Assembly (NCBI GenBank): GCA_947253625.1
Contig: CAMYAB010000003.1
Location: 107,105 to 171,104, forward strand
Length of the DNA: 64,000 nucleotides
Direction: 5' to 3'
Source: an uncultured Porphyromonadaceae bacterium
Lineage (GTDB): Bacteria > Bacteroidota > Bacteroidia > Bacteroidales > Porphyromonadaceae
Both the position numbers and the translations under genes were made by a program. The notes beneath the pieces were generated by a model. That model saw only the letters and a list, made by a program, of their open reading frames with translations. It did not search any database and was not told the DNA's origin. Of this stretch, positions 1 through 64,000 are shown in pieces (position 1 is the first letter of the stretch; each line of letters opens with the position of its first letter).

Positions 1-1
1 C

Positions 2-2437
2 GGATTTCCGTACCATGCTCTGGACACCTACCTCCCCAAGCTTGTCTCTCAGGGCAAGCGTGTCGCCATCTGCGACCAGATAGAGGACCCCAAGCTCACC
101 ACCAAGCTCGTCAAGCGTGATGTCACCGAGCTCGTGACCCCGGGGCTCACCATGCACGACACTGTCCTAGATGCCAATACCAACAACTTCCTCTCCGCCG
201 TGGTCCTCCAAGGAGGGATAGCCGGAGCAGCCTTTCTCGACCTATCCACGGGGGAGTTTTTGGCAACACAGGGTAGGCTCCCCGAGGTGGAAAAAATGAT
301 GGCCAACTTTGACCCCAGCGAGACACTGGTCAAGCGAGGCACAGAGACCTACGTCGCCGACCGGCTGGGAAACAAGCTAAACCTCTACCCACTGGACGAC
401 TGGGTCTTCAGCGAAGACTATGGGCGAGAGCGACTCCTCAAGCACTTTGGCGTCAAGCACCTAAAAGGGATGGGCATCGAGGAAGACAAGCTCTCGATCA
501 TCGCCTGTGGCGCCATACTCTACTATCTCGAGCTGACCAAGCACGCACGACTCTCGCACATCACCACGATCCGAAAGGTAGAGGAGAGTAGATTCGTACA
601 GCTGGATCGCTTTACCCTCCACAATCTGGAGATCCTACGCCCCATGAGCGAAGAGGGTATCCCACTGGTCCAAGTACTCGACCACACTCACACCCCCATG
701 GGCGGACGACTGCTCAAGCGCTGGCTCGTCTTTCCACTGCTGGAGGTGCAGGAGATCCGGAGGAGGCAGAGTGTCGTCTCCTCGTTCCTAAACGATCGCA
801 ACCTACACCAAAAGGTAGGCACCCTACTCGATGGCATAGGTGACCTCGAGCGACTCAGCAGCAAAGTGGCGGTCAATAGGATCAACCCCCGTGAGCTCCT
901 ACAGGTAGCCCACAGTCTCCGCTTGGCACGCCCGATCATGGATGCCCTACTCCAAGCAGAGGGGCAAGAGATACGAGAGCTCGCTCTAGGCATCGACCCC
1001 ATAGACGAGCTGGCTGAGCATATCGAGCACACCATCAACCCCGACGCACCCATACAATCCGGCAAATCCGGCATCATCCGACAAGGTGTCGATGAGCGAC
1101 TCGATGAACTGCGATCCATAGCCGGAGGAGGCAAAGAGTACCTGGTACACCTGCGACAACGCGAAAGCGAGCGCACCGGCATCCCAAGCCTCAAGGTCGC
1201 TTTCAACAACGTATTTGGCTACTACATTGAGGTCCGAAACACCTACAAGGACAAAGTCCCCGAAGACTGGATCCGAAAGCAGACCCTCGTCAGCGCCGAA
1301 CGATACATCACGGCCGAACTCAAAGAGTACGAGCAAAAGATCCTGGGAGCAGAGGAGCGGATCGGTATCCTAGAGCAAGAACTCTACACACAGCTCATGG
1401 AGGAGGTCCTGACCTACATACGGGTCCTCCAAAAAAACGCCACCACCCTGTCCGAGATAGATGTCCTGCGCTCCTTTGCCGAAGTGGCGCAAAACAACCA
1501 CTACGTCGCCCCAACCATAGACAACAGCCGAGTACTCGAGATCGTGGGAGGACGACACCCCGTGATCGAGCAAACCATGCCACCGGGCGAAGTCTACGTC
1601 GCCAACGACCTATACCTCGACACCGACACCCGCCAGATCATCATCATCACCGGACCCAACATGTCCGGAAAGTCCGCACTCCTACGCCAGACAGCACTCA
1701 TAGCCCTCATGGCCCAAGTAGGATCCTTCGTCCCGGCAGACTCCGCCAGAGTGGGCATCATCGACCGAATATTTACCCGAGTGGGAGCCTCCGACAATAT
1801 CTCCAGAGGCGAAAGCACCTTCATGGTCGAGATGACCGAGTCCGCCGCCATACTCAACAACCTCACCGGGCGAAGCCTCGTACTCATAGACGAACTGGGG
1901 CGTGGCACAAGCACCTACGACGGCATATCGATAGCACGAGCCATAGTGGAGTACCTACACGACCACCCACATGGTCACGCCAAGACCCTTTTTGCAACAC
2001 ACTACCACGAGCTAAACGAGCTGGAAGGAGTCTACCCAAGGGTCAAGAACTACAATGTAGCTGTCAACGAAGCCGATGGCAAGGTCGTCTTTCTCCGAAA
2101 ACTGGTACCGGGGGGCAGCGAACACAGCTTTGGGATCCATGTCGCCAAGATGGCCGGCATGCCCCAAGCAATAGTGGCACGTGCGACCCAACTACTAGAG
2201 CAACTCGAGGAAAGTGCCGCCACCATGAGAGCCGGACTGGGAGCCGAAAACACCACCACAGTCCTCAAGCCCACCGGAATGGGTGCCGCACCGGTACAGC
2301 TCAGCTTCTTTCAGCTGGACGACCCCACCCTCGCCGCCGTGCGAGACGAGATCGTAGGGATAGACATCAACAGCCTAACCCCCATCCAAGCCCTCAACAA
2401 ACTCGACCAAATCCAGAAGCTACTCACCCAAAAATAG
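2..2437 (+). CDS. mutS: DNA mismatch repair protein MutS (5'-partial; N-terminus lies upstream of the window)
   Basis: The in-frame translation from position 2 reads GFPYHALDTYLPKLVSQGKRVAICDQIEDPKL..., which is the MutS connector/core region. Walker A (GPNMSGKS) and the MutS signature (STFMVEMTE) are present, as is the C-terminal HTH. The ORF-track ATG at 134 is internal. Confidence 0.95.
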   Translation, partial: GFPYHALDTYLPKLVSQGKRVAICDQIEDPKLTTKLVKRDVTELVTPGLTMHDTVLDANTNNFLSAVVLQGGIAGAAFLDLSTGEFLATQGRLPEVEKMMANFDPSETLVKRGTETYVADRLGNKLNLYPLDDWVFSEDYGRERLLKHFGVKHLKGMGIEEDKLSIIACGAILYYLELTKHARLSHITTIRKVEESRFVQLDRFTLHNLEILRPMSEEGIPLVQVLDHTHTPMGGRLLKRWLVFPLLEVQEIRRRQSVVSSFLNDRNLHQKVGTLLDGIGDLERLSSKVAVNRINPRELLQVAHSLRLARPIMDALLQAEGQEIRELALGIDPIDELAEHIEHTINPDAPIQSGKSGIIRQGVDERLDELRSIAGGGKEYLVHLRQRESERTGIPSLKVAFNNVFGYYIEVRNTYKDKVPEDWIRKQTLVSAERYITAELKEYEQKILGAEERIGILEQELYTQLMEEVLTYIRVLQKNATTLSEIDVLRSFAEVAQNNHYVAPTIDNSRVLEIVGGRHPVIEQTMPPGEVYVANDLYLDTDTRQIIIITGPNMSGKSALLRQTALIALMAQVGSFVPADSARVGIIDRIFTRVGASDNISRGESTFMVEMTESAAILNNLTGRSLVLIDELGRGTSTYDGISIARAIVEYLHDHPHGHAKTLFATHYHELNELEGVYPRVKNYNVAVNEADGKVVFLRKLVPGGSEHSFGIHVAKMAGMPQAIVARATQLLEQLEESAATMRAGLGAENTTTVLKPTGMGAAPVQLSFFQLDDPTLAAVRDEIVGIDINSLTPIQALNKLDQIQKLLTQK

Positions 2438-2537
2438 CCGACAAGACAAAAGTCACAACTATTTTGGCTACCTTTGCACCAACGATAGAGATCGGCGGTA
2501 CACCTCCGCAACGGACCAAAGCAGGTCCACAGACTAT

Positions 2538-2949
2538 GGGGATGACCGGTTTTGACAGCATGTAGAGGTAGTTCGTAAGCACGTAGTGCATGGTTAGCTG
2601 GCACTATAATCCTAGATAACAAACACTTTCAAATGGCGAAAACAACTACGCTCTCGCAGCGTGATCTCTGATCACGACTAGAACAAACGTTCTTGCGGTT
2701 GAGCCCTTTGCTCCCGGCGAGACATCACCCAGATACCGTGAGCCCGAGGTGGTCTGATCCGGTGGTGCTATCTATATCGGGAAGGGTGCCGGAGGCGTCT
2801 TTCGTCCGGCACGACACTCAAGAGACTAAGCCTGCAGAGTGGTGGCTTTGGCCTAATCTGCGGGACGAAAACCGAAAGCAAAGCTAAACGTGTAGAAAGC
2901 GGGCTAGTTCCGTGTTTGGACGAGGGTTCGAATCCCTCCATCTCCACCA
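2538..2949 (+). ncRNA. ssrA: tmRNA (ssrA)
   Basis: The 5' end reads GGGGATGACCGGTTTTGACAGC. The 3' tRNA-like end reads GGACGAGGGTTCGAATCCCTCCATCTCCACCA. An internal tag reading frame, ggc gaa aac aac tac gct ctc gca gcg tga (about 2635-2664), encodes (A)GENNYALAA-stop, the Bacteroidota-type proteolysis tag. Confidence 0.9.
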
Positions 2950-2953
2950 ACAA

Positions 2954-3000
2954 AGACCGCTCGGGGCCTTCACATCGGCCCCGAGCGGTCTCTCTTTTTT
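2954..3000 (+). terminator. Rho-independent terminator after ssrA
   Basis: GACCGCTCGGGGCC / GGCCCCGAGCGGTC perfect stem with a TCTCTTTTTT tail. Confidence 0.8.
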
Positions 3001-3045
3001 AGGACACTCCGGCAGATAATACACGAGTGGCAGTATCGGCACACC

Positions 3046-3053
3046 TATTTTTG
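3046..3053 (+). promoter_or_regulatory. Bacteroidota sigmaA -7 box (TATTTTTG) upstream of ftsA
   Basis: Matches the TAnnTTTG consensus about 60 bp upstream of the ftsA ORF. No clear -33 TTG was found. Confidence 0.4.
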
Positions 3054-3114
3054 TAGAGGAGAGGATGGCCATTGCCACAGACATTTACCGCTTATTTGTA
3101 GAAAATGAGTACCT

Positions 3115-4608
3115 TTGGAGATAGGTAAAACAAAACAGATCACTACCAGTATCCAAACAACTTTCCGCCCAATGCAAACTGATAAGTACTCCGTAGTCGT
3201 AGTGGACCTTGGCACGGACAAGATCAAGGCGGCCCTTGCCGAAAAACTCCCCGACGGCACACTGGACATCCTCGAACGAACCGAAATACCTGCCGAAGGG
3301 TGTATCGTACGTGGTGTCGTCTTCAATCAGCGAATAACAGCCGAAAAACTCAGCCTCCTGCTCCAAGAACTGGAGGAGACCACCCATGGCACAGAACGTA
3401 TCACCAAAGTCTATACCGGGATCGGCGGACAAGGGCTACGTAGCAAGATAGAAGAGCACGACCTGCCCTTTCCGGACGAACGCGAGATCACCGCAGAGGA
3501 CCTCACAGACCTCAGCCAAAGACTCCTGGAGGACCAAGACTCCCCCTACACCACCCTCGACTCCGTAGACCCACTATACCATGTCAATGGCAACCTCACC
3601 GCCAACCCTGTCGGCATCAAGGCCAAGAGCCTACGCGTCCGAAGTCAGAGAATCCTGACCAAGCGACAAATCCCCGACAGTATCCGTGACGTAATCGTGG
3701 ATAAGCTGGGACTGGAAATAGCCAATATCAATGTGTCACCCATCATTCTGGGCAATACTTTCCTGACCAAGGAGCAAAAAAAGCTGGGTAGTGCCATCAT
3801 AGACTTTGGGTGTGGGTGCACCACGGTGGCACTCTACAATAACGGCGTACTCGCCGGGCTGCGGACCTTTCCGCTCGGCTCACAAAACATCACACTCGAC
3901 CTCACTGCACTGCACATAGGAGTGTCGGAGGCAGAGCGCGTCAAGAAAAATGATGGATCCGCAGATGCCTCAAAGGCAAAAGATGAGCAGATCTTGGTCA
4001 AAAACGCCGACGAGCGATCCAGCAGGCAGATTCCACTCTACGAGATCAACCAATACGTCGAAGCACGTACTAGAGAGATCGTAGACAATATTGCGGCATT
4101 TGTACACGAAGTACTCGGAGAAAACAGCCTGCCGGGTGGGGTCGTCCTCACCGGTGGAGGATCCAAGCTGAAAGAACTACCACAGCTCATTACCAATGTC
4201 CTACAGACCAAAGTGGAACTCTCCACCAAGACCAACGACCTAGGCAACACCTACTACATCGCCAACCCGGAGTGGAACCTCGTCTACAGTATGTGTCTGG
4301 AGGCAGACACCCCGTGTACAGAGCCGGTAGTGGTACCGCAACCGGAAGAAAAAAGACAAGACAACCCACCACTCAACCCTCCTGTGACAGACTTTCCGGA
4401 GGATGACGAACTACCGGAGCAAAAACCACTCATACCCGATGACCTGCTTGGCGAACGTATCAAGAAAGAGCAACAAGATACCAAGCCAAACACTGTAAAG
4501 AGACGCAATAAGAAAACCGAAAAAAAGAGTGGACTCGGATTCAAAGGATGGATCGAGGGGTTCCTAAACCCCCTCATGCCACCCGAAGATGATGAAGATA
4601 ATATGTAA
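3115..4608 (+). CDS. ftsA: Cell division protein FtsA (true start possibly the ATG at 3172)
   Basis: Actin/Hsp70-fold FtsA: VVVDLGTDKIKAAL N-terminal phosphate-1 motif and LTGGGSKLKELPQL C-terminal motif. Immediately followed by ftsZ. Confidence 0.9.
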   Translation: MEIGKTKQITTSIQTTFRPMQTDKYSVVVVDLGTDKIKAALAEKLPDGTLDILERTEIPAEGCIVRGVVFNQRITAEKLSLLLQELEETTHGTERITKVYTGIGGQGLRSKIEEHDLPFPDEREITAEDLTDLSQRLLEDQDSPYTTLDSVDPLYHVNGNLTANPVGIKAKSLRVRSQRILTKRQIPDSIRDVIVDKLGLEIANINVSPIILGNTFLTKEQKKLGSAIIDFGCGCTTVALYNNGVLAGLRTFPLGSQNITLDLTALHIGVSEAERVKKNDGSADASKAKDEQILVKNADERSSRQIPLYEINQYVEARTREIVDNIAAFVHEVLGENSLPGGVVLTGGGSKLKELPQLITNVLQTKVELSTKTNDLGNTYYIANPEWNLVYSMCLEADTPCTEPVVVPQPEEKRQDNPPLNPPVTDFPEDDELPEQKPLIPDDLLGERIKKEQQDTKPNTVKRRNKKTEKKSGLGFKGWIEGFLNPLMPPEDDEDNM

Positions 4609-4616
4609 ATGTAGCC

Positions 4617-5954
4617 ATGGAAGAACTACTAGATATAGAATCCCGCACCTACACGGACCCAACGATCATCAAGGTAATAGGCGTAGGTGGTGGCGGTGGC
4701 AATGCCGTCAACTACATGTACTCGCAGGATGTCAAAAACGTATCCTACCTACTCTGCAATACCGACCGACAACACCTCCAAAAGTGTAGCATACCCGACA
4801 CCATCGTCATCGGAGAAAAACTCACCGGCGGACTCGGAGCCGGCAATGACCCGGAAATAGCCAAAGCAGCCGCAGAAGAGAGCAAGGAGCAGATCCAAAA
4901 AGCACTCAACGATGGCACCCGAATGGTCTTCATCACTGCCGGAATGGGTGGTGGCACCGGCACAGGAGCCGCACCCGTCATCGCTCGTGTAGCCAAGGAT
5001 ATGGGCATCCTCACGGTGGGAATAGTCACCATACCGTTTTTGTTTGAGGGCGAAAGAAAGATCTACCAAGCCATACGCGGTGTGGAGGAGTTGCAGAAAA
5101 ACGTGGATGCCATACTGGTTGTCCAAAACGAACTACTCTACAAAGTCTACCCCGACCTCACCGTATCCGAGGCCTTCAAGCGTGCCGATGAGACCCTCAC
5201 CACAAGTGCAAGATCCATCTCCGAGCTCATCACCCTACCGGCTGTGATGAATGTAGACTTTGCCGATGTCCGCACAACCCTCAAGGATGGGGGTGTCAGC
5301 ATCATTACCCGAGGCTTTTCATCCAAAGCCGAGGGCATACGAGTTGCCATCGATCGCGCACTCAACTCACCTCTCGTCAATACCACAAACTTCGACAAGG
5401 CCACTCGTGTCCTCTTCCTCCTCACCTACAAGAGTGGATTTGAGCCCAAGGCTGAGGTGGTCAACGATCTACGCCGTACGACAGACTCGATCAAAGCCGA
5501 CTTCAACTTCATATGGGGCTACAGCGAGCGCGAAGACGAGTACATGGAGGACGAGCTGGGCATCACTATACTGGCCAGTGGATTTGGACAAGAGGAGCTA
5601 CACCTCGACGACTACACTGTTGCAGAGAGAGAGGAGAAGATCCGCACCTGGTACCCGGACAGCATGAAAAGCAACAGCACCTACTCCAAGTACGGATCCA
5701 TCATTTTTACCGAAGAGGAGTTGGACGACGACACCTTCATCGCCCTAGTGAGCGACAAGCCCACGCTCACTCGCCGAGATGAGGATCTGACACGGTACCG
5801 AAAAGTCATCAACCCATCGGCTCACAAGGCGTTGCACAACGACTTCCAACCAAAACAGGCAGCCCCCGAAAACAAAATAAGCGACGACGGTCCTCAGACA
5901 GTGGACTCGACGTTGATCCGATTTGGGCTCAACTTTGACAACGACAAAAAATAA
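4617..5954 (+). CDS. ftsZ: Cell division GTPase FtsZ
   Basis: IKVIGVGGGGGNAVNYM and the tubulin signature GGGTGTGAAPV. Disordered C-terminal tail. Confidence 0.97.
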   Translation: MEELLDIESRTYTDPTIIKVIGVGGGGGNAVNYMYSQDVKNVSYLLCNTDRQHLQKCSIPDTIVIGEKLTGGLGAGNDPEIAKAAAEESKEQIQKALNDGTRMVFITAGMGGGTGTGAAPVIARVAKDMGILTVGIVTIPFLFEGERKIYQAIRGVEELQKNVDAILVVQNELLYKVYPDLTVSEAFKRADETLTTSARSISELITLPAVMNVDFADVRTTLKDGGVSIITRGFSSKAEGIRVAIDRALNSPLVNTTNFDKATRVLFLLTYKSGFEPKAEVVNDLRRTTDSIKADFNFIWGYSEREDEYMEDELGITILASGFGQEELHLDDYTVAEREEKIRTWYPDSMKSNSTYSKYGSIIFTEEELDDDTFIALVSDKPTLTRRDEDLTRYRKVINPSAHKALHNDFQPKQAAPENKISDDGPQTVDSTLIRFGLNFDNDKK

Positions 5955-5961
5955 CCAACTC

Positions 5962-6414
5962 ATGGCACTATTTGACCAAATAAATCAAGAGATAAAAACC
6001 GCCATGCTGGCACGAAATCACGCCAGACTGGAGGCATTACGTGGCATCAAAAAGGAGTTTTTGGAAGCAAAAACCGCACCGGGACACCAAGGTGATCTCA
6101 CCGACGAAGAGGGGATGAAAATCATCAGCAAGCTCCTAAAGCAACGCCAAGACAGTGCCGCTATCTATCGCGAAAACAACCGTCCCGACCTAGCCGAAGA
6201 AGATGAGGCTGAGGCAGCGGTATATCTCGAGTTTTTGCCCGAGCCGATGAGCGAAGAGGAGCTACACAATCGCATCCAAGAGATTATCCACCAACTCGGG
6301 GTCACCGACCTCAAAGGAATGGGACAGGTGATGGGGGTAGCCACAAAAGAGCTGGCCGGCAAGGCAGACGGAAAAGCCATCTCTGCAGCTGTACGATCCA
6401 TCCTCCAAAGCTAA
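5962..6414 (+). CDS. yqeY: GatB/YqeY domain protein
   Basis: MALFDQINQEIKTAMLARN...LRGIKKEF is typical of the YqeY family. The ATG at 5962 follows the ftsZ stop (5952-5954). The ORF-track start at 5923 overlaps ftsZ and is probably not used. Confidence 0.8.
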   Translation: MALFDQINQEIKTAMLARNHARLEALRGIKKEFLEAKTAPGHQGDLTDEEGMKIISKLLKQRQDSAAIYRENNRPDLAEEDEAEAAVYLEFLPEPMSEEELHNRIQEIIHQLGVTDLKGMGQVMGVATKELAGKADGKAISAAVRSILQS

Positions 6415-6422
6415 GACAAACC

Positions 6423-7409
6423 TTGAAAATAGGCTCTATCGATCTCGGTCCTCATCCAGTCCTACTTGCACCGATGGAGGACGTCACGGATCAGTCCTTC
6501 AGGTTGCTTTGCCGAGAGTTTGGTTCGGCACTGGTCTACACCGAGTTTGTCAGTGCCGATGCCATAGTCCGCAGTATCCGCTCCTCCCTCACCAAAATGG
6601 TGGTCTCCGACGAAGAGCGTCCTGTGGCCATACAGATCTATGGCAAGGATCCGGACGTCATGGCCGAGGCAGCGCGTATCAGCCAAGAAGCGGGTCCGGA
6701 TCTCATCGACATCAACTTTGGCTGTCCTGTCAAGCGAGTGGCCACAAAAGGAGCCGGGGCAGGTCTCCTACGCGATATTCCACGCATGCTCGATATCACC
6801 AGCGCAGTGGTGGAGGCAGTGCAGCTACCTGTCACGGTCAAGACGCGACTAGGTTGGGATAGCGACAACATCATCATAGAGGACCTTGCCGAACAACTCC
6901 AGGATGCCGGTGCGCAGGCACTCACCATACACGGACGCACCCGTAGCCAAATGTACAAAGGGGTGGCCGACTGGGCACCTATCGCACGTGTCAAGAGCAA
7001 TCCACGCATCCACATACCCATCATAGCCAATGGCGACGTCACCGATGGCGAGAGTGCACTGCGCTGCTACCAAGAGACCAATGCGGACGCCATCATGGTC
7101 GGCAGAGGAGCCATCGGCAGACCGTGGGTATTTGAGGAGATGACCGCCACTCTGAGCGGTTCCACTCCCCCTACACATGATCACAAATGGTACATTGACG
7201 TACTCAAGCGACTAGTAGATGACAGCATAGCCCGATGCGGTGGCGATCGTGGTATCTGGCCCATCAGGCGTCACTTGGCAGCCTCACCGGTTCTGAAAGG
7301 TATCCCCGACTTCAGGCAACAAAGGATTGCCATCCTTCGTGCCGAGACCAGAGAAGAGCTGTTTGGATTGCTGGACCAGGTGCCACCCAGCACCGACTGC
7401 AAGTTCTGA
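6423..7409 (+). CDS. dus: tRNA-dihydrouridine synthase (DusB-like); TTG start
   Basis: LAPMEDVTDQSFR, FGCPVKRV and VKTRLGWD motifs of the Dus FMN TIM-barrel family. Confidence 0.9.
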   Translation: MKIGSIDLGPHPVLLAPMEDVTDQSFRLLCREFGSALVYTEFVSADAIVRSIRSSLTKMVVSDEERPVAIQIYGKDPDVMAEAARISQEAGPDLIDINFGCPVKRVATKGAGAGLLRDIPRMLDITSAVVEAVQLPVTVKTRLGWDSDNIIIEDLAEQLQDAGAQALTIHGRTRSQMYKGVADWAPIARVKSNPRIHIPIIANGDVTDGESALRCYQETNADAIMVGRGAIGRPWVFEEMTATLSGSTPPTHDHKWYIDVLKRLVDDSIARCGGDRGIWPIRRHLAASPVLKGIPDFRQQRIAILRAETREELFGLLDQVPPSTDCKF

Positions 7410-7436
7410 TCCACAACACTTACCTAGGAGACAAAA

Positions 7437-7486
7437 CAGAGAGAGGAAGTACCTAAAAATACTCCTCTCTCTGTTTTCTTTTTTCA
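7437..7486 (+). terminator. Rho-independent terminator after dus
   Basis: ACAGAGAGAGGA / TCCTCTCTCTGT 12-bp stem followed by TTTTCTTTTTT. Confidence 0.75.
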
Positions 7487-8034
7487 AAAATCACTCCCCC
7501 CTACCCTTTTTCCGAAGGTCTCACTTTTTCATACCACCCGGGCATGTTGGTAGAGTGTTAGTAAAGTGTGGAAAACGTGTGGAAAGATTTGGGCTACTTT
7601 TCTTGGTTTATTTTCAGATTTTCTTATGACGTAAAAGAATCAACAGCTCCAAGAAAACAGCAAAAAAGTTATGCACAACTTCTCCACCACTCTTTCCACA
7701 GATTCATCAACATTGATTCATTCGTACCGGACGGGGAAGTCGGCACTTATCCACAGTTTCCACACGTATTATATCCATCCTATCTTTTAGCCCCCACCCT
7801 ATAAGTCCACACAAACAGTTCTTAGCACACAAAAAAATAAGAAGAAAGGTGTTGGGCAAAACGGGTGAGGAGGCAAAAAAAAAGGATGCCCCGGTTTTGA
7901 CGATCTGCTTTGTTACCCTTGCGAGAGCTGCGCCCCAATTACCATCGCCCCACCCTCTACTCAAATAACCAATCATAGGTCTATATGGTTGTCCCAGCCG
8001 GGGGGCCAAAAACAGCTTTTTGGGGGTATTGATA

Positions 8035-8124
8035 ATCAGATGATTACAAGTGACTTTGAGTTTCACGGATAGAAGCAAAACTTTTCACGGATAGAAGCAA
8101 TCGTTTGGACGGATAGAAAAAAGT
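8035..8124 (+). repeat. Copy A of a dispersed ~90-110-bp repeat with three 22-bp-phased TTTCACGGATAGAAGC units
   Basis: tttcacggatagaagcaaaac / ttttcacggatagaagcaatcg / tttggacggatagaaaaaag. Reverse-complement copy at 40009-40119. Confidence 0.85.
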
Positions 8125-8570
8125 GGTTGGTTCGTTTTTCTCCCTCATAAAGGGGGGCAACATTTGTTTCCGAATGTAGTCCTGATGGGAAGAGTGTCTT
8201 GGGTGGGTACGAAATAATTTGTTACATTTGCACTGCTTGTTAGGAAATACAGATTTTTTATACAGACAACATACTATTGTTGATCTGCGTGCGTGTCCGA
8301 TTTTTGGGATGGTGTGCAGTGGTGCAATAGACGACCTATTGCAGATCATTGGTCTGCATAGAATCCTAGGTTTTACCTAGGTGACATGATGTTTATTTTG
8401 TTATAGCCATCTACTTTTTCATTGCTTTTATAAGTAGAGACTTTGAGAGCTCATAGCATGCTTGCTGTGGGTTCTCTTTTTTTTAAGGTGACTGTTGTAC
8501 GACGGTATTCGGCCACGTGACCGAATACCGTCCTCGGTTGCGTGGCTATATAGTTTGTCGTGTGGTGAGG

Positions 8571-9875
8571 CTAGAAGTCAAGTGAGAGTCCGGCCACACC
8601 GTCGATGGATAGGTTTTGTGGGTCAAGTTTCTCGTAGGTTCGTCCGAGGGTGGTGAGTTGTTTGGTGACACCCGGCTGTACGAAAAGGCCTACTTTTTTG
8701 GTCAGTGCGTACCTCAGTCCCACTCCACCTCGTACGCTCCAGCGCAAGGTCTTTTCGTTTGGATCACGAGACGGGGTACCCTGGGCCACTATTTTGTTGT
8801 CCGGCATGCTGTAGTAGGTTTGTCGGGAGGTGTGGAGCATTGCTTCGCCCAGTACGGAGACTGCCAGATGTAGGGACCACCTATTGGTCTTGACAAAGTC
8901 GTACCTGAGTGTGAGGGGTATGCCGAGTAGATGGTCGTGGTAGGTAGTTTGGGTGTAGTAGTCTTTGGATCCCTGTTTTAGGTCGGTGCTCTCTTTGGTG
9001 TATAGGATTCCGCTCTCGAGGTAGAGAGAGTGGGTGAGTGGATAGGAGGCTAGTAGGCCGGCACGAATGGGTGGGTGTCGGTGTACACTGATGGCTGTGC
9101 CTTGTGCTTGGTTGTAGAGTGAGATGAGCTCTTGAGCGTTTTTTTCGTCGTCTTGTGTTGGTTTGTCTGTTGCCTCACTTGGATTGTTGTTGTAATCTAT
9201 GACGTTGGATGCTGTGGCATACAGTCCACCATAGCCCTTGATGTTGCTGGCACCTCCCGGTATATTGGAGATCAGCAGGGAGGCACTCATGCGGTGGTGT
9301 GTGTGTGGAGTGTGGGGGAGTGTGGGGTACTTTTTTTGCTCCTGAGCTTGGCTTGCTTGGCTGTCAGTGGTTAGGGCTTTGGCTATGAGGAGAGGGTGGA
9401 GTGGCTGTGTGGTGAGTGGTTTGACTGTGGGTAGTGTAGCCGGTAGTGGGGTGGGTAGTGGTTTTGGCCGAGCTGTGTGGGCAGGTGTATGGTGCGTTTT
9501 TGGGAGGTTGTGTGTGTTGTTTTGATGGGGGTCGGAGAGAGGTGATGGGGTGGGCTTATGTTGTTTTTTTACGTTGTTTGGGGTAGGGGTGTTGGTATTG
9601 GTGATCTGAGCCAATCTGATGTTGGTGGAGGTTGGTACCGATCCGGTGGGTCGGTAGAGTAGCCAAATAAAGAGGAGTGTCGTCGCCGCCACTGACGCCG
9701 GCACCAGCCGCCAAAGGTGTGAGTGGATTTTTTTGGGGTGTGGTGTGTGCTGTACGCCGTCCAGTATGGCGCCCCACATCTCCTCCTCCTCACGGGTGGA
9801 CTGTGGCGCCGCCTCGTACCGATCGAGCTTTGTTTTTAGCTCATCTATCCAATTATTTGCATTGCTCATGGTCAC
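8571..9875 (-). CDS. Anti-sigma factor fused to a C-terminal outer-membrane beta-barrel domain (Pro/Thr-rich linker)
   Basis: N-terminal cytoplasmic anti-sigma-like segment, then one TM helix (WRLVPASVAATTLLFIWLLY). A long P/T/H-rich low-complexity linker follows, then a C-terminal beta-barrel (…GLRYALTKKVGLFVQPGV…GVAGLSLDF, ending in F). The 4-nt ATGA overlap with the upstream ECF sigma gene indicates translational coupling. Confidence 0.6.
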   Translation of the reverse strand: MTMSNANNWIDELKTKLDRYEAAPQSTREEEEMWGAILDGVQHTPHPKKIHSHLWRLVPASVAATTLLFIWLLYRPTGSVPTSTNIRLAQITNTNTPTPNNVKKQHKPTPSPLSDPHQNNTHNLPKTHHTPAHTARPKPLPTPLPATLPTVKPLTTQPLHPLLIAKALTTDSQASQAQEQKKYPTLPHTPHTHHRMSASLLISNIPGGASNIKGYGGLYATASNVIDYNNNPSEATDKPTQDDEKNAQELISLYNQAQGTAISVHRHPPIRAGLLASYPLTHSLYLESGILYTKESTDLKQGSKDYYTQTTYHDHLLGIPLTLRYDFVKTNRWSLHLAVSVLGEAMLHTSRQTYYSMPDNKIVAQGTPSRDPNEKTLRWSVRGGVGLRYALTKKVGLFVQPGVTKQLTTLGRTYEKLDPQNLSIDGVAGLSLDF

Positions 9876-10435
9876 ACTTTGTCTAGATAGTCTTGTATTT
9901 TTTTGGCCAGTATTTTTTTTGCTCTGGCATACTGAGAGGCTGATGTCCCCTCTTTTATTCCGAGTTGGTGGGCCACTTGTTTGTGGCTGAGTCCATCAAT
10001 GGCGTATAGGCAAAAGACGAGACGGTAGCCGGTGGGTAGCTCCTGTATCATCTCCTGTATGGCCTCGGTGGGTACTGAGGCAATATCCGGCTCTGTTTCT
10101 GTGGTCTCCTCCGGTAGGTCGTAGGTTTCGTCGAGCAAAAAAAAGTGTCTCCGACTCCTGATATAGCTGAGAGCTTGGTAGGTGGTCACTTGCTTCATCC
10201 AGGCACGCAGAGATCCTGCGCCTCGGTACTCAAAGGTGTTGATGCTCCGAAAGATCTTGATGAAGCTATCCTGGAGGATGTCCTTGGTGGCATCCGGGTC
10301 CGGTACATACCTATGGCAGACGCCACGTAGAAAGGAGAGATAGGTCTCGTAGAGAGCCTTCATCGCCTCTTGGTCGCCTTGGAGGATACCGCTTAGGAGT
10401 GCTTCATCGTCCCGATCCCATTGTCGTCTACTCAT
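9872..10435 (-). CDS. ECF-type RNA polymerase sigma-70 factor
   Basis: Region 2 (YLSFLRGVCHRY…DILQDSFIKIF) and region 4 HTH (LPTGYRLVFCLYAIDGLSHKQVAHQLGIKEGT). The ORF continues to 10543, but Met37 at 10435 gives a typical ~188-aa ECF sigma. Confidence 0.85.
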   Translation of the reverse strand: MSRRQWDRDDEALLSGILQGDQEAMKALYETYLSFLRGVCHRYVPDPDATKDILQDSFIKIFRSINTFEYRGAGSLRAWMKQVTTYQALSYIRSRRHFFLLDETYDLPEETTETEPDIASVPTEAIQEMIQELPTGYRLVFCLYAIDGLSHKQVAHQLGIKEGTSASQYARAKKILAKKIQDYLDKV

Positions 10436-10700
10436 CCGTGTGGTATTTTTGGGGTGCGTTTTTGGCAGGGCCGGAGCCCTTTGGAGCCTTTTGGGAGATT
10501 TTTTTTGTGGTGAAAAGGTAGCCCCTTTTCGGACAAAGTCCAAAAAGAGGCTACTTCCAATAGGGTGCAGTGAGCGGAGGTAAGGAGAGACGACTGCATA
10601 CTATAAGTTTGATGCTACCTCCTTTTTCGGCAGAAGCCGGGGAGTGGTACTCACTCTCCCTATTGGATAGCTGTGAAGTGTATAGGCATCGTTGATGGCC

Positions 10701-11405
10701 TTAGTGTTTGGGTTCTTCCTTCTTTCCACTAATGTAGTCCAGCTCGATGGTCTGGCTACCGGTTTCGGTGCGGAATCGAATCTTGAGTACCTTTTTTTCT
10801 CCCTTGGTGCTTGGTAGCTGCTTTAGGCTGAAAGCCACCAAGTTTTTGGCCACCATGCGTCCATTTTTGTCCTCTTTGACGTCGTGCCTCAGCTCAAGGG
10901 TGTAGGGATCCTGTGGGTCCACTCCGTAGAGTAGGTTGATGGAGTGCGGTTTTTTGGCATCTCCGTATCGAGCGGCAAAGTTTAGAGTCAGGTATCCATC
11001 CTCGACCAGGCAATCGTTTTTTATGAGACCAATGGGGTCGTTGCCGTACTTTAGATCGTTTTTGTCAGTGGATTGGACCATCTCTTTTGTCAGGATGTCT
11101 TTGATCCAATTGACGTATACAGCTTTGGTAAAGCCATCGTGTGGAGCTTTTTTGTCCTCTTTGTAGTTTACGACGGCTCTCACTTCTTTGTTTTTGAAAG
11201 GATGCGCCTTGATATTGGTGGGCAAAAGGGTGGTTTTTTCATCCAGTTGGAGGTAGACAACCTTTTTGGTGGGTTCGGTCTTGACGGTGACGATACCTAT
11301 GGAGGTCATCTCGTTTTTGGGTCTGTTTTTGTCAAATAGACAGGAGCTCATCATCAGTGTGACACAGAGAGAAGCCAGTGCGATTTGTTTTGTTTTGATC
11401 ATCAT
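10701..11405 (-). CDS. Hypothetical lipoprotein (possibly NigD-like)
   Basis: Signal peptide with a lipobox (LMMSSC). The gene and its flanks are visibly more AT-rich than the neighbours. Confidence 0.5.
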   Translation of the reverse strand: MMIKTKQIALASLCVTLMMSSCLFDKNRPKNEMTSIGIVTVKTEPTKKVVYLQLDEKTTLLPTNIKAHPFKNKEVRAVVNYKEDKKAPHDGFTKAVYVNWIKDILTKEMVQSTDKNDLKYGNDPIGLIKNDCLVEDGYLTLNFAARYGDAKKPHSINLLYGVDPQDPYTLELRHDVKEDKNGRMVAKNLVAFSLKQLPSTKGEKKVLKIRFRTETGSQTIELDYISGKKEEPKH

Positions 11406-11661
11406 AATGTTGAAGTGAATAAAAAAAAAATTAGTGATCTGTCTCTACTATGTAAACGCAGGAGGTATGGATTCCTTGCATCAGTTGTCCAAAAATTGTT
11501 TTTCTATCGGCACACTTGGTATGCGAGAGAGTGGTTGCTTTTTAGGAAAGAAGTGTGTGAAAAGTCCATAATACGGTATATTTTGGATAACTTTACGCTG
11601 TCTGTCGGGAAAGCTCGGCATGGAGACAAGATCAAGCAATAATCAAAACTCAAACAATAGT

Positions 11662-12576
11662 ATGATGAAACCAACACTAGTAGTACTTGCGGCCGGTATG
11701 GGCTCGAGGTATGGTGGTCTGAAGCAGATAGATGGCTTGGGCCCAAATGGCGAAACAATCATGGACTACTCGATCTACGATGCTGTGGAGGCGGGTTTTG
11801 GGAAGGTGGTCTTTGTGATCCGCAAGGATTTTGAGGACGACTTTCGGAAAACGATTGTCAGCAAGTATGAGAAGCACTTGCCGGTGGAGGTGGTCTTTCA
11901 GGACCTAAATACGCTGCCCTCCGGGTACAGTGCTCCGGCGGATCGAACCAAGCCATGGGGTACCAACCATGCTGTGATGATGGCAGAGGAGAAGGTGAGG
12001 GAGCCTTTTGCGGTGATCAATGCGGATGACTTTTATGGTCGCGAGAGCTACAAGATCCTTGCTGACTTTCTCCGAGAGGTATGGGACAAGACGAACCAAT
12101 ATGCCATGGTAGGCTACCGTGTCGGCAATACACTGAGTGAAGGTGGCTCTGTGGCGCGCGGTGTGTGCGAAAAAAATGAGGAGGACTACTTGACCGGAGT
12201 GGTGGAGCGTACCTCTATCCAGCGCAACAAGGAGGGTGAAATCTGCTTTATCGACGAAGAGGATCGCCAGGTAGTACTGGATGAGATGACTCCTGTGTCG
12301 ATGAATATGTGGGGCTTTACGCCGGACTATTTTGAGCACAGCAAGGGGGCTTTTGTCGACTTTTTGGATAAGCATATGCATGAGCCCAAGAGTGAATTTT
12401 ATATCCCCACTGTGGTGAATGACCTGATCCATGCCGGTCGTGCGACATGCAAGGTGCTGGATACCCCGTCTCGGTGGTTTGGGGTGACGTATGCCAGTGA
12501 CCGTCCCGGTGTGGTGGCAAAGTTTGAGGAGCTGCACCGCAAAGGCCTCTATCCGGATAATCTACTCAACCACTAA
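11662..12576 (+). CDS. Sugar-phosphate nucleotidyltransferase family protein
   Basis: N-terminal LAAGMGSRYGGLKQ (G-x-G-x-R nucleotide-binding loop) and an NTP_transferase fold. The ORF-track start at 11620 adds a Ser/Asn-rich leader. Met at 11662 is more plausible. Confidence 0.65.
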   Translation: MMKPTLVVLAAGMGSRYGGLKQIDGLGPNGETIMDYSIYDAVEAGFGKVVFVIRKDFEDDFRKTIVSKYEKHLPVEVVFQDLNTLPSGYSAPADRTKPWGTNHAVMMAEEKVREPFAVINADDFYGRESYKILADFLREVWDKTNQYAMVGYRVGNTLSEGGSVARGVCEKNEEDYLTGVVERTSIQRNKEGEICFIDEEDRQVVLDEMTPVSMNMWGFTPDYFEHSKGAFVDFLDKHMHEPKSEFYIPTVVNDLIHAGRATCKVLDTPSRWFGVTYASDRPGVVAKFEELHRKGLYPDNLLNH

Positions 12577-12579
12577 GCA

Positions 12580-13488
12580 CTGTCGCCGATCATAGAGCTC
12601 ATCACCATCACAGGTCCGACGGCTACCGGCAAGACTGCCGTGGCTGCTCATCTGGCGTATCTGCTGGGGAGTAGTGTCCTCAGTGCGGACTCTCGGCAGG
12701 TGTACCGAGGAATGGATATCGGTACGGGCAAGGATCTGAGTGAGTACACTGTAGAGGGTAGGGCGATACCCTACTACCTCATCGACATTTGTGAGCCGGG
12801 TGAGCGATACAACCTCTATAGGTACCTCTCGGATGTCGATGAGGCACTAGCTCGTCTCCCCAAGGGGGTACCACCGATACTGTGTGGTGGTACGGGCTTG
12901 TATGTGGAGTCTCTGGTGCGCGGCTATAGCCTAAGTAATGCTCCGGAGGATCCTGAGCTACGGGAACGCCTGTCCGGCCACTCTCTGGAGGAGCTACAGC
13001 GGCTTGCCCAAGGACTGGAAGTGGAGGATCCTCAGAATCCCCGTCGCTTGATCCGTGCAATAGAGGTGGATGCGTACTGTCGGAAGTCGGGCGAAGTGCC
13101 CCAGGTACTCCACAGACCACCAATGCAGGGGCCTGTCTTTTGCATAGATGTACCGCGTGAGGTGCGTCGTGCCCGTATCACGTCCCGTCTGCAGAGTCGT
13201 CTGAGGGAGGGTATGATAGAGGAGGTGGAGCGACTACTGGAGCAGGTGACTCCGGAGCAGCTCATCTACTATGGTCTGGAGTACAAGTATGTGACCGAGT
13301 ATGTGCTGGGCAGGCGTACCTATGCCGAGCTGGTGACGGACTTGGAAGTGGCGATCCACCAATTTGCGAAGCGTCAGATGACGTGGTTTAGGGGGATGGA
13401 GCGGCGCGGGGTACCAATCACCTACGTGCGTCCGCAGGAGACCCCTGGAGCGACTGCTGAGTATATCTGTTCGTTGTTGCAAAAGTAG
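12580..13488 (+). CDS. miaA: tRNA dimethylallyltransferase MiaA (start codon unresolved, non-canonical)
   Basis: The P-loop ITITGPTATGKTAVA is encoded at 12601-12639. This lies upstream of the first GTG/ATG at 12640 and immediately after the upstream TAA (12574-12576). The 12580 coordinate is the earliest possible CTG; the real start is not resolved. Confidence 0.8.
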   Translation: MSPIIELITITGPTATGKTAVAAHLAYLLGSSVLSADSRQVYRGMDIGTGKDLSEYTVEGRAIPYYLIDICEPGERYNLYRYLSDVDEALARLPKGVPPILCGGTGLYVESLVRGYSLSNAPEDPELRERLSGHSLEELQRLAQGLEVEDPQNPRRLIRAIEVDAYCRKSGEVPQVLHRPPMQGPVFCIDVPREVRRARITSRLQSRLREGMIEEVERLLEQVTPEQLIYYGLEYKYVTEYVLGRRTYAELVTDLEVAIHQFAKRQMTWFRGMERRGVPITYVRPQETPGATAEYICSLLQK

Positions 13489-13532
13489 GGTCAAAAAGGG
13501 TGGGGCAGAGTGCGTATCTTGAGACAAATGAG

Positions 13533-13540
13533 TAATTTTG
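13533..13540 (+). promoter_or_regulatory. -7 box TAATTTTG upstream of alaS
   Basis: TAnnTTTG match about 50 bp upstream of the alaS ATG. Confidence 0.4.
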
Positions 13541-13590
13541 CCAAATAGGGTTTGGAGGGTGGCATATAGGAAAGAAACAAACAAGCGAAT

Positions 13591-16209
13591 ATGAAGACGG
13601 TAAAAGAGATACGCCAGGCGTACTTGGATTTTTTTGAAGCACGAGGACACCACATCATCCCCTCGGCTCCTATGGTGATCAAGGATGATCCTACCCTGAT
13701 GTTTACGAACGCGGGGATGAACCAATTTAAGGACATCATCCTCGGCAATGCGCCGATCAAGTACTCCAGGATCGCGGATAGCCAGAAGTGTCTCCGTGTG
13801 AGTGGTAAGCACAATGACCTAGAGGAGGTCGGCAAGGATACGTACCACCACACTATGTTTGAGATGCTGGGCAACTGGTCTTTTGGGGACTATTTCAAGT
13901 CAGAGATCATCCCGTGGGCTTGGGAGCTGCTGACAGAGGTGTATGAGATTCCCAAGGATCGCCTGTATGTCACGATATTCGAGGGTGCGCCGTCGGAGGG
14001 TCTGGAGCGTGATGTCGAGGCCGGCAACCACTGGCGCAAGGTACTCTCGGAGGACCGAATCATCGATGGTAACAAGCATGACAACTTTTGGGAAATGGGT
14101 GAGACCGGCCCATGTGGCCCCTGCTCGGAGATCCATGTGGATATTCGTCCGGATAGCGAGCGAAAGAAAGTGGATGGCCGGACATTGGTCAATAAGGATC
14201 ACCCCCAAGTGATAGAGATCTGGAATCTCGTATTTATGCAGTACAATCGCTTGGCAGATGGTAGCTTGCAACCCCTCCCCAATCGTGTGATAGATACCGG
14301 TATGGGTCTGGAACGACTCTGTATGGCTCTGCAAGGAAAGACAAGCAACTATGACACGGATGTCTTTCAGCCACTGATCCACAAGGTGGCACAGCTGAGT
14401 GGCATGGAGTATGGCAAAGTGGAGGAGGTGGATGTCGCTATGCGTGTGGTGGCTGACCATATCCGTACGATTGCGTTTTCGATCACCGATGGGCAGTTGC
14501 CATCCAATGCCAAGGCAGGGTACGTGATCCGACGTATCTTGCGTCGTGCTGTCCGGTATGGCTATACATTCTTGGGTCAGAAAGAACCCTTCATGTACCG
14601 CTTGGTACCGACCTTGATCGAGTCTATGGGCGATGCGTATCCCGAGCTACGAGCCCAGGAGGAGATTATCTCCAGGGTCATCAAGCAAGAGGAGGCAACC
14701 TTTTTGCGGACACTGGCCACCGGTATACAGATGCTCCATGGCCATATAGCCGAGCTAAAAGCAGAGGGTAAGAGCAGGCTTGATGGTCGTGTGATCTTTG
14801 AGCTGTACGACACCTACGGATTTCCGGCCGACCTGACCGAGCTGATCCTCAGCGAACAAGGGCTGGCAGCTGATCTGGAGGGATTCGAGGCGGAGATGCG
14901 CCAACAAAAAGAACGCGCCCGCAATGCCGCACACATTGATGCCACAGACTGGGTACAGCTGCAGGAGGGTGAGACATTCTTCGTCGGCTACGATCAGTCC
15001 GAGGCAGATACCGCCATCCTGCGCTACCGACAGGTCAAGAAAAACAATAAGGTCGCTTATCAGCTGGTCCTAGAGAATAGCCCATTCTATGCCGAGATGG
15101 GTGGTCAGGTGGGCGACACCGGAGTGCTGACCGGACTGGAGGATGGAGAAGAAATCCATGTAGTGGATACCATCCGCGAAAATAACCTACCGATCTGTGT
15201 GGTCAACAAGTTGCCGAACGATCCTTCGCAAGCCTTTAGGGCAACGATTGATCTCGACAAACGCCTAGCGACCGAGGCCAATCACTCCTGCACCCACTTG
15301 TTGCACTTGGCTCTACGACGGGTATTGGGTGATCATGTGGAGCAAAAAGGCTCATATGTATCGCCTACTGAGCTTCGCTTTGACTTCTCCCACTACTCCA
15401 AACTGACACCTGAGGAGATCCGCCGAGTGGAGGAGCTGGTGACGGAGATGATCCGTGCCGACTACCGCCAAGAGGAGTTTAGAGAAGTGCCGATAGCCCA
15501 AGCCAAGAAGATGGGAGCCATGGCACTGTTTGGTGAGAAGTATGGAGAGGAAGTGAGGGTCATCAAGTACGGGGATTCGGTCGAGCTCTGTGGTGGCACG
15601 CACATACCATCCACCGGAATGATCGGTACTTTCAGGATTATCAGCGAGGGATCTATTGCGGCAGGGATCCGTCGTATACAGGCTGTGACTGCGCGTGGTG
15701 CCGAGGAGTATCTGTACAGTCGTGAGGATGAGCTCATGGCGATCAGGAGTCTGCTGACCGGCAACAATACCGAAGCCGCAGTACGCAAGCTGATCGACGA
15801 AAACAATGAACTGAAAAAGAGCCTCAAAGAAGCTGAAGATCTCCGCAAGAAACAACTCATAGAGCGACTCAGCACCCAGCCCGAAAACCACCACGGTATC
15901 CTACTCTTTGCCCCGACTGAAAACATGACACCGGCTCTGGCCAAGGATATTGCCTTTGCCCTAAAGGCACTGCATCCCGAGGAGGATATGGCCTTCTTGG
16001 TCGGATCGGTAGAGGGACCCAAAGCAACGCTCACCCTCCTACTCAGCGACAGCTTGGTCCAAAAAGGGCTCAATGCCGGTAACCTTGTCCGTGAAGCCGC
16101 CAAGTACATACAAGGTGGTGGCGGTGGACAACCGGGCTTTGCCACAGCAGGAGGCAAAAATCCGGCCGGGATCCATGATGCCCTGAGCCGGATAAAAGAG
16201 TTGATATGA
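13591..16209 (+). CDS. alaS: Alanine--tRNA ligase
   Basis: Class II AARS motifs, [28 protein letters not shown] and the C-terminal DHHA1-like domain [14 protein letters not shown]. Confidence 0.97.
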
Positions 16210-17267
16210 CCACTCCTCCGACGGACTATAAGCTACGAAAGACTCGACACGAACTGACTCGTGAGGTAAGCGACTACATTACCTTCATCCAAAAGGAGCA
16301 AGGTATCCGGGTATTTGTTGTCGCCGACGAAAATACCCAGTCCCTTCTGCCGGAGTTTCCTGTAGACCTAGTCCTAGGAGCAGGTGAGGAGTACAAGGAT
16401 CTCCGGAGTGCTCATCGTATTTGGCTTAGTATGGCGAGCCGTGGTATCTGTCGCAACGATCTACTGCTTGCCATTGGTGGCGGGACAGTGACCGATATCT
16501 GTGGCTTTGTGGCCGCCAACTACAAGCGTGGTTGTCGCTTGGCCTTCATCCCGACGACACTCCTTGCACTCATCGATGCCTCCGTAGGGGGCAAGTGTGG
16601 GGTGGATCTGCCGATGCAATCCTCAGATCAAAATATCAAAAACTTACTTGGTACCTTTTACCCACCTGAGGTGGTTTTTGGGTGTGTTGAGCTGGTGCGG
16701 GAGTCACGTCACCTATTCCAGGAGGGATTGGCCGAAGCCATCAAGTGCTATTGTCTTTTTTCCAAAGACCCCACAGCCCTCTTCTCAGGGGATTCCGATC
16801 TCTATGAGATGGTACGCCGGTGCATTGAGTACAAGCAGAGCTTGGTGGAGCAAGACCCCTACGATCGGTCGGTGCGTCAGTACCTCAATCTAGGGCACAC
16901 AGTAGGCCATGCACTGGAGGGGCTGGCATTGGCGGAGGGGCGACCGATCTCCCATGGTCGGGCTGTTGCGGCTGGTCTGGTCATAGAGGGATATTTCTCA
17001 TACGTATTGGAGGGCTTCCCGCAGGGGCACCTCCTACGTTTGGGAGAGTGGGTACAGAGTTTTATCGCTCCGGTTCACTTTAGTTGCGACGACTACGATC
17101 GCCTCTGGGCACATGCGCTTCAGGACAAAAAGAACCTCACCAACCCCAAAGGTCAAGTCACCTGCACGCTACTCAAAGACTTTGGCGCACCCCTGTACGG
17201 AGCAGGTGTAGGGCGCAAACTATGGGATGAAGGCTTGGACTTTTACAAGGACTTGATGCGTATATGA
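16206..17267 (+). CDS. aroB: 3-dehydroquinate synthase
   Basis: [47 protein letters not shown] (the DHQS glycine-rich and metal-binding region). ATGA overlap with alaS. Confidence 0.88.
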
Positions 17268-19513
17268 CCCATCGCCTAGCCACTTTCGTACTCTTCGTAC
17301 TATGCACCATAGCTTCGGCACTTGGCCAGGAGAGGAGTCTGAGAGCCGGCGACTGGAGCGGTCAGGGATGGGAGGGTGACGTGGGGTTCTTTCGTGAGAG
17401 CAACGGACTGCTGAGCTATCGTAACGATGACCAAGCAGGTGTCGCAACCATCTCCAAACCCTACCAAAAAAGTCCATCCGGCCTCCTATACTGGGAGATG
17501 CAGACCCGGTTTGATGCCCTGCCCACCACTGTCAACACCTTTGTTTGGACCCTCTTTTTCCAAAAGCACCTCGGTACCCTCTACGCCTACTCCCTAGAGC
17601 CCGCCATACGAGGATCCGGCCTCTTACTCACTCGCTACACCACAGATGCGGAGCGGAGGACTTTTACCGACCGGACCATCCTGGCCACCCTACCCTTGGA
17701 CGACCGACTAACCACCTGGGGTGCTCTCACGATACAAGCACTCTACACCGCACACGACGGCCTCAGGGTCTCTGCCATCCAGCCGAATGGCACCACATTC
17801 ACCGCCGATCCGATCACCACTATAGCAGATGAGGAGATCATGACCATCATGACCCTCCGTACACGCTTCTCTGCCAAAAAGAAGCTCAAGTACAGCTGGA
17901 TCCTACCGAGAGTGGAGACCACTCTCGGCAAGGAGACACCCGAGCTCACCTATACCGACCTAAAGATCTATGACGAAGGGCGTATCTGCCTGCGTCTCGA
18001 CCGAGTGGTACGAGTGGATCAGGCAGTGGCCACGGTCAGTGGTACAGCTGCATCCATCACCCTGGGCCAATCCTCCGATGAGATCATCCTCACTCTTCCT
18101 TTTGCCTTTGCCCAAGGGATGCGGTACGCTGTACGGGTCGAAAATCTACTTGATCTCCACGGCACACCGCACACCATCACGCTAGATTTTGAGGCCGAGT
18201 CCGACGACCCACAGGAGCAAAACCGACCCCAGGCCCCCGGTATCTTCATCACCGAGATCATGGCCGATCCACCCACCACTGGGCCACTGGCCGGCACAGC
18301 CTACATCGAGCTATACAATGCCACCCCCGAGACCATCTCCCTCGGTGCCCTACGCCTGCAGTACAAGCGACGTACTTACCGACTTCCGGCCGTGGCACTT
18401 GCCCCATACAGCTACGCACTCCTCTATCCTATGGGGTCGGCGATATTTGCCCAAGGCGTGCAGGTCCCGATGCCCGACTTTCCGGCCCTCGCCGGAGCAA
18501 GGTTCGACCTCAGCCTCGAGGCCCTCTCCGATGGTTGTATACTCGACCATGTCCACTTCTCCTCCGCACTCTACGGAGTGGGACTACCCGTCGGTGGTGC
18601 CTCGGTAGAGCGAGTGAGCATGCGTCCGGCAGAGTGGAGACGATCCGACGCGCCACAAGGCGGTACCCCAGGCTCTCCATCGACCATGAGAGCCCACAAG
18701 CCGATCCAAAAACAATCTGTCATCATCAACGAACTGATGCTCTCCCCCAAGCCGACAGGCGAAAAATACATTGAGCTCTACAACAACTCCGATACCGAGC
18801 TCAATCTCAGCGATCTCTACCTCACCTACCGAAATACCCCCACAGCCGCTCCCAAGAGTTGGCTCCTCGTCACCCAGCCCACTCCACTCGCACCGGGTGC
18901 CTATGTCGTCCTCTGTCCCTACCCCGATGCACTACCCCGCATACACGAGCAGACCGACCCCAAAACCTATATCGAGCGAATCGACTTCCCATCACTCAGC
19001 CCCACCTACACCGAGCTGACACTTGTCAGCCACAGAGGTGGGGTTGTCGTTGACGAAGCCATCTACCGCCGTCAGTGGCTGGGAGCCACCTCGGGAGAGC
19101 GCAGCCACCACTCGCTGGAGCGACTAGCACCCGACACCGATGGGCGGCAACAAAAATCCTGGTCACGATCCGCACAAGGCGGTACTCCCGGGGTACGCAA
19201 CCACCCAATGGATACCGATGACAGCACGGCCGCCGACTGGCCCGAGAGCCAAGCACTCACCCCCGGCCGCCTCCTACACTATGCGACCAAGTACTCCGAT
19301 CTCCTCACCATAGATCTCTACCACACCACAGGGATTCCGATCCTCACAGTACGCCAAAAACAAGCCACAGAGCTCCTCCACCACCTTATGGCCAATACTG
19401 CGCCACTCCCCACACTGCTGTACATTATCCGAGTCACCATAGCCCCTCCGCGAGAAGGGCTGGCACCCATCGCCTACACCGACAAGTGGATGCATGTCTC
19501 GGCATCTGAGTAG
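17264..19513 (+). CDS. Secreted protein with two lamin-tail (LTD) domains
   Basis: Signal peptide. Two copies of the LTD-like motif (GIFITEIMADPP…AYIELYNATPETISLGALRL and VIINELMLSPKPTGEKYIELYNNSDTELNLSDLYL). ATGA overlap with aroB. Confidence 0.5.
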   Translation: MTHRLATFVLFVLCTIASALGQERSLRAGDWSGQGWEGDVGFFRESNGLLSYRNDDQAGVATISKPYQKSPSGLLYWEMQTRFDALPTTVNTFVWTLFFQKHLGTLYAYSLEPAIRGSGLLLTRYTTDAERRTFTDRTILATLPLDDRLTTWGALTIQALYTAHDGLRVSAIQPNGTTFTADPITTIADEEIMTIMTLRTRFSAKKKLKYSWILPRVETTLGKETPELTYTDLKIYDEGRICLRLDRVVRVDQAVATVSGTAASITLGQSSDEIILTLPFAFAQGMRYAVRVENLLDLHGTPHTITLDFEAESDDPQEQNRPQAPGIFITEIMADPPTTGPLAGTAYIELYNATPETISLGALRLQYKRRTYRLPAVALAPYSYALLYPMGSAIFAQGVQVPMPDFPALAGARFDLSLEALSDGCILDHVHFSSALYGVGLPVGGASVERVSMRPAEWRRSDAPQGGTPGSPSTMRAHKPIQKQSVIINELMLSPKPTGEKYIELYNNSDTELNLSDLYLTYRNTPTAAPKSWLLVTQPTPLAPGAYVVLCPYPDALPRIHEQTDPKTYIERIDFPSLSPTYTELTLVSHRGGVVVDEAIYRRQWLGATSGERSHHSLERLAPDTDGRQQKSWSRSAQGGTPGVRNHPMDTDDSTAADWPESQALTPGRLLHYATKYSDLLTIDLYHTTGIPILTVRQKQATELLHHLMANTAPLPTLLYIIRVTIAPPREGLAPIAYTDKWMHVSASE

Positions 19514-19571
19514 ACTGTCGGTGGGGAAAAGCCAACCGACGTTTCTTCCCCAAAAAACACTAGATATATGG

Positions 19572-19579
19572 TAGATTTG
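19572..19579 (+). promoter_or_regulatory. -7 box TAGATTTG upstream of the ABC importer operon
   Basis: TAnnTTTG match 30 bp upstream of the 19609 start. Confidence 0.45.
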
Positions 19580-19608
19580 TTGCACCCAACGACACTTATC
19601 GACTGTTT

Positions 19609-20745
19609 ATGAAGCATTACCTATCCCTTCTTTTTGCCTTGCTCCCTCTCTTGGTCTCTTGCCGAGAGGAGGTCAGAGCCTATGATGATCTCCTGACCCC
19701 ACTCTACACTCCGGAGTATGCTTCGGGCTTTGAGCTATATGGGTTGGATGGCTACTCCGGCACCATTATTCGGTCCAAAAATCCTTGGCAGGGTGCCACG
19801 GATGAGGTGAGAGATGTCTTTGTACAACGCGGAGACGAGGAGCCTCCCCGTGGTTTTGAGGGGTGTGTCGTCCCTGCAGATCCTCAGCGTGTCGTGGTAC
19901 TGAGCTCTAGCTACATAGGTATGCTGGATCGCTTGGGGCTGGCGGATCGTGTGGTGGGGGTCAGTGGACTGTCCTACGTGACCAATCCCTACATCAGCGA
20001 TCCTGCGCATGGGGTGCGAGACATTGGCACTGTGCCGGATTATGAGCTACTGCTGAGCCTCAAGCCGGATGTGGTGCTACTCTATGGTCTGGAGAGTGCC
20101 AATACAGTAGTCACGGACAAGCTCGATGAGCTGGGTATCCCGTACATCTACTTTGGCGAGTACCTGGAGGAGCATCCTCTGGGTAAGTGTGAGTGGATCG
20201 TTGTCGTCGGGGAGTTGATGGATCGTCGGGCCGCCGCCGTGGCCTACCAAGAGGAGGTCTGTCACAGGTATCAGGCTGTAAAAGACCTGGCTAGTCGAGC
20301 AGACCACCGTCCCTCTGTGATGCTCAACCTCCCCTACAATGATGTCTGGCAGTTGCCACCGATGGCTTCGTTTCAGACAACGCTCCTCACCGATGCCGGG
20401 AGTAGCCCCTTCTACGGGCGTGAGGAGCGTGGAGTGATGTTGCGGATAGGTATGGAGACAGCACTGGAGTATCTGCAGGAGGCAGACTACTGGTTGCATC
20501 TTGGTATGGTGACCCGCTACGAGGAGTTGCCGGCGAACCTGCGCGAGCACGCCTCCAATATCAAGTCGATACGTGAGGACCACCTCTACAACAACAATCG
20601 TATCTCCAATGCAGCCGGTGGCAATGCCTACTTCGAGACCGGCCCTGTGGAGCCGGATGTGATTCTCTCCGACCTGGTCTCGATCTTTCATCCGGGCCTT
20701 GTCGAGCACAAGCCGGTATACTACCGGCAGATTGCGGTAAAGTAG
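19609..20745 (+). CDS. ABC transporter periplasmic substrate-binding lipoprotein (BtuF/FecB class; iron-siderophore/cobalamin type)
   Basis: Lipoprotein signal (LLVSC). RVVVLSSSYIGMLDRLGLADRVVGVSG is typical of class III periplasmic binding proteins. Confidence 0.7.
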   Translation: MKHYLSLLFALLPLLVSCREEVRAYDDLLTPLYTPEYASGFELYGLDGYSGTIIRSKNPWQGATDEVRDVFVQRGDEEPPRGFEGCVVPADPQRVVVLSSSYIGMLDRLGLADRVVGVSGLSYVTNPYISDPAHGVRDIGTVPDYELLLSLKPDVVLLYGLESANTVVTDKLDELGIPYIYFGEYLEEHPLGKCEWIVVVGELMDRRAAAVAYQEEVCHRYQAVKDLASRADHRPSVMLNLPYNDVWQLPPMASFQTTLLTDAGSSPFYGREERGVMLRIGMETALEYLQEADYWLHLGMVTRYEELPANLREHASNIKSIREDHLYNNNRISNAAGGNAYFETGPVEPDVILSDLVSIFHPGLVEHKPVYYRQIAVK

Positions 20746-20777
20746 CTTTTTGTCCCCCCTCTCTCTCTTTTGATCCC

Positions 20778-21782
20778 GTGGCTGTTTTGGACCCAAAGTC
20801 TCGTCTTCGCCTTTTATTCCCTCTCTTGGCACTAGCACTTGTCCTGCTGACCCTTGTCGACTTGATGGTCGGTGATCGCCTGTGCACCCCGTGGGAGCTT
20901 GCGCACGCACTCTGTACGGATGGCGACCCCACACTCCGGCATATCCTGCTCTCCGTCCGGGGGACACGGACGGTGGTGGCGGTGCTGATAGGGATTGCCC
21001 TTCCGCTCTGTGGGCTGATGATGCAGACGGTCTTTCAAAATCCCCTGGCAGATCCCTACATACTGGGAGTAAGCAGTGGTACTGGGCTGGGAGTGGCCCT
21101 TTTTGTTCTCGGGGTGCCGTTGCTGGGGTTGCCTATCAGCAGCCTAGGGGTACTGGGGTCGGGCTTTTTGGGTGCACTGGCTGTGGTGCTACTGATCTTG
21201 ACTCTCAGCCGGCGGATTGGCAATATATTTGGGGTGCTGATCATTGGGGTGATGCTCAGCTATGTGGTCTCCTCTGTGATCCAAATCCTCCAATACTACT
21301 CCTCGGCAGAGCAGTTGCGACTTTTTACCCTCTGGAGCCTGGGCTCGCTCGGTGGGGTGACTCGCACTCAGCTCTCTGTGATGTTGCCGATCCTACTCCT
21401 CGGTGTCGGCACCACGATTGCCTCCATCAAGTCGCTCAACCTCCTACTCCTCGGGGACTACTATGCCGAGAGTATGGGGCTCAATATCCGTCGCAGCCGA
21501 CTCCTCATCCTAGGCAGTACCGCTCTGATGACCGGTGCGGTCACCGCCTTTTGTGGTCCGATAGGCTTCATCGGACTGGCCGTCCCTCACGTGGCACGCT
21601 ACCTCGTGCGGAGTGCGGATCATCGGGTACTGCTACCGGCGACAGCACTCCTCGGCAGCTGCGCCATGCTCCTGTGCAATACGCTGGCAAAGCTCTTCTT
21701 GATCCCGATCAACTCTGTCACGGCACTCCTAGGGGTGCCGATCATACTCGGAGTGATACTCAAGCAGCTCAACTACCGCTGA
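20778..21782 (+). CDS. FecCD/BtuC-family ABC permease
   Basis: About 9 TM segments. The ADPYILGVSSGTGLGVA and LLLGDYYAESMGLNIRRSRLL motifs match the FecCD family. Confidence 0.8.
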   Translation: MAVLDPKSRLRLLFPLLALALVLLTLVDLMVGDRLCTPWELAHALCTDGDPTLRHILLSVRGTRTVVAVLIGIALPLCGLMMQTVFQNPLADPYILGVSSGTGLGVALFVLGVPLLGLPISSLGVLGSGFLGALAVVLLILTLSRRIGNIFGVLIIGVMLSYVVSSVIQILQYYSSAEQLRLFTLWSLGSLGGVTRTQLSVMLPILLLGVGTTIASIKSLNLLLLGDYYAESMGLNIRRSRLLILGSTALMTGAVTAFCGPIGFIGLAVPHVARYLVRSADHRVLLPATALLGSCAMLLCNTLAKLFLIPINSVTALLGVPIILGVILKQLNYR

Positions 21783-21819
21783 CCCACCACCCCTCTCTCC
21801 CTCCTTCCAAAAAGACACC

Positions 21820-22578
21820 ATGCAGCTCCACCTCGATCAGATCACAGTCGGCTACCCGGGGCATCCGCTTGTCCCCACCGCCTCAGCGAACCTCTCCTCC
21901 GGCTCACTCACCGCACTCCTTGGGCGCAATGCGGCCGGCAAGAGTACCCTGCTCCGCCATATCTCCGGGGCACTCCCATTGCTTGGTGGATGCATCACAC
22001 TGGATGGGCAAGATACCGCAGAGCTCTCGCCTCATGAGCGTGCATTGCTGATCAGTGTGGTCAATACCAAAAGGGTACGAGACCCCCTCATGACGGCCAC
22101 TGACCTGGTCGCACTCGGACGATCCCCCTATACCGACTGGATGGGAACGCTAAAGGAGAACGATCGAGAAAAAGTGGACGAAGCACTGCGACTCACCGGC
22201 ATGTCCGGACACGAGAGACACACCCTGGCGACCATGAGTGATGGAGAGCTGCAGAGAGTGATGATCGCACGAGCCTTGGCCCAAGATACACCGGTGATTT
22301 TGCTGGACGAGCCTACCGCCTTTTTGGACCTCCCCAATCGCTACGAGATTGCTCTCCTGCTACGTGAGATAGCACACCGACAGCAGAGGCTCATTATCTT
22401 CAGCACCCATGAGCTGGACATTGCCTTTCAGCTCTGCGACTTGATCCTACTCTTGTCGCCCCCTGAGCTTTACCACCTACCCACCCCCGATATGGCCGAG
22501 TCCGGCCTGGTGGATCGGCTCTTTGAGGGCCCCAATGTGCGCTTTGACAGCCGGACCGCCCGCCTCTACTTCAAGTAG
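21820..22578 (+). CDS. ABC transporter ATP-binding protein (FecE/BtuD-like)
   Basis: Walker A LLGRNAAGKSTLL, signature MSDGELQRV and Walker B VILLDEPTAFLD. Confidence 0.85.
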   Translation: MQLHLDQITVGYPGHPLVPTASANLSSGSLTALLGRNAAGKSTLLRHISGALPLLGGCITLDGQDTAELSPHERALLISVVNTKRVRDPLMTATDLVALGRSPYTDWMGTLKENDREKVDEALRLTGMSGHERHTLATMSDGELQRVMIARALAQDTPVILLDEPTAFLDLPNRYEIALLLREIAHRQQRLIIFSTHELDIAFQLCDLILLLSPPELYHLPTPDMAESGLVDRLFEGPNVRFDSRTARLYFK

Positions 22579-22634
22579 GCAAAAAAGGACTGCTCCCCGG
22601 CCATCTCGGTACGGACAAATAGGAAAAACCCGAT

Positions 22635-22828
22635 GAGCGGGGGCGAAAAGTACTCCCCATGTAGATCCAAACTTTTTCCTCCGGTCGAAAAAGTCCAAAT
22701 CACACTGTGATTTATTCAGATCACTATGTGATTTATTCAAATCACTAAGTGGTTTCTTCAAATCACACAGTGATTTTATCTTTTTCTCCGACACACGTAC
22801 CTTTTTCTCCGACACGGTCGTTTTTTTC
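22635..22828 (+). repeat. Left 194-bp inverted repeat (IR-C) bracketing the MacB-type exporter operon
   Basis: Reverse complement of 28807-29000 with only 2 mismatches. Contains four 21-bp palindromic units (atcacactgtgat…) and two tttttctccgacac units. Confidence 0.9.
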
Positions 22829-22842
22829 AAGGGGAAAAAAAC

Positions 22843-22850
22843 TATCTTTG
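22843..22850 (+). promoter_or_regulatory. -7 box TATCTTTG between IR-C and the exporter ATPase gene
   Basis: TAnnTTTG match. The predicted transcription start falls after the ORF-track ATG (22854), which supports a downstream start for the ATPase. Confidence 0.45.
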
Positions 22851-22934
22851 TAGATGCCGAGCTTGCGGTGTGTCCCGTATCAGCGACTCTATGAGTGTCC
22901 ACCTTGTACGGTGTGCACAGTGGTGACCAACATT

Positions 22935-23615
22935 ATGATAGCTATGAATCCGGTAATCGAGATCAATGATCTACACAAGACCTACCCCGGAGTGCAGTCT
23001 CTGCATGTCCTCAAGGGGGTTTCACTGCGCATAGACAATGGGGAGATGGTGGCTCTGATGGGGGCCAGTGGATCGGGCAAGAGTACGCTCCTCAATATCC
23101 TCGGGATACTCGACACGTATGATGCAGGCTCCTATCACCTGAGTGGCAAGCTGATTCGGGATTTGGACGAAAACAGTGCGGCCGAGATGCGGGGACGGCA
23201 TATTGGTTTTGTGTTTCAGTCGTTTAATCTCATCAGCTTCAAGAACGCCCTAGAAAATGTGGCTCTGCCACTCTACTACCGAGGGGTCTCCCACAAAGTG
23301 CGCAACAAGCTGGCAGAGGAGTATCTGGACAAAGTGGGGCTTCTGGACTGGAAGGAGCACCTCCCGAATGAGTTGTCGGGCGGACAAAAGCAGAGAGTCT
23401 CCCTGGCAAGAGCACTGATCACCAAGCCGACCATACTCCTTGCCGATGAGCCCACCGGAGCCCTGGACAGCACGACCACCATAGAGGTGATGAATCTGCT
23501 GAGGCAGGTGAATGAGGAGGAGGGTGTGACCATGCTCATCGTCACGCACGAGCCGGCGGTGGCTGAGTGCTGCGAGCGCACGATACACATCAAGGACGGA
23601 CTGATCGTCCGATAA
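22935..23615 (+). CDS. MacB/LolD-type ABC transporter ATP-binding protein
   Basis: Walker A GASGSGKSTLLNILG, signature LSGGQKQRVSLARAL and Walker B LLADEPTGALD. The ORF extends to 22854, but the conserved N-terminus starts at MIAMNPVIEINDL. Confidence 0.85.
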   Translation: MIAMNPVIEINDLHKTYPGVQSLHVLKGVSLRIDNGEMVALMGASGSGKSTLLNILGILDTYDAGSYHLSGKLIRDLDENSAAEMRGRHIGFVFQSFNLISFKNALENVALPLYYRGVSHKVRNKLAEEYLDKVGLLDWKEHLPNELSGGQKQRVSLARALITKPTILLADEPTGALDSTTTIEVMNLLRQVNEEEGVTMLIVTHEPAVAECCERTIHIKDGLIVR

Positions 23616-23623
23616 GGAGGAGG

Positions 23624-24916
23624 ATGAGGATGAGAGTGCCTTTTTTTCAAGAGCTGATCAACTCCCTACACAACAACGTCCTCCGGACCCTCCTCACCGG
23701 CTCGACGATAGCCTGGGGCATTACTCTGCTCATCGTGCTCTTGGGCGTGGGCGACGGGATCGAGAAGGGTATCACCCACACGGCCTACTCGACAGGGCTG
23801 GGGGATGTGCAGATGTCTCTCTATCTCAACAACGCCAATCGCCCCTACGGCGGGTACCAGGATGGGCGGGATCTGTACCTCTCGTCCCGACAGGTGCGGC
23901 AGCTGCAGTCCGCTCAGGCGGCTCGCTACAGAGCGATAGAGCCCTGTTTTCAGAAAATAGGCAACATGGTCAGCACCGCCTATGGAGAGTCGGGGATGAT
24001 GATCGGGACCATCACGGCGCGTGAGCAGATGTTCAACCAAGAGAGGTTGCTTGCGGGGCGACTCTTTACGCCTCGGGAGCATGAGCAGGCAGAGCGAGTG
24101 TGCCTTTTGCCGGACTATGAGGTGTCGCGACTGTTTGTGTCGGGGCAGGACCCGATAGGGCAGAGTGTGATCGTGTGGGGGGTGTCGTTTCGGGTCGTGG
24201 GGACACTGGAGTATAGCAACCCCTACATGGGGATGATGAAGATTCCGTACAACACGTTTGTCGCCCTTTTCCCCAACGATGTCCTGAAGTACAAGATGCT
24301 GAACCTCTACCCTGTCACGAGGGATCAGGAGCTGCTGGCCCAGTGTGAGGAGGAGCTCAAAGCGGATGTGCGCCGTATGCTGACCGTGGATCCACAGGAC
24401 GACCTGTCGGTGACTGTCAGGAGTACGTCAAGTGCGGAGAATGCGATGGCAAAGGCTTTTGTCGGCCTCAAGATCCTACTCTGGGTGATGGGTGTGGGGA
24501 GCTTGTCGATAGGCACGATAGGAGTGACCAATATCATGAGTGTCACGGTCGAGGAGCGTCGTCGCGAGATCGGCATCCGCAAGGCAATAGGCGCTCGCCC
24601 GAGGGATATCCTCACGCTGGTCCTTGGCGAGAGCCTGCTCTTGTCACTCTTTTTCGGAGTGATCGGCATAGGGGTTGGCTACCTGTCGGTGGATATCATC
24701 GGTGACATGGTCGCTCGGCACGGCTGGGCCTCACGACCGATAATGATGGGACTGGACAGCACGACGCAGATCACGATCTTTCGGGATCCGCAGGTCAGCC
24801 CCGGGATGGCTCTTGGGGCTCTGTGCGTACTGGTCATCGCCGGATTGTGGGCCGGCTATGGACCGGCCAAGAAGGCGGTCAGGATACCTGCAGTGGTGGC
24901 TATGAGGGACAAGTAA
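23624..24916 (+). CDS. ABC transporter permease, FtsX/MacB family (1 of 2)
   Basis: N-terminal TM, a large periplasmic MacB-PCD-like domain and a C-terminal FtsX 4-TM domain with IGIRKAIGA. GGAGG RBS-like sequence before the ATG at 23624. Confidence 0.75.
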   Translation: MRMRVPFFQELINSLHNNVLRTLLTGSTIAWGITLLIVLLGVGDGIEKGITHTAYSTGLGDVQMSLYLNNANRPYGGYQDGRDLYLSSRQVRQLQSAQAARYRAIEPCFQKIGNMVSTAYGESGMMIGTITAREQMFNQERLLAGRLFTPREHEQAERVCLLPDYEVSRLFVSGQDPIGQSVIVWGVSFRVVGTLEYSNPYMGMMKIPYNTFVALFPNDVLKYKMLNLYPVTRDQELLAQCEEELKADVRRMLTVDPQDDLSVTVRSTSSAENAMAKAFVGLKILLWVMGVGSLSIGTIGVTNIMSVTVEERRREIGIRKAIGARPRDILTLVLGESLLLSLFFGVIGIGVGYLSVDIIGDMVARHGWASRPIMMGLDSTTQITIFRDPQVSPGMALGALCVLVIAGLWAGYGPAKKAVRIPAVVAMRDK

Positions 24917-24925
24917 GCAGGCAAC

Positions 24926-26206
24926 ATGATGATGAAGCGGTTTTTGAATCACGAAGTACGTCAGGAGATCTGGTACACGATCCGCGCCAATAAGCGTCGC
25001 ACACTGATGACAAGCCTGGGGGTCTTTGCGGGGATGTTTTTCTTCACCTTCCTGACCGGCATTGGGCAGGGGATCGAAAACTCCATCAGAGCCAATCTGG
25101 AGACCAGTTCGTCCGAGATGCAGATGATTTTTGGCTCTCGCACCACAATGCCCTACCAAGGCTACAAAGCCAATCGGCAGATCACGACCACCTATGGCGA
25201 CTTTCTCGCCCTAAAGAAGCAAGCGACCCTTATCGACAAAATAGAGGGGACAGCCGGATTTGGAGGCAGAGTGGACTCAAACACGACACGCGTAATAGCC
25301 AATGGTAAGAGCCAAGAAGAAAACGTCCAAGGGGTGTCCGCCGGCTACATACCCAATATCCTCCAAGCCATCGTGGTAGCCGGCCGATACATGCATCCCG
25401 ACGAGATCGACAGAGGCGAAAACATCTGCGTCATCGGGACAAACACCAGTGTGAAGTTCTTTGACACCTACGAGGAGGCAGTGGGGCAGTACATGATCAT
25501 ATCCGGTATCGCTTTTAGGATCGTTGGAGTGATGACACCCTACTCCGATGCCGCAAATATCGGATTCAACCTCAAGTACGTCACCTTGGTACCCCTTGTC
25601 TTTGCAGTCAACAACTCCCCCAACGCCGCCTGCCAGTTCCCATTTGTCCGCAAGCCCGGTGTGACTCCGGATGCCGCCGCCGATCAGATGATCACCCTCC
25701 TCTCCGCCCGCCACCATGTGCATCCGGAGGACAAAAAGGCCTTTGTGACGGTGAGTATGCAGATGATCACTCGTATCTTTGAGATGGTGGTCAACGTCAT
25801 CAATGTCCTAGTCTGGGTAGTCGCACTGGGCACGCTCTTCTCTGGAGTAATCTCTGTGTCCAATATCCTCCTCGTCACAGTCAGAGAGCGACAGCGCGAG
25901 ATCGGAGTGCGGCGCGCCATCGGTGCCAAGCCGTCGGATATCCGCTGGCAATTCATGCTCGAGTCCATCCTCATCATCCTCCTTGCCGGATCAGCGGGAA
26001 TGCTTGTGGCGCTGACCCTGAACCTCGGGATCGGGGCCCTGGCTGATGCGACACAGCTGGGAAACTTCATCCAAGCCCCATACCCGTCGCCACTCATGAT
26101 GGTGCTCTCGGTCATCATCATGCTGCTATCCGGACTGCTGGCCGGACTGCTACCGGTACACCAAGCACTAAAAATCAAGGCAATAGACGCCATAAGAGAC
26201 GAATAA
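24926..26206 (+). CDS. ABC transporter permease, FtsX/MacB family (2 of 2)
   Basis: Same architecture as the first permease. Conserved REIGVRRAIGAKPSDI. Confidence 0.75.
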   Translation: MMMKRFLNHEVRQEIWYTIRANKRRTLMTSLGVFAGMFFFTFLTGIGQGIENSIRANLETSSSEMQMIFGSRTTMPYQGYKANRQITTTYGDFLALKKQATLIDKIEGTAGFGGRVDSNTTRVIANGKSQEENVQGVSAGYIPNILQAIVVAGRYMHPDEIDRGENICVIGTNTSVKFFDTYEEAVGQYMIISGIAFRIVGVMTPYSDAANIGFNLKYVTLVPLVFAVNNSPNAACQFPFVRKPGVTPDAAADQMITLLSARHHVHPEDKKAFVTVSMQMITRIFEMVVNVINVLVWVVALGTLFSGVISVSNILLVTVRERQREIGVRRAIGAKPSDIRWQFMLESILIILLAGSAGMLVALTLNLGIGALADATQLGNFIQAPYPSPLMMVLSVIIMLLSGLLAGLLPVHQALKIKAIDAIRDE

Positions 26207-26234
26207 TAATCCCCAAAATATCCCCCCAAAAGCT

Positions 26235-27356
26235 ATGGCAAAGAATAGCAAAAGCAAAGTAATCTCCATCCTCCTCCGATGCCTCGTCGGCTTAGTGGCC
26301 ATCGGCATACTCGGGCTGGTCCTCTCCAAGTCCAAGAAAAAAGAAAACGAGTACGAGCTACTGAGCCCCACACCGGGTGACAGCATCATTCACAGCACCA
26401 TCCTGACCGGCAATATCCAGCCTCGAGACGAAGTGCTTGTCAAGCCACAGATGAGCGGTATCGTGGCTGAGCTGCTGCACCTACCGGGCGATATGGTCCG
26501 CGAGGGGGATCTGATAGCACGCATACGTATGATCCCGGACGTAGCCTCCGTCCAAAACGTAGCCTCACGAGTCGAGAGTGCGCGAGTGGCGCTCCGCACA
26601 GCATACGATGTCTACCGCCGCGACAGCCTGCTGATGGCCCAAAACATCCTCTCCGCAGAGCGCTACGAGCAGAGCAAAGGAGCCTACGACCGTGCGGTCA
26701 TCGACCTCGTCACAGCACAGGAGCAACTACAGCTGGCCAGCAAAGGATCCAGCAACCGCACCGCCAACCAAAACAACACCCTCGTCCGCGCCACAGTGAG
26801 TGGGGTCATCCTGGATCAACCCGTGAAAGTCGGATCCAGTGTCATCCAGGCCAACAACTTCAACGAAGGCACCACCATCGTGAGCATTGCCGACCTAAAC
26901 GACCTCCTTTTTGTCGGTAATGTCAACGAAAGCGATGTCAACAAAGTACAGGTAGGAGCTCAAGTCCGCCTCAAGGTAGGCGCCATCACCGGCCGGACCT
27001 ATCCCGCAATCGTAGAGTACGTCTCTCCCAAAGGCAAAGAGACCACCGGCACCATACTATTTGAGGTCAAGGCGGCCCTACAAGCCGGTGACCTCAGCGA
27101 CCTCAAAGCCGGATTTTCGTGCAACGCCGAAGTGGAGCTAGACCGTCGCACAGACGTCCTGACCATCCCCGAGAGTGCCATCTCCTACGAGGGCGACCAA
27201 GCCTACGTCTACCTCTCCAATGGAGGCAACACCGACAGTAGCTTCACCAAGCATGCCATCCAAGTCGGCCTCTCCGATGGACTAAAAATCGAAGTCCTAT
27301 CCGGACTGAGTGGCACAGAAAAGCTCCGTGGAAACCTACTCAGCATCAAAAAATAA
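26235..27356 (+). CDS. HlyD/MacA-family periplasmic adaptor (membrane-fusion protein)
   Basis: N-terminal TM, coiled-coil segment and a lipoyl/beta-barrel MFP fold (…RATVSGVILDQPVKVGSSV…). Confidence 0.75.
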   Translation: MAKNSKSKVISILLRCLVGLVAIGILGLVLSKSKKKENEYELLSPTPGDSIIHSTILTGNIQPRDEVLVKPQMSGIVAELLHLPGDMVREGDLIARIRMIPDVASVQNVASRVESARVALRTAYDVYRRDSLLMAQNILSAERYEQSKGAYDRAVIDLVTAQEQLQLASKGSSNRTANQNNTLVRATVSGVILDQPVKVGSSVIQANNFNEGTTIVSIADLNDLLFVGNVNESDVNKVQVGAQVRLKVGAITGRTYPAIVEYVSPKGKETTGTILFEVKAALQAGDLSDLKAGFSCNAEVELDRRTDVLTIPESAISYEGDQAYVYLSNGGNTDSSFTKHAIQVGLSDGLKIEVLSGLSGTEKLRGNLLSIKK

Positions 27357-27363
27357 GCCGACC

Positions 27364-28731
27364 ATGAGACCAGCCACCCACACCCTACTCCTCCTAGCGC
27401 TCCTCCTTGTACCGGCATCCCTATCGGCCCAGGAGCTCAAGCCCACCATGACCCTCGTGGAGTGCGTCGACTATGCACAGGCACACAGCCCACTGCTCCT
27501 ATCACTCGACCCCAAAATCGAGAGCATGCGACTAAACGAAGCTCTCGCCACGCAAGCCTTTTTGCCCAACCTCAACGCCGGACTTGGACAAAATGCTTCC
27601 TTCGGCAGATCGCAGGGCAAGGATGGCGTCTTCCGTGACCTCTCCAACACCAACACCTCCCTATCCATCTCGGCACAGCTGGACCTCATACAAGGCGGTG
27701 CCAGGTGGTGGAGCCTGAAAAAAGCCAAAGAGACCCTCAAGACCACAGACTACCTCATCGCCGACACCAAGGACAACATCGCACTCAAGACCACCCAAGA
27801 CTACATCACCCTACTCCTCGCAAGGCAGATGGTCACAGTGGCAAAAGAAAACCTCACCCTCTCCGAACAACAGCTCCACGAGACAGAGCGGCAGGTCACC
27901 GCAGGCAAGCTACCCGTCTCCAACCGTATTCAGGTACAGAGCCAAGTCGGACAAGCACGACTCACACTAGCCGAGGCCGAGGCCGATGCCGAGCGAGCCA
28001 TGCGCCTACTCCTTCTGGGAATGGGCGTCACCGATCGTGCCACCACCCTCACCACACCACAGTACGCCATCGACCAAGTAGCCACCCACAACGACCAACT
28101 CTCCACCTGCCGGCGAGACCCACTATGGGTACGACCCGATACACGACTAGCCGAGCTCAACGCCAACCTAGCCGACTACGACATCAAGCGTGCCAAAGCA
28201 GCCTACTGGCCAGCACTCTCGCTCAACGCCGGATACTCCAACGGCTACTACTACAACTTTGGCACCCACCTCCTCACAAGCACCAACATCCCCTTTGCCG
28301 ACCAACTCCGCCAAAATGGACGAACCTACGTCGGACTCTCACTCACCATCCCCATCTACAACAGAGGACAGCTCCAAGGACAGGTACGACAAGCCAAGCT
28401 CCTACAAATGAACCTCCGGACACAGTACATCCAAAAATCCTACCAAGACGAGCAAAACATACTCCTAGCCGAGTCCGACCTCCAAAAAGCACAAGGGCAG
28501 TGTACCCTATCGGCCGAAAACCTCAACCTCACACGCCAAGCACTCAATATCGCAGACCTGGAGTACCGAGCCGGCAAGATCACAACCTACGAGTGGGAGC
28601 AGGCCAAAAACAAACACATACAGGCACAAATACAGTACGCCACGTCCGTCTACACGAGGTTGCTCAGGAGCATCACCCTCCGATACTTCTATACCGGCCG
28701 ACTAGACTTCTCCGAGGTATTAGCCGACTAA
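27364..28731 (+). CDS. TolC-family outer-membrane efflux protein
   Basis: Signal peptide and two tandem TolC repeats (…LTLVECVDYAQAHSPLL… and …ADLEYRAGKITTYEWEQ…). The ATG at 27364 follows the HlyD stop. Confidence 0.8.
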   Translation: MRPATHTLLLLALLLVPASLSAQELKPTMTLVECVDYAQAHSPLLLSLDPKIESMRLNEALATQAFLPNLNAGLGQNASFGRSQGKDGVFRDLSNTNTSLSISAQLDLIQGGARWWSLKKAKETLKTTDYLIADTKDNIALKTTQDYITLLLARQMVTVAKENLTLSEQQLHETERQVTAGKLPVSNRIQVQSQVGQARLTLAEAEADAERAMRLLLLGMGVTDRATTLTTPQYAIDQVATHNDQLSTCRRDPLWVRPDTRLAELNANLADYDIKRAKAAYWPALSLNAGYSNGYYYNFGTHLLTSTNIPFADQLRQNGRTYVGLSLTIPIYNRGQLQGQVRQAKLLQMNLRTQYIQKSYQDEQNILLAESDLQKAQGQCTLSAENLNLTRQALNIADLEYRAGKITTYEWEQAKNKHIQAQIQYATSVYTRLLRSITLRYFYTGRLDFSEVLAD

Positions 28732-28806
28732 TCCTCATACCACACCCTTTTTCCCCATCATTCGCACCAAGCAGAGAAGGGGGGCTTTTTTTTGAGAAGC
28801 AAATGG

Positions 28807-29000
28807 GAAAAAAACGACCGTGTCGGAGAAAAAGGTACGTGTGTCGGAGAAAAAGATAAAATCACTGTGTGATTTGAAGAAACCACTTAGTGATTTGAAT
28901 AAATCACATAGTGATCTGAATAAATCACAGTGTGATTTGGACTTTTTCGACCGGAGAAAAAAGTTTGGATCTACATGGGGAGGACTTTTCGCCCCCGCTC
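28807..29000 (+). repeat. Right 194-bp inverted repeat (IR-D), reverse complement of IR-C
   Basis: 192 of 194 positions identical to the reverse complement of 22635-22828. Confidence 0.9.
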
Positions 29001-29053
29001 GTTGAGTTTTTGGAGTTGGTGTGTTGCGGTGAAAGTGGGTAGGCTCAATTTAC

Positions 29054-29095
29054 AAAGGGTGAGCTTTCGGACGAAAGCTCACCCTTTGTCTTTTT
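29054..29095 (+). terminator. Rho-independent terminator downstream of IR-D (plus strand)
   Basis: AAAGGGTGAGCTTTC-GGAC-GAAAGCTCACCCTTT stem-loop followed by GTCTTTTT. Confidence 0.75.
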
Positions 29096-29156
29096 GCCCG
29101 CCACAGTCGGGGAAATATCGCTCCTCAAGTCTTTTGGGGGGATCGAGCGCTCCTCT

Positions 29157-31559
29157 TTAGCGCACGGAGAAGAAGAGCTTGTAGGTCATCATCGGTGTCA
29201 GGCCCTGTGTGTACATTGTCGAGTAGTCGCCCTTGCCGGGATCAAATAGGATGGACATGACGTTTTTGCGGTTGGTCACGTTTTGTAGGTCCAGTGCCCA
29301 CTCTTGGGTGATGCGCCGGCTTATCCGGCGAGTGCCTATCTTTAGGTCCGCACGGAGGTAGGACTTGGCTTGGTGGGCATTGACTTGGGTCGTGTCGAGT
29401 CCCGGTACCTCTCGCCCCTCCTTGTCGGTGGTTATTCGTATGGGCGTGTAGCGGGTCCCTCCGGCACATGACGCTTTGAGGTCTGCAAAGAGAGCCCAGT
29501 GACGGGGTAGCTCCCACTCATACCCACCGGTGAGGTTGATCAGGTAGCGGCCATCGAAGAGGGTGCTCCACCACTCTTTTCGGAATCCGGTGGTATAGGT
29601 GGATCTGTAGAGTGATGTGTTGAGGAGGAGGTAGTAGTTGTCACCGAAAAACTTCTCCACCGTGAGCTCCACACCATAGTTTCGACCCCGTCCTTTGTTG
29701 ACCAGGTTGCTCTGGCGCTCTAGGTAGTTTTGTCCGGCACCTCCGAGCTCCAGGAGTGTCCATATAGAGTTTGGGTCATTGACTACCGGCACTCGGTACA
29801 GCTCCTGATAGTAGCCCTCTATCTTGGCATGCCAGTCGGGTGCAAAAGCCCAGTCGTAGTAGAGATCCATCTGGGCACTGCGGGTGAAGTCGACCTTTTG
29901 GTTGCGGTATTCGATACCTTTGGGGCTGTAGTGGCGTATGAAGTAAAAGGAGTGCGGGAGTATCTGGCTGTAGAGCCCGGCTGCAAGTCCTATGGTGTGC
30001 GAGCGATCCGGCCGGTATTGTAGGCCCATACGGGGCTCGACGGTGTAGCGATGATTGATCGAGAGATACATACCATGCACTCCCATGGTGGCGGTCCAGT
30101 GGTCTCCTATATGCCGGCGATACTGTCCGTAGGTGCGCACCATGCCATAGTGCGGGCGCTCCTCGGTAAGCGTCTTCACTCCGCGAGCAAACTTGCTGTC
30201 GGCCACTTGCTCCAAGTAGTGTGCGCCAAAGAGGTCGCCTTTGATCCCCGCCACCACCAATCCCTCACGAGTGGGGTGCCACGTGAGCTCCGAGCGTAAG
30301 GTCCACCTATTTTCCAGTGCGGCCTCCGCCCATAGGAGGTGCCACGTATCTGAGGGGTCTCTCCGGAGGCTCATGGTGTCCACCGGCATGCCGGTATCCG
30401 AGCGTACAAAGGAGAGCTGTGTGCGGAGAGCTGTGCGAGGCGAAAACTGCACCTCGTGTGTCAGCCCGGCTACGTAGGCTGTCGAATTGATCGCTATGCG
30501 CTGTGCGAAGGAGAGCTTGTCGTAGTCGCTCCCCTCTCCCAGCTCATTGGTCGCAAAGTGTATGTGACTCTTGCTGAACAGACCGACGAAGGAGAGGGTC
30601 TGCCCATGGCCCAAGTCAAAGTGAAGTTTCGTCGTGAAGTCCTGATAGCGCGGGACGAAGGGCATCCTGACCCCCATGGCGTGCATGATATCAGGGATGG
30701 AGTAGCGATAGGAGGCTAGGTAGGAGGATTGACTGCCCTTGCGCAGGTAGCCCTCGGCCCCGAGCTCCAGGCCCCCAAAGCCTGACTGTAACCAAAACTC
30801 TTGTCGCTCCGGATTGCCACGGCGTAGCTCTAAGTCAAAGATTCCCGAGAGGGCATTGCCATAGGTCGCCGGCCAAGCGCTCAGGTGAAAGTCCGAGTTG
30901 GTCAGCAGATTGGTATTCAGATAGCTCACCTGCCCACCGGTCATGCCGACGCCGGTATTGAAGTGGTTGGGGTTGCTGATCTCGATCCCATCCAGCAGCC
31001 ACTGCACTCCGGTAGGCGAGTTGCCGCGAATGATGATGTCGTTGCGAGAGTCGTTGACGGGCATGATGCCGGCAAAGCTACGGACCATGCGAGCCGGATC
31101 ACCCAGCGAGCCGGCAAAGCGGTACGCCTCCTCGACGCTGAAGCTACGTGCTCCGGCCAGGCTAAGCCGATTGGTGGGGACACTCTTGTCGTATGGGGCT
31201 GTGACGACTACCTCTCCGAGCTTGGTCTCTGTGGGTGTCAGGACTATCCGGAGGACACTCTGCTTGCCGGCTACGACGAGTAGCTCCACATCCTGCGACT
31301 CATATCCTACGCAACTGACCAATAGGGCGTTGCGGCCAACAGGCAGCCGGAGCGAAAACTTTTGGTCCACACCGGTAACCGTGCCTATGGGTGGGTTGCT
31401 CCCACGCCGCACGACCGTGGCTCCGATGATTGTGTCGCCGGGTAGTGCGGAGACGATCTCTCCACGCACCTCTTGGGTGAATGGTGCTTGAGCCCTCAGC
31501 TGAGTCGATGAGGCAAGAATAGGAGTGAGCAGTAAGAAGAGTCTAATGAAGTGTCGCAT
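29157..31559 (-). CDS. TonB-dependent outer-membrane receptor (N-terminal carboxypeptidase-regulatory-like domain)
   Basis: Signal peptide and plug-domain motifs. C-terminal beta-barrel ending …YKLFFSVR with a terminal aromatic region. Met22 (31559) chosen over the ORF-track start at 31622. Confidence 0.8.
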   Translation of the reverse strand: MRHFIRLFLLLTPILASSTQLRAQAPFTQEVRGEIVSALPGDTIIGATVVRRGSNPPIGTVTGVDQKFSLRLPVGRNALLVSCVGYESQDVELLVVAGKQSVLRIVLTPTETKLGEVVVTAPYDKSVPTNRLSLAGARSFSVEEAYRFAGSLGDPARMVRSFAGIMPVNDSRNDIIIRGNSPTGVQWLLDGIEISNPNHFNTGVGMTGGQVSYLNTNLLTNSDFHLSAWPATYGNALSGIFDLELRRGNPERQEFWLQSGFGGLELGAEGYLRKGSQSSYLASYRYSIPDIMHAMGVRMPFVPRYQDFTTKLHFDLGHGQTLSFVGLFSKSHIHFATNELGEGSDYDKLSFAQRIAINSTAYVAGLTHEVQFSPRTALRTQLSFVRSDTGMPVDTMSLRRDPSDTWHLLWAEAALENRWTLRSELTWHPTREGLVVAGIKGDLFGAHYLEQVADSKFARGVKTLTEERPHYGMVRTYGQYRRHIGDHWTATMGVHGMYLSINHRYTVEPRMGLQYRPDRSHTIGLAAGLYSQILPHSFYFIRHYSPKGIEYRNQKVDFTRSAQMDLYYDWAFAPDWHAKIEGYYQELYRVPVVNDPNSIWTLLELGGAGQNYLERQSNLVNKGRGRNYGVELTVEKFFGDNYYLLLNTSLYRSTYTTGFRKEWWSTLFDGRYLINLTGGYEWELPRHWALFADLKASCAGGTRYTPIRITTDKEGREVPGLDTTQVNAHQAKSYLRADLKIGTRRISRRITQEWALDLQNVTNRKNVMSILFDPGKGDYSTMYTQGLTPMMTYKLFFSVR

Positions 31560-31684
31560 AGTACCTTGAGTACGTTGTTGAATAGCGTAGACAAAGGTAC
31601 AAACACATGAGTGCCCCAACAATATTTTAGACTTGTTTTTTCCGTCCCTCTGACCTCCAAGTCTGATCCGAATAAAGGCTACTA

Positions 31685-33043
31685 CTATTTGGCGGTGGCG
31701 GTGGTCACTTTGCCACAGCTCCGCAGTGCCTCAAGGATCAGCTCCACAGAGGCCGGGATACCGTATCGGTCGGAGGCTATGACGAGGTCGTAGTTGAGCG
31801 CATCGGACCAGTTGCGCCCGGTATAGTGCTTGCTGTAGTAGGCGCGTTCACGGTTTCGTTGATCGATCAGGGCAGACGCTTCGCCCTCGGGTATACCGTA
31901 CCTGTGGATCGCTCGCTCTCGCCTAAAGTCGGCTTCGGCATGCACAAAGACACTAAACAACCCCGGATAGCCCTTGAGGATATAGTCGGCGGCACGTCCC
32001 ACGATCACACAGGGTCCTTTTTGGACCAGGTCGCGGATTACCTGTGTCTGGACCATGAAGAGAATGTCCTCGGGCGGATCCTCCTCGTTGACGTAGGCGT
32101 AGTTTTCACGGTAGAGCTTATCAAAAAGGCTCGTCCGCAGTCTCTGCTCGTTTTCGGCCACGTATTCTTTGGTAAAGCCCGACTTTTCCGCTGTCAGGTC
32201 GATCAGCTCACTATCGTAGAGAGGCAGGCCCAGTACTTCGGCGAGTCGCTGCCCGATCTCATGGCCTCCGCTGCCGTACTCACGGGCAATGGTGAGGACA
32301 AAGTTGCCGGAAGCCACCGCCGAGTCGTCCGCAGTGGACACGACGGCCATCTGCTCCTCCTCTGAGGCGAGTGCTCGGTCGACAAAGGCGGTGTTGCGCT
32401 GGATCCATGCGATGATGTTGCCCACGAGCAGTGCGGAGAGCAGGGTGCCCTCGCGGACAGCCTGGATGCCCCCGACGAAGATGAGCGAAAGGAGTACGGC
32501 TGTGGCGGTGAGTGCGGAGTCGAATCCGGTCTTGGTCTTGCCAAAAGCGAGGCGGAAAGTGCGGGAGATGGCTAGCGTAAGCCCCTCAGCCGGCATGCAG
32601 GTCACGCCGGAGCGAACGGTCAGGAAGACCCCGACGGCCATCACAGCACAGCTCAGCAGTGCCAGTAGCAATTGTCCCAGGTAGTGGACGGGCAGTAGTC
32701 CCGAGAGGAGCCAGAGGTTTAGGTCCGTGAAGAGACCATAGAAGACTCCGGCCGGTACTTGCAGTAGGTGACGTCTCCCAAACTCCTCTCGCAGGACTGC
32801 CCATTGCGCCAGGACAAAGAGGGTATTCATCAGGATCGTAAAGGTCCCCACGGTCAGAGCCGGTACGGCCAGGCTCAGCACATACGGAACAGACGACACC
32901 GGTGTCGTACCCAGCGACGACCGGATCGATAGGGCCACGCCCAACCCCATGATGTAGGCCCCCAGCACAAACATCAGCAGCCGGAGGGGCATCTTGTTTT
33001 GACGGATTGTATTCATAAAAAGGTTTGATGCTTCAGCCAGCAT
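31685..33043 (-). CDS. Fusion protein: YczE/YitT-like polytopic membrane domain plus a C-terminal cytidylate-kinase-like (AAA) domain
   Basis: N-terminal ~210 aa with about 6 TM helices. C-terminal domain FVLTIAREYGSGGHEIGQRLAEVLGLPLYDSELI resembles the cytidylate-kinase-like family. Confidence 0.5.
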   Translation of the reverse strand: MLAEASNLFMNTIRQNKMPLRLLMFVLGAYIMGLGVALSIRSSLGTTPVSSVPYVLSLAVPALTVGTFTILMNTLFVLAQWAVLREEFGRRHLLQVPAGVFYGLFTDLNLWLLSGLLPVHYLGQLLLALLSCAVMAVGVFLTVRSGVTCMPAEGLTLAISRTFRLAFGKTKTGFDSALTATAVLLSLIFVGGIQAVREGTLLSALLVGNIIAWIQRNTAFVDRALASEEEQMAVVSTADDSAVASGNFVLTIAREYGSGGHEIGQRLAEVLGLPLYDSELIDLTAEKSGFTKEYVAENEQRLRTSLFDKLYRENYAYVNEEDPPEDILFMVQTQVIRDLVQKGPCVIVGRAADYILKGYPGLFSVFVHAEADFRRERAIHRYGIPEGEASALIDQRNRERAYYSKHYTGRNWSDALNYDLVIASDRYGIPASVELILEALRSCGKVTTATAK

Positions 33044-33144
33044 CCGAAATGTTGGTCCGAGAGAAACCCAGTATAGTCATAATAAATGAAAGAATCCACC
33101 TTGCACACACCCGACTACGGTCCGTCTCGGGCAGTGGTCCCGGG

Positions 33145-34245
33145 CTATCGGAGGTCTGTCTTTTTGGAGAAGTGGTCGAGGAGGCTATTGAGCTCCTTTT
33201 CATCGCCTTTTGGTGCGATGAAAAGGACATCGTCGGTGTCCAGCACCACATAGTTGTCGAGCCCGATGACGACCACTTGCTTGTCGGGGTTGGTGGTCTT
33301 GATGAGTGTGTCTGTGGATCGATCGTCGAAGATCATGCGGGGTCGTCCGGCCGGTACGGGGTCGTGTCGTTTGTGGGCTGTGTGCTTTTCGAGGTCGTGC
33401 AGGCTGGTCCAGGTCCCGACATCGCACCAGTCAAAGTCGGCCTGCATGGTGTAGACGTTTTGGGCTTTTTCCATGACACCGTAGTCGATCGAGATGGCCG
33501 GGCAGGCCTCAAATGCTCGGTTGACCAACTCGGTCTCTCCGGCTTGGAAAAACTGGTCGATCTCCGCAAAATGTATGGCCACCTCGGGTAGGTACTTCTC
33601 TATGGCATCGATGATGTCTCCGGCTTTCCAGACGAATATCCCGGAGTTCCAGAGGTATCGTCCGGAGGTCAGCATCTCCTTGGCTTGCTGCTCCTCGGGC
33701 TTTTCCTTGAAGGCTTTGATGGGACCCACACCGCCTTGCCGGATCATTTCGTCGGACATTTCGATGTATCCATAGGCGGTAGCGGGGTAGGTGGGTCGTA
33801 TCCCTATGGTGAGGAGGACGCTGTTTTGGTGTACGTAGTGGATGGCCTGGTTGAGGGTTTTGTGAAAGGCCTCCTCATTGCCTATATAGTGATCGGACGG
33901 GCAGATGACCATGATGGCATCCGGATCTCTGTCGGCGATCCTGTATGCGGCATAGGCGATGGGTGGGGCTGTGTTTCGCCTCAGTGGCTCGGTGAGTACC
34001 TGTGAGGGCTGGATGGCCGGCAACTGCTGGAGTACCTCCGGCTCGTAGCGCTCACCGGTCATGACCATGAAGTGGTCAAAAGGTATGAGTGCCTCAAATC
34101 GGTCTGCTGTCTCTTGGAGCATGGATTTGCCGTTGCCCAGGATGTCCAAAAACTGCTTGGGCTTGTCTTCGCGGCTCAGGGGCCAGAATCGGGTGCCGGC
34201 ACCTCCGGCCATGATCACGCAGTAGGCTATCTGGTTGGGGATCAT
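33145..34245 (-). CDS. manC: Mannose-1-phosphate guanylyltransferase
   Basis: VIMAGGAGTRFWPLSREDKPKQFL nucleotide-binding motif and a left-handed beta-helix C-terminus. Confidence 0.85.
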   Translation of the reverse strand: MIPNQIAYCVIMAGGAGTRFWPLSREDKPKQFLDILGNGKSMLQETADRFEALIPFDHFMVMTGERYEPEVLQQLPAIQPSQVLTEPLRRNTAPPIAYAAYRIADRDPDAIMVICPSDHYIGNEEAFHKTLNQAIHYVHQNSVLLTIGIRPTYPATAYGYIEMSDEMIRQGGVGPIKAFKEKPEEQQAKEMLTSGRYLWNSGIFVWKAGDIIDAIEKYLPEVAIHFAEIDQFFQAGETELVNRAFEACPAISIDYGVMEKAQNVYTMQADFDWCDVGTWTSLHDLEKHTAHKRHDPVPAGRPRMIFDDRSTDTLIKTTNPDKQVVVIGLDNYVVLDTDDVLFIAPKGDEKELNSLLDHFSKKTDLR

Positions 34246-34266
34246 ACTCAGGGATTATTTTTGGGG

Positions 34267-36009
34267 TCAGTGAAAGTCCTTGTAGAGCAAAGCGCTGTCT
34301 CGGGGTATGGCGGTCTGCATCCACTGTGTGGGGACAAATTGCCACCGGCTGACTGTGTGCGGGGTGTAGGGATCGTTTTTGCTCAAATACTCGCTGAGGT
34401 AGTATCGGATATCATACTCAGATACTGCCACTCGCCTGGAGTCGATAGAGTCTGTGGGGATGCCGGCGCCTTGTGTCAGTAGTCCGCCGCCACCGTTCCC
34501 TCGATAGGAGTTGAGTACCACCAGGTAGGTTTGGTCGTCTGAGAAGGCGGATCCATCTGCCATCGAGGAGATGACCACCCGTTGGCCTCTGGGTTTGGAG
34601 AGGTCGACGGAGTAGATGATCCCCGCAGCTGTGTCAAAGTTGAAGCTGGGTCCCGCCAGAGGCAGATAGAGGCCGCCACGCTTCTTTTCGTTGATTTTCA
34701 GCATCGGGTCGTCGGGTCCGGACATGGTGTGGTAGAGGCGGTCGTAGCTCTCCTCGAGGTGACCACGTAGCTCTTTGCCGGACAGTCGCATGAGGTAGGC
34801 TCGATTTTCGTACTTGTATAGGCGAAAGAGGTCACCCACGACTAGGTCGCCCTTGGGAATGCATGTGTTTTCGGCGAGAGGTGCGGTGATAGAGACTTGG
34901 GCCTGAGGAAAGAGTCCGAGCTGTACTTCGTGTATGAGGTCGACGAAAGGTGTGGGGCGGAAAAAGGCACCACGGCTCTCCATGGTCTCCGTGACGTGCC
35001 CCACTCGCTTTGAGACATAGTCCAGGACGCGGTTTCGATGCGGGGTGAAGTTTTGGACAAAAAGTGACTGTGGTGCGATGGTGTCCATGGAGACGATGCG
35101 TGGACGGATGGCTTTTTCACCGTTTTTGCCAAAAACAACGGTGGCGTGTGCCACGGCATCAGCGTTTGGTCCGGGGTTGAGTAGATAGGTGGTGTGGTTG
35201 TCATCGTGCACGATGGAGTCCACGTAGGTGCGGTGGTCGTGTCCACATAGGACGAGGTCCAGCTCGGGTATCTCTCGGGCCAGTGCGTAGCCTACATTCT
35301 CGGGGTCATAGGGTAGGGCTGGGTCTTTGGGTCCTGCTCCGCTGTGGATGAGTGCTATGATCAGGTCGGGGTGAGCCTCTAGGATCTCCGGCAGATAGCG
35401 CTTGGCTGTCTTCACCTGATCGTCAAAGCGGATGCCACTCCAGAGGACTTCCGGCAACTGATGGACGAGTTCCGGTGTGATGAGACCGAGTATGGCCACC
35501 TTTTTGTCGCCCTTGGTGACCAGTGTGTAGGGCTTGAAGTAGGACACCATGCTCAGGGTGTCGTCGGGGTTTTGGGTCCGGATGGCGTTGGCGGCAAGGA
35601 AGGGAAAGTTGGCCTCCCGTACGAGTCGGTCGTAGACCGAGTGCCCGGTCTCTATATCGTGGTTGCCGACAGTGAAGGCATCGTACTGCATGTAGTCGAG
35701 GATCTGCATGGCGACATGCGGAGCCAAGGTGTCTATGTAGTTGTAGAAATAGGCTGCCGGCTGACCTTGCAGGAGGTCACCAGCATCCACCAGTACCACG
35801 GGTTCGCCTTGGAGTCTGTAGTGTGCCACGTAGCTCTGTACGCGTGCCAGACTGCCGGTGGAGGGGCAGTCGTTGAGCAGGTCTTGGGAGAAGTAATTGC
35901 CATGCACGTCGGTTGTCTGGATGATCTCCAGTACAGTGGTGCTTGTTTTTTCTTGGCAACCTATGAGGAGTAGGAGGAGAGCCGCTGAGGCTATGAGGTG
36001 TCGTTTCAT
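34267..36009 (-). CDS. Bifunctional metallophosphatase / 5'-nucleotidase (UshA-like) lipoprotein
   Basis: Lipobox (LLIGC). TTDVHGN, GDLLQG and VGNHD phosphoesterase motifs. 5'-nucleotidase C-terminal domain. Confidence 0.8.
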   Translation of the reverse strand: MKRHLIASAALLLLLIGCQEKTSTTVLEIIQTTDVHGNYFSQDLLNDCPSTGSLARVQSYVAHYRLQGEPVVLVDAGDLLQGQPAAYFYNYIDTLAPHVAMQILDYMQYDAFTVGNHDIETGHSVYDRLVREANFPFLAANAIRTQNPDDTLSMVSYFKPYTLVTKGDKKVAILGLITPELVHQLPEVLWSGIRFDDQVKTAKRYLPEILEAHPDLIIALIHSGAGPKDPALPYDPENVGYALAREIPELDLVLCGHDHRTYVDSIVHDDNHTTYLLNPGPNADAVAHATVVFGKNGEKAIRPRIVSMDTIAPQSLFVQNFTPHRNRVLDYVSKRVGHVTETMESRGAFFRPTPFVDLIHEVQLGLFPQAQVSITAPLAENTCIPKGDLVVGDLFRLYKYENRAYLMRLSGKELRGHLEESYDRLYHTMSGPDDPMLKINEKKRGGLYLPLAGPSFNFDTAAGIIYSVDLSKPRGQRVVISSMADGSAFSDDQTYLVVLNSYRGNGGGGLLTQGAGIPTDSIDSRRVAVSEYDIRYYLSEYLSKNDPYTPHTVSRWQFVPTQWMQTAIPRDSALLYKDFH

Positions 36010-38162
36010 CGGATGCAGTGCAGTTCGGAGGTGATGCGATCGGCGCCTAGGACACGATCCAGGACAAAGACGACATAGCGGATGTCGCAGATGATGCTAC
36101 GCTGGTAGTCGGGTAGGTAGTTGATATCGCCACCGACCCCCTCCCAGTTGCGGTCAAAGTTGAGCCCCACCAAGTACCCCTCGCCATTGATCACCGGGCT
36201 GCCGGAGTTGCCACCGGTAGTGTGGGTCGTGGCACAAAAGTTGACCGGCATCTTGCCATCCTCGCGGGCCAATCGGCCAAAGTCCCGGGACCGAAATAGG
36301 TCTACGATATTGGGTTGTAGCCCAAACTCATAGTCACCCGGTACGACCTTCTCGAGTACGCCATCAGTGGTGGTCATCGGGCCGTAGTAGACATTGTCTC
36401 GTGGCGAATACCCCTTTACGGTTCCAAATGTGTACCTCAGGGTGAGGTTGGCATCCGGCCATAGGTTTTCGTCCCCCTTCATACGCATGATGCCCTGGAC
36501 GTATAGGTGCCTTGCTGCGGCGAGAGTGCGGTACAGAGGGCGCATGGCCTCCTGGGCATCGCTGTTGGCGTTGTGCACGGCCTCTGCCAGCATGACGGCC
36601 GGGTCTTGTAGGTACTGCTCGTAGGTGTAGGATTGTAGAGCGGACTTGAGGTGTTGGGGATCTCGGTAGATCGTGGTGGAGTAGACGAGGTCTGCATATC
36701 GGTCGGTGTCGTCTATTAGATCAAAGATCCCTGTGCGCTTGTCCTTTTCCTTGAAGGCTTTGAGGAGTGCCTTGGTTACCTTTTTGTCCACTTCGGCGCT
36801 GTAGTCGTTGTCAAAGTGGTGTCGGTACTTATTCTCTATCCAGCTATTGAGCAGTGTCTCGTCAGCCTGTAGTTTGGCCAGCTCTTCTTGGTCTTTTATC
36901 CGTGGCAGTCGTATGAGTTCGCTACCTTGTATGAGCCCTTCGTTGAGCAGCTTGTAGGTGTATCGGTAGGGTCGTATCTCCTGTATGGTGGCCTCTATCT
37001 TGTCCATTGCTGCGATGTAGACCGGTAGCTTGTTTTTCAGGGCCCACTGTCGGAGCTGCTGCATTTCGGCCTGTTTTCGTCCGGCAAAGTCGAGCTTGTC
37101 GATGGCCCAGTTGGACCCTATCGCCCGTTTGTGTCCGTTGGCTGAGTAGGCATACTTGGCGGCGTAGCGGATGTTGGTCTGCTCGTCACGCATCATCTCC
37201 TCGAGCATCACCTTTTGGCGGATATCCCTCATCTCTATCCGCACATCGTTGTCCACGTCGTGAAATAGGCGTACCTCCGGAGCGGTAAAGAAGTGGTTGG
37301 TCGTACCCGGGTGCCCCATGATCATGACGAAGTCATCTGGTTTTACGCCACGGAGGTCTATCTTGAGGTAGTTTTTGGGCTTGAGTGGTACGTTCTCTGG
37401 AGCATACTCTGCGGGAGAGCCATCGGGTGCGGTGTAGATCCTGAAGATCGAAAAATCCCCGGTGTGTCGTGGCCAGGTCCAGTTGTCCGTGTCGGCTCCA
37501 AACTTGCCTATGCCGGATGGTGGTGCGGCCACCAGTCGGACATCACGATACTCGCGTCGCACGTAGAGGTAGTACTTGTTGCCTTCAAAAAAAGGCTTCA
37601 GATCCAGTCGGAGTCCCGCTGTCGTCTCACCTCTGTGCTCGCTATACCAGCGATCGGCGATGCGCCGGAGGTACTGCTGAGAGAGGATCACCATGAGGTC
37701 CTCTTCACCGTCTTTGGCTGTGTAGTCCTGTACGTAGTCCGTGAGGTCAATGATCTCTTCGGTAAAGGTGACTTTCAGTCCGGGGTTGGGCAGCTCATCT
37801 GCCAATCCCGGGGCATAAAACCCATCCCGTAGGTAGTTGTGCTCGATCGTGCTGTGCATCTGTATTTGGTCATAGCCACAGTGGTGGTTGGTGAGCACGA
37901 GTCCGTTGGGCGAGACCACTTCTCCGGTGCATCCGCTCCCAAAGAGTACCACGGCATCCATCAGCATAGGGTCACCGGTGGTGTTGTATAGCTGTTCGGC
38001 TCGGAGCTTTAGCCCCATCTTTTGCATCTTGTCATAGTTTTGTTTTCGGACAAGTGGGAGCAGCCACATTCCCTCGTCGGCACGTGCCATGGGGACGAGT
38101 AGGATCGAGACGATCAGTAGCGTCAGGGCTCTATGGGCTTTGGTCAGTAGGTTGTTATTCAT
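36006..38162 (-). CDS. S46-family dipeptidyl-peptidase (DPP7/DPP11-like)
   Basis: Signal peptide followed by the DEGMWLLP N-terminal hallmark. Chymotrypsin-fold catalytic residues (TNHHCG …GGNSGSPV). Confidence 0.85.
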   Translation of the reverse strand: MNNNLLTKAHRALTLLIVSILLVPMARADEGMWLLPLVRKQNYDKMQKMGLKLRAEQLYNTTGDPMLMDAVVLFGSGCTGEVVSPNGLVLTNHHCGYDQIQMHSTIEHNYLRDGFYAPGLADELPNPGLKVTFTEEIIDLTDYVQDYTAKDGEEDLMVILSQQYLRRIADRWYSEHRGETTAGLRLDLKPFFEGNKYYLYVRREYRDVRLVAAPPSGIGKFGADTDNWTWPRHTGDFSIFRIYTAPDGSPAEYAPENVPLKPKNYLKIDLRGVKPDDFVMIMGHPGTTNHFFTAPEVRLFHDVDNDVRIEMRDIRQKVMLEEMMRDEQTNIRYAAKYAYSANGHKRAIGSNWAIDKLDFAGRKQAEMQQLRQWALKNKLPVYIAAMDKIEATIQEIRPYRYTYKLLNEGLIQGSELIRLPRIKDQEELAKLQADETLLNSWIENKYRHHFDNDYSAEVDKKVTKALLKAFKEKDKRTGIFDLIDDTDRYADLVYSTTIYRDPQHLKSALQSYTYEQYLQDPAVMLAEAVHNANSDAQEAMRPLYRTLAAARHLYVQGIMRMKGDENLWPDANLTLRYTFGTVKGYSPRDNVYYGPMTTTDGVLEKVVPGDYEFGLQPNIVDLFRSRDFGRLAREDGKMPVNFCATTHTTGGNSGSPVINGEGYLVGLNFDRNWEGVGGDINYLPDYQRSIICDIRYVVFVLDRVLGADRITSELHCIR

Positions 38163-38643
38163 GGTTGGTGTTCCAGGTCGTGTAGGGGTGCTGGGCGAGG
38201 TTGTTATTCAGGTACTTGGGGTCATTGGAGATCTCCCTGCCTATCCACTCCGGTAGGTTGACGGGGGTGTCGAGTGAGGGAAGCTCCACCTCAGCGAGGA
38301 TGAGCCCCTCATTTTCTTCTTCAAAAAAGTCGACCTCCCACAGCATGCCATCCAGGTGGATGTTGTGCCGTTGCTTGCGGATGATGTGGTAGGGGCTGAG
38401 TGCGAGTAGCTCCAGTGCATCCTCCACAGGGATACTGTACTCGTACTCATCGCGTACAGCCGGTTGGTCCGACGACGCATGCTTGATGGTGATAAAGGCC
38501 TGGTCCTGATCCACCACCCTCACTCGTATGCTCAGTCCTTTGCTATTGAGCAGATAGCCTTGGCGGAAGTGATGGATACTGTCGGAGTCCGGCAGAGGTA
38601 CTCCCTCTTTTAGTAAAAATCGTCTCTCTATCTCTATACCCAT
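38155..38643 (-). CDS. CYTH-domain protein (triphosphate tunnel metalloenzyme)
   Basis: The EIERRFLL N-terminal EXEXK-like motif defines CYTH. Confidence 0.7.
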   Translation of the reverse strand: MGIEIERRFLLKEGVPLPDSDSIHHFRQGYLLNSKGLSIRVRVVDQDQAFITIKHASSDQPAVRDEYEYSIPVEDALELLALSPYHIIRKQRHNIHLDGMLWEVDFFEEENEGLILAEVELPSLDTPVNLPEWIGREISNDPKYLNNNLAQHPYTTWNTNHE

Positions 38644-38660
38644 GTCTCTTTTTATCTCAC

Positions 38661-39740
38661 TTATCTCACGGTTACTTGTGTCGCTCCGAATCCATACTCC
38701 TGAAACGAAGCATCCCTCACCTCACAGCGTGGGTACTCACGTCCAAGCAGTGCCAGTACCTGCTGACGCAGCACCCCATTTCCCTTGCCGTGGATGAAGA
38801 CAATCTGCATCCCCTTGTCCTTTGGCTTGCTGTAGTGTCGCATCGTCTTGCGCACCTCCTCCAGCTGGTAGTCCAGTAGCTCCAGGTGTGTCATCCCGGC
38901 GGTGGTGTCGAGGAGTTGGTCGATATGGAGATCCACCACCAGGGGGCTTGCCTTTTGGAGTCGAGCACCCTCACGGCGACGCTTATCCGGCCGGGGCTCC
39001 GGTGCCATTTTTTCCATCATGGCTTCGGCAAGTTTTGTGGGGTCCACCTTTCGGGCCGCGACGGGGCGATCGTCCTGCACTATGGGGTAGACAAGAGCGG
39101 CGTCGTCAAAAAAGTCGTTGGGTACAAAGGCGTTTTTCTTGAAAAACTTCATCCCCTCCACCTTTACCTCAGCCACCACGGGCTCTTTGCGTGCAAAGGG
39201 GCAATCCGCCATGAAGGGGATCACCACCAGGGAGGTGCGGGCACGGTCGTCCAGCTCACGAGGTGTAAAGGTCTCCAGCAACTCGATGCTGTCGAACCCC
39301 ACCACTCCCATATACCTCACCTGCCGTCGGTCATCACGCCCCGTGGCATAGTACACGTAGAGGTCGTAGGAGGAGTTGTTGACCAAGTAGGCCTCATACA
39401 GCCCTTCACCCAGAGGCTTCCCCTCCTCCGGCAAGTAGCAGAGGTAGGCATTGATCCTGGTTCGATCCTTGGGTCGCACACGATCGGAGCGTGGCTCGGA
39501 GAGGATGGGCGATGGCTGACGCTCGGTGCGCTCGGGGGCACTCTTGCCGGTGGTACTCTGCACCTTGGGCACTATCGTACTCCCCTCGGTCACGACCACC
39601 ACCTCGTGTGCAAAAAAGGGTAGCTCAAAGCCCGACTCATCCCGAACCAGCACTTTGCCATCACTGGATACTTCGGTCACCACTCCACCACCCACACTGT
39701 TCAGAAAGCGAACCAAGTCGCCTTTGCGTACATCACTCAT
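38661..39740 (-). CDS. Smr-domain protein (DUF2027 N-terminal + Smr C-terminal)
   Basis: C-terminal VVDLHIDQLL…QIVFIHGKGNGVLRQQVLALL Smr nuclease-like domain. Confidence 0.7.
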   Translation of the reverse strand: MSDVRKGDLVRFLNSVGGGVVTEVSSDGKVLVRDESGFELPFFAHEVVVVTEGSTIVPKVQSTTGKSAPERTERQPSPILSEPRSDRVRPKDRTRINAYLCYLPEEGKPLGEGLYEAYLVNNSSYDLYVYYATGRDDRRQVRYMGVVGFDSIELLETFTPRELDDRARTSLVVIPFMADCPFARKEPVVAEVKVEGMKFFKKNAFVPNDFFDDAALVYPIVQDDRPVAARKVDPTKLAEAMMEKMAPEPRPDKRRREGARLQKASPLVVDLHIDQLLDTTAGMTHLELLDYQLEEVRKTMRHYSKPKDKGMQIVFIHGKGNGVLRQQVLALLGREYPRCEVRDASFQEYGFGATQVTVR

Positions 39741-40008
39741 ATACTATACTGTCTTCTACATGTTGGGCGTGTTGCGCCAAGCACCACTCTTCCGCATTCA
39801 CCGAAGTCCTGCTCCGAATCCGGTCCGGAGCAGATCGCTTGGGCGCAACAGTCTCGTAATAGTGATACAAATATACCAAACAATTATCGACCAATCGTTT
39901 CCCCACTTGCCCCCCTACGAGACTGTCGAGAGGAGCCTCTGCCGGTGCGACTCCTCCGAGGGGTGTCGGAGGGGCTTTGGGGGTATGGACAAACCGAGGA
40001 ACGTTTTT

Positions 40009-40119
40009 CCCTCTATCCGTCTGAGTGATGGCTTCTATCCGTGAAAAGTTTCGCTTCTATCCGTGAAAACTTTTGCTTCTATTCGTGAAACTCGAGGTGC
40101 TGTGTAAGTATTTGATTGT
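40009..40119 (-). repeat. Copy B of the TTTCACGGATAGAAGC-array repeat (reverse orientation relative to copy A)
   Basis: On the plus strand: cttctatccgtgaaaag ×3-4 with 22-bp phasing. The reverse complement aligns with 8035-8124, including about 35 bp of flank. Confidence 0.85.
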
Positions 40120-40396
40120 CAGTGCCCCTACCGGAAAGTCGCCTTTTTCCCCGAAAATCACCCTCCTTTTCCCTCCTCCGCCCCTCAAAAAAAAGGGGGC
40201 GGTGGTCGTCTCTCCCGAGGGGTGTCGTTTGGGGGGCAGAGTGTGCGATACATTGGCCCGAATGGGGCGTCCGGACAAGGGTGTTTTTTCCTAAGGTCGG
40301 AGAAAATTGGTACCTTGCGACCGGATCTGTGGGGTCGTCCTTGGCTCGACCAAAGCCGACTCCCCGGATTTGGATGTTGCACTAAGAAAAAAAAAG

Positions 40397-42223
40397 ATGT
40401 ACACGACCTATCCCCTTCATCTTCTTCCTGTGAAAAAAATGGCCCTTCAGGGCGACACGACCTGTCTCATGGAGCGGGACAGTGGTACCGGAGAGTGGCG
40501 CCACATCCTCTGGGATGAGGTCGGCACTCAGGTGCAGTGTACAGCAGAGGCCTTGGTGACTTTTGGCATAGGTGTGCAGGAGCCGGTGGGTGTTTTTTCG
40601 GAAAACATGAAGGAGTTTTTGTACACCGACCTGGCTTGCCAGAGTGTGCGTGCCTTTGGCGTGCCTCTCTACTCGACACTCTCGACCGGCCAGGTGGAGT
40701 ATATCGTGCGGGACTCTGGGATGCGCCTCCTCTTTGTGGGCAGTCAGCGACAGTACGACAGTGCATACCCTGTGACGAGGACGCTGGACCTGACTCTGGT
40801 GTCGTACGATCCGTCTGTGGTTTTTGCGACGGATGATGACCGCAGTATGTACTTTGGGGCGTTTTTGCAAAAGGGAGCCTTGGTCTCTCATCAGGAGGAG
40901 GTGGAGCGTCGTCGTGCCGAACACGAGGATGAGGATATAGCGTTTGTCCTCTATACCAGTGGTACCAGTGGACAAAGCAAGGGGGTGATCCTGACCCACC
41001 GCAATGTGGTGACCTCTGTGGCGCACCATGTCAATATGCGGGGAATGAAAGCGGGCAATATCAGCATGAACTTTTTGCCGATGACCCATATCTTTGAGAA
41101 GCTCTGGTGCTTGGTCTGCTTGGAGGCGGGGGCGATCATTGCGATCAATACCGATCCACACAAGATCACCACGACCCTGCCGGAGGTGCGTCCGCACTAC
41201 ATGTGCAATGTGCCACGTTTTTGGGAAAAGGTGTACCTCGGTGTGCGGGACAAGATGGAGCATATGCCCCCCTCGCTCAACCGTATTAGCCGAGACTGCC
41301 TGAAAGTCTGCCACAAGTACCAGATGGAGTATATCGCCAAGGGCAAAAAACCACCCCTGTGGCTCAAGGTCAAGTACGGTATCTACGAAAAGACGCTCCT
41401 CCGACTGGTCAAGAAGACTGTCGGGATCGACCGTGGGGTGATCTTTCCGGTGTCGGGCGCGGCACTGAGTAGAGAGGTGCACGGATTTTTGCTCTCGTTT
41501 GGGATCCCGATCGCCTACGGCTATGGTGCGACAGAGACTGCGGCCACGGTGTCGTACTGCATGCCTGATGAGACGAAGTTTGGGAGCGTCGGTCGACCAC
41601 TGGAGCACCTGGAGGTGCGTATCGACCAAGCGGCCGGCGGAGAGCTGCAACTGCGAGGTGCCTCAATCACTCGGGGGTACTACAACAAGCCCGAGGAGGA
41701 TGCCAAAGCCTTTACGCCGGATGGGTTCTTTAGGACCGGTGACCTTGTGACGCAGGACGAGGATGGCTATCTGTACTTCAAGGAGCGATCCAAGGATCTC
41801 TACAAGACTGCCAATGGCAAGTATATAGCCCCACAGATGCTGGAGGGGCTGATGACGAGCGACCCCACGATCGAGCAGGCACTGGTGGTGGCGGACAAGC
41901 GCAACTTTGTGAGTGCACTGATCTACCCCAACTGGAGCAACCTCATCCGACAGATGCGTGAGGAGTGCGGGGATCAAGCGTTGTCCGATGACCCGGTGAT
42001 CCTACGCGAGGAACCGTCGGTGGTGGCCTTTTTGCAAAAGAGGCTCGACCTCATCCTGAAGGATGTGGCAGAGTACGAGCGAGTGAAGAAGTTTTATATC
42101 CTGCCGGAGCCATTTTCTATCGAGAACGGTCTGCTGACCAATAGTATGAAAGCCAAGCGGTCGGCCATCCTGAGTAGGTACGAGGCGGAGATCGATGCGA
42201 TCTATGGCTACTCTCTACACTGA
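40397..42223 (+). CDS. Long-chain-fatty-acid--CoA ligase (AMP-dependent synthetase)
   Basis: AMP-binding motif LYTSGTSGQSKGV and the YGYGATE and GRPLEHLEVRIDQAAGGELQLRG motifs. Start at MYTTYPLH (40397) rather than the ORF-track 40307. Confidence 0.85.
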   Translation: MYTTYPLHLLPVKKMALQGDTTCLMERDSGTGEWRHILWDEVGTQVQCTAEALVTFGIGVQEPVGVFSENMKEFLYTDLACQSVRAFGVPLYSTLSTGQVEYIVRDSGMRLLFVGSQRQYDSAYPVTRTLDLTLVSYDPSVVFATDDDRSMYFGAFLQKGALVSHQEEVERRRAEHEDEDIAFVLYTSGTSGQSKGVILTHRNVVTSVAHHVNMRGMKAGNISMNFLPMTHIFEKLWCLVCLEAGAIIAINTDPHKITTTLPEVRPHYMCNVPRFWEKVYLGVRDKMEHMPPSLNRISRDCLKVCHKYQMEYIAKGKKPPLWLKVKYGIYEKTLLRLVKKTVGIDRGVIFPVSGAALSREVHGFLLSFGIPIAYGYGATETAATVSYCMPDETKFGSVGRPLEHLEVRIDQAAGGELQLRGASITRGYYNKPEEDAKAFTPDGFFRTGDLVTQDEDGYLYFKERSKDLYKTANGKYIAPQMLEGLMTSDPTIEQALVVADKRNFVSALIYPNWSNLIRQMREECGDQALSDDPVILREEPSVVAFLQKRLDLILKDVAEYERVKKFYILPEPFSIENGLLTNSMKAKRSAILSRYEAEIDAIYGYSLH

Positions 42224-42255
42224 AAGGTGACAAAAGCAGGTGAATGCGATAAGAT

Positions 42256-42636
42256 ATGATGCGAAATAAGACTTGGAGCTACCTCACTTTTTGCCTACTC
42301 CTCCCTTTGGTGGCGATGGTGCTAGGTGGCTGTATGCCCTCACACCGTGTGGAGTACCTGAAGTCCAAGCAGATCTATCTGCTCCTCGATGACCACAGAG
42401 ATGATATCGGGCACTACATTGTGTACGAGCTGGAGCACATGCCCAAGCATGACCAACTCCGAATAGAGCTGGAGGCACTGCGGAAGCAATCGGGTGCGGT
42501 GTCGGTCAAGAGCCTGGGCGACTTTGACGACCGGTACGAGTCGGGCTACGTCTATTTGTTGCTGGTCCGGAAGGTGACAAGCCAAGGCAAGAAGTCGGTG
42601 ACCTATACCTATGTCAAAACTGAGCTAAAGCAATAG
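42256..42636 (+). CDS. Hypothetical lipoprotein
   Basis: Signal peptide with lipobox (LGGC). 126 aa, no recognisable domain. Confidence 0.4.
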   Translation: MMRNKTWSYLTFCLLLPLVAMVLGGCMPSHRVEYLKSKQIYLLLDDHRDDIGHYIVYELEHMPKHDQLRIELEALRKQSGAVSVKSLGDFDDRYESGYVYLLLVRKVTSQGKKSVTYTYVKTELKQ

Positions 42637-42639
42637 TCT

Positions 42640-43968
42640 GTGAACGAAGCCGAATCCTATACCGCAGAGAACGGACTGCCTATCCGGTCCTCCTTGGCCC
42701 AAAAGGCGTCGCGCCTCTTTGTGGGCGATACGACGACGTGGGTCATCCTGCTGGGGCTAATGATCGGCAGCACGGTGGTGGTCTTTTCGGCCATCAGCCA
42801 GGAGGCCTTTGCCGCAGAGATGTACGGCAAGGCGTTTTATGGCGAGTTTTTGAAGCACCTGATCCTGATCATTGCCTCTTTCGTGCTGGTGAGCATGATG
42901 GCGCGTGTGCCGACTCGCTATTACCGCTGGCTGTCGTATCCTATGCTGGGACTGGCTATCCTGATGCTGATCTGGACCCTTGTGGGGGGGACGGAGCTGA
43001 ACGAAGGTAAACGGTGGGTGCAGATTGGAGGCTTTTCGCTACAACCATCGGAGTATGCCAAGGTCGCTATCGTGAACTATGTGGCGGCACGGCTGAGGGA
43101 GGGCAACGGTGCCTATGCCTCGCTCAGGACCTTCTTGAAGATATGGTTGCCGGTGGGCGTAGTGGTGGGGTTGATTATCTTTGAGAACATCTCCACGGCG
43201 GCTTTTATCATAGCTATTGTCTACATGATGTGCTTCATCGGCGGTGCCAACTCCAAGTGGATGGCCTATCTCGTCGGTATCGCACTGGTACTGCTTTTGG
43301 CCTTTGTGGGGGCGAGGACGCTCATGCCGTCCAAGACGGAGATAGGACGATCGGCCACGGGCCAAAATCGTATCGCACGATTTATAGACAAGGCTTTTAG
43401 CCCCATCGACGAAAATACCTACGACGATATCATGGGGATGGACTACCAGGTCGTCTCGGCACAAAAAGCCATCGCCAACAGTGGAGTGACGGGAGTCGGT
43501 GCCGGTCAGAGCGAGCTGCGTCAGTTTTTGCCGGCGGCCTTTTCGGACTACATCTATAATGTGGTGGTGGAGGAGTATGGCTTGCCGGGCTCGCTGTTTT
43601 TGATCTTCATGTACATCATGTTTTTTTGGCGGTGCGGTCAGTTGGCGCGACAGACCAGGAGTATGTACAAGACGGTGCTACTGATGGGGGTGGGGCTGCT
43701 GATCACGAGCCAAGCGGTGATGAATATGATGGTGGCCGCCAACATGCTGCCGGTGACGGGGCAGACTCTGCCCTTCATCAGCAAAGGGGGAAGTAGCTAC
43801 CTGTTCATGTCCATGCTCTTTGGGATGGCGCTGAGCGTGAGCCGAGAGATCAAGGAGGCAACCCTCCGACGGGATGCGGAGGCAAGTGGTATAGAGGGGA
43901 TGCCAGAGGTTGAGCTGGAGCATATCCCCGAGATGGATGACCCCGAGTCATCCTACGACGAACTATAA
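42640..43968 (+). CDS. ftsW: Peptidoglycan glycosyltransferase FtsW (SEDS family); GTG start
   Basis: About 10 TM helices. Conserved SEDS motifs (RLFVGDTTTW…, …LPFISKGGSS…). Confidence 0.85.
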   Translation: MNEAESYTAENGLPIRSSLAQKASRLFVGDTTTWVILLGLMIGSTVVVFSAISQEAFAAEMYGKAFYGEFLKHLILIIASFVLVSMMARVPTRYYRWLSYPMLGLAILMLIWTLVGGTELNEGKRWVQIGGFSLQPSEYAKVAIVNYVAARLREGNGAYASLRTFLKIWLPVGVVVGLIIFENISTAAFIIAIVYMMCFIGGANSKWMAYLVGIALVLLLAFVGARTLMPSKTEIGRSATGQNRIARFIDKAFSPIDENTYDDIMGMDYQVVSAQKAIANSGVTGVGAGQSELRQFLPAAFSDYIYNVVVEEYGLPGSLFLIFMYIMFFWRCGQLARQTRSMYKTVLLMGVGLLITSQAVMNMMVAANMLPVTGQTLPFISKGGSSYLFMSMLFGMALSVSREIKEATLRRDAEASGIEGMPEVELEHIPEMDDPESSYDEL

Positions 43969-43977
43969 GGAAACGAT

Positions 43978-45072
43978 ATGAAACGTGTCATCATCAGCGG
44001 AGGCGGTACAGGCGGACACATCTTTCCCGCCTTGTCGATAGCCGGAGAGATCCAGCGACGCTATCCGGAGTGTGAAATCCTCTTTGTGGGGGCCGAGGGA
44101 CGCATGGAGGCCGAGCGTGTGCCGGCCGCCGGCTACCCCATACGACTATTGCCCGTGCAGGGATTGCAGAGAGGAGGGGGAGTGTTGAGCAAGATTCGCA
44201 CCCTCAGGCATCTCCTCCGGAGTGTGGAGATTGCCAGGGATTACTTGGCGGACTTTAGGCCCGAGGTCGTAGTGGGTGTGGGAGGCTATGCCAGTGCTCC
44301 GACCCTGATCGCCGCCTCACGATCCGGCATCCCGATATTGGTGCAGGAGCAAAACTCCTATGCCGGCAAGACCAATCGTCTCGTGGGACGTCGTGCCGCA
44401 ACCGTATGCGTCGCCTATCCCGATATGGAGCGGTATTTCAAAAAGGCCAAAAAGATCGTTCTCACCGGCAATCCTGTGCGTGCCGCGCTCACCACCACTG
44501 TACGCCACGACCTAGATGCCTATACTGCACTGGGGCTGGATCCCGACAAGAAGACGATCCTGATCCTCGGAGGCAGCCTGGGAGCTCGCTCCATCAACGA
44601 GAGTGTCATCCACGGCTTGAATCAACTGGCCGAGGATACCGGAGTGCAGATCATCTGGCAGTGTGGAAAAGCCTACTACGAGGAAGCTCGGCAAATCTCG
44701 CTCCCGGACAATATCCGGCTCTATGACTTTGTGAGCCGAATGGATCTCGCCTACTCTACAGCGGATCTCGTGGTCTCTCGTGCCGGCGCAGGATCCATAT
44801 CCGAGCTGACTCTCCTCGGGATGCCCACCATACTGGTACCGTCGCCCAATGTGGCGGAGGACCATCAGACCAAAAACGCACAAGCACTTGCCTCACGAGG
44901 TGCTGCGCTGATCATCAAGGACAGTGACGCTCGTGAGCAACTGATACCCACAGCTCTCGCACTCGTCCGGGACGACGAACGACTGACTGTGATGGCCCAA
45001 AAGGCACACGAGATGGCGTTGCCCGACTCCGCCGCACGCATTGTGGACGAACTAGAGCTACTGGTACCATGA
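43978..45072 (+). CDS. murG: UDP-N-acetylglucosamine--N-acetylmuramyl-(pentapeptide) pyrophosphoryl-undecaprenol N-acetylglucosamine transferase MurG
   Basis: ISGGGTGGHIFPALSIA N-terminal G-loop and C-terminal GT-B domain. Confidence 0.9.
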   Translation: MKRVIISGGGTGGHIFPALSIAGEIQRRYPECEILFVGAEGRMEAERVPAAGYPIRLLPVQGLQRGGGVLSKIRTLRHLLRSVEIARDYLADFRPEVVVGVGGYASAPTLIAASRSGIPILVQEQNSYAGKTNRLVGRRAATVCVAYPDMERYFKKAKKIVLTGNPVRAALTTTVRHDLDAYTALGLDPDKKTILILGGSLGARSINESVIHGLNQLAEDTGVQIIWQCGKAYYEEARQISLPDNIRLYDFVSRMDLAYSTADLVVSRAGAGSISELTLLGMPTILVPSPNVAEDHQTKNAQALASRGAALIIKDSDAREQLIPTALALVRDDERLTVMAQKAHEMALPDSAARIVDELELLVP

Positions 45073-46436
45073 GTGACAGCAAGGCTATCTTTTTTGTCGG
45101 GATAGGGGGTATCGGGATGAGTGCCCTCGCTCGCTACTTTCTCTACTATGGCTACACGGTAGGGGGATATGACCGTACCCGTACCTCCAATACCATTGAT
45201 CTTGAGGAAAAAGGGGCTCATATCCTCTACAGCGATGATCCGGAGTTGTTGCCCTCGGCCTTTCGGGCTCCGGCCGACTTTCGGGTCGTCTACACCCCGG
45301 CGATACACGAGGACAACCGGATCCGTAGCTACTTCTCGGCAGAGGGCTACACACAGGTCAAGCGGGCAGAGATTTTGGGTGAGATTACGCGCCGACACCG
45401 GGCACTCTGTGTGGCCGGTACGCACGGCAAGACCACCACATCCACGCTATTGGCGCACCTGCTCAGCACTTCGCACATCGGGGCCAATGCCTTTTTGGGT
45501 GGTATCTCGCTCAACTACCGCTCCAATCTCCTCTTGGATGAGGCCTGCCCCTATGTCGTGGTGGAGGCGGATGAGTACGATCGGTCGTTTCACCGGCTGC
45601 ACCCCGACCACGCCATCATCACGGCCACGGAGCCCGATCACCTCGATATCTACGGTACGGCTGAGGCTTATCACGAGGCATTTGATCACTTTGTCGACCT
45701 TTTGCCCTCCGGTGGCACGCTTTTTGTCCACGAGGATGCGGTCATTCGCTCCCATCCGCACGGGGTCCTACGCTACAGCTATGGACAAAAGGAGACAAGC
45801 GACTACCGGTATAGCCACCTCACCTATGAGGGGGGCGAGCTGTACTTCGACTGGCACTATCCCGGTGGTGTCCTGCAGCGGCTACAGATCGGCACCCCCA
45901 TCGAGGTAAATGTCCTCAACGCCACCGCCGCACTGGCTCTCGCCCAAGAGTTGGGGGTCACAGAGGCGGAGTTGCGTGCCGGATTGGCTACCTTCAGGGG
46001 TGCGCGTCGGCGCTTTGAGCGGACCATCCTCCCCGATGGGCGAGTGGTGGTGGACGACTATGCCCACCACCCGGATGAGATACGGGCATCGCTCGACTCC
46101 ATCCACCGTCTCTACCCAGGCCACCATATTACGGTCGTCTTTCAGCCCCACTTGTACAGCCGTACCAGGGATTTTCTGGAGGAGTTTGGTGCGTCACTTT
46201 CTGTGACGGATGATCTGCTCTTGTTGCCGATCTATCCGGCACGCGAGGAGCCGATACCGGGGGTCACCTCTGAGGCGATCCTCCCCTATCTACACGCCAC
46301 TCACAAATCGGTCGTTGCCAAGGCCGACCTCATCGAGGAGTTGGAGAAGCACCACCCATTTGACATCCTGGTGATGATGGGGGCCGGTGACATTGAGTTT
46401 GAAATCCCCAAGGTGATTGCCCACTTCAGTGAATAA
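45069..46436 (+). CDS. murC: UDP-N-acetylmuramate--L-alanine ligase MurC
   Basis: FVGIGGIGMSALA and VAGTHGKTTTSTLLAHLL Mur ligase motifs. ATGA overlap with murG. Confidence 0.9.
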   Translation: MSDSKAIFFVGIGGIGMSALARYFLYYGYTVGGYDRTRTSNTIDLEEKGAHILYSDDPELLPSAFRAPADFRVVYTPAIHEDNRIRSYFSAEGYTQVKRAEILGEITRRHRALCVAGTHGKTTTSTLLAHLLSTSHIGANAFLGGISLNYRSNLLLDEACPYVVVEADEYDRSFHRLHPDHAIITATEPDHLDIYGTAEAYHEAFDHFVDLLPSGGTLFVHEDAVIRSHPHGVLRYSYGQKETSDYRYSHLTYEGGELYFDWHYPGGVLQRLQIGTPIEVNVLNATAALALAQELGVTEAELRAGLATFRGARRRFERTILPDGRVVVDDYAHHPDEIRASLDSIHRLYPGHHITVVFQPHLYSRTRDFLEEFGASLSVTDDLLLLPIYPAREEPIPGVTSEAILPYLHATHKSVVAKADLIEELEKHHPFDILVMMGAGDIEFEIPKVIAHFSE

Positions 46437-47181
46437 GCAGCGGATCATACGGATCAGCCTCATGATCTCGGCGACGCTCCTCCTGACCCTTCTCCTCGGG
46501 AGCTATCTCCTATCCCGTGGACAGGCGCGCTTTGCCGTCTATCCCTACAAGACGCACATCAGCATCCTGGGAGGGACGGAGGAGAGCTCTTTTTTGCGCC
46601 AGTCCGAGATCATTGACCTATTGCCCTTTTCGACCAAGGACAGTACCAGTATGCCCATCCGCACGGAGTGGCTGGAGCAGACCCTCCTGCACGAGATTCC
46701 CTACGTCCGGAGTGCCTGTGCCTATGTGTCGCCCTCCACACGCACCCTCAATATCACCATCCTTGAGCGAACCCCCATTATCCGCTACTACCGAGGTGGT
46801 GAGACCTACTTCATGGACGATGAGGGGGTCACCATCCGTGGCCGAATAGGCTCTGCGGCGTATGTCCCCATCGCCATGGGTAATCTAAACGACTCCATCC
46901 TCCACTCCACCCTCTACCCACTGGCTACCCACCTGCACGCGAGCAAGGACTACCGACACTTCTTTTCTCTCATCGACATTGTCTCCGAGCGCAAGGTCCA
47001 CCTCTATCCACGTGTAGGGGACTACATCTTTGAGCTACACGGACTCGACACCATCGATGAGGACCTGGACAAGATCCCGATCTTTTACAAAAAGATACTC
47101 CCCAAGACCGGGACCAACCACTACAAGCTCATCAAGCTATCCTACAAGGACCAGATCGTATGTCAGAGACGAAAAGAGTAG
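46417..47181 (+). CDS. ftsQ: Cell division protein FtsQ-like (POTRA)
   Basis: N-terminal TM followed by a POTRA-like region. Sits in the murC-ftsQ position of the dcw cluster. Confidence 0.65.
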   Translation: MPTSVNKQRIIRISLMISATLLLTLLLGSYLLSRGQARFAVYPYKTHISILGGTEESSFLRQSEIIDLLPFSTKDSTSMPIRTEWLEQTLLHEIPYVRSACAYVSPSTRTLNITILERTPIIRYYRGGETYFMDDEGVTIRGRIGSAAYVPIAMGNLNDSILHSTLYPLATHLHASKDYRHFFSLIDIVSERKVHLYPRVGDYIFELHGLDTIDEDLDKIPIFYKKILPKTGTNHYKLIKLSYKDQIVCQRRKE

Positions 47182-48077
47182 GAGCGAGCCGGCAGGGCAA
47201 GAAGCAACACGCCTACCTCGTCTCCTCCAGTGTCAATCTGCTCTTGGCTCCGGTCAAGTTGTTGGCCGGTATCTATGGCAAAAGCTCAGCCCTGATCGCC
47301 GACTCCCTCAACTCCATCGGTGACATCCTCACCAATGCTGTAGTCTACCTTTTCCTAAAGATTTCGTCAAAGCCCAGAGACGACAACCACTCCTATGGGC
47401 ATGGAAAATTTGAGACTCTGGCCACACTGCTCATCGGGCTCACCATGCTCGGTGCCGCACTCATGATCATCATGCAGTCCGCTGAGACTGTCGTGGACTT
47501 CGTCCGGTCCGGAGCACTTCCTGCAGAGCCAAAGCCGATCGCACTCGCCGTCGCACTGGTCACGCTGATCACCAAGGCGATAGCCTACCGCTACACACTG
47601 CTCAGGAGCCGTGAGACCGGCTCCGAGGCACTTGCCGCACAAGCCGAGGACCACCGCATGGATATCTACACCGCACTGGCAGTGACCATCGGCATCCTTT
47701 GTGCCAAGTACCTAGGCGGAAAAGCCCTCCTTGCCGAGCCACTGGCGACCATCGTGGTGGCCGGATTTGTCACCTATGCGGCCATTGGGATCATCCGAGC
47801 GACGATCTACCCACTCACCGATGCCAGCATCCCCGATGAGACGGTACGTGAGATCCGTGACCTAGTCCTCCAAGTCCCCGGCATCTACGACCCGCACAAC
47901 TTCCGCACCCGCATGATCGGGAGCGACACCATCGCTATCGAGATGGACATACGCACCCATGGCTCCTCAAGCCTCTACCAGGCGCACGACCTCACCATGC
48001 AGGCCGAGCGATTGATCCGAGACCGCTATGGAGAGGACACACACATCACCATACATGTGGAGCCTCTCCGAGAGTAG
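47160..48077 (+). CDS. Cation diffusion facilitator family transporter (CzcD/FieF-like)
   Basis: 6 TM. The SALIADSLNSIGD and HSYGHGKFE CDF signature motifs. C-terminal cytoplasmic domain. Confidence 0.85.
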   Translation: MSETKRVGASRQGKKQHAYLVSSSVNLLLAPVKLLAGIYGKSSALIADSLNSIGDILTNAVVYLFLKISSKPRDDNHSYGHGKFETLATLLIGLTMLGAALMIIMQSAETVVDFVRSGALPAEPKPIALAVALVTLITKAIAYRYTLLRSRETGSEALAAQAEDHRMDIYTALAVTIGILCAKYLGGKALLAEPLATIVVAGFVTYAAIGIIRATIYPLTDASIPDETVREIRDLVLQVPGIYDPHNFRTRMIGSDTIAIEMDIRTHGSSSLYQAHDLTMQAERLIRDRYGEDTHITIHVEPLRE

Positions 48078-48082
48078 CCAAG

Positions 48083-48703
48083 ATGCTGACCCACCCCCTC
48101 CCCATACGATTGGTGCCCGAACGGCTGGAAGCCGGTGTGGATGAGGTAGGCAGAGGATGCCTCGCCGGGCCGGTCTGCGCTGCCGCTGTCATCCTACCGG
48201 AGGACTTTGATCTACCCGGGCTCAACGACTCCAAGCAGCTCACCTCGGCAAGGCGCAAGATCTTTGCCCAAGCCATCATGGCCCAAGCCCTCACCTACAG
48301 CATCGGCGAAGCCACTGTCGAGGAGATCGATCGATACAACATCCTATCCGCTACTTTCCTAGCCATGGAGCGTGCCATCCGAGGACTCACTCCACAGCCG
48401 GAGCACCTGCTCATCGATGGCAACCGCTTCAGGCCACACACCACCTCGATTCCCTACGAGACCCTCATCCGGGGTGACGGTCGTGTTGCCAGTATTGCAG
48501 CCGCCTCCGTCCTCGCCAAGGTGCACCGCGATCACCTGATGGAGGTAGCCGCAGAGACCTACCCCGAGTACGGCTGGGCGCACAATGCCGGCTACGGCAC
48601 CGCTGAGCATCTAGCCGCTATCCGCACCCATGGGATCACACCCCTGCACCGTCGCTCTTTCGGACCCTGCCGGCCCTCCCTTTTTGACACCCTAGACCGA
48701 TAA
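48083..48703 (+). CDS. rnhB: Ribonuclease HII
   Basis: AGVDEVGRGCLAGPVCAAAV (the DEVGRG catalytic motif). Confidence 0.9.
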   Translation: MLTHPLPIRLVPERLEAGVDEVGRGCLAGPVCAAAVILPEDFDLPGLNDSKQLTSARRKIFAQAIMAQALTYSIGEATVEEIDRYNILSATFLAMERAIRGLTPQPEHLLIDGNRFRPHTTSIPYETLIRGDGRVASIAAASVLAKVHRDHLMEVAAETYPEYGWAHNAGYGTAEHLAAIRTHGITPLHRRSFGPCRPSLFDTLDR

Positions 48704-48737
48704 TCACAGGTCAATCATATAGCCAACCACCTACCAC

Positions 48738-48977
48738 TTGCCAAGTCTCACCCTACTTGCCACCAGCCTCCTTTTGCTTGCCGGGTGTGGCACTGAGACG
48801 AAAAAAAACGACCTGCGGCGTGAGAACCTACAACTCCGCCGGAGTACCCGAGACGAAAATAGATACGTCTATACCTACAGTAGCGAAGGAAACCGGGTCG
48901 AGCGAATAACCCTCGAGGGTGGCGTCGCTACACAGGTATGTGAGCGGGAGTACGAGCATCGGTTCTCAAGATTTTAG
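48738..48977 (+). CDS. Possible small lipoprotein (TTG start)
   Basis: LLLLAGCGTE lipobox. 79 aa with no homology recognised. Could be spurious. Confidence 0.25.
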   Translation: MPSLTLLATSLLLLAGCGTETKKNDLRRENLQLRRSTRDENRYVYTYSSEGNRVERITLEGGVATQVCEREYEHRFSRF

Positions 48978-48996
48978 TCTCTCTGCTCGGAACTGC

Positions 48997-49060
48997 AGTT
49001 TCTACGGAGTGAAACTACAGTTTCTACCCGTTGAAACTGTAGTTTCACTCCGTAGAAACT
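48997..49060. repeat. 28-bp perfect inverted repeat (hairpin) with 8-nt loop
   Basis: agtttctacggagtgaaactacagtttc | tacccgtt | gaaactgtagtttcactccgtagaaact. No flanking U-run on either strand. Confidence 0.8.
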
Positions 49061-49177
49061 CTAGTTTCATCCTCAGAGGAGACTTTTGGACATCAAGGGG
49101 TGCGGAAAAGAAAAAGGCCACACCGAGTTATCAAAAACGCTCGGTGGGCCTTGCTGTTTTTGGGATGTACCCCTTTT

Positions 49178-51496
49178 CTAGTGAGTTTGGCCGGCTGCTG
49201 TCGTGGTTTGGGTGAGGGAGTAGGGGCGATCCCTGTCAGCAGTGCCCCGATCTGTGTTGGGCCTATCGGACATGGTGAAGTGCAGGGTGGCACCATCGGT
49301 GAGTTGACCGTGGGTTACGTAGTTGGCGGTATACTCCTTTCCGTCCAGCGTCAGTGACTGCACATACCTGTGGGTGGGTGCGTTTTCGTCAGCAATGATG
49401 GTGAAAGTCTTGCCACTCTCCATGGTCACTGTGGCTTTTCGGAAAAGAGGAGATCCGAGGATGTACTGGTCCGATCCCGGACAAACGGGGTAAAAACCAA
49501 GTGCCGAAAAGACGTACCAGGCTGAGGTCTGGCCATTGTCCTCATCGCCACAGTAGCCGTCCGGTGTGGGGGTGTAGAGACGCGCCATGACGTCACGGGT
49601 GCGGTATTGGGCCTTCCAGGGCTGGCCGGAGTAGTTGTAGAGATAGATCATGTGCTGTGCGGGCTGGTTGCCGTGTGCGTAGTTGCCCATATTCATGATC
49701 TGCATCTCCCGTATCTCGTGGATCACGTAGCCGTAGTAGGAGTCGTCGAAGTGTGGCGGTACGCTGAACACGGAGTCGAGCATCTCGTTGAAGGAGTCTT
49801 TGCCCCCCATCAAGTCGATCAGCCCCTGTGGGTCATGAAAGACAGACCAGGAGTAGTGCCAGCTATTGCCCTCGGTGAAGGCATCGCCCCACTTGAGGGG
49901 ATTGAAGGGGGTCTGGAAGGTGCCATTCTCGTTTCGGCCTCTCATGAGCCTATGCTGTGGGTCGTAGAGGTGTCGGTAGTTGAGTGCGTTTTTGGCAAAA
50001 GGCCGGAGCTCCTTGTCGGGTTTGCCAAGGGCTTGTCCGAGGCGGTAGATACACCAGTCGTCGTAGGCATACTCGAGCGTGCGTGCTGCATTTTCGTTGA
50101 TACCGACATCGTAGGGAACGTAGCCGAGCCTATCGTAGTACTCATGCCCATACCGGCCGGTGGCATGCACCTGGGGGTGGACACTGTGTGCACCGTGCTT
50201 GACTGCCTCCCATAGGGTCTCGATGTCTTGCCCCCGAATCCCCTTGATCCAAGCATCCGCCACGATGGAGGCGGAGTTGTTGCCGATCATGATGTCACGG
50301 TGTCCCGGGCTGGACCACTCGGGCAAAAATCCACTCTCGAGGTAGACATTGACAAGAGCCTGCTGATACTCCCTGCTGATGGAGGGGTAGACAAGGTTGA
50401 GCAGGGGGAAAAGGCTGCGAAAGGTGTCCCAAAAGCCCGTATCGGTGTACATGTATCCGGGAAGGACCTTGCCGTTGTAGGGGCTGTAGTGCATCACTTG
50501 CCCGTGGGTATCGATCTCGTAGAAGGCGCGCGGAAAGAGGACCGAGCGGTAGAGGCAGGAGTAGAAGGTGCGGAGGTTGTCGATGCTAGGATCCTCCACT
50601 TGGATGCGCCCGAGTATATCGTTCCAGCGGGTACGCCCATCAGCGGCGACCTCCTCCAAGGTGCGGTCGCCCAGCTCACGGAGGTTTTGCTCGGCCTGCT
50701 CTATGCTGATGAATGATGAGGCTACCCGTACATGTACTCGGTCGCCACGGTGAGTCCCGACAAAGCCGACAACCCCCATGGCGTGGTCGGCTGTCACCTC
50801 GTCGCGGCCGACCTGCAACAAGCTATCGGCCACTGTGGCGTGGTAGGTAAAGGGGCGATCGAAGTGGAGGACAAAGTAGTTGCGAAAGTTGTCGGGCACT
50901 CCTCCGCTATTTTTTGTGGTGTAGCCTACGATCTTTTGCTCCTCGGGGATGATCCGAACGTGTGAGCCTTTGTCAAAGGCATCCAGTACAATGTAGCCAC
51001 CCTCCGACTCGGGAAATGTGAAGCGAAAAATAGCGGCTCGCTCCGTGGGTGCCAGCTCCGCCAAGACATCGTGGTCCGCCAAGTAGACACTGTAGTAGTA
51101 AGGTCGTGCCACCTCTGCCTTGTGCGAAAACCAACTGGCGCGCGCCTCCTCATCGTAGATGGGTGCGCCGGTCACGGGCATGAGGGCAAACTGTCCATAG
51201 TCGTTCATCCAGGGACTGGGTTGGTGGGTCTGCTTGAGTCCACGGATCTTGTCGGCGGTGTAGGAGTAGGTCCAGCCGTCACCCATTTTTCCGGTCTGTG
51301 GGGTCCAAAAGTTCATTCCCCAGGGCATGGCTATCGCCGGATAGGTATTGCCGGTGGAGAGGCTGTGCTTGGACATGGTCCCCATCAGGGTGGTGACGTA
51401 GTCAACCGGGTCGGCCTTGGGGTTGGCGAGCGTGTGTGTGGTGCTCAGGGTCAGGAGGAGTAGGGCTGAGGCTAGGAGTCGTCTTGTTGGTTGCAT
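49178..51496 (-). CDS. GH92-family alpha-1,2-mannosidase (putative)
   Basis: Signal peptide and GH92 conserved blocks (…GNTYPAIAMPWGMNFWTPQT…, …DYGYVPYD…). Confidence 0.85.
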   Translation of the reverse strand: MQPTRRLLASALLLLTLSTTHTLANPKADPVDYVTTLMGTMSKHSLSTGNTYPAIAMPWGMNFWTPQTGKMGDGWTYSYTADKIRGLKQTHQPSPWMNDYGQFALMPVTGAPIYDEEARASWFSHKAEVARPYYYSVYLADHDVLAELAPTERAAIFRFTFPESEGGYIVLDAFDKGSHVRIIPEEQKIVGYTTKNSGGVPDNFRNYFVLHFDRPFTYHATVADSLLQVGRDEVTADHAMGVVGFVGTHRGDRVHVRVASSFISIEQAEQNLRELGDRTLEEVAADGRTRWNDILGRIQVEDPSIDNLRTFYSCLYRSVLFPRAFYEIDTHGQVMHYSPYNGKVLPGYMYTDTGFWDTFRSLFPLLNLVYPSISREYQQALVNVYLESGFLPEWSSPGHRDIMIGNNSASIVADAWIKGIRGQDIETLWEAVKHGAHSVHPQVHATGRYGHEYYDRLGYVPYDVGINENAARTLEYAYDDWCIYRLGQALGKPDKELRPFAKNALNYRHLYDPQHRLMRGRNENGTFQTPFNPLKWGDAFTEGNSWHYSWSVFHDPQGLIDLMGGKDSFNEMLDSVFSVPPHFDDSYYGYVIHEIREMQIMNMGNYAHGNQPAQHMIYLYNYSGQPWKAQYRTRDVMARLYTPTPDGYCGDEDNGQTSAWYVFSALGFYPVCPGSDQYILGSPLFRKATVTMESGKTFTIIADENAPTHRYVQSLTLDGKEYTANYVTHGQLTDGATLHFTMSDRPNTDRGTADRDRPYSLTQTTTAAGQTH

Positions 51497-51648
51497 AGGG
51501 TTGGTACTCGTTTTTTGTACTGTGCAAAGCTATTTCATTTCCCCGATATTACCAAGCAAGACAGGGTGCGACTGTCGTGGAAAGCAAATAAAAAGGGACT
51601 GTACCGTGTTTTGTGCGGTACAGTCCCTGTCTGTCTGGCTATAGAGGA

Positions 51649-53271
51649 TTAGTAGTCCTTATTTTGGGTGAGCTTGGGGTTTTTGTCTCGTGCAGATTGG
51701 GGAATCGGTAGGAAGCGATTGTGCAGATCAAAGTTGCGCGTCTCAATCTTTACGGTCCCGGTGATGGTCGCTCTCATGGTGGGGTCAGCGACATTCTTGT
51801 CGACGGTGCCGTCGACTCTCAGAAGGTCTCCCTTGAGGACTTTCATCGCCACGGGATTGCCGGAGGCATCCTTCCAGCGGACGATATCGAATCTGCGGAT
51901 CCCCTCTCCGGCCAGCTCTACAGCACGCTCTCTGCGGATGAGCTCACGCAGGGTCTCCTTGGTGTTGTACTTGGCGCGGTTGACCTCGGGCATCTCGACA
52001 CGAGTCCGGATCTGATCGAGCAGGCTGTAGACATTGTCGCTTGGTCCGCTCAGTTCGTTTTCAGCTTCGGCGAGAGACAAAAGGACTTCGGCGTACCTAA
52101 AGACGATGGGTTGGACGGCTGTCTGCCAGATATTGCTGTACTGCGACTTTGGGAAGAGGTACTTGCCCCAGGTGAGTGCAGTCTTGGAGGCATTGTTTGC
52201 TTGCTCGGGGTAGTTGGGGTTGGGAGTATCTCCAAAATCCTTGGTCAGAGTGTCGTATACGCCATCTTCCCAGTCAGCTCCCGGGTAGAGTACGGTCATC
52301 GCCATACGTGGGTCACGGTTGGCAAATGGGTGCTTGGGGTCGTAGCCACTGCCGGCTTCTTCTTTTGCCAGACCGTTGCTCATCTCGTAGGTGTCGACGA
52401 GGTTTTGGGTGGGGACAGCTGAGGACCAGCCATTTTCACCATTGTTGTACATACTGCCGATGGTCCAGTCGCTGTAGAGTTGCTCGTCTGCCTGGATGGC
52501 GAGTATGATCTCCTTGGATCCTTGTCCGGCGATGGTGAATAGGTTGCTATAGCTTGGGCCTAACTCATAGAGTCCGAGCCCCATGATGGCCTTGGCAGAC
52601 TCTGTCACCCGAGAGTAGTCCTCGTAGTACAGTGCTGCTCTCATGAGCATAGAGAGTGCCGCTCCCTTGGCGATGCGTCCGGTCTCTGCCGGCTCTTTGG
52701 GAAGGTCAGCGATCGCCTCTGTGAGGTCCTTGTACACTTGGGCCTTTACCTCCTCCGAAGAGTTGCGTGCTACTTTGGCCTCTTCGGCATTTTTGTAGGA
52801 GCTGATGATGGGGACATCTCCATAGACCCAGTTGAGCTGAAAGTAGGCAAAACCACGGATCGCCTTGACCTCGGCAATCCACGCTTTTTTCTCAGCTTCG
52901 TTTGCAAACTTGACCGCCTCGATCTTTTCGAGGAAGCGGTTGCACTGTCCAATCTTTGTGAGTGACCCACTGTAGATGTGCTCTACATTGTTGGTGGGGG
53001 TCATCTCGCCGTTGGCGATGTTTTTGTAGCCTTCGTGTACGTGGAAGTTGTAGCCAAAGTCGCTCATCGACTCGGCGTACAAGAGGTGATGCCCGGTGTA
53101 CCAGCCATCGTATACTCCTACCAAAAACTTGTAGGCATCCTCTTGGGTTTTCCAGGTGGTTCCCGGTGACAGTGCGTCCTTGGGTGCTGTGTCCAAAAAG
53201 CCCGTGCAGCTCACAAGTGATGGTGCGAGTGCCAATAGGGTGAGGGCGAATAGTATCTTTATGTTTTTCAT
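51649..53271 (-). CDS. SusD/RagB-family nutrient-binding outer-membrane lipoprotein
   Basis: Lipoprotein signal (LVSC) and a TPR-like SusD fold. Met85 (53271) chosen over the ORF-track start at 53523. Confidence 0.8.
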   Translation of the reverse strand: MKNIKILFALTLLALAPSLVSCTGFLDTAPKDALSPGTTWKTQEDAYKFLVGVYDGWYTGHHLLYAESMSDFGYNFHVHEGYKNIANGEMTPTNNVEHIYSGSLTKIGQCNRFLEKIEAVKFANEAEKKAWIAEVKAIRGFAYFQLNWVYGDVPIISSYKNAEEAKVARNSSEEVKAQVYKDLTEAIADLPKEPAETGRIAKGAALSMLMRAALYYEDYSRVTESAKAIMGLGLYELGPSYSNLFTIAGQGSKEIILAIQADEQLYSDWTIGSMYNNGENGWSSAVPTQNLVDTYEMSNGLAKEEAGSGYDPKHPFANRDPRMAMTVLYPGADWEDGVYDTLTKDFGDTPNPNYPEQANNASKTALTWGKYLFPKSQYSNIWQTAVQPIVFRYAEVLLSLAEAENELSGPSDNVYSLLDQIRTRVEMPEVNRAKYNTKETLRELIRRERAVELAGEGIRRFDIVRWKDASGNPVAMKVLKGDLLRVDGTVDKNVADPTMRATITGTVKIETRNFDLHNRFLPIPQSARDKNPKLTQNKDY

Positions 53272-53288
53272 CTTATGGGTCCTTTTTT

Positions 53289-56200
53289 TTAGAAAGTGAG
53301 ATTGATACCGATCGAGTGAGTGGAGGTGATCGGGAATTGAGCTCCTCTCTGGTCGGTGTTTTCGGGATCTATGGAGACCATCATCTTGTGTAGGGTGAGG
53401 AGGTTCTCCGCAGAGTAGTAGATCCGCATACTCTCTATGCCGACTTTGCTCAGCAGGTCTTGTGGAAGGGTGTAGCCGAGTTGTAGGTTTTTGAGCCTGA
53501 GGTAGGAGGCATCTTGTACCCAAAAGTCGGAAACGTTTTTGGACATGCTTGGGTCATCGATCATCCCTAGGCGTGGAATGTTGGTCTTTTTGTTTTCCGG
53601 AGTCCAAGCCTTGAGCCACATGGTGGAGGGGTGTCCCATATCACCGGAGATGTAGCCGGCTACCTCGTTGTTGATGAGGCGTGATACGCCTGCGGCACCG
53701 CTCCACATGGTGGATAGGTCGATGTTTTTCCAGCCGGCTCCGAGGGTGATACCGTACGTCCATATCGGCTCTTGGGAGCCTAGCAACACACGGTCGTCGG
53801 CATTGACTTTGCCATCTTTATTGGTGTCGCTGAAGATGAGGTCACCTCCTCTGAAGTTTTTGCCCAGAGCGGTACCGTACTTTTTCATCCACGCCTGTGC
53901 CTTTTCATCGGATTGGTGGATCCCTTCGGTCTTGTAGCCGAGGAAGCTGTTGTACGCTTGTCCCACTTGGTTGCGGATGGCTCCATCGGTCATCTGTGGC
54001 ACACCACCGAGGTTCTCGATCACGTTTTTGTTGTAGGCGAGGTTGACACTGGCATTGAAGCTCCAGTCGCCCCAGTGGTCTTGGTAGCCTGCGATCATCT
54101 CCACGCCGGAGTTGCGCATGGAGCCTACGTTGTCGTTGTAGCCACCGAGCTGAAACTCATCCGGTGCCGGCACTTTCATGATGATGTCCGTCGTGAGGCG
54201 GTTGTAGTAGTCCAGGGTGAGGTTGATCTTGCTGAGGAGTGTGAGGTCCAGACCGATACCCCAGTTGGTCGACTTTTCCCACGTGATGGTTGGTAGGTGA
54301 TAATCCTTGAGGAGATAGCCACTCTTTATGGATCCTCCAAGTGGGTATTTGCCCTCAATGCTGTAGGTGTTGAGCCAAGGATAGTAGTCCTTGAGAGCGT
54401 CTTGGTTGCCAAGCATACCCCACGATGCGCGGAACTTGAGGTTGCTGAGCCAGTCTCTGGTGGACTCCATGAACTCCTCTTCGCTCATACGCCAAGCGAC
54501 AGAGAATGATGGGAAGTAGCCCCACTGGTAGCCTTTGGCAAATCGGGAAGAGGCATCGGCACGGACGTTGGCTTCAAGAAGGTAGCGACCGGCGTAGTCG
54601 TAGTTGAGGCGTGCAAACCATGAGAGCATGTTGAGCTTGCGTGTGTTTCCCCAGTTCTTTTGGGTAGCTGAGGCACCGGCGTTCATGTCGGTAAGGTCGT
54701 TGTTGGGGAAGTTTTTGCGCTCTCCTCTCAGGTAGTTGTAGTCGTATGCCTCAGCGTGCCAGCCTAGGAGACCTTTGAGGTTGTGGTCGCCGAAAGACTT
54801 GTCGGCATTGAGGAGTAGGTCGAGGTTGCTGCGCTCCCAGGCGTAGTACCTGCGGTCGAGCTTGTTTGGGTCGGAGTGTCTCTGAGCGTTGTACTTGATG
54901 TACTTCTCAAAGTTTTTGTAGTCCTGGATGTTGGAGACGTAGGAGAGGTTGGCGGTTGCGGTGAGCCAGTCGGTGATGTGGTAGTCGCCACCTACGATTC
55001 CGGTGAAAATGTGGTTGAGTCGGTCGACGGTCTGGTTGGCATCCAGCCAAGCGATAGGGCTACCGTCCGATCCTACGCCCCAGGTGCCATCGGGGTAGCG
55101 TGCCACGATCCAAGGAGCTATGACGTTGAGCTGTCGGAGGATCTGGTTGGAAGAGCCACCGTAGTAGGAGGTGGTGGGGTCGTAGTAAAAATTACGGGTG
55201 TAGGCGAGGCTGAGTCGCATGTCCAGGCGATCATTGATCTTGGCGTCTAGGTTGATTCGCCCGTTGAATTGCTCCCGTCCGGAGTTGGGTAGGATACCCT
55301 TCTGTCCGAGGTATCCGATGGATCCTAGGTACTTGACCTCCTTGCTACCACCGCTGAGGCTGATGTTGTGTGCTTGTTGGATGCCGGTCCGGTAGGCCAC
55401 TTTGTTCCAGTCGGTGTTGGGGTGCGTGAGGGGGGAGGATCCATCCTGAAATTTCTTGAGGTCCTCGTCCGAAAAGCGGAGAGGCTCTCCCTTGGCTTTG
55501 CTGTACCGGTTGGATGCCACTGCGTAGTCGTAGGAGGACATGCGCTGTACCAGCTCAGTGGGTCGTTGGATACCCCCGTAGCCGTTGTAGCTGATGCGTG
55601 TCTTCCCGGCCTGTCCTCGCTTGGTGGTGACGAGGATGACACCATTGGAGGCTTTGGATCCGTAGATGGCGGCCGATGCGGCATCCTTTAGGACTGTGAT
55701 GCTCTCAATGTCGTTGGGGTCAAGTGAGTTGAGCGAACCGGACTCTACGCCATCGATCAAGATGTAGGGAGAGGCGGTGTTGAGCGTCCCCACACCACGG
55801 ACACGGATCGATCCTCCGTCCTGTCCCGGTCGACCGGAGGCATTGGTGACGGTGACACCGGGCATGAGACCCTGGATGGCACTTGAGAGGTTTTGTACGG
55901 GGCGGCTCCGGAGCTGTTTTTTATCCACACTTGCCACGGAGCCTGTGAGGTTCTCTTTTTTCTGGATACCATAGCCGACCACCACTACCTCTTGTAGGAG
56001 TTCAGAGTCGTCGTGTAGCGTGATTGTGAGGTTGGTTTGTCCGTTGATCGGGACTTCGAGGGTCTTCATTCCGACAAAGGAGACCCGGATTGTCCCATTG
56101 GCCGGGACACCACTGAGGCGAAATGCCCCATCTATGCCTGTGACTGTCCCTTTGGTATTGTCTTCGACTAGTACTACGGTGGCCCCAATCACTGTTTCAC

Positions 56201-56378
56201 CGGCTGCGTCGTGTACGACACCGTGTACGTTGATCTTGTTGGATTGGGTGATGGTCTGTGTGGAGTGAGACGCTATGTTGTTGGCATATAGCGAATTACC
56301 CCCCCCTATGTGGGTCATAGGGAGCGCGAAAGCGCAGACCAGAAGAGGAAGTGCACTTCTAAATTTGCTTTTCTTCAT
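53289..56378 (-). CDS. SusC/RagA-family TonB-linked outer-membrane transporter
   Basis: Signal peptide, carboxypeptidase-regulatory-like domain, TonB box/plug (…EVVVVGYGIQKKENLTGSV…) and a C-terminal barrel ending …SIGINLTF. Confidence 0.9.
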   Translation of the reverse strand: MKKSKFRSALPLLVCAFALPMTHIGGGNSLYANNIASHSTQTITQSNKINVHGVVHDAAGETVIGATVVLVEDNTKGTVTGIDGAFRLSGVPANGTIRVSFVGMKTLEVPINGQTNLTITLHDDSELLQEVVVVGYGIQKKENLTGSVASVDKKQLRSRPVQNLSSAIQGLMPGVTVTNASGRPGQDGGSIRVRGVGTLNTASPYILIDGVESGSLNSLDPNDIESITVLKDAASAAIYGSKASNGVILVTTKRGQAGKTRISYNGYGGIQRPTELVQRMSSYDYAVASNRYSKAKGEPLRFSDEDLKKFQDGSSPLTHPNTDWNKVAYRTGIQQAHNISLSGGSKEVKYLGSIGYLGQKGILPNSGREQFNGRINLDAKINDRLDMRLSLAYTRNFYYDPTTSYYGGSSNQILRQLNVIAPWIVARYPDGTWGVGSDGSPIAWLDANQTVDRLNHIFTGIVGGDYHITDWLTATANLSYVSNIQDYKNFEKYIKYNAQRHSDPNKLDRRYYAWERSNLDLLLNADKSFGDHNLKGLLGWHAEAYDYNYLRGERKNFPNNDLTDMNAGASATQKNWGNTRKLNMLSWFARLNYDYAGRYLLEANVRADASSRFAKGYQWGYFPSFSVAWRMSEEEFMESTRDWLSNLKFRASWGMLGNQDALKDYYPWLNTYSIEGKYPLGGSIKSGYLLKDYHLPTITWEKSTNWGIGLDLTLLSKINLTLDYYNRLTTDIIMKVPAPDEFQLGGYNDNVGSMRNSGVEMIAGYQDHWGDWSFNASVNLAYNKNVIENLGGVPQMTDGAIRNQVGQAYNSFLGYKTEGIHQSDEKAQAWMKKYGTALGKNFRGGDLIFSDTNKDGKVNADDRVLLGSQEPIWTYGITLGAGWKNIDLSTMWSGAAGVSRLINNEVAGYISGDMGHPSTMWLKAWTPENKKTNIPRLGMIDDPSMSKNVSDFWVQDASYLRLKNLQLGYTLPQDLLSKVGIESMRIYYSAENLLTLHKMMVSIDPENTDQRGAQFPITSTHSIGINLTF

Positions 56379-56596
56379 AAGTCTTTGGTTTCTTGAATTG
56401 ATGGAATGTGTTTAGTTTCGCGTGGTTTTTCTAAGTATTCTGTTGGACAGGCCACTGTTCCGATGCGGGTTCTGCCTCACGAGACAAACATACCTAAAAA
56501 AAAATAAAAACCACGGGTACTGCTCCCTCCTTTCTGAAAACTTGCACTCGGGGCTCTCCTTGCCGGCCATGCCTTTTGCTGGGTGGCGGGGAGGGG

Positions 56597-57928
56597 TTAT
56601 GCAGGGAGTAGGCGACGGCGTGTGGTGAGGTAGTAGAGGAGGATGGCGGCTCCCTTGAGTAGGCAGGTCCAGCAGATGATCCACCAGAGGGTGTCTATGG
56701 TAGGATGGATGGGGAGGAGGATCATGGCCAGTGGTATGCGTAGTGCGTTGCCTGTGATGCTGATGAGAGCGGGGGGTAGTGAGCGTCGCATACCGTAAAA
56801 GAAGCCTTGGAAGGAGAGCTCAATCATCATGAAGAGCTGTGCCGGGGAGTTGATGCGGAGGTAGTCGGCACCGGCTAGGATGGCTCGGGTCTCCGGGATG
56901 ATGAGGGCAAAGAGTCGGTCGCCGAGGAAGTAGTTGAGGAGCAACCCGATGAGCCCTACTGCTGTGGCGAGTTTGAGGGTGAAGGCGAGGCCTTGTCTGA
57001 TGCGTGTGCGGTGTCCGGCTCCATAGTTTTGGGAGACAAAGGCACTGAGTGCTGTGGAGAGTCCTTGTCCGGTGTTCCAGGATATGCCCTCTAGCTGTCC
57101 GCCTACGCTGATGGTCGTCACGCCGATGTGTCCTCCGGCTTGGGAGGCAAATCGCCCCAGGCTCATGTTGATAGCTGCCATGAGAGCGTTCATGAGGGCG
57201 ACGGGTGTGCCGATCTTTAGGACGGATAGGGTGGGGGTGAGCCGCAGGTGGCGGATGATCCGAAATCCCCCGAAGAGCCGATCGCTGTAGAGTCGCCAGA
57301 GGAGGAGTGCCAGTACCACTGCCTGTGAGAGTATGGTGGCGATGGCGGCTCCCTCTATTTTGAGGTCGAGGAGGAATATGAAGAGTGGGTCAAGAAGGAG
57401 GTTGGTAGCCACACCGATGGCTGTAGCTCGGAAGGGGACTTCGGATCGTCCGATGGCGTTGTAGACACCTATGAGTGCAACGGTAAGGAATGTGATGGGC
57501 AGACCCAGAGCGACGATCCGAAAGTAGCTGACACCGTAGCTGTGAATTTCCGGGATGAGGCGATAAAAACCAATGAAGGGGTGAGCGAATAGGATGTAGA
57601 GGGCCATGACGAGGAGGCCGAGGAGGAGTCCCATGGTGGTGACGTGTCCGGCGTACTCTTGCGCACTTTTTTCGTCTTGAGCTCCGACGGCATAGGCTAC
57701 GGTCACCTCTCCGCCCACTTTGTTGAGGAGAGAGAGTGAGGTGGCGAGCCAGAAAAAGACGGATGCCGCTCCCGATGCGGCTACGTACTCACTGCCCAAG
57801 CGTCCAAGCCAGGCCATGTCGACAAAGTTGTAGAGCATCTGCAGGAATCCACTGCCTAGGATAGGTAGTGCCAGGTGGATGATCTGCTTGCCGATGTGTC
57901 CGGTGGTGAGATCGCAGGTGTCTCTCAT
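56597..57928 (-). CDS. MATE-family efflux transporter
   Basis: 12 TM helices. N-terminal …LALPILGSGFLQMLYNFVDMAWLGRLG… is typical of the MATE family. Confidence 0.85.
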   Translation of the reverse strand: MRDTCDLTTGHIGKQIIHLALPILGSGFLQMLYNFVDMAWLGRLGSEYVAASGAASVFFWLATSLSLLNKVGGEVTVAYAVGAQDEKSAQEYAGHVTTMGLLLGLLVMALYILFAHPFIGFYRLIPEIHSYGVSYFRIVALGLPITFLTVALIGVYNAIGRSEVPFRATAIGVATNLLLDPLFIFLLDLKIEGAAIATILSQAVVLALLLWRLYSDRLFGGFRIIRHLRLTPTLSVLKIGTPVALMNALMAAINMSLGRFASQAGGHIGVTTISVGGQLEGISWNTGQGLSTALSAFVSQNYGAGHRTRIRQGLAFTLKLATAVGLIGLLLNYFLGDRLFALIIPETRAILAGADYLRINSPAQLFMMIELSFQGFFYGMRRSLPPALISITGNALRIPLAMILLPIHPTIDTLWWIICWTCLLKGAAILLYYLTTRRRLLPA

Positions 57929-57931
57929 GGG

Positions 57932-58957
57932 CTAGTGTTGGTTGTGCTCGGTGGTGAGCATGCCACAGGCGGCCGAGATGTCCTCTCCTCTGGAGCGTCG
58001 TATGGTGGTACGTAGTCCGTTGGTATTGAGGTACTCTTCCATCCACTGTATGTGTGTGTCGTCGGAGGTGCTGAGAGGGACGCCCGGTATGGCGTGGTAG
58101 CGGATGAGGTTGACCCGGCAGTCGAGTGGCTTGAGGAGCTTGAGGAGTGCTTGGGCGTGGCTCGGAGTGTCGTTGTAGCCACCGAAGACGATGTACTCAA
58201 ACGAGAGTCTCCGCTGTCCGGAAAAGTCGTAGTGGCTGAGTGTCTCTATGATATCGTGTATGTGGAAGGCTTTTTCGACCGGCATCAGCTTGGCTCTCTC
58301 CTCGGGTATTGCGCTGTGTATGCTGATGGCTAGGTGGGCGGTCTGCTCGTCCAAAAACTGCTTGAGCCCTCTTTTAGGGCCTATGGTGCTGACGGTGATG
58401 CGCTTGGGGCTCCATCCGTAGCCGTAGTCGGCCGTGAGGAGTTGGAGGGCTTGTGCGACGGCTGGGTAGTTGTCGAGGGGTTCGCCCATGCCCATGAAGA
58501 CGATATTGGTGAGCTCATCGGCATGTGGCACGGAGAGGACTTGGTTGAGGATATCTGTGGGGGTGAGGTGGGTGTGAAAGCCCATCTTGCCGGTTGCGCA
58601 AAAGAGGCAATTCATCTTGCACCCTACTTGGCTGGAGACGCACAGAGTGGCGCGTTTGCCATCGGGTATGTAGACAGTCTCAAAGGTGAGGTTGGGGTGC
58701 TCGAGTGGGCGAAAAAGGTATTTTTCGGTCCCATCCCGGGACACTTGCCTCGCGATAGGTTCGGAGCGTCCGACTCGGTATGTGGCTTGGAGGGCTTGGC
58801 GGAGGTCTTTGGGGAGGTTGGTCATCTCCTCAAATGAGGTGGCACGCCTGCGGTAGATCCACTCGGCCACTTGCTTTGCACGGTAGCTGGGTTGTCCGAG
58901 TGTGGCGATTAGCTCTTGGAGCTGAGGGAGGGTGAGTCCTAGGATTGCTTGTTTCAT
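57932..58957 (-). CDS. rlmN: 23S rRNA/tRNA (adenine-C2)-methyltransferase RlmN (radical SAM)
   Basis: The CxxxCxxC radical-SAM motif appears as GCKMNCLFCATG. N-terminal …YRAKQVAEWIY…. Confidence 0.9.
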   Translation of the reverse strand: MKQAILGLTLPQLQELIATLGQPSYRAKQVAEWIYRRRATSFEEMTNLPKDLRQALQATYRVGRSEPIARQVSRDGTEKYLFRPLEHPNLTFETVYIPDGKRATLCVSSQVGCKMNCLFCATGKMGFHTHLTPTDILNQVLSVPHADELTNIVFMGMGEPLDNYPAVAQALQLLTADYGYGWSPKRITVSTIGPKRGLKQFLDEQTAHLAISIHSAIPEERAKLMPVEKAFHIHDIIETLSHYDFSGQRRLSFEYIVFGGYNDTPSHAQALLKLLKPLDCRVNLIRYHAIPGVPLSTSDDTHIQWMEEYLNTNGLRTTIRRSRGEDISAACGMLTTEHNQH

Positions 58958-61900
58958 GGCTCTACTTGTATGATCTCTCCGAATCGGTACCAGAGGTAGC
59001 CTCGGGTGTTGTAGCCCATCTCGTTTAGGACACTGATGTACTCGCGCACCTGGCGTTTGTGACTTGCATGTGGCTCTCCAAACTTGTAGTCAAGGACTAT
59101 GGCTTGGTGCTCCGTGTCGTTGAGGAGGATCCGGTCGGCACGGATCGTGCGGTCGCTTCGGGGGCTGTAAAACTGTGTCTCCGTAAAGACTTGCCAGCCC
59201 TCCTTGGGGGCAAACCACTCTTGGACCTCGGGACGGCTCTCGGAGGCCCGAAAGGCATCTATGAGTGTGGTGAGGTCGGTGTCTTGGCTGTTGGGGTCAA
59301 TGAGGCGGTAAAAGTCCTCTGTGGTGCGGACGAACTCCATGAGGAAGTGCATCTTCTCGCCGGCGCGTGTGGCGGTGCTCTCAAAAGGCTTGGGGGCAAA
59401 GGAGAGGCCGGCGTACTGTGGCGTGGCGGATAGTGCTGTGATTTCGATCATTCGGTTGTCGGCCGATGCGGTGGAGGCTTGTACTGGCTTGGGCTCACCA
59501 TAGGTGTAGCGGTCGGTCGTCTCATTGATGCACTCGTACTTGCCGAGTCTCGACTTGGCAGAGGAGATGAGTGTGGCGATGCTCCTTTCGGTGGTCGTGT
59601 CGGGCTTTTTTTGCGTGAAAACGTAGAGACGTTGGGTGGGGCGGGTAAAGGCCACGTAGAGGAGGTTGATGTTGTCGATGTCTAGTCGCTCCTGCTCGAC
59701 CCGGTATTGGGGGGCAAAGTAGCTTTTGACCTCCTTGTTTGCTCCGGGGGCTTCTTTCATGTAGTAGACCGATGGGACTTTCGGAAAGTCCTCCGGTAGC
59801 TGCTCCGGGGTTTTCATCAGGAGCATCCTTTGGGATCGGCCTGAAGGGGTCATCTCCCAGCTGGCAAAAGGGATGATGACGACCGGAAACTCCAGCCCCT
59901 TTGCGTTGTGTATGGTCATGAGCCTCAGGCAGTCCATGGTGGTGTCGGGCATATCGATATAGAGATCATCGCGCTTACCCTGCCACCAGTTGTCGAACTG
60001 CAGGTAGGTGGGAGTGAAGCGAGCTGTGTAGTTGAACAACTGCTCCAGATAGGCGGCAACATAGGCCTTGTCCTCGTCCTTGATTGCACCATTGTCCTTG
60101 AGGATAGTCATGGCTTCGGTCACCGTCTCGTAGATGGAGAGTCCGGTATTGGAGAGGTTGTCCAGTTGGTGCAAGAGGTCTTCGTACCTCATGGGGTCAA
60201 GGCCCGGGAGGGTTTGGAGGGAGATATCCAGTAGCCCTTGTGCGTTTGGATCATCGGGGTGGGCGAGCCTGTGTACCAGTGAGGCGAGGCATCTGACGAC
60301 CGGTGAGGAGTTGATGGCCAGTGCTTCGTCCGATACGAAGTCGTAGCTGTATCGACCGCTGTTATCTGTCTTATCGCTGTCACCGAAGGAGCGTAGCCAG
60401 TCTGCAACCTCGACGGACTCCTTTCGTTTCCGAAACAGGAGGACGATGTCTCCGGGCTTGTATCCATCATCGTATAGCTCTTGGAGCAGGCTCTGCAGCT
60501 CCTCCGGACTCATCCTCTCCTTTGTGGCGGTGATCCGCACATAGCCATCCTCCTTGCTTGTGTTGTGTTTCTTTTGCTCAACGTTTTCGGCGTCGTAGAG
60601 GGTTGGGGCTCCCGCCTTGTCGTGCTCAAAAAAGTCAAGATCGTAGATGTTGCTAAAGAACTTGTTGTTGAACTCCACGATCTGGTAGGCACTCCGGTAG
60701 TTGGTGTCCAGTATATCGGGTCTCACACCGTACTTTGTGGGCACCTCGTGGCCGAGCAGTGTGCTGTCTGCCCCTCTGAAGCGGTATATGCTCTGCTTCA
60801 CATCCCCGACAAGGTAGTTTATCCTCGAGTAGCTGTGCGACTCCTCCAGCAGGGGCTCAAAGTTGCTCCACTGGTCATGGCTCGTGTCCTGAAACTCGTC
60901 CAGCATGTAGTGTTCTATGTAGGAGCCCACTTTTTCGTAAATAAATGGGATACTTGCTCCGGCTATGATGGACTTTAGCAGAGGGTTGATCTCCGAGATC
61001 AGGACGATGTTGTTTTCTGCCTGAAATTCATCCAAGCTTTTCTTAAAGTTGAGGATCGCCGGCATCCAGATCAAGTACTTGAGCATGAGTGTGGCGGTGT
61101 TGTAGGAGTAGAGTTCTTCCTCAGAGAGGTCCAGAGAGCTCAGTGTGCCGAGTAGCTCATCACTTGCCGCCTCGTAGGGTCCGTACACTTGCTCGCTTTT
61201 GCCTTTGGGGCACCAGGCTCGCTTGTCTCCCGCCTTTACTTTTGCCAAGATGGTGCGAGTGGTCGACGTGAGCAGTTTGTCCTCTGCTATTGCGGTGATC
61301 GCCTCCCCTTTGTTTAGCTTGTTGTAGATACCCTCCACGAAGGATCGACTGCTGTCCGCAAAGTTTAGGTGGTACTTGTTTCGGATCTCCTCCAGATCCT
61401 TCTTGGCCTTCTCCAGTTTCCTTTCCAGTTTTTGTGCTATTTCTTGGAGTTGTAGGCGGGTTTTCGTCACTTGATCGGTACTGAATTGCTCCTCGAGTTC
61501 CTTGAGGTCGTACTGCTCTTTGCCATCTATGAGGGGGCTGAGGAGTCCGGTCAGTTGGGCTCTCAGGTCCACCCGCTCGCCGTCCTCTGCGCCTTCGTCA
61601 AAGATTTGGCGGAGTACGCTCAGCATCTCTGTGTGCTTGGAAGTGCTGTTTTGGAGCTCATCGATCAATCGATCCATCGAGAGCTGAAACACAGCATTTT
61701 GGTCAATCTCCACCTCAAATCCCCCATGGGTCGACGACAGCTCGAGCATGAAGCTACGCACCACTTCTTGGAAAAAGGAGTCGATGGTCTGGACCCGAAA
61801 CTTGCCATAGTCCTCCAGGATCCGCTTCAGTGCTTCGCGCGCCTGTGCTTGGATCTTTAGCTGTTTGTCCGCATCCGACAGCCCTGGGGCAAAAGTCAGC

Positions 61901-62151
61901 TTCTTGATCAGTTCTTCAGCCCGATCGCTTGTCCCTTTGGATAGATCGTAGAGCAACCCTAGGATCCGCTCCCGTAGCTCCACGGTTGCTTTGTTGGTAA
62001 AGGTGGCCACCAAGATCCTGTCGTACTTCACCCCTTCTCCGTTGAGCATGCCCTGAAAGAGCAGTCTCAGGTACTCGCCTGTCAGGGTGTAGGTCTTGCC
62101 ACTTCCTGCTGAGGCACTGTAGATCTTCAGGCTGTTGTCGGTTTGCCCCAT
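58954..62151 (-). CDS. UvrD-family helicase fused to a C-terminal PD-(D/E)XK nuclease domain (AddA-like, stand-alone)
   Basis: Walker A SAGSGKTYTLTGE. UvrD helicase motifs through …RLYVAFTRP…. C-terminal nuclease-like region (…LDYKFGEPHASHKRQV…). Start at Met41 (62151). ATGA overlap with rlmN. Confidence 0.8.
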   Translation of the reverse strand: MGQTDNSLKIYSASAGSGKTYTLTGEYLRLLFQGMLNGEGVKYDRILVATFTNKATVELRERILGLLYDLSKGTSDRAEELIKKLTFAPGLSDADKQLKIQAQAREALKRILEDYGKFRVQTIDSFFQEVVRSFMLELSSTHGGFEVEIDQNAVFQLSMDRLIDELQNSTSKHTEMLSVLRQIFDEGAEDGERVDLRAQLTGLLSPLIDGKEQYDLKELEEQFSTDQVTKTRLQLQEIAQKLERKLEKAKKDLEEIRNKYHLNFADSSRSFVEGIYNKLNKGEAITAIAEDKLLTSTTRTILAKVKAGDKRAWCPKGKSEQVYGPYEAASDELLGTLSSLDLSEEELYSYNTATLMLKYLIWMPAILNFKKSLDEFQAENNIVLISEINPLLKSIIAGASIPFIYEKVGSYIEHYMLDEFQDTSHDQWSNFEPLLEESHSYSRINYLVGDVKQSIYRFRGADSTLLGHEVPTKYGVRPDILDTNYRSAYQIVEFNNKFFSNIYDLDFFEHDKAGAPTLYDAENVEQKKHNTSKEDGYVRITATKERMSPEELQSLLQELYDDGYKPGDIVLLFRKRKESVEVADWLRSFGDSDKTDNSGRYSYDFVSDEALAINSSPVVRCLASLVHRLAHPDDPNAQGLLDISLQTLPGLDPMRYEDLLHQLDNLSNTGLSIYETVTEAMTILKDNGAIKDEDKAYVAAYLEQLFNYTARFTPTYLQFDNWWQGKRDDLYIDMPDTTMDCLRLMTIHNAKGLEFPVVIIPFASWEMTPSGRSQRMLLMKTPEQLPEDFPKVPSVYYMKEAPGANKEVKSYFAPQYRVEQERLDIDNINLLYVAFTRPTQRLYVFTQKKPDTTTERSIATLISSAKSRLGKYECINETTDRYTYGEPKPVQASTASADNRMIEITALSATPQYAGLSFAPKPFESTATRAGEKMHFLMEFVRTTEDFYRLIDPNSQDTDLTTLIDAFRASESRPEVQEWFAPKEGWQVFTETQFYSPRSDRTIRADRILLNDTEHQAIVLDYKFGEPHASHKRQVREYISVLNEMGYNTRGYLWYRFGEIIQVEP

Positions 62152-62156
62152 GCTGC

Positions 62157-62498
62157 TTAGCACATTTTGGTCTTGGTGTACCCGTTTGCCTTTAGGATAT
62201 TGGTGACTTCGGGTACGCGGTCTCCCTGGATGATGATTAGGCCATCCTTTGCGGAGCCTCCCACTCCACACGATTGTTTGAGGCTCTTGCAGAGAGTGTT
62301 TAGGTCTTCTTTTGTCCCCTCAAAACCCTCCACCAGGGTCACGACTTTCCCCTTGCGTTGCTTGGCATCGCGGCGCACACGGAGCGACTGCTCGCTTGGA
62401 TCTTTTGTGCTCACAGTCACGAGTGAGGCACTCAGTAGTTCCTGCATATAGCTCTTGTTGGTCGAGTAGACCATCCCGCCACTGCTCTTTTTACTCAT
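62157..62498 (-). CDS. yciH: Translation initiation factor SUI1/YciH
   Basis: …KGKVVTLVEGFEG…GGSAKDGLIIIQGD… SUI1 fold. The ATG at 62498 is preferred over the ORF-track GTG at 62507. Confidence 0.85.
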   Translation of the reverse strand: MSKKSSGGMVYSTNKSYMQELLSASLVTVSTKDPSEQSLRVRRDAKQRKGKVVTLVEGFEGTKEDLNTLCKSLKQSCGVGGSAKDGLIIIQGDRVPEVTNILKANGYTKTKMC

Positions 62499-63999
62499 GG
62501 GCCACACCTTTCTTGGGTTGTAGGATAGCGGACATGCGCTTCGGGTCTTGGATCACCTCGAGTGCTTTTTTCAGGGTCGGGTCTGTCTCCAGGTTTACCG
62601 CATACTGTCCCTTCATCCCAAAGTAGTGGACCGCCAGAGCGGCTCTCAGTAGGCTCTTGATCTGTTCTCGATGTGGCTCGATGTCTCTGCGTAGCGAGGG
62701 GGTGAGGACCTTGGCCAGTGCGCCAAACTCTGCCTCACTCTGTGCCTTGTACCCCTCATATTCCGCCAGAGACTTTAGCTGCTCCAGTAGTTGCTTGCTT
62801 CGCTCTCCGTAGCCAAAACCCTCTTTCTCCAGCTCCGACACAAAGCCCTCCAGATCCTCATCCGTCACCTCCAGATCCTTGAGCGTGGCCGGACGAGGTT
62901 TGGTCTGTGCCAGATTGATGGCGTATCGGAATACCTTCCCCTCCACCAGCATGGTGTAGACCGGCACCGAGAGGATCTCGTCCTTTACCTCTATGTCGGG
63001 TCGGATGCCACCACCGTCACGCACCGGCCGTCCGTTCATTGTATCAAATACTGTGGTTAGGCTGTCCGGTACGGCGCCGACCGTGCCATCCGGGTTGCGG
63101 TGGCTGTAGTCGAGCTGTTGGATGCATCGGCCACTGGGGATGTAGTAGCGAGAGGTGGTTACCTTCAGGATACCCTGTCTGCCGGCAGGGCGAGTCGACT
63201 GCACCAGTCCTTTCCCAAAGCTCCTCGACCCCACCAGTACGGCTCGGTCCATGTCCTGCAGTGCACCGGCGACGATCTCGCTCGAGGAGGCCGATCCGGA
63301 GTTGATCAGTACCACTAGAGGGAGCGTTGTGCTGATGGGTTGCTCGGTGGTCTTGAAGGTCTCTTGGGCGGAGGGGTTCCGCCCCTTTGTGGAGAGGACC
63401 TGTGTGCCTTTGGGCAAAAACATCCCCAGGATGTCTATAGCACCATCCAGCAGACCACCGCCATTGCCTCGGAGATCGAGGATCAGCCCCTTTGGCTCAC
63501 CACTTGCTGCCAGCTCGTTGTAGGCTTTTTTGACATCTGCGGCACTCTTGTCGGTGAAGGAGGAGAGCCGTATGTAGCCGATGCCACCGGGCATCATGCC
63601 TCTATAGGCCACCTGATCGACCACGACGTTGTTTCGGGTCAGGGTCACAGTGCGGGGCTCACTCTCTCCCGGGCGACGGATCTTCACCGTCACGTTTGTG
63701 CCGATGGTTCCCTTGAGCGAGTCGCTGATCTTGCTTGCTGTGCCCGGGATCATGGGTTTGCCATCGATCTCCAAAAAAGCATCCCCGGTCCGCAGTCCGC
63801 TCTCCTTTGCCGGTGACCCAGGCATAGGGTACTGGACATACACCACGGAGTCCACTTGCTGGATATAGGCTCCGATACCCCCGTACTCACCGGTGGTCAT
63901 GAAGTTGAAGTCCGCACGCTCCGTCTCCGGTATATACACCGTGTAGGGGTCTAGGCGAGACAGCATGGCATTGATCCCATACGTGGAGATCTCCTCCAC
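62491..63999 (-). CDS. S41 C-terminal processing peptidase with PDZ domain (5'-partial; N-terminus beyond the window end)
   Basis: PDZ (…GSPAKESGLRTGDAFLEIDGKP…). S41 catalytic region (…VLINSGSASSSEI… Ser and …GSRSFGKGLVQ… Lys). The ORF runs to the window end. Confidence 0.85.
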   Translation of the reverse strand: MEEISTYGINAMLSRLDPYTVYIPETERADFNFMTTGEYGGIGAYIQQVDSVVYVQYPMPGSPAKESGLRTGDAFLEIDGKPMIPGTASKISDSLKGTIGTNVTVKIRRPGESEPRTVTLTRNNVVVDQVAYRGMMPGGIGYIRLSSFTDKSAADVKKAYNELAASGEPKGLILDLRGNGGGLLDGAIDILGMFLPKGTQVLSTKGRNPSAQETFKTTEQPISTTLPLVVLINSGSASSSEIVAGALQDMDRAVLVGSRSFGKGLVQSTRPAGRQGILKVTTSRYYIPSGRCIQQLDYSHRNPDGTVGAVPDSLTTVFDTMNGRPVRDGGGIRPDIEVKDEILSVPVYTMLVEGKVFRYAINLAQTKPRPATLKDLEVTDEDLEGFVSELEKEGFGYGERSKQLLEQLKSLAEYEGYKAQSEAEFGALAKVLTPSLRRDIEPHREQIKSLLRAALAVHYFGMKGQYAVNLETDPTLKKALEVIQDPKRMSAILQPKKGVAHE

Positions 64000-64000
64000 A

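Follow-up and report, generated by a model that had tools for sequence, protein, structure and literature searches.

A probable chromosomal replication origin in the non-coding region downstream of dus in a Porphyromonadaceae bacterium

To our knowledge, the replication origins of Bacteroidetes are known almost solely from computer prediction. They lie at a distance from dnaA, which makes them difficult to locate in draft and metagenome-assembled genomes. The E. coli datA and DARS loci and the DnaA-box clusters of B. subtilis are non-origin sites that lie off the skew switch, with the true origin elsewhere. In the literature, we found no Porphyromonas or Bacteroidetes origin sequence described for comparison. 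An oriC with a basal unwinding system (BUS) has been defined in B. subtilis and surveyed across phyla (PMC8287927, PMC6669920); in these systems, the length of the spacer between box and trios peaks at 10-13 bp, and the upstream box of the tandem pair is the better match (PMC8287927). In Prevotella intermedia OMA14, an origin of the DoriC/Ori-Finder type was predicted at 1,498,452-1,498,927 (PMC4755523). The same report applied to a Bacteroidetes genome the Ori-Finder rule that G exceeds C on the leading strand and, citing DoriC, described the oriC of Bacteroidetes as commonly distant from dnaA (PMC4755523).

In the present study, we analyzed a 64-kb stretch of DNA from a Porphyromonadaceae bacterium (the window). 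A preliminary description of this DNA had pointed to a gap between dus and the next, minus-strand gene and had offered three readings of it: a replication origin, a locus that titrates or regulates DnaA, or a gene for a non-coding RNA. We found that the origin reading is the best supported of the three, with conserved boxes and a skew switch of origin polarity in two lineages, and that a conserved block within the gap (block A, 7540-7875) is probably the chromosomal replication origin (oriC) of this bacterium. This reading is based on the clustering of the boxes, on the conservation of the cluster in relatives, and on the origin-polarity switch in base composition in two lineages. The element is of an ordinary kind, its location in this lineage is new, and it is sited as is usual for Bacteroidetes origins.

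The window comes from a bacterium of the Porphyromonas family for which the source is metagenome assemblies only, and ENA contigs of up to 160 kb carry 100% identical copies of the locus. The gap between dus and the OMP_b-brl_2 gene is 1.16 kb long, and its GC content is 0.47-0.49, compared with about 55% in the window as a whole. It had been described as free of credible open reading frames. Our own ORF check of positions 7410-8570 agreed with this, and the gene callers of six metagenome copies likewise called no gene there. The intrinsic terminator proposed for dus was also borne out, with a hairpin followed by a T-run (-27.2 kcal/mol, z-score -5.4, no shuffled sequence folding equally well). 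Apart from block A, the gap holds unrelated neighbours of the putative oriC, namely the terminator of dus, an insertion with a repeat, a small-RNA candidate predicted to be transcribed independently, and a hairpin. The features are listed in Table 1.

Table 1. Features of the gap and of the genes on both sides (positions in the window).
Feature	Position	Strand	Remarks
mutS, ftsA, ftsZ, yqeY, dus	dus end at 7409	+	gene order left of the gap
dus intrinsic terminator	7433-7485	+	~18-bp hairpin (7433-7477), then T-run
Block A, candidate oriC core	7540-7875		335 bp, conserved, non-coding; contains all six boxes
DnaA box 1	7567-7575	-	TGTGGAAAA; minus-strand reading TTTTCCACA
DnaA box 2	7578-7586	-	TGTGGAAAG; minus-strand reading CTTTCCACA
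Invariant 13-mer	7625-7637		TATGACGTAAAAG; inside the most AT-rich 40-mer of block A
DnaA box 3	7669-7677	+	TTATGCACA
DnaA box 4	7692-7700	+	CTTTCCACA
DnaA box 5	7747-7755	+	TTATCCACA; perfect consensus
DnaA box 6	7756-7764	+	GTTTCCACA; abuts box 5 in tandem
Trio-like stretch	7768-7788	-	~70% A+T; bottom strand, 3'-5': TAA TAT AGG TAG GAT AGA AAA
Insertion	7876-8165		~290 bp; in the window species, absent from FC4; parts the candidate origin core from the RNA promoter
MITE-like repeat	8023-8130	+	tandem ~22-bp units TTTCACGGATAGAAGCAAAACT
-7 promoter element	8223-8230	+	TACATTTG; Bacteroidetes-type, invariant in three lineages
Small-RNA candidate	~8237-8484	+	~250 nt; conserved 5' GCTTGTTAGGAAA, variable middle, nearly invariant 3' 110 nt
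Palindrome	8501-8532		perfect 12-bp stem centred on CACGTG; no U-tail; absent from FC4
OMP_b-brl_2 protein gene, then ECF sigma factor, NigD	8571-9875 (OMP_b-brl_2)	-	gene order right of the gap

Box-like 9-mers were scored on both strands as those with at most one mismatch to TTATCCACA or TTTTCCACA. Seven of them lie within 400 bp at the gap, compared with 31 matches in the entire 64 kb. When the window was simulated 300 times with a first-order Markov model, no 400-bp segment contained more than four matches, a number reached once. After extension of the sequence, the gap cluster was the densest DnaA-box cluster of 98 kb. The six 9-mers of the preliminary description all exist, each of them one base lower than reported there (span 7567-7764). 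The seventh is TGATCCACA at 7407-7415, which overlaps the stop codon of dus. Boxes 1 and 2 have a common orientation, with a start-to-start distance of 11 bp, and the layout of block A as a whole is two minus boxes on the left and four plus boxes on the right, the last two of which abut.

Among 80 Dus loci of other Bacteroidales species, the gap was found only in Porphyromonadaceae bacterium FC4 (Dus 81% identical), and at the remaining Dus loci, no DnaA-box cluster was found in the vicinity of dus. The block beside dus is also missing in relatives whose Dus proteins are 83% and 72% identical; thus, the comparison is confined to one small clade. A third sequence was obtained from an FC4-like metagenome strain, which is 91% identical to FC4 over the gap and in which the block is the densest DnaA-box cluster across the available 31.6 kb. 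Block A and its counterpart in FC4 (L001, 7349-7681) are about 67% identical, with the box positions kept, and the sequence from the FC4-like strain aligns with them as well. Boxes 1 and 2 are invariant across the three lineages. At corresponding positions, boxes 5 and 6 show little or no change, as does the 3' core of box 3; the counterpart of box 3 in FC4 is TTGTTCACA, at an unchanged position. Box 4 is partly conserved, with TACTCCACT as its counterpart in FC4. A lack of conservation of the boxes in relatives had been named among the results that would together speak against the proposed readings, and both FC4 and the FC4-like strain keep the boxes. Block A also retains the 13-mer TATGACGTAAAAG and some further short motifs, and the spacers between the motifs vary. 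Such fixed short motifs with drifting spacers suggest a set of protein-binding sites and are unlike the pattern of a structured RNA.

The window and FC4 differ in gene order near the gap, as miaA-alaS-aroB-LTD lies on the right of the gap in the window and on the left in FC4. The candidate origin, the RNA candidate, and ftsA-ftsZ-yqeY-dus stay linked, and the genes farther out are rearranged.

The raw GC skew in the 64-kb window flips sign at about 8 kb. As the orientation of the genes also changes at about 8 kb, the raw skew of the window is uninformative, and we used a per-gene model of third codon positions instead. In this model, the plus-strand third-codon-position skew of each gene is the sum of a coding-strand term and a side term that flips at a boundary. 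The data comprised 62 genes in 98 kb, of which 42 kb lie left of the gap and 56 kb right of it, with the sequence extended along the metagenome scaffold. For GC3 skew, the gap ranked first of the 61 gene boundaries, and the residual sum of squares was reduced from 1044 to 812 (permutation p < 0.0003 with the gap specified beforehand, and 0.003 for the best fit over all boundaries). For AT3 skew, the gap ranked second, in a near tie with the adjacent boundary at 6418 (residual sum of squares from 2098 to 1319, p < 0.0003). The mean coding GC3 skew to the left of the gap was -0.31 for plus-strand genes and -0.13 for minus-strand genes; the values to the right were -0.09 and -0.29, respectively, and mirror those of the left side. 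G and T are enriched on the plus strand to the right of the gap and on the minus strand to the left, which is the polarity of an origin, and the raw cumulative GC skew reaches its lowest point within the 98 kb at about 8045.

The same polarity was found in the second lineage. In the contig of the FC4-like strain (L221 and L219, 31.6 kb), the gap is the best boundary for both GC3 and AT3 skew (p ~0.025 each), and the polarity is as in the window, though the genes of the right flank are unrelated to those of the window. In FC4 itself, we studied a 20-kb stretch on the right side of the block, at a distance of 75 kb from it, with two IS genes left out. The predicted lagging-strand genes there have a GC3 skew of -0.19 and an AT3 skew of +0.02, and the predicted leading-strand genes have values of about -0.05 and about -0.25, respectively, which matches the prediction that the plus strand is still the leading strand at this distance. 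The FC4-type sequence read amounted to about 52 kb in total. Such a skew switch could also arise at a rearrangement boundary of more than 42 kb. We also considered the gap as a terminus or dif site; this reading was rejected, as both skews have the opposite polarity.

The preliminary description had noted that the flanking genes converge on the gap, which is atypical for an origin. This caveat applies within about 11 kb on each side, where the genes, including ftsA-ftsZ, are transcribed toward the gap, but not farther out, where the gene runs point away from it: 15 consecutive minus-strand genes on the left (about -11.4 to -34 kb) and 12 consecutive plus-strand genes on the right (11.6 to 28.7 kb). 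Of the 62 genes, 36 are co-oriented with the inferred forks. No gene over the 98 kb contains a DnaA or DnaN domain according to the gene tables and Pfam scans, and these gave no other classical origin neighbour. Since oriC is commonly distant from dnaA in Bacteroidetes (PMC4755523), the missing dnaA and dnaN within 98 kb were not counted against an origin. For the same reason, a skew minimum next to dnaA, which had been proposed as evidence against an origin in the gap, is of little weight.

The gene gidA sits 16-18 kb to the left of the gap. The divergent gap upstream of gidA (about -11,400 to -10,560) was considered as a classical origin and rejected, as it has no box cluster and contains only a copy of the MITE-like repeat. 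This repeat copy explains the breaks of some assemblies upstream of gidA.

The pair formed by boxes 5 and 6 is followed by an AT-rich stretch of 25 nt. The trio-like triplets in it begin 12 nt past the upstream box of the tandem pair, in a register common to all three lineages, and read AAA TAT AAG TAG TAG in FC4. Triplets with a central A occupy five of the seven positions in the window and five consecutive positions in FC4; they are degenerate, and statistically they cannot be told apart from an AT-rich background. The match to trios is thus weak and could have arisen by chance in AT-rich DNA. Both the window (7607-7646) and FC4 (on the right side of the box pair) contain 40-mers of 70-75% A+T; these are not outliers for the window. 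A profile of duplex stability singled out no unwinding element, with the least stable 40-mers of the gap being matched by several elsewhere in the window. The 13-mer TATGACGTAAAAG was found at none of the 224 loci examined outside the copies of the block-A element; an accessory factor may bind to it, or it may belong to the unwinding region.

By analogy to the B. subtilis origin, we infer DnaA binding, an unwinding site, and firing at block A. DnaA would bind the six 9-mer boxes and would oligomerise from the tandem pair TTATCCACA-GTTTCCACA onto the trio-like stretch (from ~7768) or onto the AT-rich centre (~7590-7660). The duplex would then open, and forks would depart in both directions.

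The right part of the gap appears to be a separate conserved transcription unit, a predicted small-RNA gene. We regard it as separate because its 3' 120 nt are 95% identical to FC4, compared with 67% for block A, and because its -7 element is invariant. The -7 consensus of Bacteroidetes is TAnnTTTG. The candidate ends in a terminator at 8445-8476, with 14 pairs followed by eight T, and its fold has a z-score of -4.5. The region at 8237-8484 has the features of a small-RNA gene: a promoter, a terminator, stronger conservation than in the non-coding DNA around it, and, apart from a conserved mini-ORF of six codons (8386-8406), no ORF that is conserved. The only ORF of more than a few codons at the candidate (53 amino acids, 8219-8380) lies in the variable, indel-rich part. 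Thus, the earlier reading of the gap as a non-coding RNA gene stands for ~8237-8484 and not for the box cluster, which lies outside the RNA candidate. A covariance-model scan, which had been suggested as a check, gave no family for either part of the gap: with Rfam 15 at gathering thresholds, the only match in the whole window was tmRNA (2538-2949), and over 7300-8700 with E-values up to 10, the best matches had at most 24 bits and were noise from miRNA and ctRNA hairpins. A sigma-70 promoter scan gave no match, as expected for Bacteroidetes. A 21-mer from the RNA had no match in JGI metagenomes, and exact-pattern scans of viral contigs with this 21-mer and with a 20-base motif from block A also gave none. 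The idea of a plasmid or phage replicon was dropped after a BLAST search of the entire gap against plasmids and phages matched nothing.

The repeat copy that the preliminary description had placed in the gap was confirmed at 8023-8130, with an inverted copy at 40007-40128. Further copies lie outside the window upstream of mutS and gidA, and FC4 also has copies. In Porphyromonas gingivalis, the BrickBuilt MITE has a repeat consensus of 23 nt, AGAYCATARTATCCTCTCRTRTG (PMC4596501). The present repeat resembles BrickBuilt in being dispersed between genes in a genome of the Porphyromonas family, in its imperfect tandem repeats of 22-23 nt, and in the assembly breaks; however, its unit TTTCACGGATAGAAGCAAAACT is unrelated to the BrickBuilt consensus, and the core of the BrickBuilt TIR has no match in the gap with up to one mismatch. 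The palindrome described near the right end of the gap exists but lies at 8501-8532 instead of 8499-8530, directly past the stop codon of the minus-strand gene.

Block A could also be a DnaA-box cluster that is not an origin and that titrates or regulates DnaA or puts the promoter of the small RNA under DnaA control. Such a role is compatible with a cluster that is real and conserved, with the short distance of about 60 bp between the block and the RNA promoter in FC4, with the lack of a clear unwinding element, and with the local convergence of the flanking genes. We nevertheless consider it unlikely, since the switch of origin polarity falls on the gap in two lineages and the FC4 sequence 75 kb away behaves as predicted, and since a tandem box pair and a trio-like stretch close the block in the fashion of an unwinding module. 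Moreover, the 290-bp insertion parts the block from the RNA promoter with both of them conserved, which argues against tight cis-regulation. Another idea, in which block A would itself encode a structured non-coding RNA or a long leader, draws on the conservation of a non-coding block without an ORF. The block consists of invariant motifs and free spacers and not of paired regions, it is bracketed by neither a -7 promoter element nor a terminator, and it has no Rfam match even at E-values up to 10; the predicted transcribed unit of the gap is the separate RNA candidate at ~8237-8484. An RNA gene in block A is therefore extremely improbable.

A different explanation would take the skew switch as the boundary of a large inversion or translocation, with the 9-mers bound by another protein or left over from a mobile element or a plasmid replicon. 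The switch is present in both lineages despite their unlike flanks, the 42 kb to the left and the 56 kb to the right show no second switch, and the 9-mers fit the DnaA-box consensus and are arranged as in the dnaA-dnaN origin of a metagenome locus (L139, see below). Against these observations stand the difference in gene order near the gap between the window and FC4 and the MITE-like repeats in and near the gap, and we judge this explanation to be very unlikely.

In the origin reading, which we prefer, the candidate origin and the adjacent RNA are two independent neighbours. The two might instead form one functional unit, a Bacteroidetes-specific riboregulator coupled to the origin, which seems to us improbable. 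The basis for such a coupling is that the RNA promoter in FC4 is about 60 bp from the right edge of the candidate origin, that the 3' 110 nt of the RNA are far better conserved than the candidate origin, and that the two keep their linkage to each other and to ftsA-ftsZ-yqeY-dus amid rearranged outer genes. If the coupling were true, the RNA or its transcription could activate or time firing, or DnaA could control the RNA.

Our finding does not change the understanding of how origins work. It places a probable origin from fragmentary contigs by splitting the coding bias from the replication bias, and it provides a compact candidate of 335 bp with a clear box grammar that is directly testable. 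It may be used for oriC plasmids in the genetics of Porphyromonas-like bacteria and as an anchor for growth-rate estimates from metagenome coverage. The unannotated, highly conserved small-RNA candidate, the conserved 13-mer, and the joint retention of the candidate origin, the RNA candidate, and the ftsA-dus operon in rearranged surroundings are side findings of this study.

For comparison with other box arrays, we scanned metagenomes with the two-box pattern TGTGGAAAANNTGTGGAAAG and obtained at least 120 unrelated loci, many of them rich in boxes, which served as comparators only. The pair formed by boxes 1 and 2 recurs in L139 and in the box-rich regions of many other metagenome loci. In L139, the box array lies between dnaA (8329-9711) and dnaN (10303-11439), and this locus is thus a canonical dnaA-dnaN origin. 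Block A and L139 share minus boxes with starts 11 bp apart, followed by plus boxes and an identical terminal 18-mer, TTATCCACAGTTTCCACA. L139 has a tail of its own, in which CCCT follows the 18-mer and is itself followed by a trio run, CTACTACTAC.

Block A resembles BUS-type origins in its opposed groups of boxes, in its final abutting pair with a perfect upstream box, in its position at a skew switch, and in a spacer of 12 nt before trio-like triplets, most of them with a central A, that are followed by AT-rich DNA. This spacer, with the triplets starting at 7768, fits the peak at 10-13 bp (PMC8287927). Unlike BUS-type origins and L139, block A is not beside dnaA or dnaN, its immediate neighbours are transcribed toward it, and its trios are degenerate, with no GAT run and no obvious long AT-rich unwinding element. 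By description, it is also similar to the DoriC/Ori-Finder origins of Bacteroidetes, which are intergenic, measure about 0.3-0.5 kb, contain several E. coli-type boxes, and coincide with a GC-skew transition, with dnaA at a distance; it differs from them in that a block A beside dus was not found outside the FC4 clade. With datA, DARS, and the B. subtilis DnaA-box clusters, block A shares DnaA boxes in non-coding DNA away from dnaA, but in contrast to those sites, its cluster coincides with the skew switch.

The order of genes around the putative replication origin differs between the window species and its relatives. In the window species, (303-aa protein)-miaA-alaS-aroB-LTD forms a block on the right of the origin gap; in the genomes of the type of Porphyromonadaceae bacterium FC4 (hereafter FC4) this block is found on the left of the gap, directly upstream of ftsA and on the same strand. 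As the side of the gap differs and the strand does not, the miaA-alaS-aroB-LTD block has changed from leading-strand to lagging-strand orientation, and its GC skews at third codon positions differ accordingly (+0.15 to -0.37 in the window vs -0.02 to -0.33 in the FC4-like metagenome strain). The cell-division (dcw) cluster is also split, between 3115-5954, where ftsA-ftsZ lies immediately left of the putative origin, and 42640-47181; ftsW-murG-murC and a 254-aa protein without a Pfam match, which may be FtsQ, are found about 35-39 kb to the right of the putative origin.

Features of the window and their counterparts in related loci
Feature	Position	Strand	Remarks
tmRNA gene	2538-2949	+	flanked by mutS and ftsA; Rfam RF00023, 140.9 bits
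13-mer TATGACGTAAAAG	7625-7637		CRE-like core TGACGTAA; within origin block
MITE-like repeat	8023-8130; 40007-40128		intergenic, dispersed; imperfect tandem ~22-bp units (TTTCACGGATAGAAGCAAAACT)
Further MITE-like copies	L213 ~4300-4400; L081 4971-5108		metagenome loci; upstream of gidA and mutS, respectively
Small-RNA candidate	8237-8484	+	~250 nt, unannotated; promoter element 8223-8230, terminator 8445-8484
Perfect palindrome	8501-8532		12-bp stem, centre CACGTG; directly after stop codon of minus-strand OMP_b-brl_2
Relocated block	11620-19513		FC4-like counterpart: L221 4355-12238
205-nt inverted repeats	22624-22828; 28807-29011		98% complementary
22-bp repeat array	48991-49068		tandem + inverted (AACTGCAGTTTCTAC...); between RNase HII and GH92 glycosidase genes

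Within the putative origin block, the 13-mer is unchanged in all three lineages (the window species, FC4 and the FC4-like strain); its occurrences in the 224 fetched loci are confined to copies of the putative origin element. To the right of the block, the 3' 110 nt of the small-RNA candidate, which matched no Rfam family, is nearly invariant across FC4 and the FC4-like strain and is far more conserved at the DNA level than the adjacent protein genes; a 6-codon mini-ORF inside the candidate (ATGATGTTTATTTTGTTATAG, 8386-8406) is conserved. The palindrome, which FC4 lacks, is followed by a U-tail on neither strand; it may serve to bind a protein or to stabilise transcripts as a 3' hairpin.

Elsewhere in the window, the 205-nt inverted repeats, each with about four tandem 21-bp units with the palindromic core CAAATCACnnnGTGATTTATT, bracket a 6-kb efflux operon (ABC / MacB-FtsX / HlyD / OEP, 22854-28731); a mobile cassette is one possible reading of this arrangement, and a pair of operator arrays is another. 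The MITE-like repeat is also carried by FC4. The copy of the repeat upstream of gidA is the end point of several metagenome contigs. This repeat is similar in kind to BrickBuilt, the MITE of Porphyromonas gingivalis (PMC4596501), but is unrelated to it in sequence.

Follow-up and report, generated by a model that had tools for sequence, protein, structure and literature searches.

Location and surroundings of the two arrays

Two copies of a short repeat cassette were found in inverted orientation, 32 kb apart, in the stretch of DNA analysed (64,000 nucleotides; hereafter the window). Copy 1 occupies part of the 1161 bp that separate dus (6423-7409, +) from a convergent outer-membrane-protein gene (8571-9875, -); copy 2 is flanked by a DUF2027-Smr gene (38661-39740, -) and an AMP-binding acyl-CoA ligase gene (+), the start of which is 40307 (open reading frame) or ca. 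40397 (gene call in L001). Each copy consists of a leader of ca. 38 nt, followed by direct 22-bp units:

8023-8060, +: leader of copy 1; 8034-8046 (AATCAGATGATTA) matches the IHF-type core consensus WATCARNNNNTTR exactly and lies 14 nt ahead of unit 1
8061-8126, +: array 1; three head-to-tail 22-bp units, TTTCACGGATAGAAGCAAAACT, TTTCACGGATAGAAGCAATCGT and the degenerate TTGGACGGATAGAAAAAAGTGG
40003-40090, -: array 2; four head-to-tail 22-bp units, TTTCACGAATAGAAGCAAAAGT, TTTCACGGATAGAAGCGAAACT, TTTCACGGATAGAAGCCATCAC and the degenerate TCAGACGGATAGAGGGAAAAAC
40091-40128, -: leader of copy 2; 40105-40117 (AATCAAATACTTA) matches the IHF-type consensus exactly, again 14 nt ahead of unit 1

The sequence TTTCACGGATAGAAGC occurs exactly at 8061 and 8083 (+) and at 40031-40046 and 40053-40068 (-), and with one mismatch at 40075-40090 (-); at three mismatches or fewer, five occurrences were observed (0.34 expected; 0 of 100 shuffles reached five). 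Search with the 9-nt core ACGGATAGA gave one additional degenerate end unit per array (8109-8117 and 40012-40020). A period of 22 was returned by Tandem Repeats Finder at 8061-8118 and at 40031-40090. Repeat search of the window gave inverted arms 8023-8118 and 40033-40128 (96 nt, 79% complementary) and a further arm (57 nt, 89%). The pair of 22-bp repeats reported in the first-pass annotation is therefore real, exact in phase and far above chance against shuffles; its count of three to four units and the intergenic position of both copies were reproduced, and its coordinates are right to ca. 10–15 nt, the homology running ca. 38 nt into the common leader.

Surroundings of copy 1:

7407-7765, no strand assigned: cluster of DnaA-box-like 9-mers (at 7407, 7567, 7578, 7669, 7692, 7747 and 7757), ca. 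270 nt left of array 1
8223-8230, +: consensus Bacteroidota -7 box TACATTTG (TAnnTTTG), 105 nt past the last core of array 1 and oriented like the units
8237-8484, +: candidate non-coding RNA; free of open reading frames, strongly structured, with an intrinsic terminator (stem 8445-8476, then a T run)

The motif TAnnTTTG occurs 34 times in the window on both strands (ca. one per 3.8 kb per strand). The fold of 8240-8490 has an energy of -78.1 kcal/mol (z = -4.5), which none of 200 shuffles reached; no credible open reading frame and no Rfam family was found for the candidate RNA, and its 5' end is placed provisionally, from the -7 box only. Six of the nine relaxed DnaA boxes of the window fall within 7407-7765, in AT-rich DNA, and on a fine scale the cumulative GC skew is lowest at ca. 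7950-8050; the cluster is a candidate oriC or DnaA-binding region.

Surroundings of copy 2:

39868-39875, -: -7 box of the Smr operon promoter, with the consensus sequence TATATTTG, 136 nt past the last core of array 2
34267-39740, -: operon downstream of array 2 (Pfam and gene calls), with the following four genes
38661-39740, -: DUF2027-Smr, first gene
38155-38643, -: CYTH
36006-38162, -: peptidase S46
34267-36009, -: Metallophos/5'-nucleotidase

Neighbouring genes of the operon overlap at stop/start codons. The 5' UTR is ca. 120 nt long and contains a long hairpin (ca. 39770-39850; UTR fold z = -2.4). The promoter block AATTGTTTGGTATATTTGT is conserved in L042, which carries the 71%-identical ortholog locus.

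Conservation of core, spacer and leader

The units consist of a 15-nt core, TTTCACGGATAGAAG, and spacers of 6–7 nt. In 14 units from three lineages, a set partly ascertained by the search pattern, ACGGATAG (positions 5-12) and A18 never vary, TTT (1-3) and AAG (13-15) hardly do, and 19-22 vary freely; the flanking TTTC, G15 and A18 lie outside the pattern with which the units were collected. Between the two window copies, 4 of 45 core positions are mismatched vs 21 of 59 in spacers and leader (Fisher p = 0.002), and all four core mismatches fall in the degenerate end units.

The leaders are identical at 26 of 38 positions (p ≈ 0.004 against shuffles). Exact matches to WATCARNNNNTTR, an E. coli rule that may not hold in Bacteroidota, number three in 64 kb; two of these are the leaders, at equal offset. 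Every specified position of the consensus is kept in both, and two of its four N positions differ. RNA structure of the arrays did not exceed that of shuffles (z +0.5 to -1.2), which favours recognition at the DNA level.

Arrays in related genomes

The same core in the same 22-bp phase is present in Porphyromonadaceae bacterium FC4, which represents a different genus-level lineage, at non-orthologous sites (at least two arrays); orthologous proteins of FC4-like relatives are only ca. 68–83% identical to those of the window. FC4 and a strain with 99% identical PstS differ by exactly one 22-bp unit and by a conversion of unit 1; the one-unit difference indicates minisatellite behaviour. Downstream of the FC4 pstS array, an exact forward TAnnTTTG lies ca. 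185 nt past the last core; no forward -7 box was found downstream of the FC4 array L015. The pstS promoters of four relatives contain a canonical Pho-box-like motif and no array, so that the array is dispensable there. A Pho-box reading was tested and rejected.

Upstream of the Smr operon, arrays are present in three roughly equidistant lineages (68–73% Smr identity), the window's included; those of the two further lineages are related units at the orthologous operon, and in L042 they face the other way with respect to this operon's promoter. In L044, a related 23-bp array precedes the -7 box of a tRNA-Arg gene by ca. 90 nt. Against a sporadic duplication, the outcome named earlier for a pair restricted to these two copies, stand the FC4 copies and the related arrays at the orthologous Smr locus of two relatives; the dus locus of relatives, however, has no array (the whole dus gap is missing). 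Plasmid and phage collections gave no match to the arrays. The short-read contigs L003, L042, L043 and L051 end at arrays.

Interpretation

The reading that we prefer, tentatively and at a little under even confidence, is a lineage-specific, duplicating intergenic cassette of putative sites for a DNA-binding protein, that is, an upstream protein-binding module that would modulate promoters. The 15-nt core would be the recognition site of a sequence-specific protein conserved in the Porphyromonas-related clade, and the IHF-like consensus of the leader a bending site. Since 22 bp is about two helical turns, all sites would lie on one helix face, and several protomers could sit side by side, head to tail. 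At ca. 90–190 bp upstream of consensus Bacteroidota promoters, the cassette would most likely serve as an activator/operator platform or as a roadblock/insulator; the promoters so modulated in the window would be those of the structured non-coding transcript and of the Smr-CYTH-S46-5'-nucleotidase operon. The arrays may evolve as minisatellites by unit gain, loss and conversion, and the cassettes may have been duplicated or relocated among intergenic regions, like the BrickBuilt repeats of P. gingivalis. The protein-binding array proposed in the first-pass annotation agrees with the conservation of the core relative to spacers and leader, the 22-bp phase, the FC4 core and the lack of RNA structure; the protein classes it proposed were not confirmed. 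A search for a candidate binding protein in the window gave none, the sole regulator gene being an ECF sigma factor.

Several observations count against the preferred reading. The distance to the -7 box varies (105–185 nt) and exceeds that of classical activators and repressors; the orientation is flipped in L042, L015 is without a -7 box, the array is dispensable at the pstS of relatives, and the dus gap is missing in relatives. A mobile element that spread recently could also account for the conserved core, independently of any host function.

This idea, in its full form, is a less likely alternative: the arrays would serve no host function, being a neutral or selfish minisatellite left from the interior of a decayed BrickBuilt-like MITE that an IS5-family (ISPg-type) transposase had moved in trans, and the cores would look conserved only through recent spread or gene conversion. 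The change of unit number and the unit conversion between close FC4 strains, the copies at non-orthologous intergenic sites, both orientations at the Smr locus, the contig breaks at arrays and the BrickBuilt precedent (PMC4596501) are all consistent with it. ISPg-type terminal-repeat-like sequences were found as GAGACCTGTGGCA 73 nt from the L042 units, as a perfect GAGACCATTGCAAAATGGTCTC ca. 90 nt from the L043 array, as GAGACTGTTGCG at 39844-39855 and as GAGACTTTTGGA 10 nt past the array at 48991-49068; however, such 12-mers are at chance level in the window (33 found, 33.3 expected), and similarity between the window leaders and the L042 leader, which bears the terminal repeat, is not significant. 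Inspection of the outer ends of the inverted repeat revealed no target-site duplication, and the window has no transposase gene. Conversion would homogenise spacers too, whereas only cores are conserved in the window; the copies are old (ca. 32% leader divergence), yet the cores are still intact, and the unit is unrelated in sequence to that of BrickBuilt.

It is rather improbable that the arrays are classical operators of one dedicated factor (LytTR, an OmpR-type response regulator, or an AraC-type protein on direct repeats) that co-regulates the downstream transcripts as a regulon. LytTR-type sites are 9–10-bp direct repeats with 12–13-bp spacers, a layout into which a 9-nt invariant core plus 13 nt (22-bp period) fits; the cores are conserved relative to the spacers, in each window copy the array and the promoter that follows it share one orientation, and arrays are kept upstream of the Smr operon in three lineages. 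Nevertheless, the window arrays stop 105–136 nt from the -7 box and not beside the -33 region, and the orientation is reversed in L042; on these two grounds the response-regulator and AraC-type classes suggested earlier, taken as operators abutting a promoter, were not confirmed. The check for a consistent functional class downstream gave none: the targets are a non-coding RNA candidate, the Smr operon and pstS, with none identified for L015. In addition, the pstS promoters of relatives keep the Pho-box-like motif without an array, and no regulator gene of these types is nearby.

A role in replication, as iteron-like or regulator sites of a chromosomal origin region or as polar sites bracketing an origin-proximal domain, appears very unlikely. 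Copy 1 has the DnaA-box cluster (7407-7765) on its left, an AT-rich segment (8200-8480) on its right, and sits at a local GC-skew minimum; the succession of DnaA boxes, IHF-like site, 22-bp direct repeats and AT-rich DNA is reminiscent of iteron origins such as RK2 and R6K. The oriC of Bacteroidota often lies at a distance from dnaA (PMC4755523), which also speaks for this reading. A convergent inverted pair is present in the window (32 kb apart) and, among the matches listed, in FC4 (75 kb), where the "pair" is at least two arrays and may be incomplete. However, copy 2 and both FC4 arrays listed have no DnaA-box cluster nearby, the assignment of oriC leans on 64 kb of skew, which also tracks gene strand, and plasmid and phage collections are without a match; the iteron class of the first-pass annotation was not confirmed, no rep-type initiator gene being present in the window.

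Inversion of the 32-kb interval by homologous or site-specific recombination between the two inverted homologous copies, also suggested earlier, is highly improbable: the arms are just 96 nt at 79%, the idea is unsupported because the longest common identity is 21 nt and no polymorphism was seen in ca. 8–10 assemblies (a shallow, nearly clonal sample; 8 of 8 dus-junction contigs and ca. 10 Smr-junction contigs had the window's arrangement with identical sequence), and the window has no recombinase gene. Tn7/Mu-type elements carry several 22-bp transposase/integrase sites per end, inverted and often beside an IHF site, and the arrays (three vs four sites, inverted, each behind a leader with an IHF-like site) could be read as such transposon ends or as arm-type sites of an integrated element, but this is scarcely credible, as the interior (8.1-40 kb) holds alaS, miaA, aroB, transporters and the Smr operon without transposase or integrase, no target-site duplication was found, and the FC4 interior begins with the pst operon.

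Comparison with known systems

Structurally, the cassette resembles the tandem direct-repeat operators of response regulators (LytTR type) and upstream activating arrays such as the phased FIS sites at rRNA and tRNA promoters: a short asymmetric core is repeated on one helix face upstream of promoters, including a tRNA promoter in the case of the related L044 array. The cassette differs in that promoter distance and orientation are not fixed and no cognate regulator was found; to our knowledge, no Fis is known in Bacteroidota.

With iteron plasmids (R6K gamma, RK2 oriV, pSC101), the cassette shares 3–7 direct repeats of 22-bp period with an adjacent IHF site, flanks of DnaA boxes and AT-rich DNA on opposite sides (copy 1), and further arrays elsewhere in other orientations. 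Unlike them, it has no Rep initiator gene and lies in the chromosome, with essential genes around it; origin features are missing from copy 2 and from the FC4 arrays, and there is no similarity to plasmid records.

BrickBuilt (Klein et al. 2015, PMC4596501), a minisatellite/MITE of Porphyromonas gingivalis, has 23-nt units, a leader, a tail and terminal repeats of IS5 type; it is always found in intergenic DNA, and its copy number varies between strains. Intergenic tandem direct repeats of 22, 23 and 41 nt have been noted in P. gingivalis strain W83. Both systems belong to the same bacterial family, are strictly intergenic, have a unique leader flanking head-to-tail units of about two helical turns (23 nt in BrickBuilt vs 22 nt in the window), and are dispersed at unrelated loci beside promoters; unit number differs between strains (the FC4 pair here; BrickBuilt in PMC4596501), and IS5/ISPg-type terminal-repeat-like sequences lie near some of the relatives' arrays. 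However, the BrickBuilt unit AGACCATAGTATCCTCTCATATG (period 23) is unrelated to TTTCACGGATAGAAGCAAAACT of the window (period 22); BrickBuilt has up to 22.8 near-identical whole units, whereas the cassette has only 3–5 units of conserved core and variable spacer. Terminal inverted repeats and a common tail are not demonstrable for the window copies. BrickBuilt occurs only in P. gingivalis and P. gulae, whereas the core of the cassette is common to genus-level lineages. The cassette is best read as an element that resembles BrickBuilt in kind and stands outside that family.

Array structure and sequence conservation

The first-pass annotation had described an inverted pair of 22-bp-phased arrays in this DNA; the repeat was recovered at essentially the same positions, with the following features:

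8061-8126 (+): copy 1, three units
40090-40003 (-): copy 2, four units
8061 and 8083 (+), 40031-40046 and 40053-40068 (-): exact 16-mer TTTCACGGATAGAAGC
40075-40090 (-): copy of the 16-mer with one mismatch
8109-8117 and 40012-40020: one more degenerate terminal unit per array, located with the 9-nt core ACGGATAGA
8023-8118 and 40033-40128: inverted arms, 96 nt, 79% complementary (repeat search)
8034-8046 (+) and 40105-40117 (-): IHF-like sites in the leaders

Period 22 was returned for both arrays (Tandem Repeats Finder). With up to 3 mismatches allowed, TTTCACGGATAGAAGC occurs five times in the window (0.34 expected; 5 was reached in none of 100 shuffles). The window unit is 22 nt, TTTCACGGATAGAAGCAAAACT, and is repeated directly, in helical phase, at a period of exactly 22 bp over 3-4 units. 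The two copies are collinear (leader, units A and B, degenerate unit), with one extra unit in copy 2. The leader of about 38 nt precedes the array in both; 26 of its 38 positions are identical (p about 0.004 against shuffles). The E. coli IHF core consensus WATCARNNNNTTR is matched exactly in each leader, 14 nt ahead of unit 1; all specified positions are kept in both copies and two of the four N positions differ. Only three exact matches to it occur in the 64-kb window, the consensus being that of E. coli and possibly not the rule for the HU/IHF-like proteins of Bacteroidota.

Fourteen units were aligned in register: seven from the window, six from Porphyromonadaceae bacterium FC4 and one from L042, a Smr-locus contig of a relative. 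No variation is seen at positions 5-12 (ACGGATAG) or at A18 and almost none at TTT (positions 1-3) and AAG (13-15), and positions 19-22 are free; the arrangement is a short conserved core with fixed spacing, 9 invariant nt followed by 13 nt. The genome scan pattern was ACGRATAGAR, taken twice, with TTTC, G15 and A18 not demanded, so that part of the core conservation arises because the pattern itself selected units containing ACGRATAGAR. Between copy 1 and copy 2 the cores differ at 4 of 45 positions, all within the degenerate end units, against 21 of 59 for spacers and leader pooled (Fisher p = 0.002 in one register, 0.0006 in the other). Gene conversion would have homogenised the spacers too; conservation confined to the core therefore argues for selection on it. 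For neither strand did the array RNA fold better than shuffles (z between +0.5 and -1.2).

Occurrence in relatives and strain variation

All arrays found are intergenic. Two copies are present in the 64-kb window and at least two in FC4; the two FC4 arrays, on LT635553.1, were the sole relevant loci among the genome-contig matches listed, the rest being mostly chance or unrelated tandem repeats. The array L015 (about 1,349,569, -) consists of three TTTCACGGATAGAAG units in 22-bp phase, placed after the 3' end of a fumarate hydratase gene and before about 340 ORF-free, structured nt. The array L012 (about 1,274,439, +), situated between mfd and the pst operon, mixes TTTGACGGATAGAAG and TTTCCAGTAGGAAA units in a mosaic. 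Among the matches listed these two arrays, separated by about 75 kb, are an inverted pair in convergent orientation, which mirrors the convergent pair 32 kb apart in the window. Since identity between proteins of the window and those of FC4-like organisms is only about 68-83%, the core has either been conserved well beyond neutral expectation or been spread horizontally.

The orthologous Smr locus has arrays in each of three lineages that are about equally distant from one another (Smr identity 68-73%): forward TTTCACGGATAGAAGC units in the window; a ACGGATAGC and a CCAGTAGGA unit in L042, reversed in orientation and about 100 nt from the conserved promoter; and a different 23-bp unit, TTTAGTTGGGAACAAA, in the contig L043. 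No array was found upstream of Smr in L044 (a 54% relative); a tRNA-Arg gene of that contig has a 23-bp array (…CGATAGGGAA…) about 90 nt ahead of its -7 box. At the dus locus of relatives (Dus 82-83% and 72% identical) there is no array, the gaps are 266 and 152 bp and the downstream genes are other ones; as these gaps are short and array-free, the 1.16-kb gap is specific to the lineage of the window.

A strain whose PstS is 99% identical to that of FC4 differs from it by exactly one 22-bp unit, and the first unit of their arrays has been converted toward the neighbouring unit type; this is minisatellite behaviour. Four short-read contigs (L003, L042, L043, L051) stop inside or at arrays. The retrieved assemblies of the window species are all identical over both intergenic regions and thus uninformative on unit-number variation. 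The metagenome-contig scan gave three loci, all unrelated, the viral-contig scan none, and a literature search for the motif string unrelated primers only. Two Kangiella-like contigs (L021, 1640-1750; L035, 1150-1260) carry five tandem 21-22-bp units TTACGGATAGAAG(T/A)CGCG beside AT-rich DNA; these contain the same 11-mer as the core, a match that is probably due to chance, from the design of the search pattern.

Genomic setting and downstream transcripts

The host DNA is a Bacteroidota chromosome of the Porphyromonas group (G+C about 55%): the window encodes the tmRNA tag GENNYALAA and DUF2027, peptidase S46, NigD and SusC/D proteins, and the best named homologs of its proteins are those of Porphyromonas. 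Copy 1 occupies a gap of 1161 bp. On one side of it is dus (6423-7409, +); on the other, convergent with dus, is the gene of a beta-barrel outer-membrane protein (8571-9875, -), after which comes an ECF sigma factor gene. Copy 2 is flanked by the DUF2027-Smr gene (38661-39740, -) and the divergent acyl-CoA ligase gene (+); Smr is the first gene of a closely packed operon (Smr, CYTH, S46 peptidase, Metallophos/5'-nucleotidase).

The Bacteroidota -7 consensus is TAnnTTTG. It is rare in the window (34 occurrences, both strands counted), and each array faces an exact match:

8223-8230 (+): -7 box of copy 1, 105 nt past the last core, same direction as the units
39875-39868 (-): -7 box of copy 2, 136 nt past the last core, same direction as the units
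8237-8484 (+): candidate non-coding RNA of about 250 nt, ORF-free, structured and terminated, its 5' end placed from the -7 box only

The copy-2 box is part of the Smr promoter, and the block AATTGTTTGGTATATTTGT is kept in the 71%-identical ortholog locus L042. The stretch facing the copy-1 box folds far better than shuffles (z = -4.5) and is closed by an intrinsic terminator (8445-8476) with a following T run; no credible small ORF was found within 8120-8500, and no Rfam family matched 8237-8484. In the Rfam scan of the window tmRNA alone exceeded the threshold, matches near the arrays being at chance level. The sequences that follow copy 1, copy 2, L015 and L012 have no significant similarity to one another, and no sigma-54 -24/-12 elements were seen by eye between array and transcript.

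Smr leader: the 5' UTR (39770-39855, -) begins with GAGACTGTTGCG, which differs from the ISPg4/MITE-PgRS terminal repeat by a single mismatch, and forms a long hairpin GTTGCGCCCAAGCG…GTGCTTGGCGCAAC; it may be a small MITE-derived leader.

Further repeats and gene order

First repeat family: an inverted repeat (22624-22828 and 28807-29011, 205 nt, 98% identity) flanks a MacB-type ABC efflux operon (22854-28731). Each arm contains four 21-bp palindromes AAATCACnnnGTGATTT and two CTTTTTCTCCGACAC; the left arm abuts the -7 box of the operon, TATCTTTG, and the right arm runs antisense into its end.

Third 22-bp-phased array (48991-49068): GAAACTnnAGTTTC palindromes, placed where the RNase HII and GH92 genes converge, make up a hairpin of 37 nt (92% complementary). 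The unit of this array, TTTCACTCCGTAGAAAC, is similar to the core of the family under study, and GAGACTTTTGGA (49079-49090), which follows it, resembles an IS5/ISPg-type terminal repeat.

Division and cell-wall cluster: this is split between 3115-5954 and 42640-47181. The genes ftsA-ftsZ come after mutS and the tmRNA gene (2538-2949), and ftsW-murG-murC lie 37 kb from them, after the acyl-CoA ligase gene. A 254-aa ORF (46417-47181) at the position of ftsQ is unannotated and has no Pfam match.

Function of the arrays

We tentatively favour, at somewhat less than even odds, a cassette serving as a platform of sites for a clade-conserved, sequence-specific DNA-binding protein. One protomer would occupy each 22-bp unit, all on the same helix face, possibly assisted by a bend at the IHF-like site of the leader; bound about 90-190 bp upstream of promoters, the protein would modulate their activity. 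The cassette would evolve by unit slippage and conversion, with occasional duplication or relocation. The protein-binding array proposed in the first-pass annotation is supported as far as helical phase and core conservation go; its iteron and operator versions fared worse, as there is no rep gene and no fixed operator position or orientation.

That the arrays are instead functionless relics of a MITE-type minisatellite is the main rival and rather unlikely. BrickBuilt, an intergenic repeat of P. gingivalis, has IS5-type terminal inverted repeats (GAGACCTTTGCA ... TGCAAAGGTCTC), and 12-mers resembling these occur near the arrays of L042 and L043, as well as at 39844-39855 and 49079-49090. In addition, FC4-like relatives are rich in short GAGACCATTG…CAATGGTCTC palindromes, intergenic and at gene 3' ends, which look like paired ISPg1-type terminal repeats:

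L043, 1-150: GAGACCATTG…CAATGGTCTC palindromes
L045, 4454-4480, 5350-5420 and 6830-6900: the same palindromes
L046: likewise

A perfect GAGACCATTGCAAAATGGTCTC also lies in L043, about 90 nt from its 23-bp array. Given the terminal-repeat-like sequences near arrays of relatives and these palindromes, a MITE ancestry of the window element is possible. Terminal repeats are, however, not demonstrable for the window copies: the 12-mers occur in the window at chance frequency (33 against 33.3 expected), none bounds the inverted-repeat arms, and the similarity of the window leaders to the L042 leader, which bears such a repeat, is not significant. If no protein binds, the family would stand as a second minisatellite lineage, an older one, and as a cause of breaks in metagenome assemblies.

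An operator of a dedicated regulon (LytTR/OmpR response-regulator or AraC-type) would agree with the core of 9 nt and spacing of 13 nt, a direct-repeat layout, in structural terms only; it is improbable, since the arrays stand at varying distances from the -7 box (105, 136 and about 185 nt, counted from the last core), the units of L042 point the other way and the downstream genes are unrelated to one another.

Very improbable, by our estimate, is a wider version in which a global factor conserved in the clade (a nucleoid-associated protein or master response regulator) would dock on the TTTCACGGATAGAAG arrays, each preceded by its IHF-like bend site. By analogy with CtrA, MtrA and Spo0A, such a factor would act at the chromosomal origin and at promoters, an idea prompted by the position of copy 1 between a DnaA-box cluster and AT-rich DNA; convergent array pairs could then mark chromosomal domain borders, as is suggested by the pairs 32 kb apart in the window and 75 kb apart in FC4 (among the matches listed). 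If this were true, the 21-23-bp brick families (a brick being one tandem unit) of Porphyromonadaceae would be fast-evolving cis-elements co-evolving with such a protein family.

Origin region: left of copy 1, within the gap that relatives do not have (context 7400-8500), the following cluster was noted:

7407-7765: DnaA-box-like 9-mers, namely TGATCCACA, two tandem TTTCCACA-type boxes (-), TTATGCACA, CTTTCCACA, TTATCCACA and GTTTCCACA

Six of the nine relaxed DnaA boxes of the window fall here. The flanks of the cluster are AT-rich, the DNA right of copy 1 has 34-42% GC (8200-8480), and the fine-scale cumulative GC-skew minimum is at about 7950-8050. Origins of Bacteroidota are commonly far from dnaA (PMC4755523), and 7400-8500 is a candidate chromosomal oriC. 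An origin-linked role of the arrays themselves is nevertheless hardly probable at all: copy 2, L012 and L015 lack these features, and an origin cannot be fixed from a skew that covers 64 kb and follows gene strand as well.

The remaining candidates were rejected. Plasmid or phage iteron origin: helical-phase repeats are present, but no Rep-family domain was found among the scanned window ORFs, and BLAST against 72,556 plasmid records and against phage, like the viral scan, gave no match. Pho box: the idea came from the position of L012 upstream of pstSCAB-phoU-phoB and from the CYTH and 5'-nucleotidase genes of the window operon. In four relatives the pstS promoter lacks an array and bears a motif different from it, a Pho box of canonical appearance; the conserved direct repeat TGTAACAnnnnYGTAAYAC stands directly upstream of the -7 box, about 60 nt before pstS, in the pstSCAB-phoU-phoB operons of relatives (L036-L041) and of FC4 (L012/L050), and is a likely PhoB site of Porphyromonas-group bacteria. 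At pstS the ACGGATAGA array occurs in no lineage but that of FC4, where it stands about 185 nt upstream; in L040 this position is taken by a palindromic TTTCAC/GTGAAA array, which is unrelated. A literature search on a Bacteroidota Pho box gave nothing relevant. parS: GTTTCACG is common to unit and parS, but parS (TGTTTCACGTGAAACA, up to 3 mismatches) is absent from the window. Tn7/Mu-type or integrated-element ends: the layout does fit (3 + 4 sites, inverted, IHF-like sites), but alaS, miaA, aroB, transporters and the Smr operon lie inside, with no transposase or integrase, and no target-site duplication was found in the flanks outside the arms. CsrB-like sponge RNA: the arrays do not fold beyond shuffles, neither window array has an exact -7 box ahead of it, and the CsrB match is at chance level (10.8 bits, E = 1.4).

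Inversion: the 32-kb interval had been put forward as a substrate for homologous inversion, which does not hold up. The two copies share no exact stretch longer than 21 nt, and the window arrangement, with identical sequence, was found in all 8 dus-junction and about 10 Smr-junction contigs (a nearly clonal, shallow sample), none with an alternative junction. The interval should not be annotated as an invertible segment.

Comparison with BrickBuilt and significance

The repeat family is a genuine, previously undescribed one whose general kind is known; it is neither an inversion switch nor a Pho box nor a plasmid origin. Its nearest parallel, BrickBuilt, is a minisatellite of 23-nt units that lies strictly between genes, in about 19 copies, and has a leader, a tail and IS5-type terminal repeats; unit number varies between strains, and promoter activity was found in E. 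coli reporters (PMC4596501). Tandem repeats of 22, 23 and 41 nt in strain W83 are cited in the same paper (PMC4596501). Like BrickBuilt, the window family is always intergenic and multicopy, and its unit number differs between strains. The BrickBuilt unit, however, is 23 nt (consensus AGACCATAGTATCCTCTCATATG) and that of the window 22 nt, and the only sequence in common with the BrickBuilt_5 unit (supplement of that paper) is the pentamer TATCC/GGATA. The window leader is without counterpart in FC4 leaders and has only the 10-mer GGGCCAAAAA in common with L042; array tails show no significant similarity among copies. The window element is therefore of the same general kind as BrickBuilt and, by its unrelated unit sequence and other period, not a member of it.

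Genomes of the Porphyromonas group are rich in intergenic 21-23-bp tandem arrays, and BrickBuilt is, to our knowledge, the only one that has been studied. The present family offers a cleaner case, with short arrays, a sharp 15-nt core kept across genus-level lineages, an IHF-like neighbour and a defined promoter geometry; with the core so sharply defined across lineages, the question of what reads the bricks becomes testable, and FC4, which bears a strain designation, may be cultivable.

Follow-up and report, generated by a model that had tools for sequence, protein, structure and literature searches.

An inverted pair of near-identical repeats encloses a five-gene MacB-type exporter operon in the window (the whole stretch of DNA analysed, 64,000 nucleotides). 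Our analysis suggests, with a probability of roughly 60%, that these two arms are copies of a dispersed, non-coding intergenic repeat of ~205 bp rather than the ends of an efflux cassette that can transpose, that they are alike through proximity-dependent gene conversion or local duplication, and that they could drive an inversion of the operon that is neutral for its expression.

The repeat arms and the enclosed operon

A repeat finder returned positions 22624-22828 and 28807-29011 as a 205-nt inverted repeat, 98% complementary, with its arms 5978 nt apart. The initial annotation had reported near-identical inverted repeats of 194 bp. Direct counting confirmed two mismatches in the reverse-complement alignment of this core (22635-22828 versus 28807-29000), A/C at 22652/28983 and C/T at 22678/28957, and the extended 205-bp arms differ at five positions. 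Two further assemblies, L001 and L039, also contain both arms, and L040 contains the left one on a contig that stops before the position of the right arm; the arms are therefore not an assembly artefact. The region had also been described as otherwise repeat-free, which was wrong, as further intergenic arrays with a 22-bp period lie at 8023-8130, 40007-40128 (an inverted pair, 79%) and 48991-49068.

Features of the repeat arms, the exporter operon and its neighbours (window coordinates)
Feature	Position	Strand	Basis or remark
Left neighbour, ABC uptake system (Peripla_BP_2, FecCD, ABC_tran)	19609..22578	+	orthologous to operon-flanking genes in the nearest genome (L035)
Left arm, ~205-bp element copy	22624..22828	+	GC 0.40 versus 0.55 in the window
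Left-arm outer flank module	22624..22695	+	A-tract motifs GGAAAAAC, GCGAAAAG, TCGAAAAAG, 21-bp register
Four tandem 21-bp palindrome units, AAATCAC-N3-GTGATTT	22696..22779	.	starts 22696, 22717, 22738, 22759
Left-arm inner flank module, two 21-bp units CTTTTTCTCCGACAC	22780..22821	+	mirror image of the outer A-tract units
T7-CAAGGGG-A7 hairpin across the left arm's inner end	22822..22842	+	sequence
-7 box TATCTTTG	22844..22851	+	inside the bracketed segment, 16 bp past the left arm
Exporter ABC ATPase	22854..23615	+	PF00005 (Pfam); gene callers' start 22854 or 22911
First MacB_PCD + FtsX permease	23567..24916	+	PF12704, PF02687; called start 23630
Second MacB_PCD + FtsX permease	24926..26206	+	PF12704, PF02687
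HlyD-family membrane-fusion protein	26235..27356	+	HlyD_D23/HlyD_3, PF16576/PF13437
TolC-like outer-membrane factor	27310..28731	+	OEP, PF02321; called start 27448
Weak GC stem, then T8 run, after the TolC stop	28754..28794	+	terminator-like; not called by the terminator scan
Right arm, second element copy, inverted	28807..29011	-	palindrome array 28856-28939; CTTTTTCTCCGACAC units 28814-28855
17-bp-stem hairpin terminator of the convergent outer-membrane-protein gene	29052..29089	.	terminator scan
Right neighbour, convergent CarboxypepD_reg-domain outer-membrane protein gene	29157..31622	-	Pfam

Pfam domains bore out the gene content first read from the sequence (ATPase, two permeases, HlyD and TolC). 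An ATPase, an FtsX permease with the MacB periplasmic core, an HlyD adaptor and a TolC-like OEP factor are encoded together in a single operon, as in MacAB-TolC systems; in contrast to the fused MacB of E. coli, the operon has a separate ATPase polypeptide and two permease paralogues. The relatives examined have the same five-gene layout. The promoter box TATCTTTG matches the Bacteroidetes -7 consensus TAnnTTTG, and homologous operons in relatives each have their own TAnnTTTG box.

The arm is a non-coding, quasi-palindromic element built in a strict 21-bp register (two helical turns), in which about three A-tract flank units are followed by four dyad-symmetric units and then by mirror-image T-tract flank units. 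The palindromic units were recovered by the repeat finder as families D1/D2, and eight of the nine matches to the palindrome pattern in the window (2.07 expected) fall inside the two arms, as do all four matches to the CTTTTTCTCCGACAC pattern (0.12 expected). Counted from the array, GAAAA recurs in phase at -11/-32/-54, and TTTTC at +6/+27/+49, throughout the family. When 78 units were compared, mirrored positions were complementary in 80.5% of cases versus 71.3% in shuffles, and double changes at mirrored positions numbered 85 versus 41.5 +/- 4.5 expected. The complementarity extends to the central columns 10 and 12, which cannot pair in a hairpin loop, indicating that the dyad is a symmetry of double-stranded DNA and not of a hairpin. 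At the inner end of the arm, the 7-nt loop of the T7-CAAGGGG-A7 hairpin is inverted (CCCCTTG) in L039 and L040.

A dispersed repeat family and the similarity between the arms

Scanning 185,579 species genomes with a pattern for two adjacent units yielded 33 loci, 23 of them in Bacteroidales MAGs, versus ~4 expected by chance on our own estimate (~1.2e12 positions / 4^19). Most of these loci are intergenic and hold exactly four units. A metagenome scan added at least 120 loci, with four units again the commonest count (50 of 122 arrays). Combined, the scans detect this architecture at over 140 further loci, most of them in Bacteroidales MAGs; the labels of the MAGs that carry it are Prevotellaceae, Bacteroidaceae and Parabacteroides, besides the Porphyromonadaceae-like organism of the window, and in several MAGs three to four contigs bear an array. 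Family copies are usually single, lie in any orientation and adjoin unrelated housekeeping genes (NAD kinase, PurL, PNPase, RecJ, PGK, NamZ, methylmalonyl-CoA mutase/Tex and others). Their flank modules mirror each other and their ends are fuzzy. The assembly set FLNU01 (contigs 527-602) holds at least 23 copies by itself; their mirrored flank units of 21 bp have the consensus ctGCACTnnAAAcTT, and their gene contexts are divergent (9), tandem (10) or convergent (1). Further copies were also sought with a subfamily-specific metagenome scan and with the translation of the arm's ORF, and neither search found any. The initial annotation had allowed that the repeat might prove to be a common intergenic element unrelated to this operon; this holds at the level of the family, with its many loci beside unrelated genes, whereas the window organism itself shows only two copies in the ~70 kb available for it. 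The family appears to be undescribed so far.

The two arms are more alike than copies that lie far apart. Among 253 pairs of FLNU01 copies the median similarity is 88.5% over 108 bp, and a single pair, the only one just 4.3 kb apart, is near-identical (240 bp, 98.3%); the window arms are ~98% alike, versus ~88% over ~108 bp for distant copies. Sequence variants are common to left and right arms across strains. The left arm of L039 has three differences from the window's right arm and at least five from its left arm, in a strain whose background divergence is 0.55%. Over 21,281 bp, the window and L001 differ at one base only, position 28888, which belongs to the right arm. Such a one-base difference within a repeat could be an assembler artefact. 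The similarity of the arms probably reflects proximity-dependent gene conversion, recent local duplication or both, as judged from these sequence comparisons. The ongoing gene conversion proposed in the initial annotation fits the sharing of variants from arm to arm (the L039 left arm, the L001 difference in the right arm). No presence/absence polymorphism of the arms was found in the assemblies covering their positions, which are L001, L039 and L040 for the left arm and L001 and L039 for the right.

The exporter operon in related genomes was also compared. The nearest genome is L035 (GCA_900120395.1), at ~70% amino-acid identity; there the operon occupies the same locus without arms and in the opposite orientation between the same flanking genes, whose orthology was established by tblastn (uptake system 72-78%, DUF6198 fragment 84%). 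The DUF6198 gene is truncated in L035, and this lineage has therefore also rearranged. Homologous operons in four more distant genomic contexts likewise have no arms. The window and the three other strain assemblies share one operon orientation. Two outcomes that had been suggested for orthologous genomes, an exporter operon lacking the inverted repeats and one in opposite orientation, were thus both encountered, the flipped L035 operon being a positive hint of inversion.

If the arms are dispersed repeats, one element copy would occupy the spacer on each side of the operon, in opposite orientation, and homologous recombination between the two members of this 205-bp inverted pair would be able to flip the 6-kb operon. 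The arms may have caused the orientation difference with L035, in which either orientation may be the original one. Such an inversion should leave operon expression unchanged, because the -7 box and the T-run after TolC both lie between the arms.

Alternative explanations for the arms

It is improbable that the arms serve as recognition ends for a transposase or site-specific recombinase that acts in trans to move or flip the five-gene module. In favour of such a cassette are the 205-bp inverted repeat, near-identical and placed exactly at the edges of the operon, the different operon orientation in L035 and the different genomic contexts of the exporter operon among more distant relatives; in addition, a second near-identical family pair surrounds a 4-kb accessory-like segment on FLNU01 contig 554. 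However, that second pair is direct and not inverted, more than 140 family members are single and bracket no cargo, the operon has the same orientation in every strain assembly, and the armless operon between the same flanks in L035 was not inserted there as an arm-bounded unit. Pfam and the gene tables revealed no transposase, integrase or recombinase in the 64-kb window, and the outer flanks show no direct repeat that would mark a target-site duplication (...AAATAGG and GGAGTTGG..., also noted as ...ACAAATAGG and GGAGTTGGTG...), both as the initial annotation had observed. An empty orthologous site was not found in L035, where the operon is present between the same flanking genes. That annotation had considered a non-autonomous mobile or invertible efflux cassette. 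The inverted repeat, the variant exchange and the flipped orientation agree with part of this proposal; its mobility is not supported, given the armless operon in L035 and the distant homologues and the lack of both a target-site duplication and a recombinase.

We also regard as unlikely an operon-specific regulatory module, in which the arrays would be operators for a repressor or activator that binds both ends and loops the intervening 6 kb, close to the earlier suggestion of a regulatory module placed at both operon ends. Homologous operons in five other genomic contexts (L035 and four more distant) lack the arrays, and the right arm, which has no promoter, lies between the operon's 3' end and the convergent hairpin terminator. 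Cooperative operators such as the paired ARG boxes, or lambda OL/OR with their looping, are known, and the tandem palindromes at 21-bp spacing resemble such arrays, in appearance only; the left arm, moreover, covers the -33 region and ends 16 bp before the -7 box. Yet family members adjoin unrelated genes, including sites between convergent genes, and the flank modules common to copies within one genome point to copying and not to independent operator evolution. An element acting as RNA, with the transcribed arm hairpin as a terminator, insulator, processing site or small RNA, has an equally low probability. In its favour, both strands fold far better than shuffled sequences (-57.4 kcal/mol at z = -4.8 for one strand, -60.8 kcal/mol at z = -3.9 for the other), in a predicted fold that pairs units 1-2 with units 3-4 and GAAAAAG with CUUUUUC. 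Good folding is, however, expected by construction for any palindromic tandem array. The dyad symmetry passes through the unit centre, where a hairpin cannot use it, and the TCAC/GTGA core is conserved across families in sequence and not merely in pairing, a conservation to which the search pattern contributed by requiring the core. In Rfam 15, no family reached its gathering score (best 20-25 bits versus 42-82), and the elements are not placed consistently with respect to transcription direction. Repeats can be generated or merged spuriously during metagenome assembly, and the sole difference between the window and L001 falls within the repeat, but it is very improbable that the arms are a biologically meaningless chance duplication or assembly artefact: they recur in independent assemblies made by different assemblers, with strain-specific variants (L001, L039, L040), and their internal architecture matches that of the family on hundreds of unrelated contigs.

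Comparison with known repeats and possible function

The BrickBuilt element of Porphyromonas gingivalis (and MITEPgRS/464) is a MITE-like intergenic element containing a minisatellite (PMC4596501). It resembles the arm element in belonging to a related lineage (Porphyromonadaceae), in being non-coding and always intergenic beside unrelated neighbours with tens of copies per genome, and in its modular build, in which a leader and a tail enclose tandem repeats that have no spacers and each span about two helical turns (23 nt versus 21 nt here). There is no sequence similarity between the two. The bricks are non-palindromic and number 1 to 22.8 per element, whereas the units here are dyad-symmetric with a count near four; the IS5-type terminal inverted repeats GAGACCTTTGCA of BrickBuilt are absent from the arms; and BrickBuilt is restricted to P. 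gingivalis and P. gulae, the arm architecture being spread over MAGs with several Bacteroidales labels. PINSR of P. intermedia is likewise a ~190-bp non-coding intergenic Bacteroidales repeat without terminal inverted repeats or a transposase, largely conserved in position between strains and reported at inversion and translocation breakpoints (two strains). PINSR has ~180 copies per genome, and its published primer sequences are unrelated to the arm element. P. intermedia was not returned among the loci of the species-genome pattern scan.

In other phyla, BOX of Streptococcus pneumoniae is a modular intergenic repeat, boxA-boxB(n)-boxC, with a variable central tandem module, and the REP/BIME elements of enterobacteria are clusters of palindromic units. 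Both are strongly structured and dispersed and can give rise to rearrangements, and certain of them are bound by nucleoid proteins or gyrase. The arm element shares with BrickBuilt and BOX a central spacer-less tandem module with a distinct leader and tail in intergenic DNA; its sequence differs from those of BOX and REP/BIME, which are not known to combine a fixed core of four palindromes with strict 21-bp phasing across some ten units. A 5' GTAG and an association with RAYT transposases characterise REPs; no GTAG motif was found at the unit ends of the arm element. In Bacteroides invertons, a promoter segment of a few hundred bp lies between inverted repeats of ~10-30 bp, usually with a tyrosine or serine recombinase nearby. 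The window locus is similar to them in being inverted-repeat-bounded DNA in Bacteroidales whose orientation differs between genomes. Here, in contrast, the repeats are 205 bp long and the DNA between them comprises an entire operon and its promoter, with no recombinase within 64 kb, and inversion would not switch expression as it does in invertons because the promoter is enclosed with the operon.

Because four dyad-symmetric sites lie on one face of the DNA next to phased A-tracts, the element could, with low confidence, be a protein-binding platform that holds several dimers of a putative DNA-binding protein on bent DNA. It is conceivable, though doubtful, that this '4 x 21' element is a new Bacteroidales-wide cis-element nucleating a nucleoprotein complex (four dimers on one face of bent DNA) and that close pairs are functional bookends. 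If this were true, bookend pairs would be recombination or insulation sites for gene modules, and the bracketing would be functional and not incidental; the inverted pair would let the efflux operon flip, and the direct pair in FLNU01 contig 554 would let a defence-like segment excise. The near-identical pair on that contig brackets a TPR-aspartyl protease and an AAA_21 ATPase, beside a methylase and Fic. This accessory-looking segment keeps alive the notion that pairs bracket cargo.

Inverted arms around the exporter operon

A repeat finder returned two arms of 205 nt, 98% complementary and separated by 5978 nt, one on either side of the five-gene operon. Base-by-base comparison confirmed the 2 mismatches in 194 bp reported in the initial annotation (22652/28983 and 22678/28957) and gave 5 across the full 205 bp. 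With a GC content of 0.40, the arms lie below the window as a whole (0.55). The inverted repeat is real and no assembly artefact: of the other metagenome assemblies of this species, two contain both arms, and a third, in which the contig stops short of the right arm, contains the left one. In assembly ERZ14212432 (SPAdes; L040, L051), one contig stops inside the TolC gene, and by coordinate arithmetic the following contig begins ~120 bp ahead of the right arm; given these contig ends, the gap (window ~27688-28687) lies within TolC and not at the repeat.

Pfam searches bore out the composition proposed for the bracketed genes, namely an ABC ATPase, two MacB_PCD+FtsX permeases, an HlyD-family adaptor and an OEP/TolC protein. 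As had also been stated, no transposase, integrase or recombinase was found among the genes of the 64-kb window, and no target-site duplication at the outer flanks of the arms.

Each arm keeps a strict 21-bp register throughout, in three modules (see table). The core palindrome pattern has 9 matches in the window against ~2 expected, 8 of them inside the arms, and CTTTTTCTCCGACAC has 4 matches against 0.12 expected, all inside the arms. The -7 promoter box of Bacteroidetes has the consensus TAnnTTTG. Because the putative box lies beyond the left arm on its inner side, the predicted operon promoter falls within the bracketed segment. The right arm is directed at the 3' end of the operon, holds no promoter box, and is located between a T8 run past the TolC stop and the terminator of the convergent gene. 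An Rfam search of the region returned only sub-threshold microRNA/snoRNA noise and no family matching the arm, a sigma-70 promoter scan was uninformative for Bacteroidetes, and no predicted proteins matched the 61-aa ORF reading through the arm. Just upstream of the -7 box, a 7-nt loop between T7 and A7 reads CAAGGGG in the window and in L001, another assembly covering this locus, and CCCCTTG in two others, L039 and L040, a small hairpin-loop flip polymorphism.

Features of the exporter locus and of related arrays (window positions unless a contig is named)
Feature	Position	Content
Left neighbour of operon		ABC uptake system: Peripla_BP_2, FecCD, ABC_tran
Left arm	22624-22828	
Outer module	22624-22695	GGAAAAAC, GCGAAAAG, TCGAAAAAG
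Core	22696-22779	four 21-bp tandem units, each with palindrome AAATCAC-N3-GTGATTT
Inner module	22780-22821	CTTTTTCTCCGACAC in two 21-bp units, then T-run
T7-loop-A7	22822-22842	7-nt loop
Putative -7 box	22844-22851	TATCTTTG, 16 bp past left arm; fits TAnnTTTG
Right arm	28807-29011	
Terminator of convergent gene	29052-29089	hairpin, 17-bp stem
Right neighbours of operon		convergent CarboxypepD_reg outer-membrane protein gene, then DUF6198-cytidylate-kinase gene
Native junction		GGTACGGACAAATAGG-arm-CAAGGGGAAAAAAACTATCTTTG
Predicted inverted junction		GGTACGGACAAATAGG-arm-CCATTTGCTTCTCAAAAAAAAGCCCC
Second array family, 22-bp period	8023-8130; 40007-40128	intergenic; unit TTTCACGGATAGAAGC
Third copy of 22-bp-period family	L047 5017-5097	between mutS and a HmuY-like gene, just past the window edge
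22-bp-period palindromic array	48991-49068	AACTGCAGTTTCTAC...; between convergent RNase HII and GH92 genes
44-bp-period copies	L035 6929-7019; 16964-17054	GCTTCTATCCGTCAAA + palindrome TTTCCTACTGGAAA
Near-identical element pair	L057 9016-9255; L139 616-855	direct orientation

A dispersed repeat family of Bacteroidales

The arms are most likely two copies of a dispersed Bacteroidales repeat and not the ends of a mobile efflux cassette. A scan of 185,579 species, each represented by a single genome, for pairs of adjacent units (pattern ATCACNNNGTGNTTTNNNNNNATCACNNNGTG) recovered 33 loci, against ~4 that we estimate to arise by chance. Bacteroidales MAGs account for 23 of the 33 (labels Prevotellaceae/Prevotella, Bacteroidaceae/Bacteroides, Parabacteroides and Bacteroidales). 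Their arrays are intergenic, mostly of exactly four units, and are flanked by phased GAAAA (-11/-32/-54) and, on the opposite side, TTTTC (+6/+27/+49). The neighbouring genes share nothing: they encode NAD kinase, an ABC ATPase, TonB-type outer-membrane proteins, GH115, LemA, a subtilase, aldose epimerase, PurL, HU-HIG, PNPase, RecJ, PGK and NamZ, and one array sits between convergent methylmalonyl-CoA mutase and Tex genes. The copies of several MAGs are spread over three or four contigs, and one Prevotellaceae MAG has three, lying in both orientations, that align at 87-92% across 155-211 bp. Where two Prevotellaceae species have the element at orthologous sites, the core array is ~92% identical, with A-tract positions kept and the remaining spacer diverged.

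The same two-unit pattern matched at least 120 loci in metagenome contigs; among the matches listed, arrays of four units were commonest (50/122), followed by five (22/122). FLNU01, an assembly set rich in the element (contigs 527-602, GC ~0.54), yielded at least 23 copies, whose flanks consist of mirrored 21-bp units on either side of the core (consensus ctGCACTnnAAAcTT); the whole element therefore comprises about ten phased units. These copies lie in 9 divergent, 10 tandem and 1 convergent contexts. Pooling the contexts examined, window arms excluded, gave 13 divergent, 18 tandem and 4 convergent, by our own count, with no significant bias in the gene orientation of insertion sites (hand chi-square, p ~0.1). 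A subfamily-specific metagenome scan found no further copies from the window species, and the additional 5.4 kb to the left of the window holds none. The idea of a plasmid or phage origin (iteron) was dropped after blastn gave no match in 72,556 plasmids and one chance match in 2.9 million viral contigs.

The family is well defined in gut and rumen Bacteroidales, and its design is unusually rigid. The closest known element is BrickBuilt of P. gingivalis, which lies between genes and is built of modules, a leader and a tail enclosing a 23-nt minisatellite without spacers (PMC4596501). PINSR, a 188-bp Prevotella intermedia repeat without terminal repeats, was found at inversion breakpoints (PMC4755523); we considered it as a member of the same family and rejected it on its primer sequences. 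Both are unrelated in sequence to the arm family (PINSR as judged by those primers), which differs from them in its palindromic units, a unit number nearly fixed at four, the strict phasing of the whole element and a distribution that spans several families. Neither the motif nor an account of a comparable element turned up in the searchable literature, and the element is apparently undescribed. We regard this family as the more interesting result. Repeats of this kind are a practical concern too, as they fragment assemblies and give rise to rearrangements.

The dyad symmetry of the units is, judging from sequence comparison, kept by paired changes. Across 78 units, mirrored positions were complementary in 80.5% of cases versus 71.3% in shuffles, and double changes numbered 85 where 41.5 +/- 4.5 were expected. 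An RNA or single-stranded hairpin would draw support from the folding of both strands, which is far better than that of shuffles (z = -4.8, -3.9), but good folding is expected of any palindromic array. Moreover, complementarity reaches the two central columns that flank the unit midpoint. Since a hairpin could not pair these columns, the better fit is a dyad in double-stranded DNA that a symmetric dimer would recognise. We also looked for an RNA strand through strand asymmetry between G:T and A:C mismatches, which was suggestive in a few arrays but confounded by the shared ancestry of the units.

The fixed unit number and the ~92% core conservation at orthologous sites argue for a function of the element, most simply as a binding platform for a putative DNA-binding protein. 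Four dyad sites exactly two helical turns apart, together with mirrored phased A-tracts, would place several dimers on one face of bent DNA, and we infer a platform of this kind. Knowing the putative binding protein could uncover a further level at which a major group of gut bacteria organises or regulates its chromosome. The units presumably resemble parS, matS and lambda operators by half-sites only, with different spacing, and we claim no likeness.

Probable exchange between the arms and inversion of the operon

Ongoing gene conversion, one of the possibilities raised initially, fits a mosaic sharing of variants between the arms across strains, which diverge by 0.55% over 21 kb. In L039 and L040, the left arm has the right-arm version over its outer 20 bp; an A/G variant in the unit-3 loop is spread over both arms; and the L039 left arm shows 3 mismatches in 207 to the window right arm, fewer than to the window left arm. 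The window and L001 differ at a single site in 21,281 bp, position 28888 of the right arm, and this difference could be assembler-made. Such sharing is the pattern that would be expected from gene conversion.

Members of the family are not near-identical as a rule. Over 253 pairs of FLNU01 copies, the median was 108 bp at 88.5% similarity, and the sole near-identical pair (240 bp, 98.3%) is also the sole pair just 4.3 kb apart; the near-identity of the window arms is therefore what the family shows when two copies are close. The FLNU01 pair, on contig FLNU01000554, brackets a TPR-aspartyl-protease gene, an AAA_21/AAA_15 ATPase gene and small ORFs, followed by N6_N4 DNA methylase and Fic genes; this region, adjoining ileS-lspA, looks like an accessory or defence island. 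Directly upstream of the first copy lies an 87-bp tandem repeat (L057 8508-8892, ~4.4 copies, 97-99% identical).

Comparison of operon orientation in orthologous genomes, proposed earlier as a check, revealed an inversion. In the nearest genome, L035 (GCA_900120395.1), the operon is flipped between flanks that point inward, as the window flanks do, and the two breakpoints fall in both arm-holding spacers of the window. Polarising the inversion by outgroups failed, every more distant relative having different operon neighbours, and the truncated DUF6198 gene of L035 shows that this lineage, too, was rearranged. At L035 7335-7738, only an N-terminal fragment (~140 aa) of the DUF6198-cytidylate-kinase gene adjoins the operon, and the outer-membrane-protein gene of the window is missing at the junction, which indicates further rearrangement or deletion in that lineage. 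The inverted repeat appears to be active as a recombination substrate: closeness of the two copies would keep the arms nearly identical, their inverted arrangement would allow an expression-neutral flip of the operon, and the locus would be a spot prone to gene conversion and inversion.

A mobile efflux cassette, one of the explanations offered at first, finds no support. The operon is kept as a unit in 5/5 other genomic contexts examined, each with its own TAnnTTTG box; the 21-bp arrays are absent from all five. The closest relatives of the permease belong to uncultured Porphyromonadaceae-like organisms, the nearest being 70% identical. In L035, the operon lies without arms between orthologues of the window neighbours (uptake system, 71-78% identity; DUF6198 fragment, 84%). 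Since the locus is shared, either the operon was there before the arms or the arms were later lost in L035, and in neither case did it arrive as a unit bounded by the arms. Annotating the inverted repeat as a transposon, or taking it as a sign of mobile efflux genes, would be unwarranted.

Other arrays in the window and its relatives

The region had been described as otherwise repeat-free, which proved incorrect, as the window holds three other 22-bp-period arrays (see table). Those of the second family form an inverted pair (79%) 31.9 kb apart, and the arms of the palindromic array (48991-49027 and 49030-49066) are 92% complementary. A different inverted pair is present in L035, where 44-bp-period repeats, related to the second family and 89% alike, surround DUF6198, the operon and the uptake genes. 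Other lineage-specific arrays were seen in relatives at L045 ~7330-7420, L046 1-60 and L036/L043 19244-19332. In Porphyromonadaceae bacterium W3.11, GTTTCCTATAGGAAAC is repeated every ~44 bp upstream of the operon, and in another lineage CCCGGTCCGTATCTCGCGATCGT forms a 23-bp tandem array of 3.7 copies, while single copies precede the MacB operon of that lineage.
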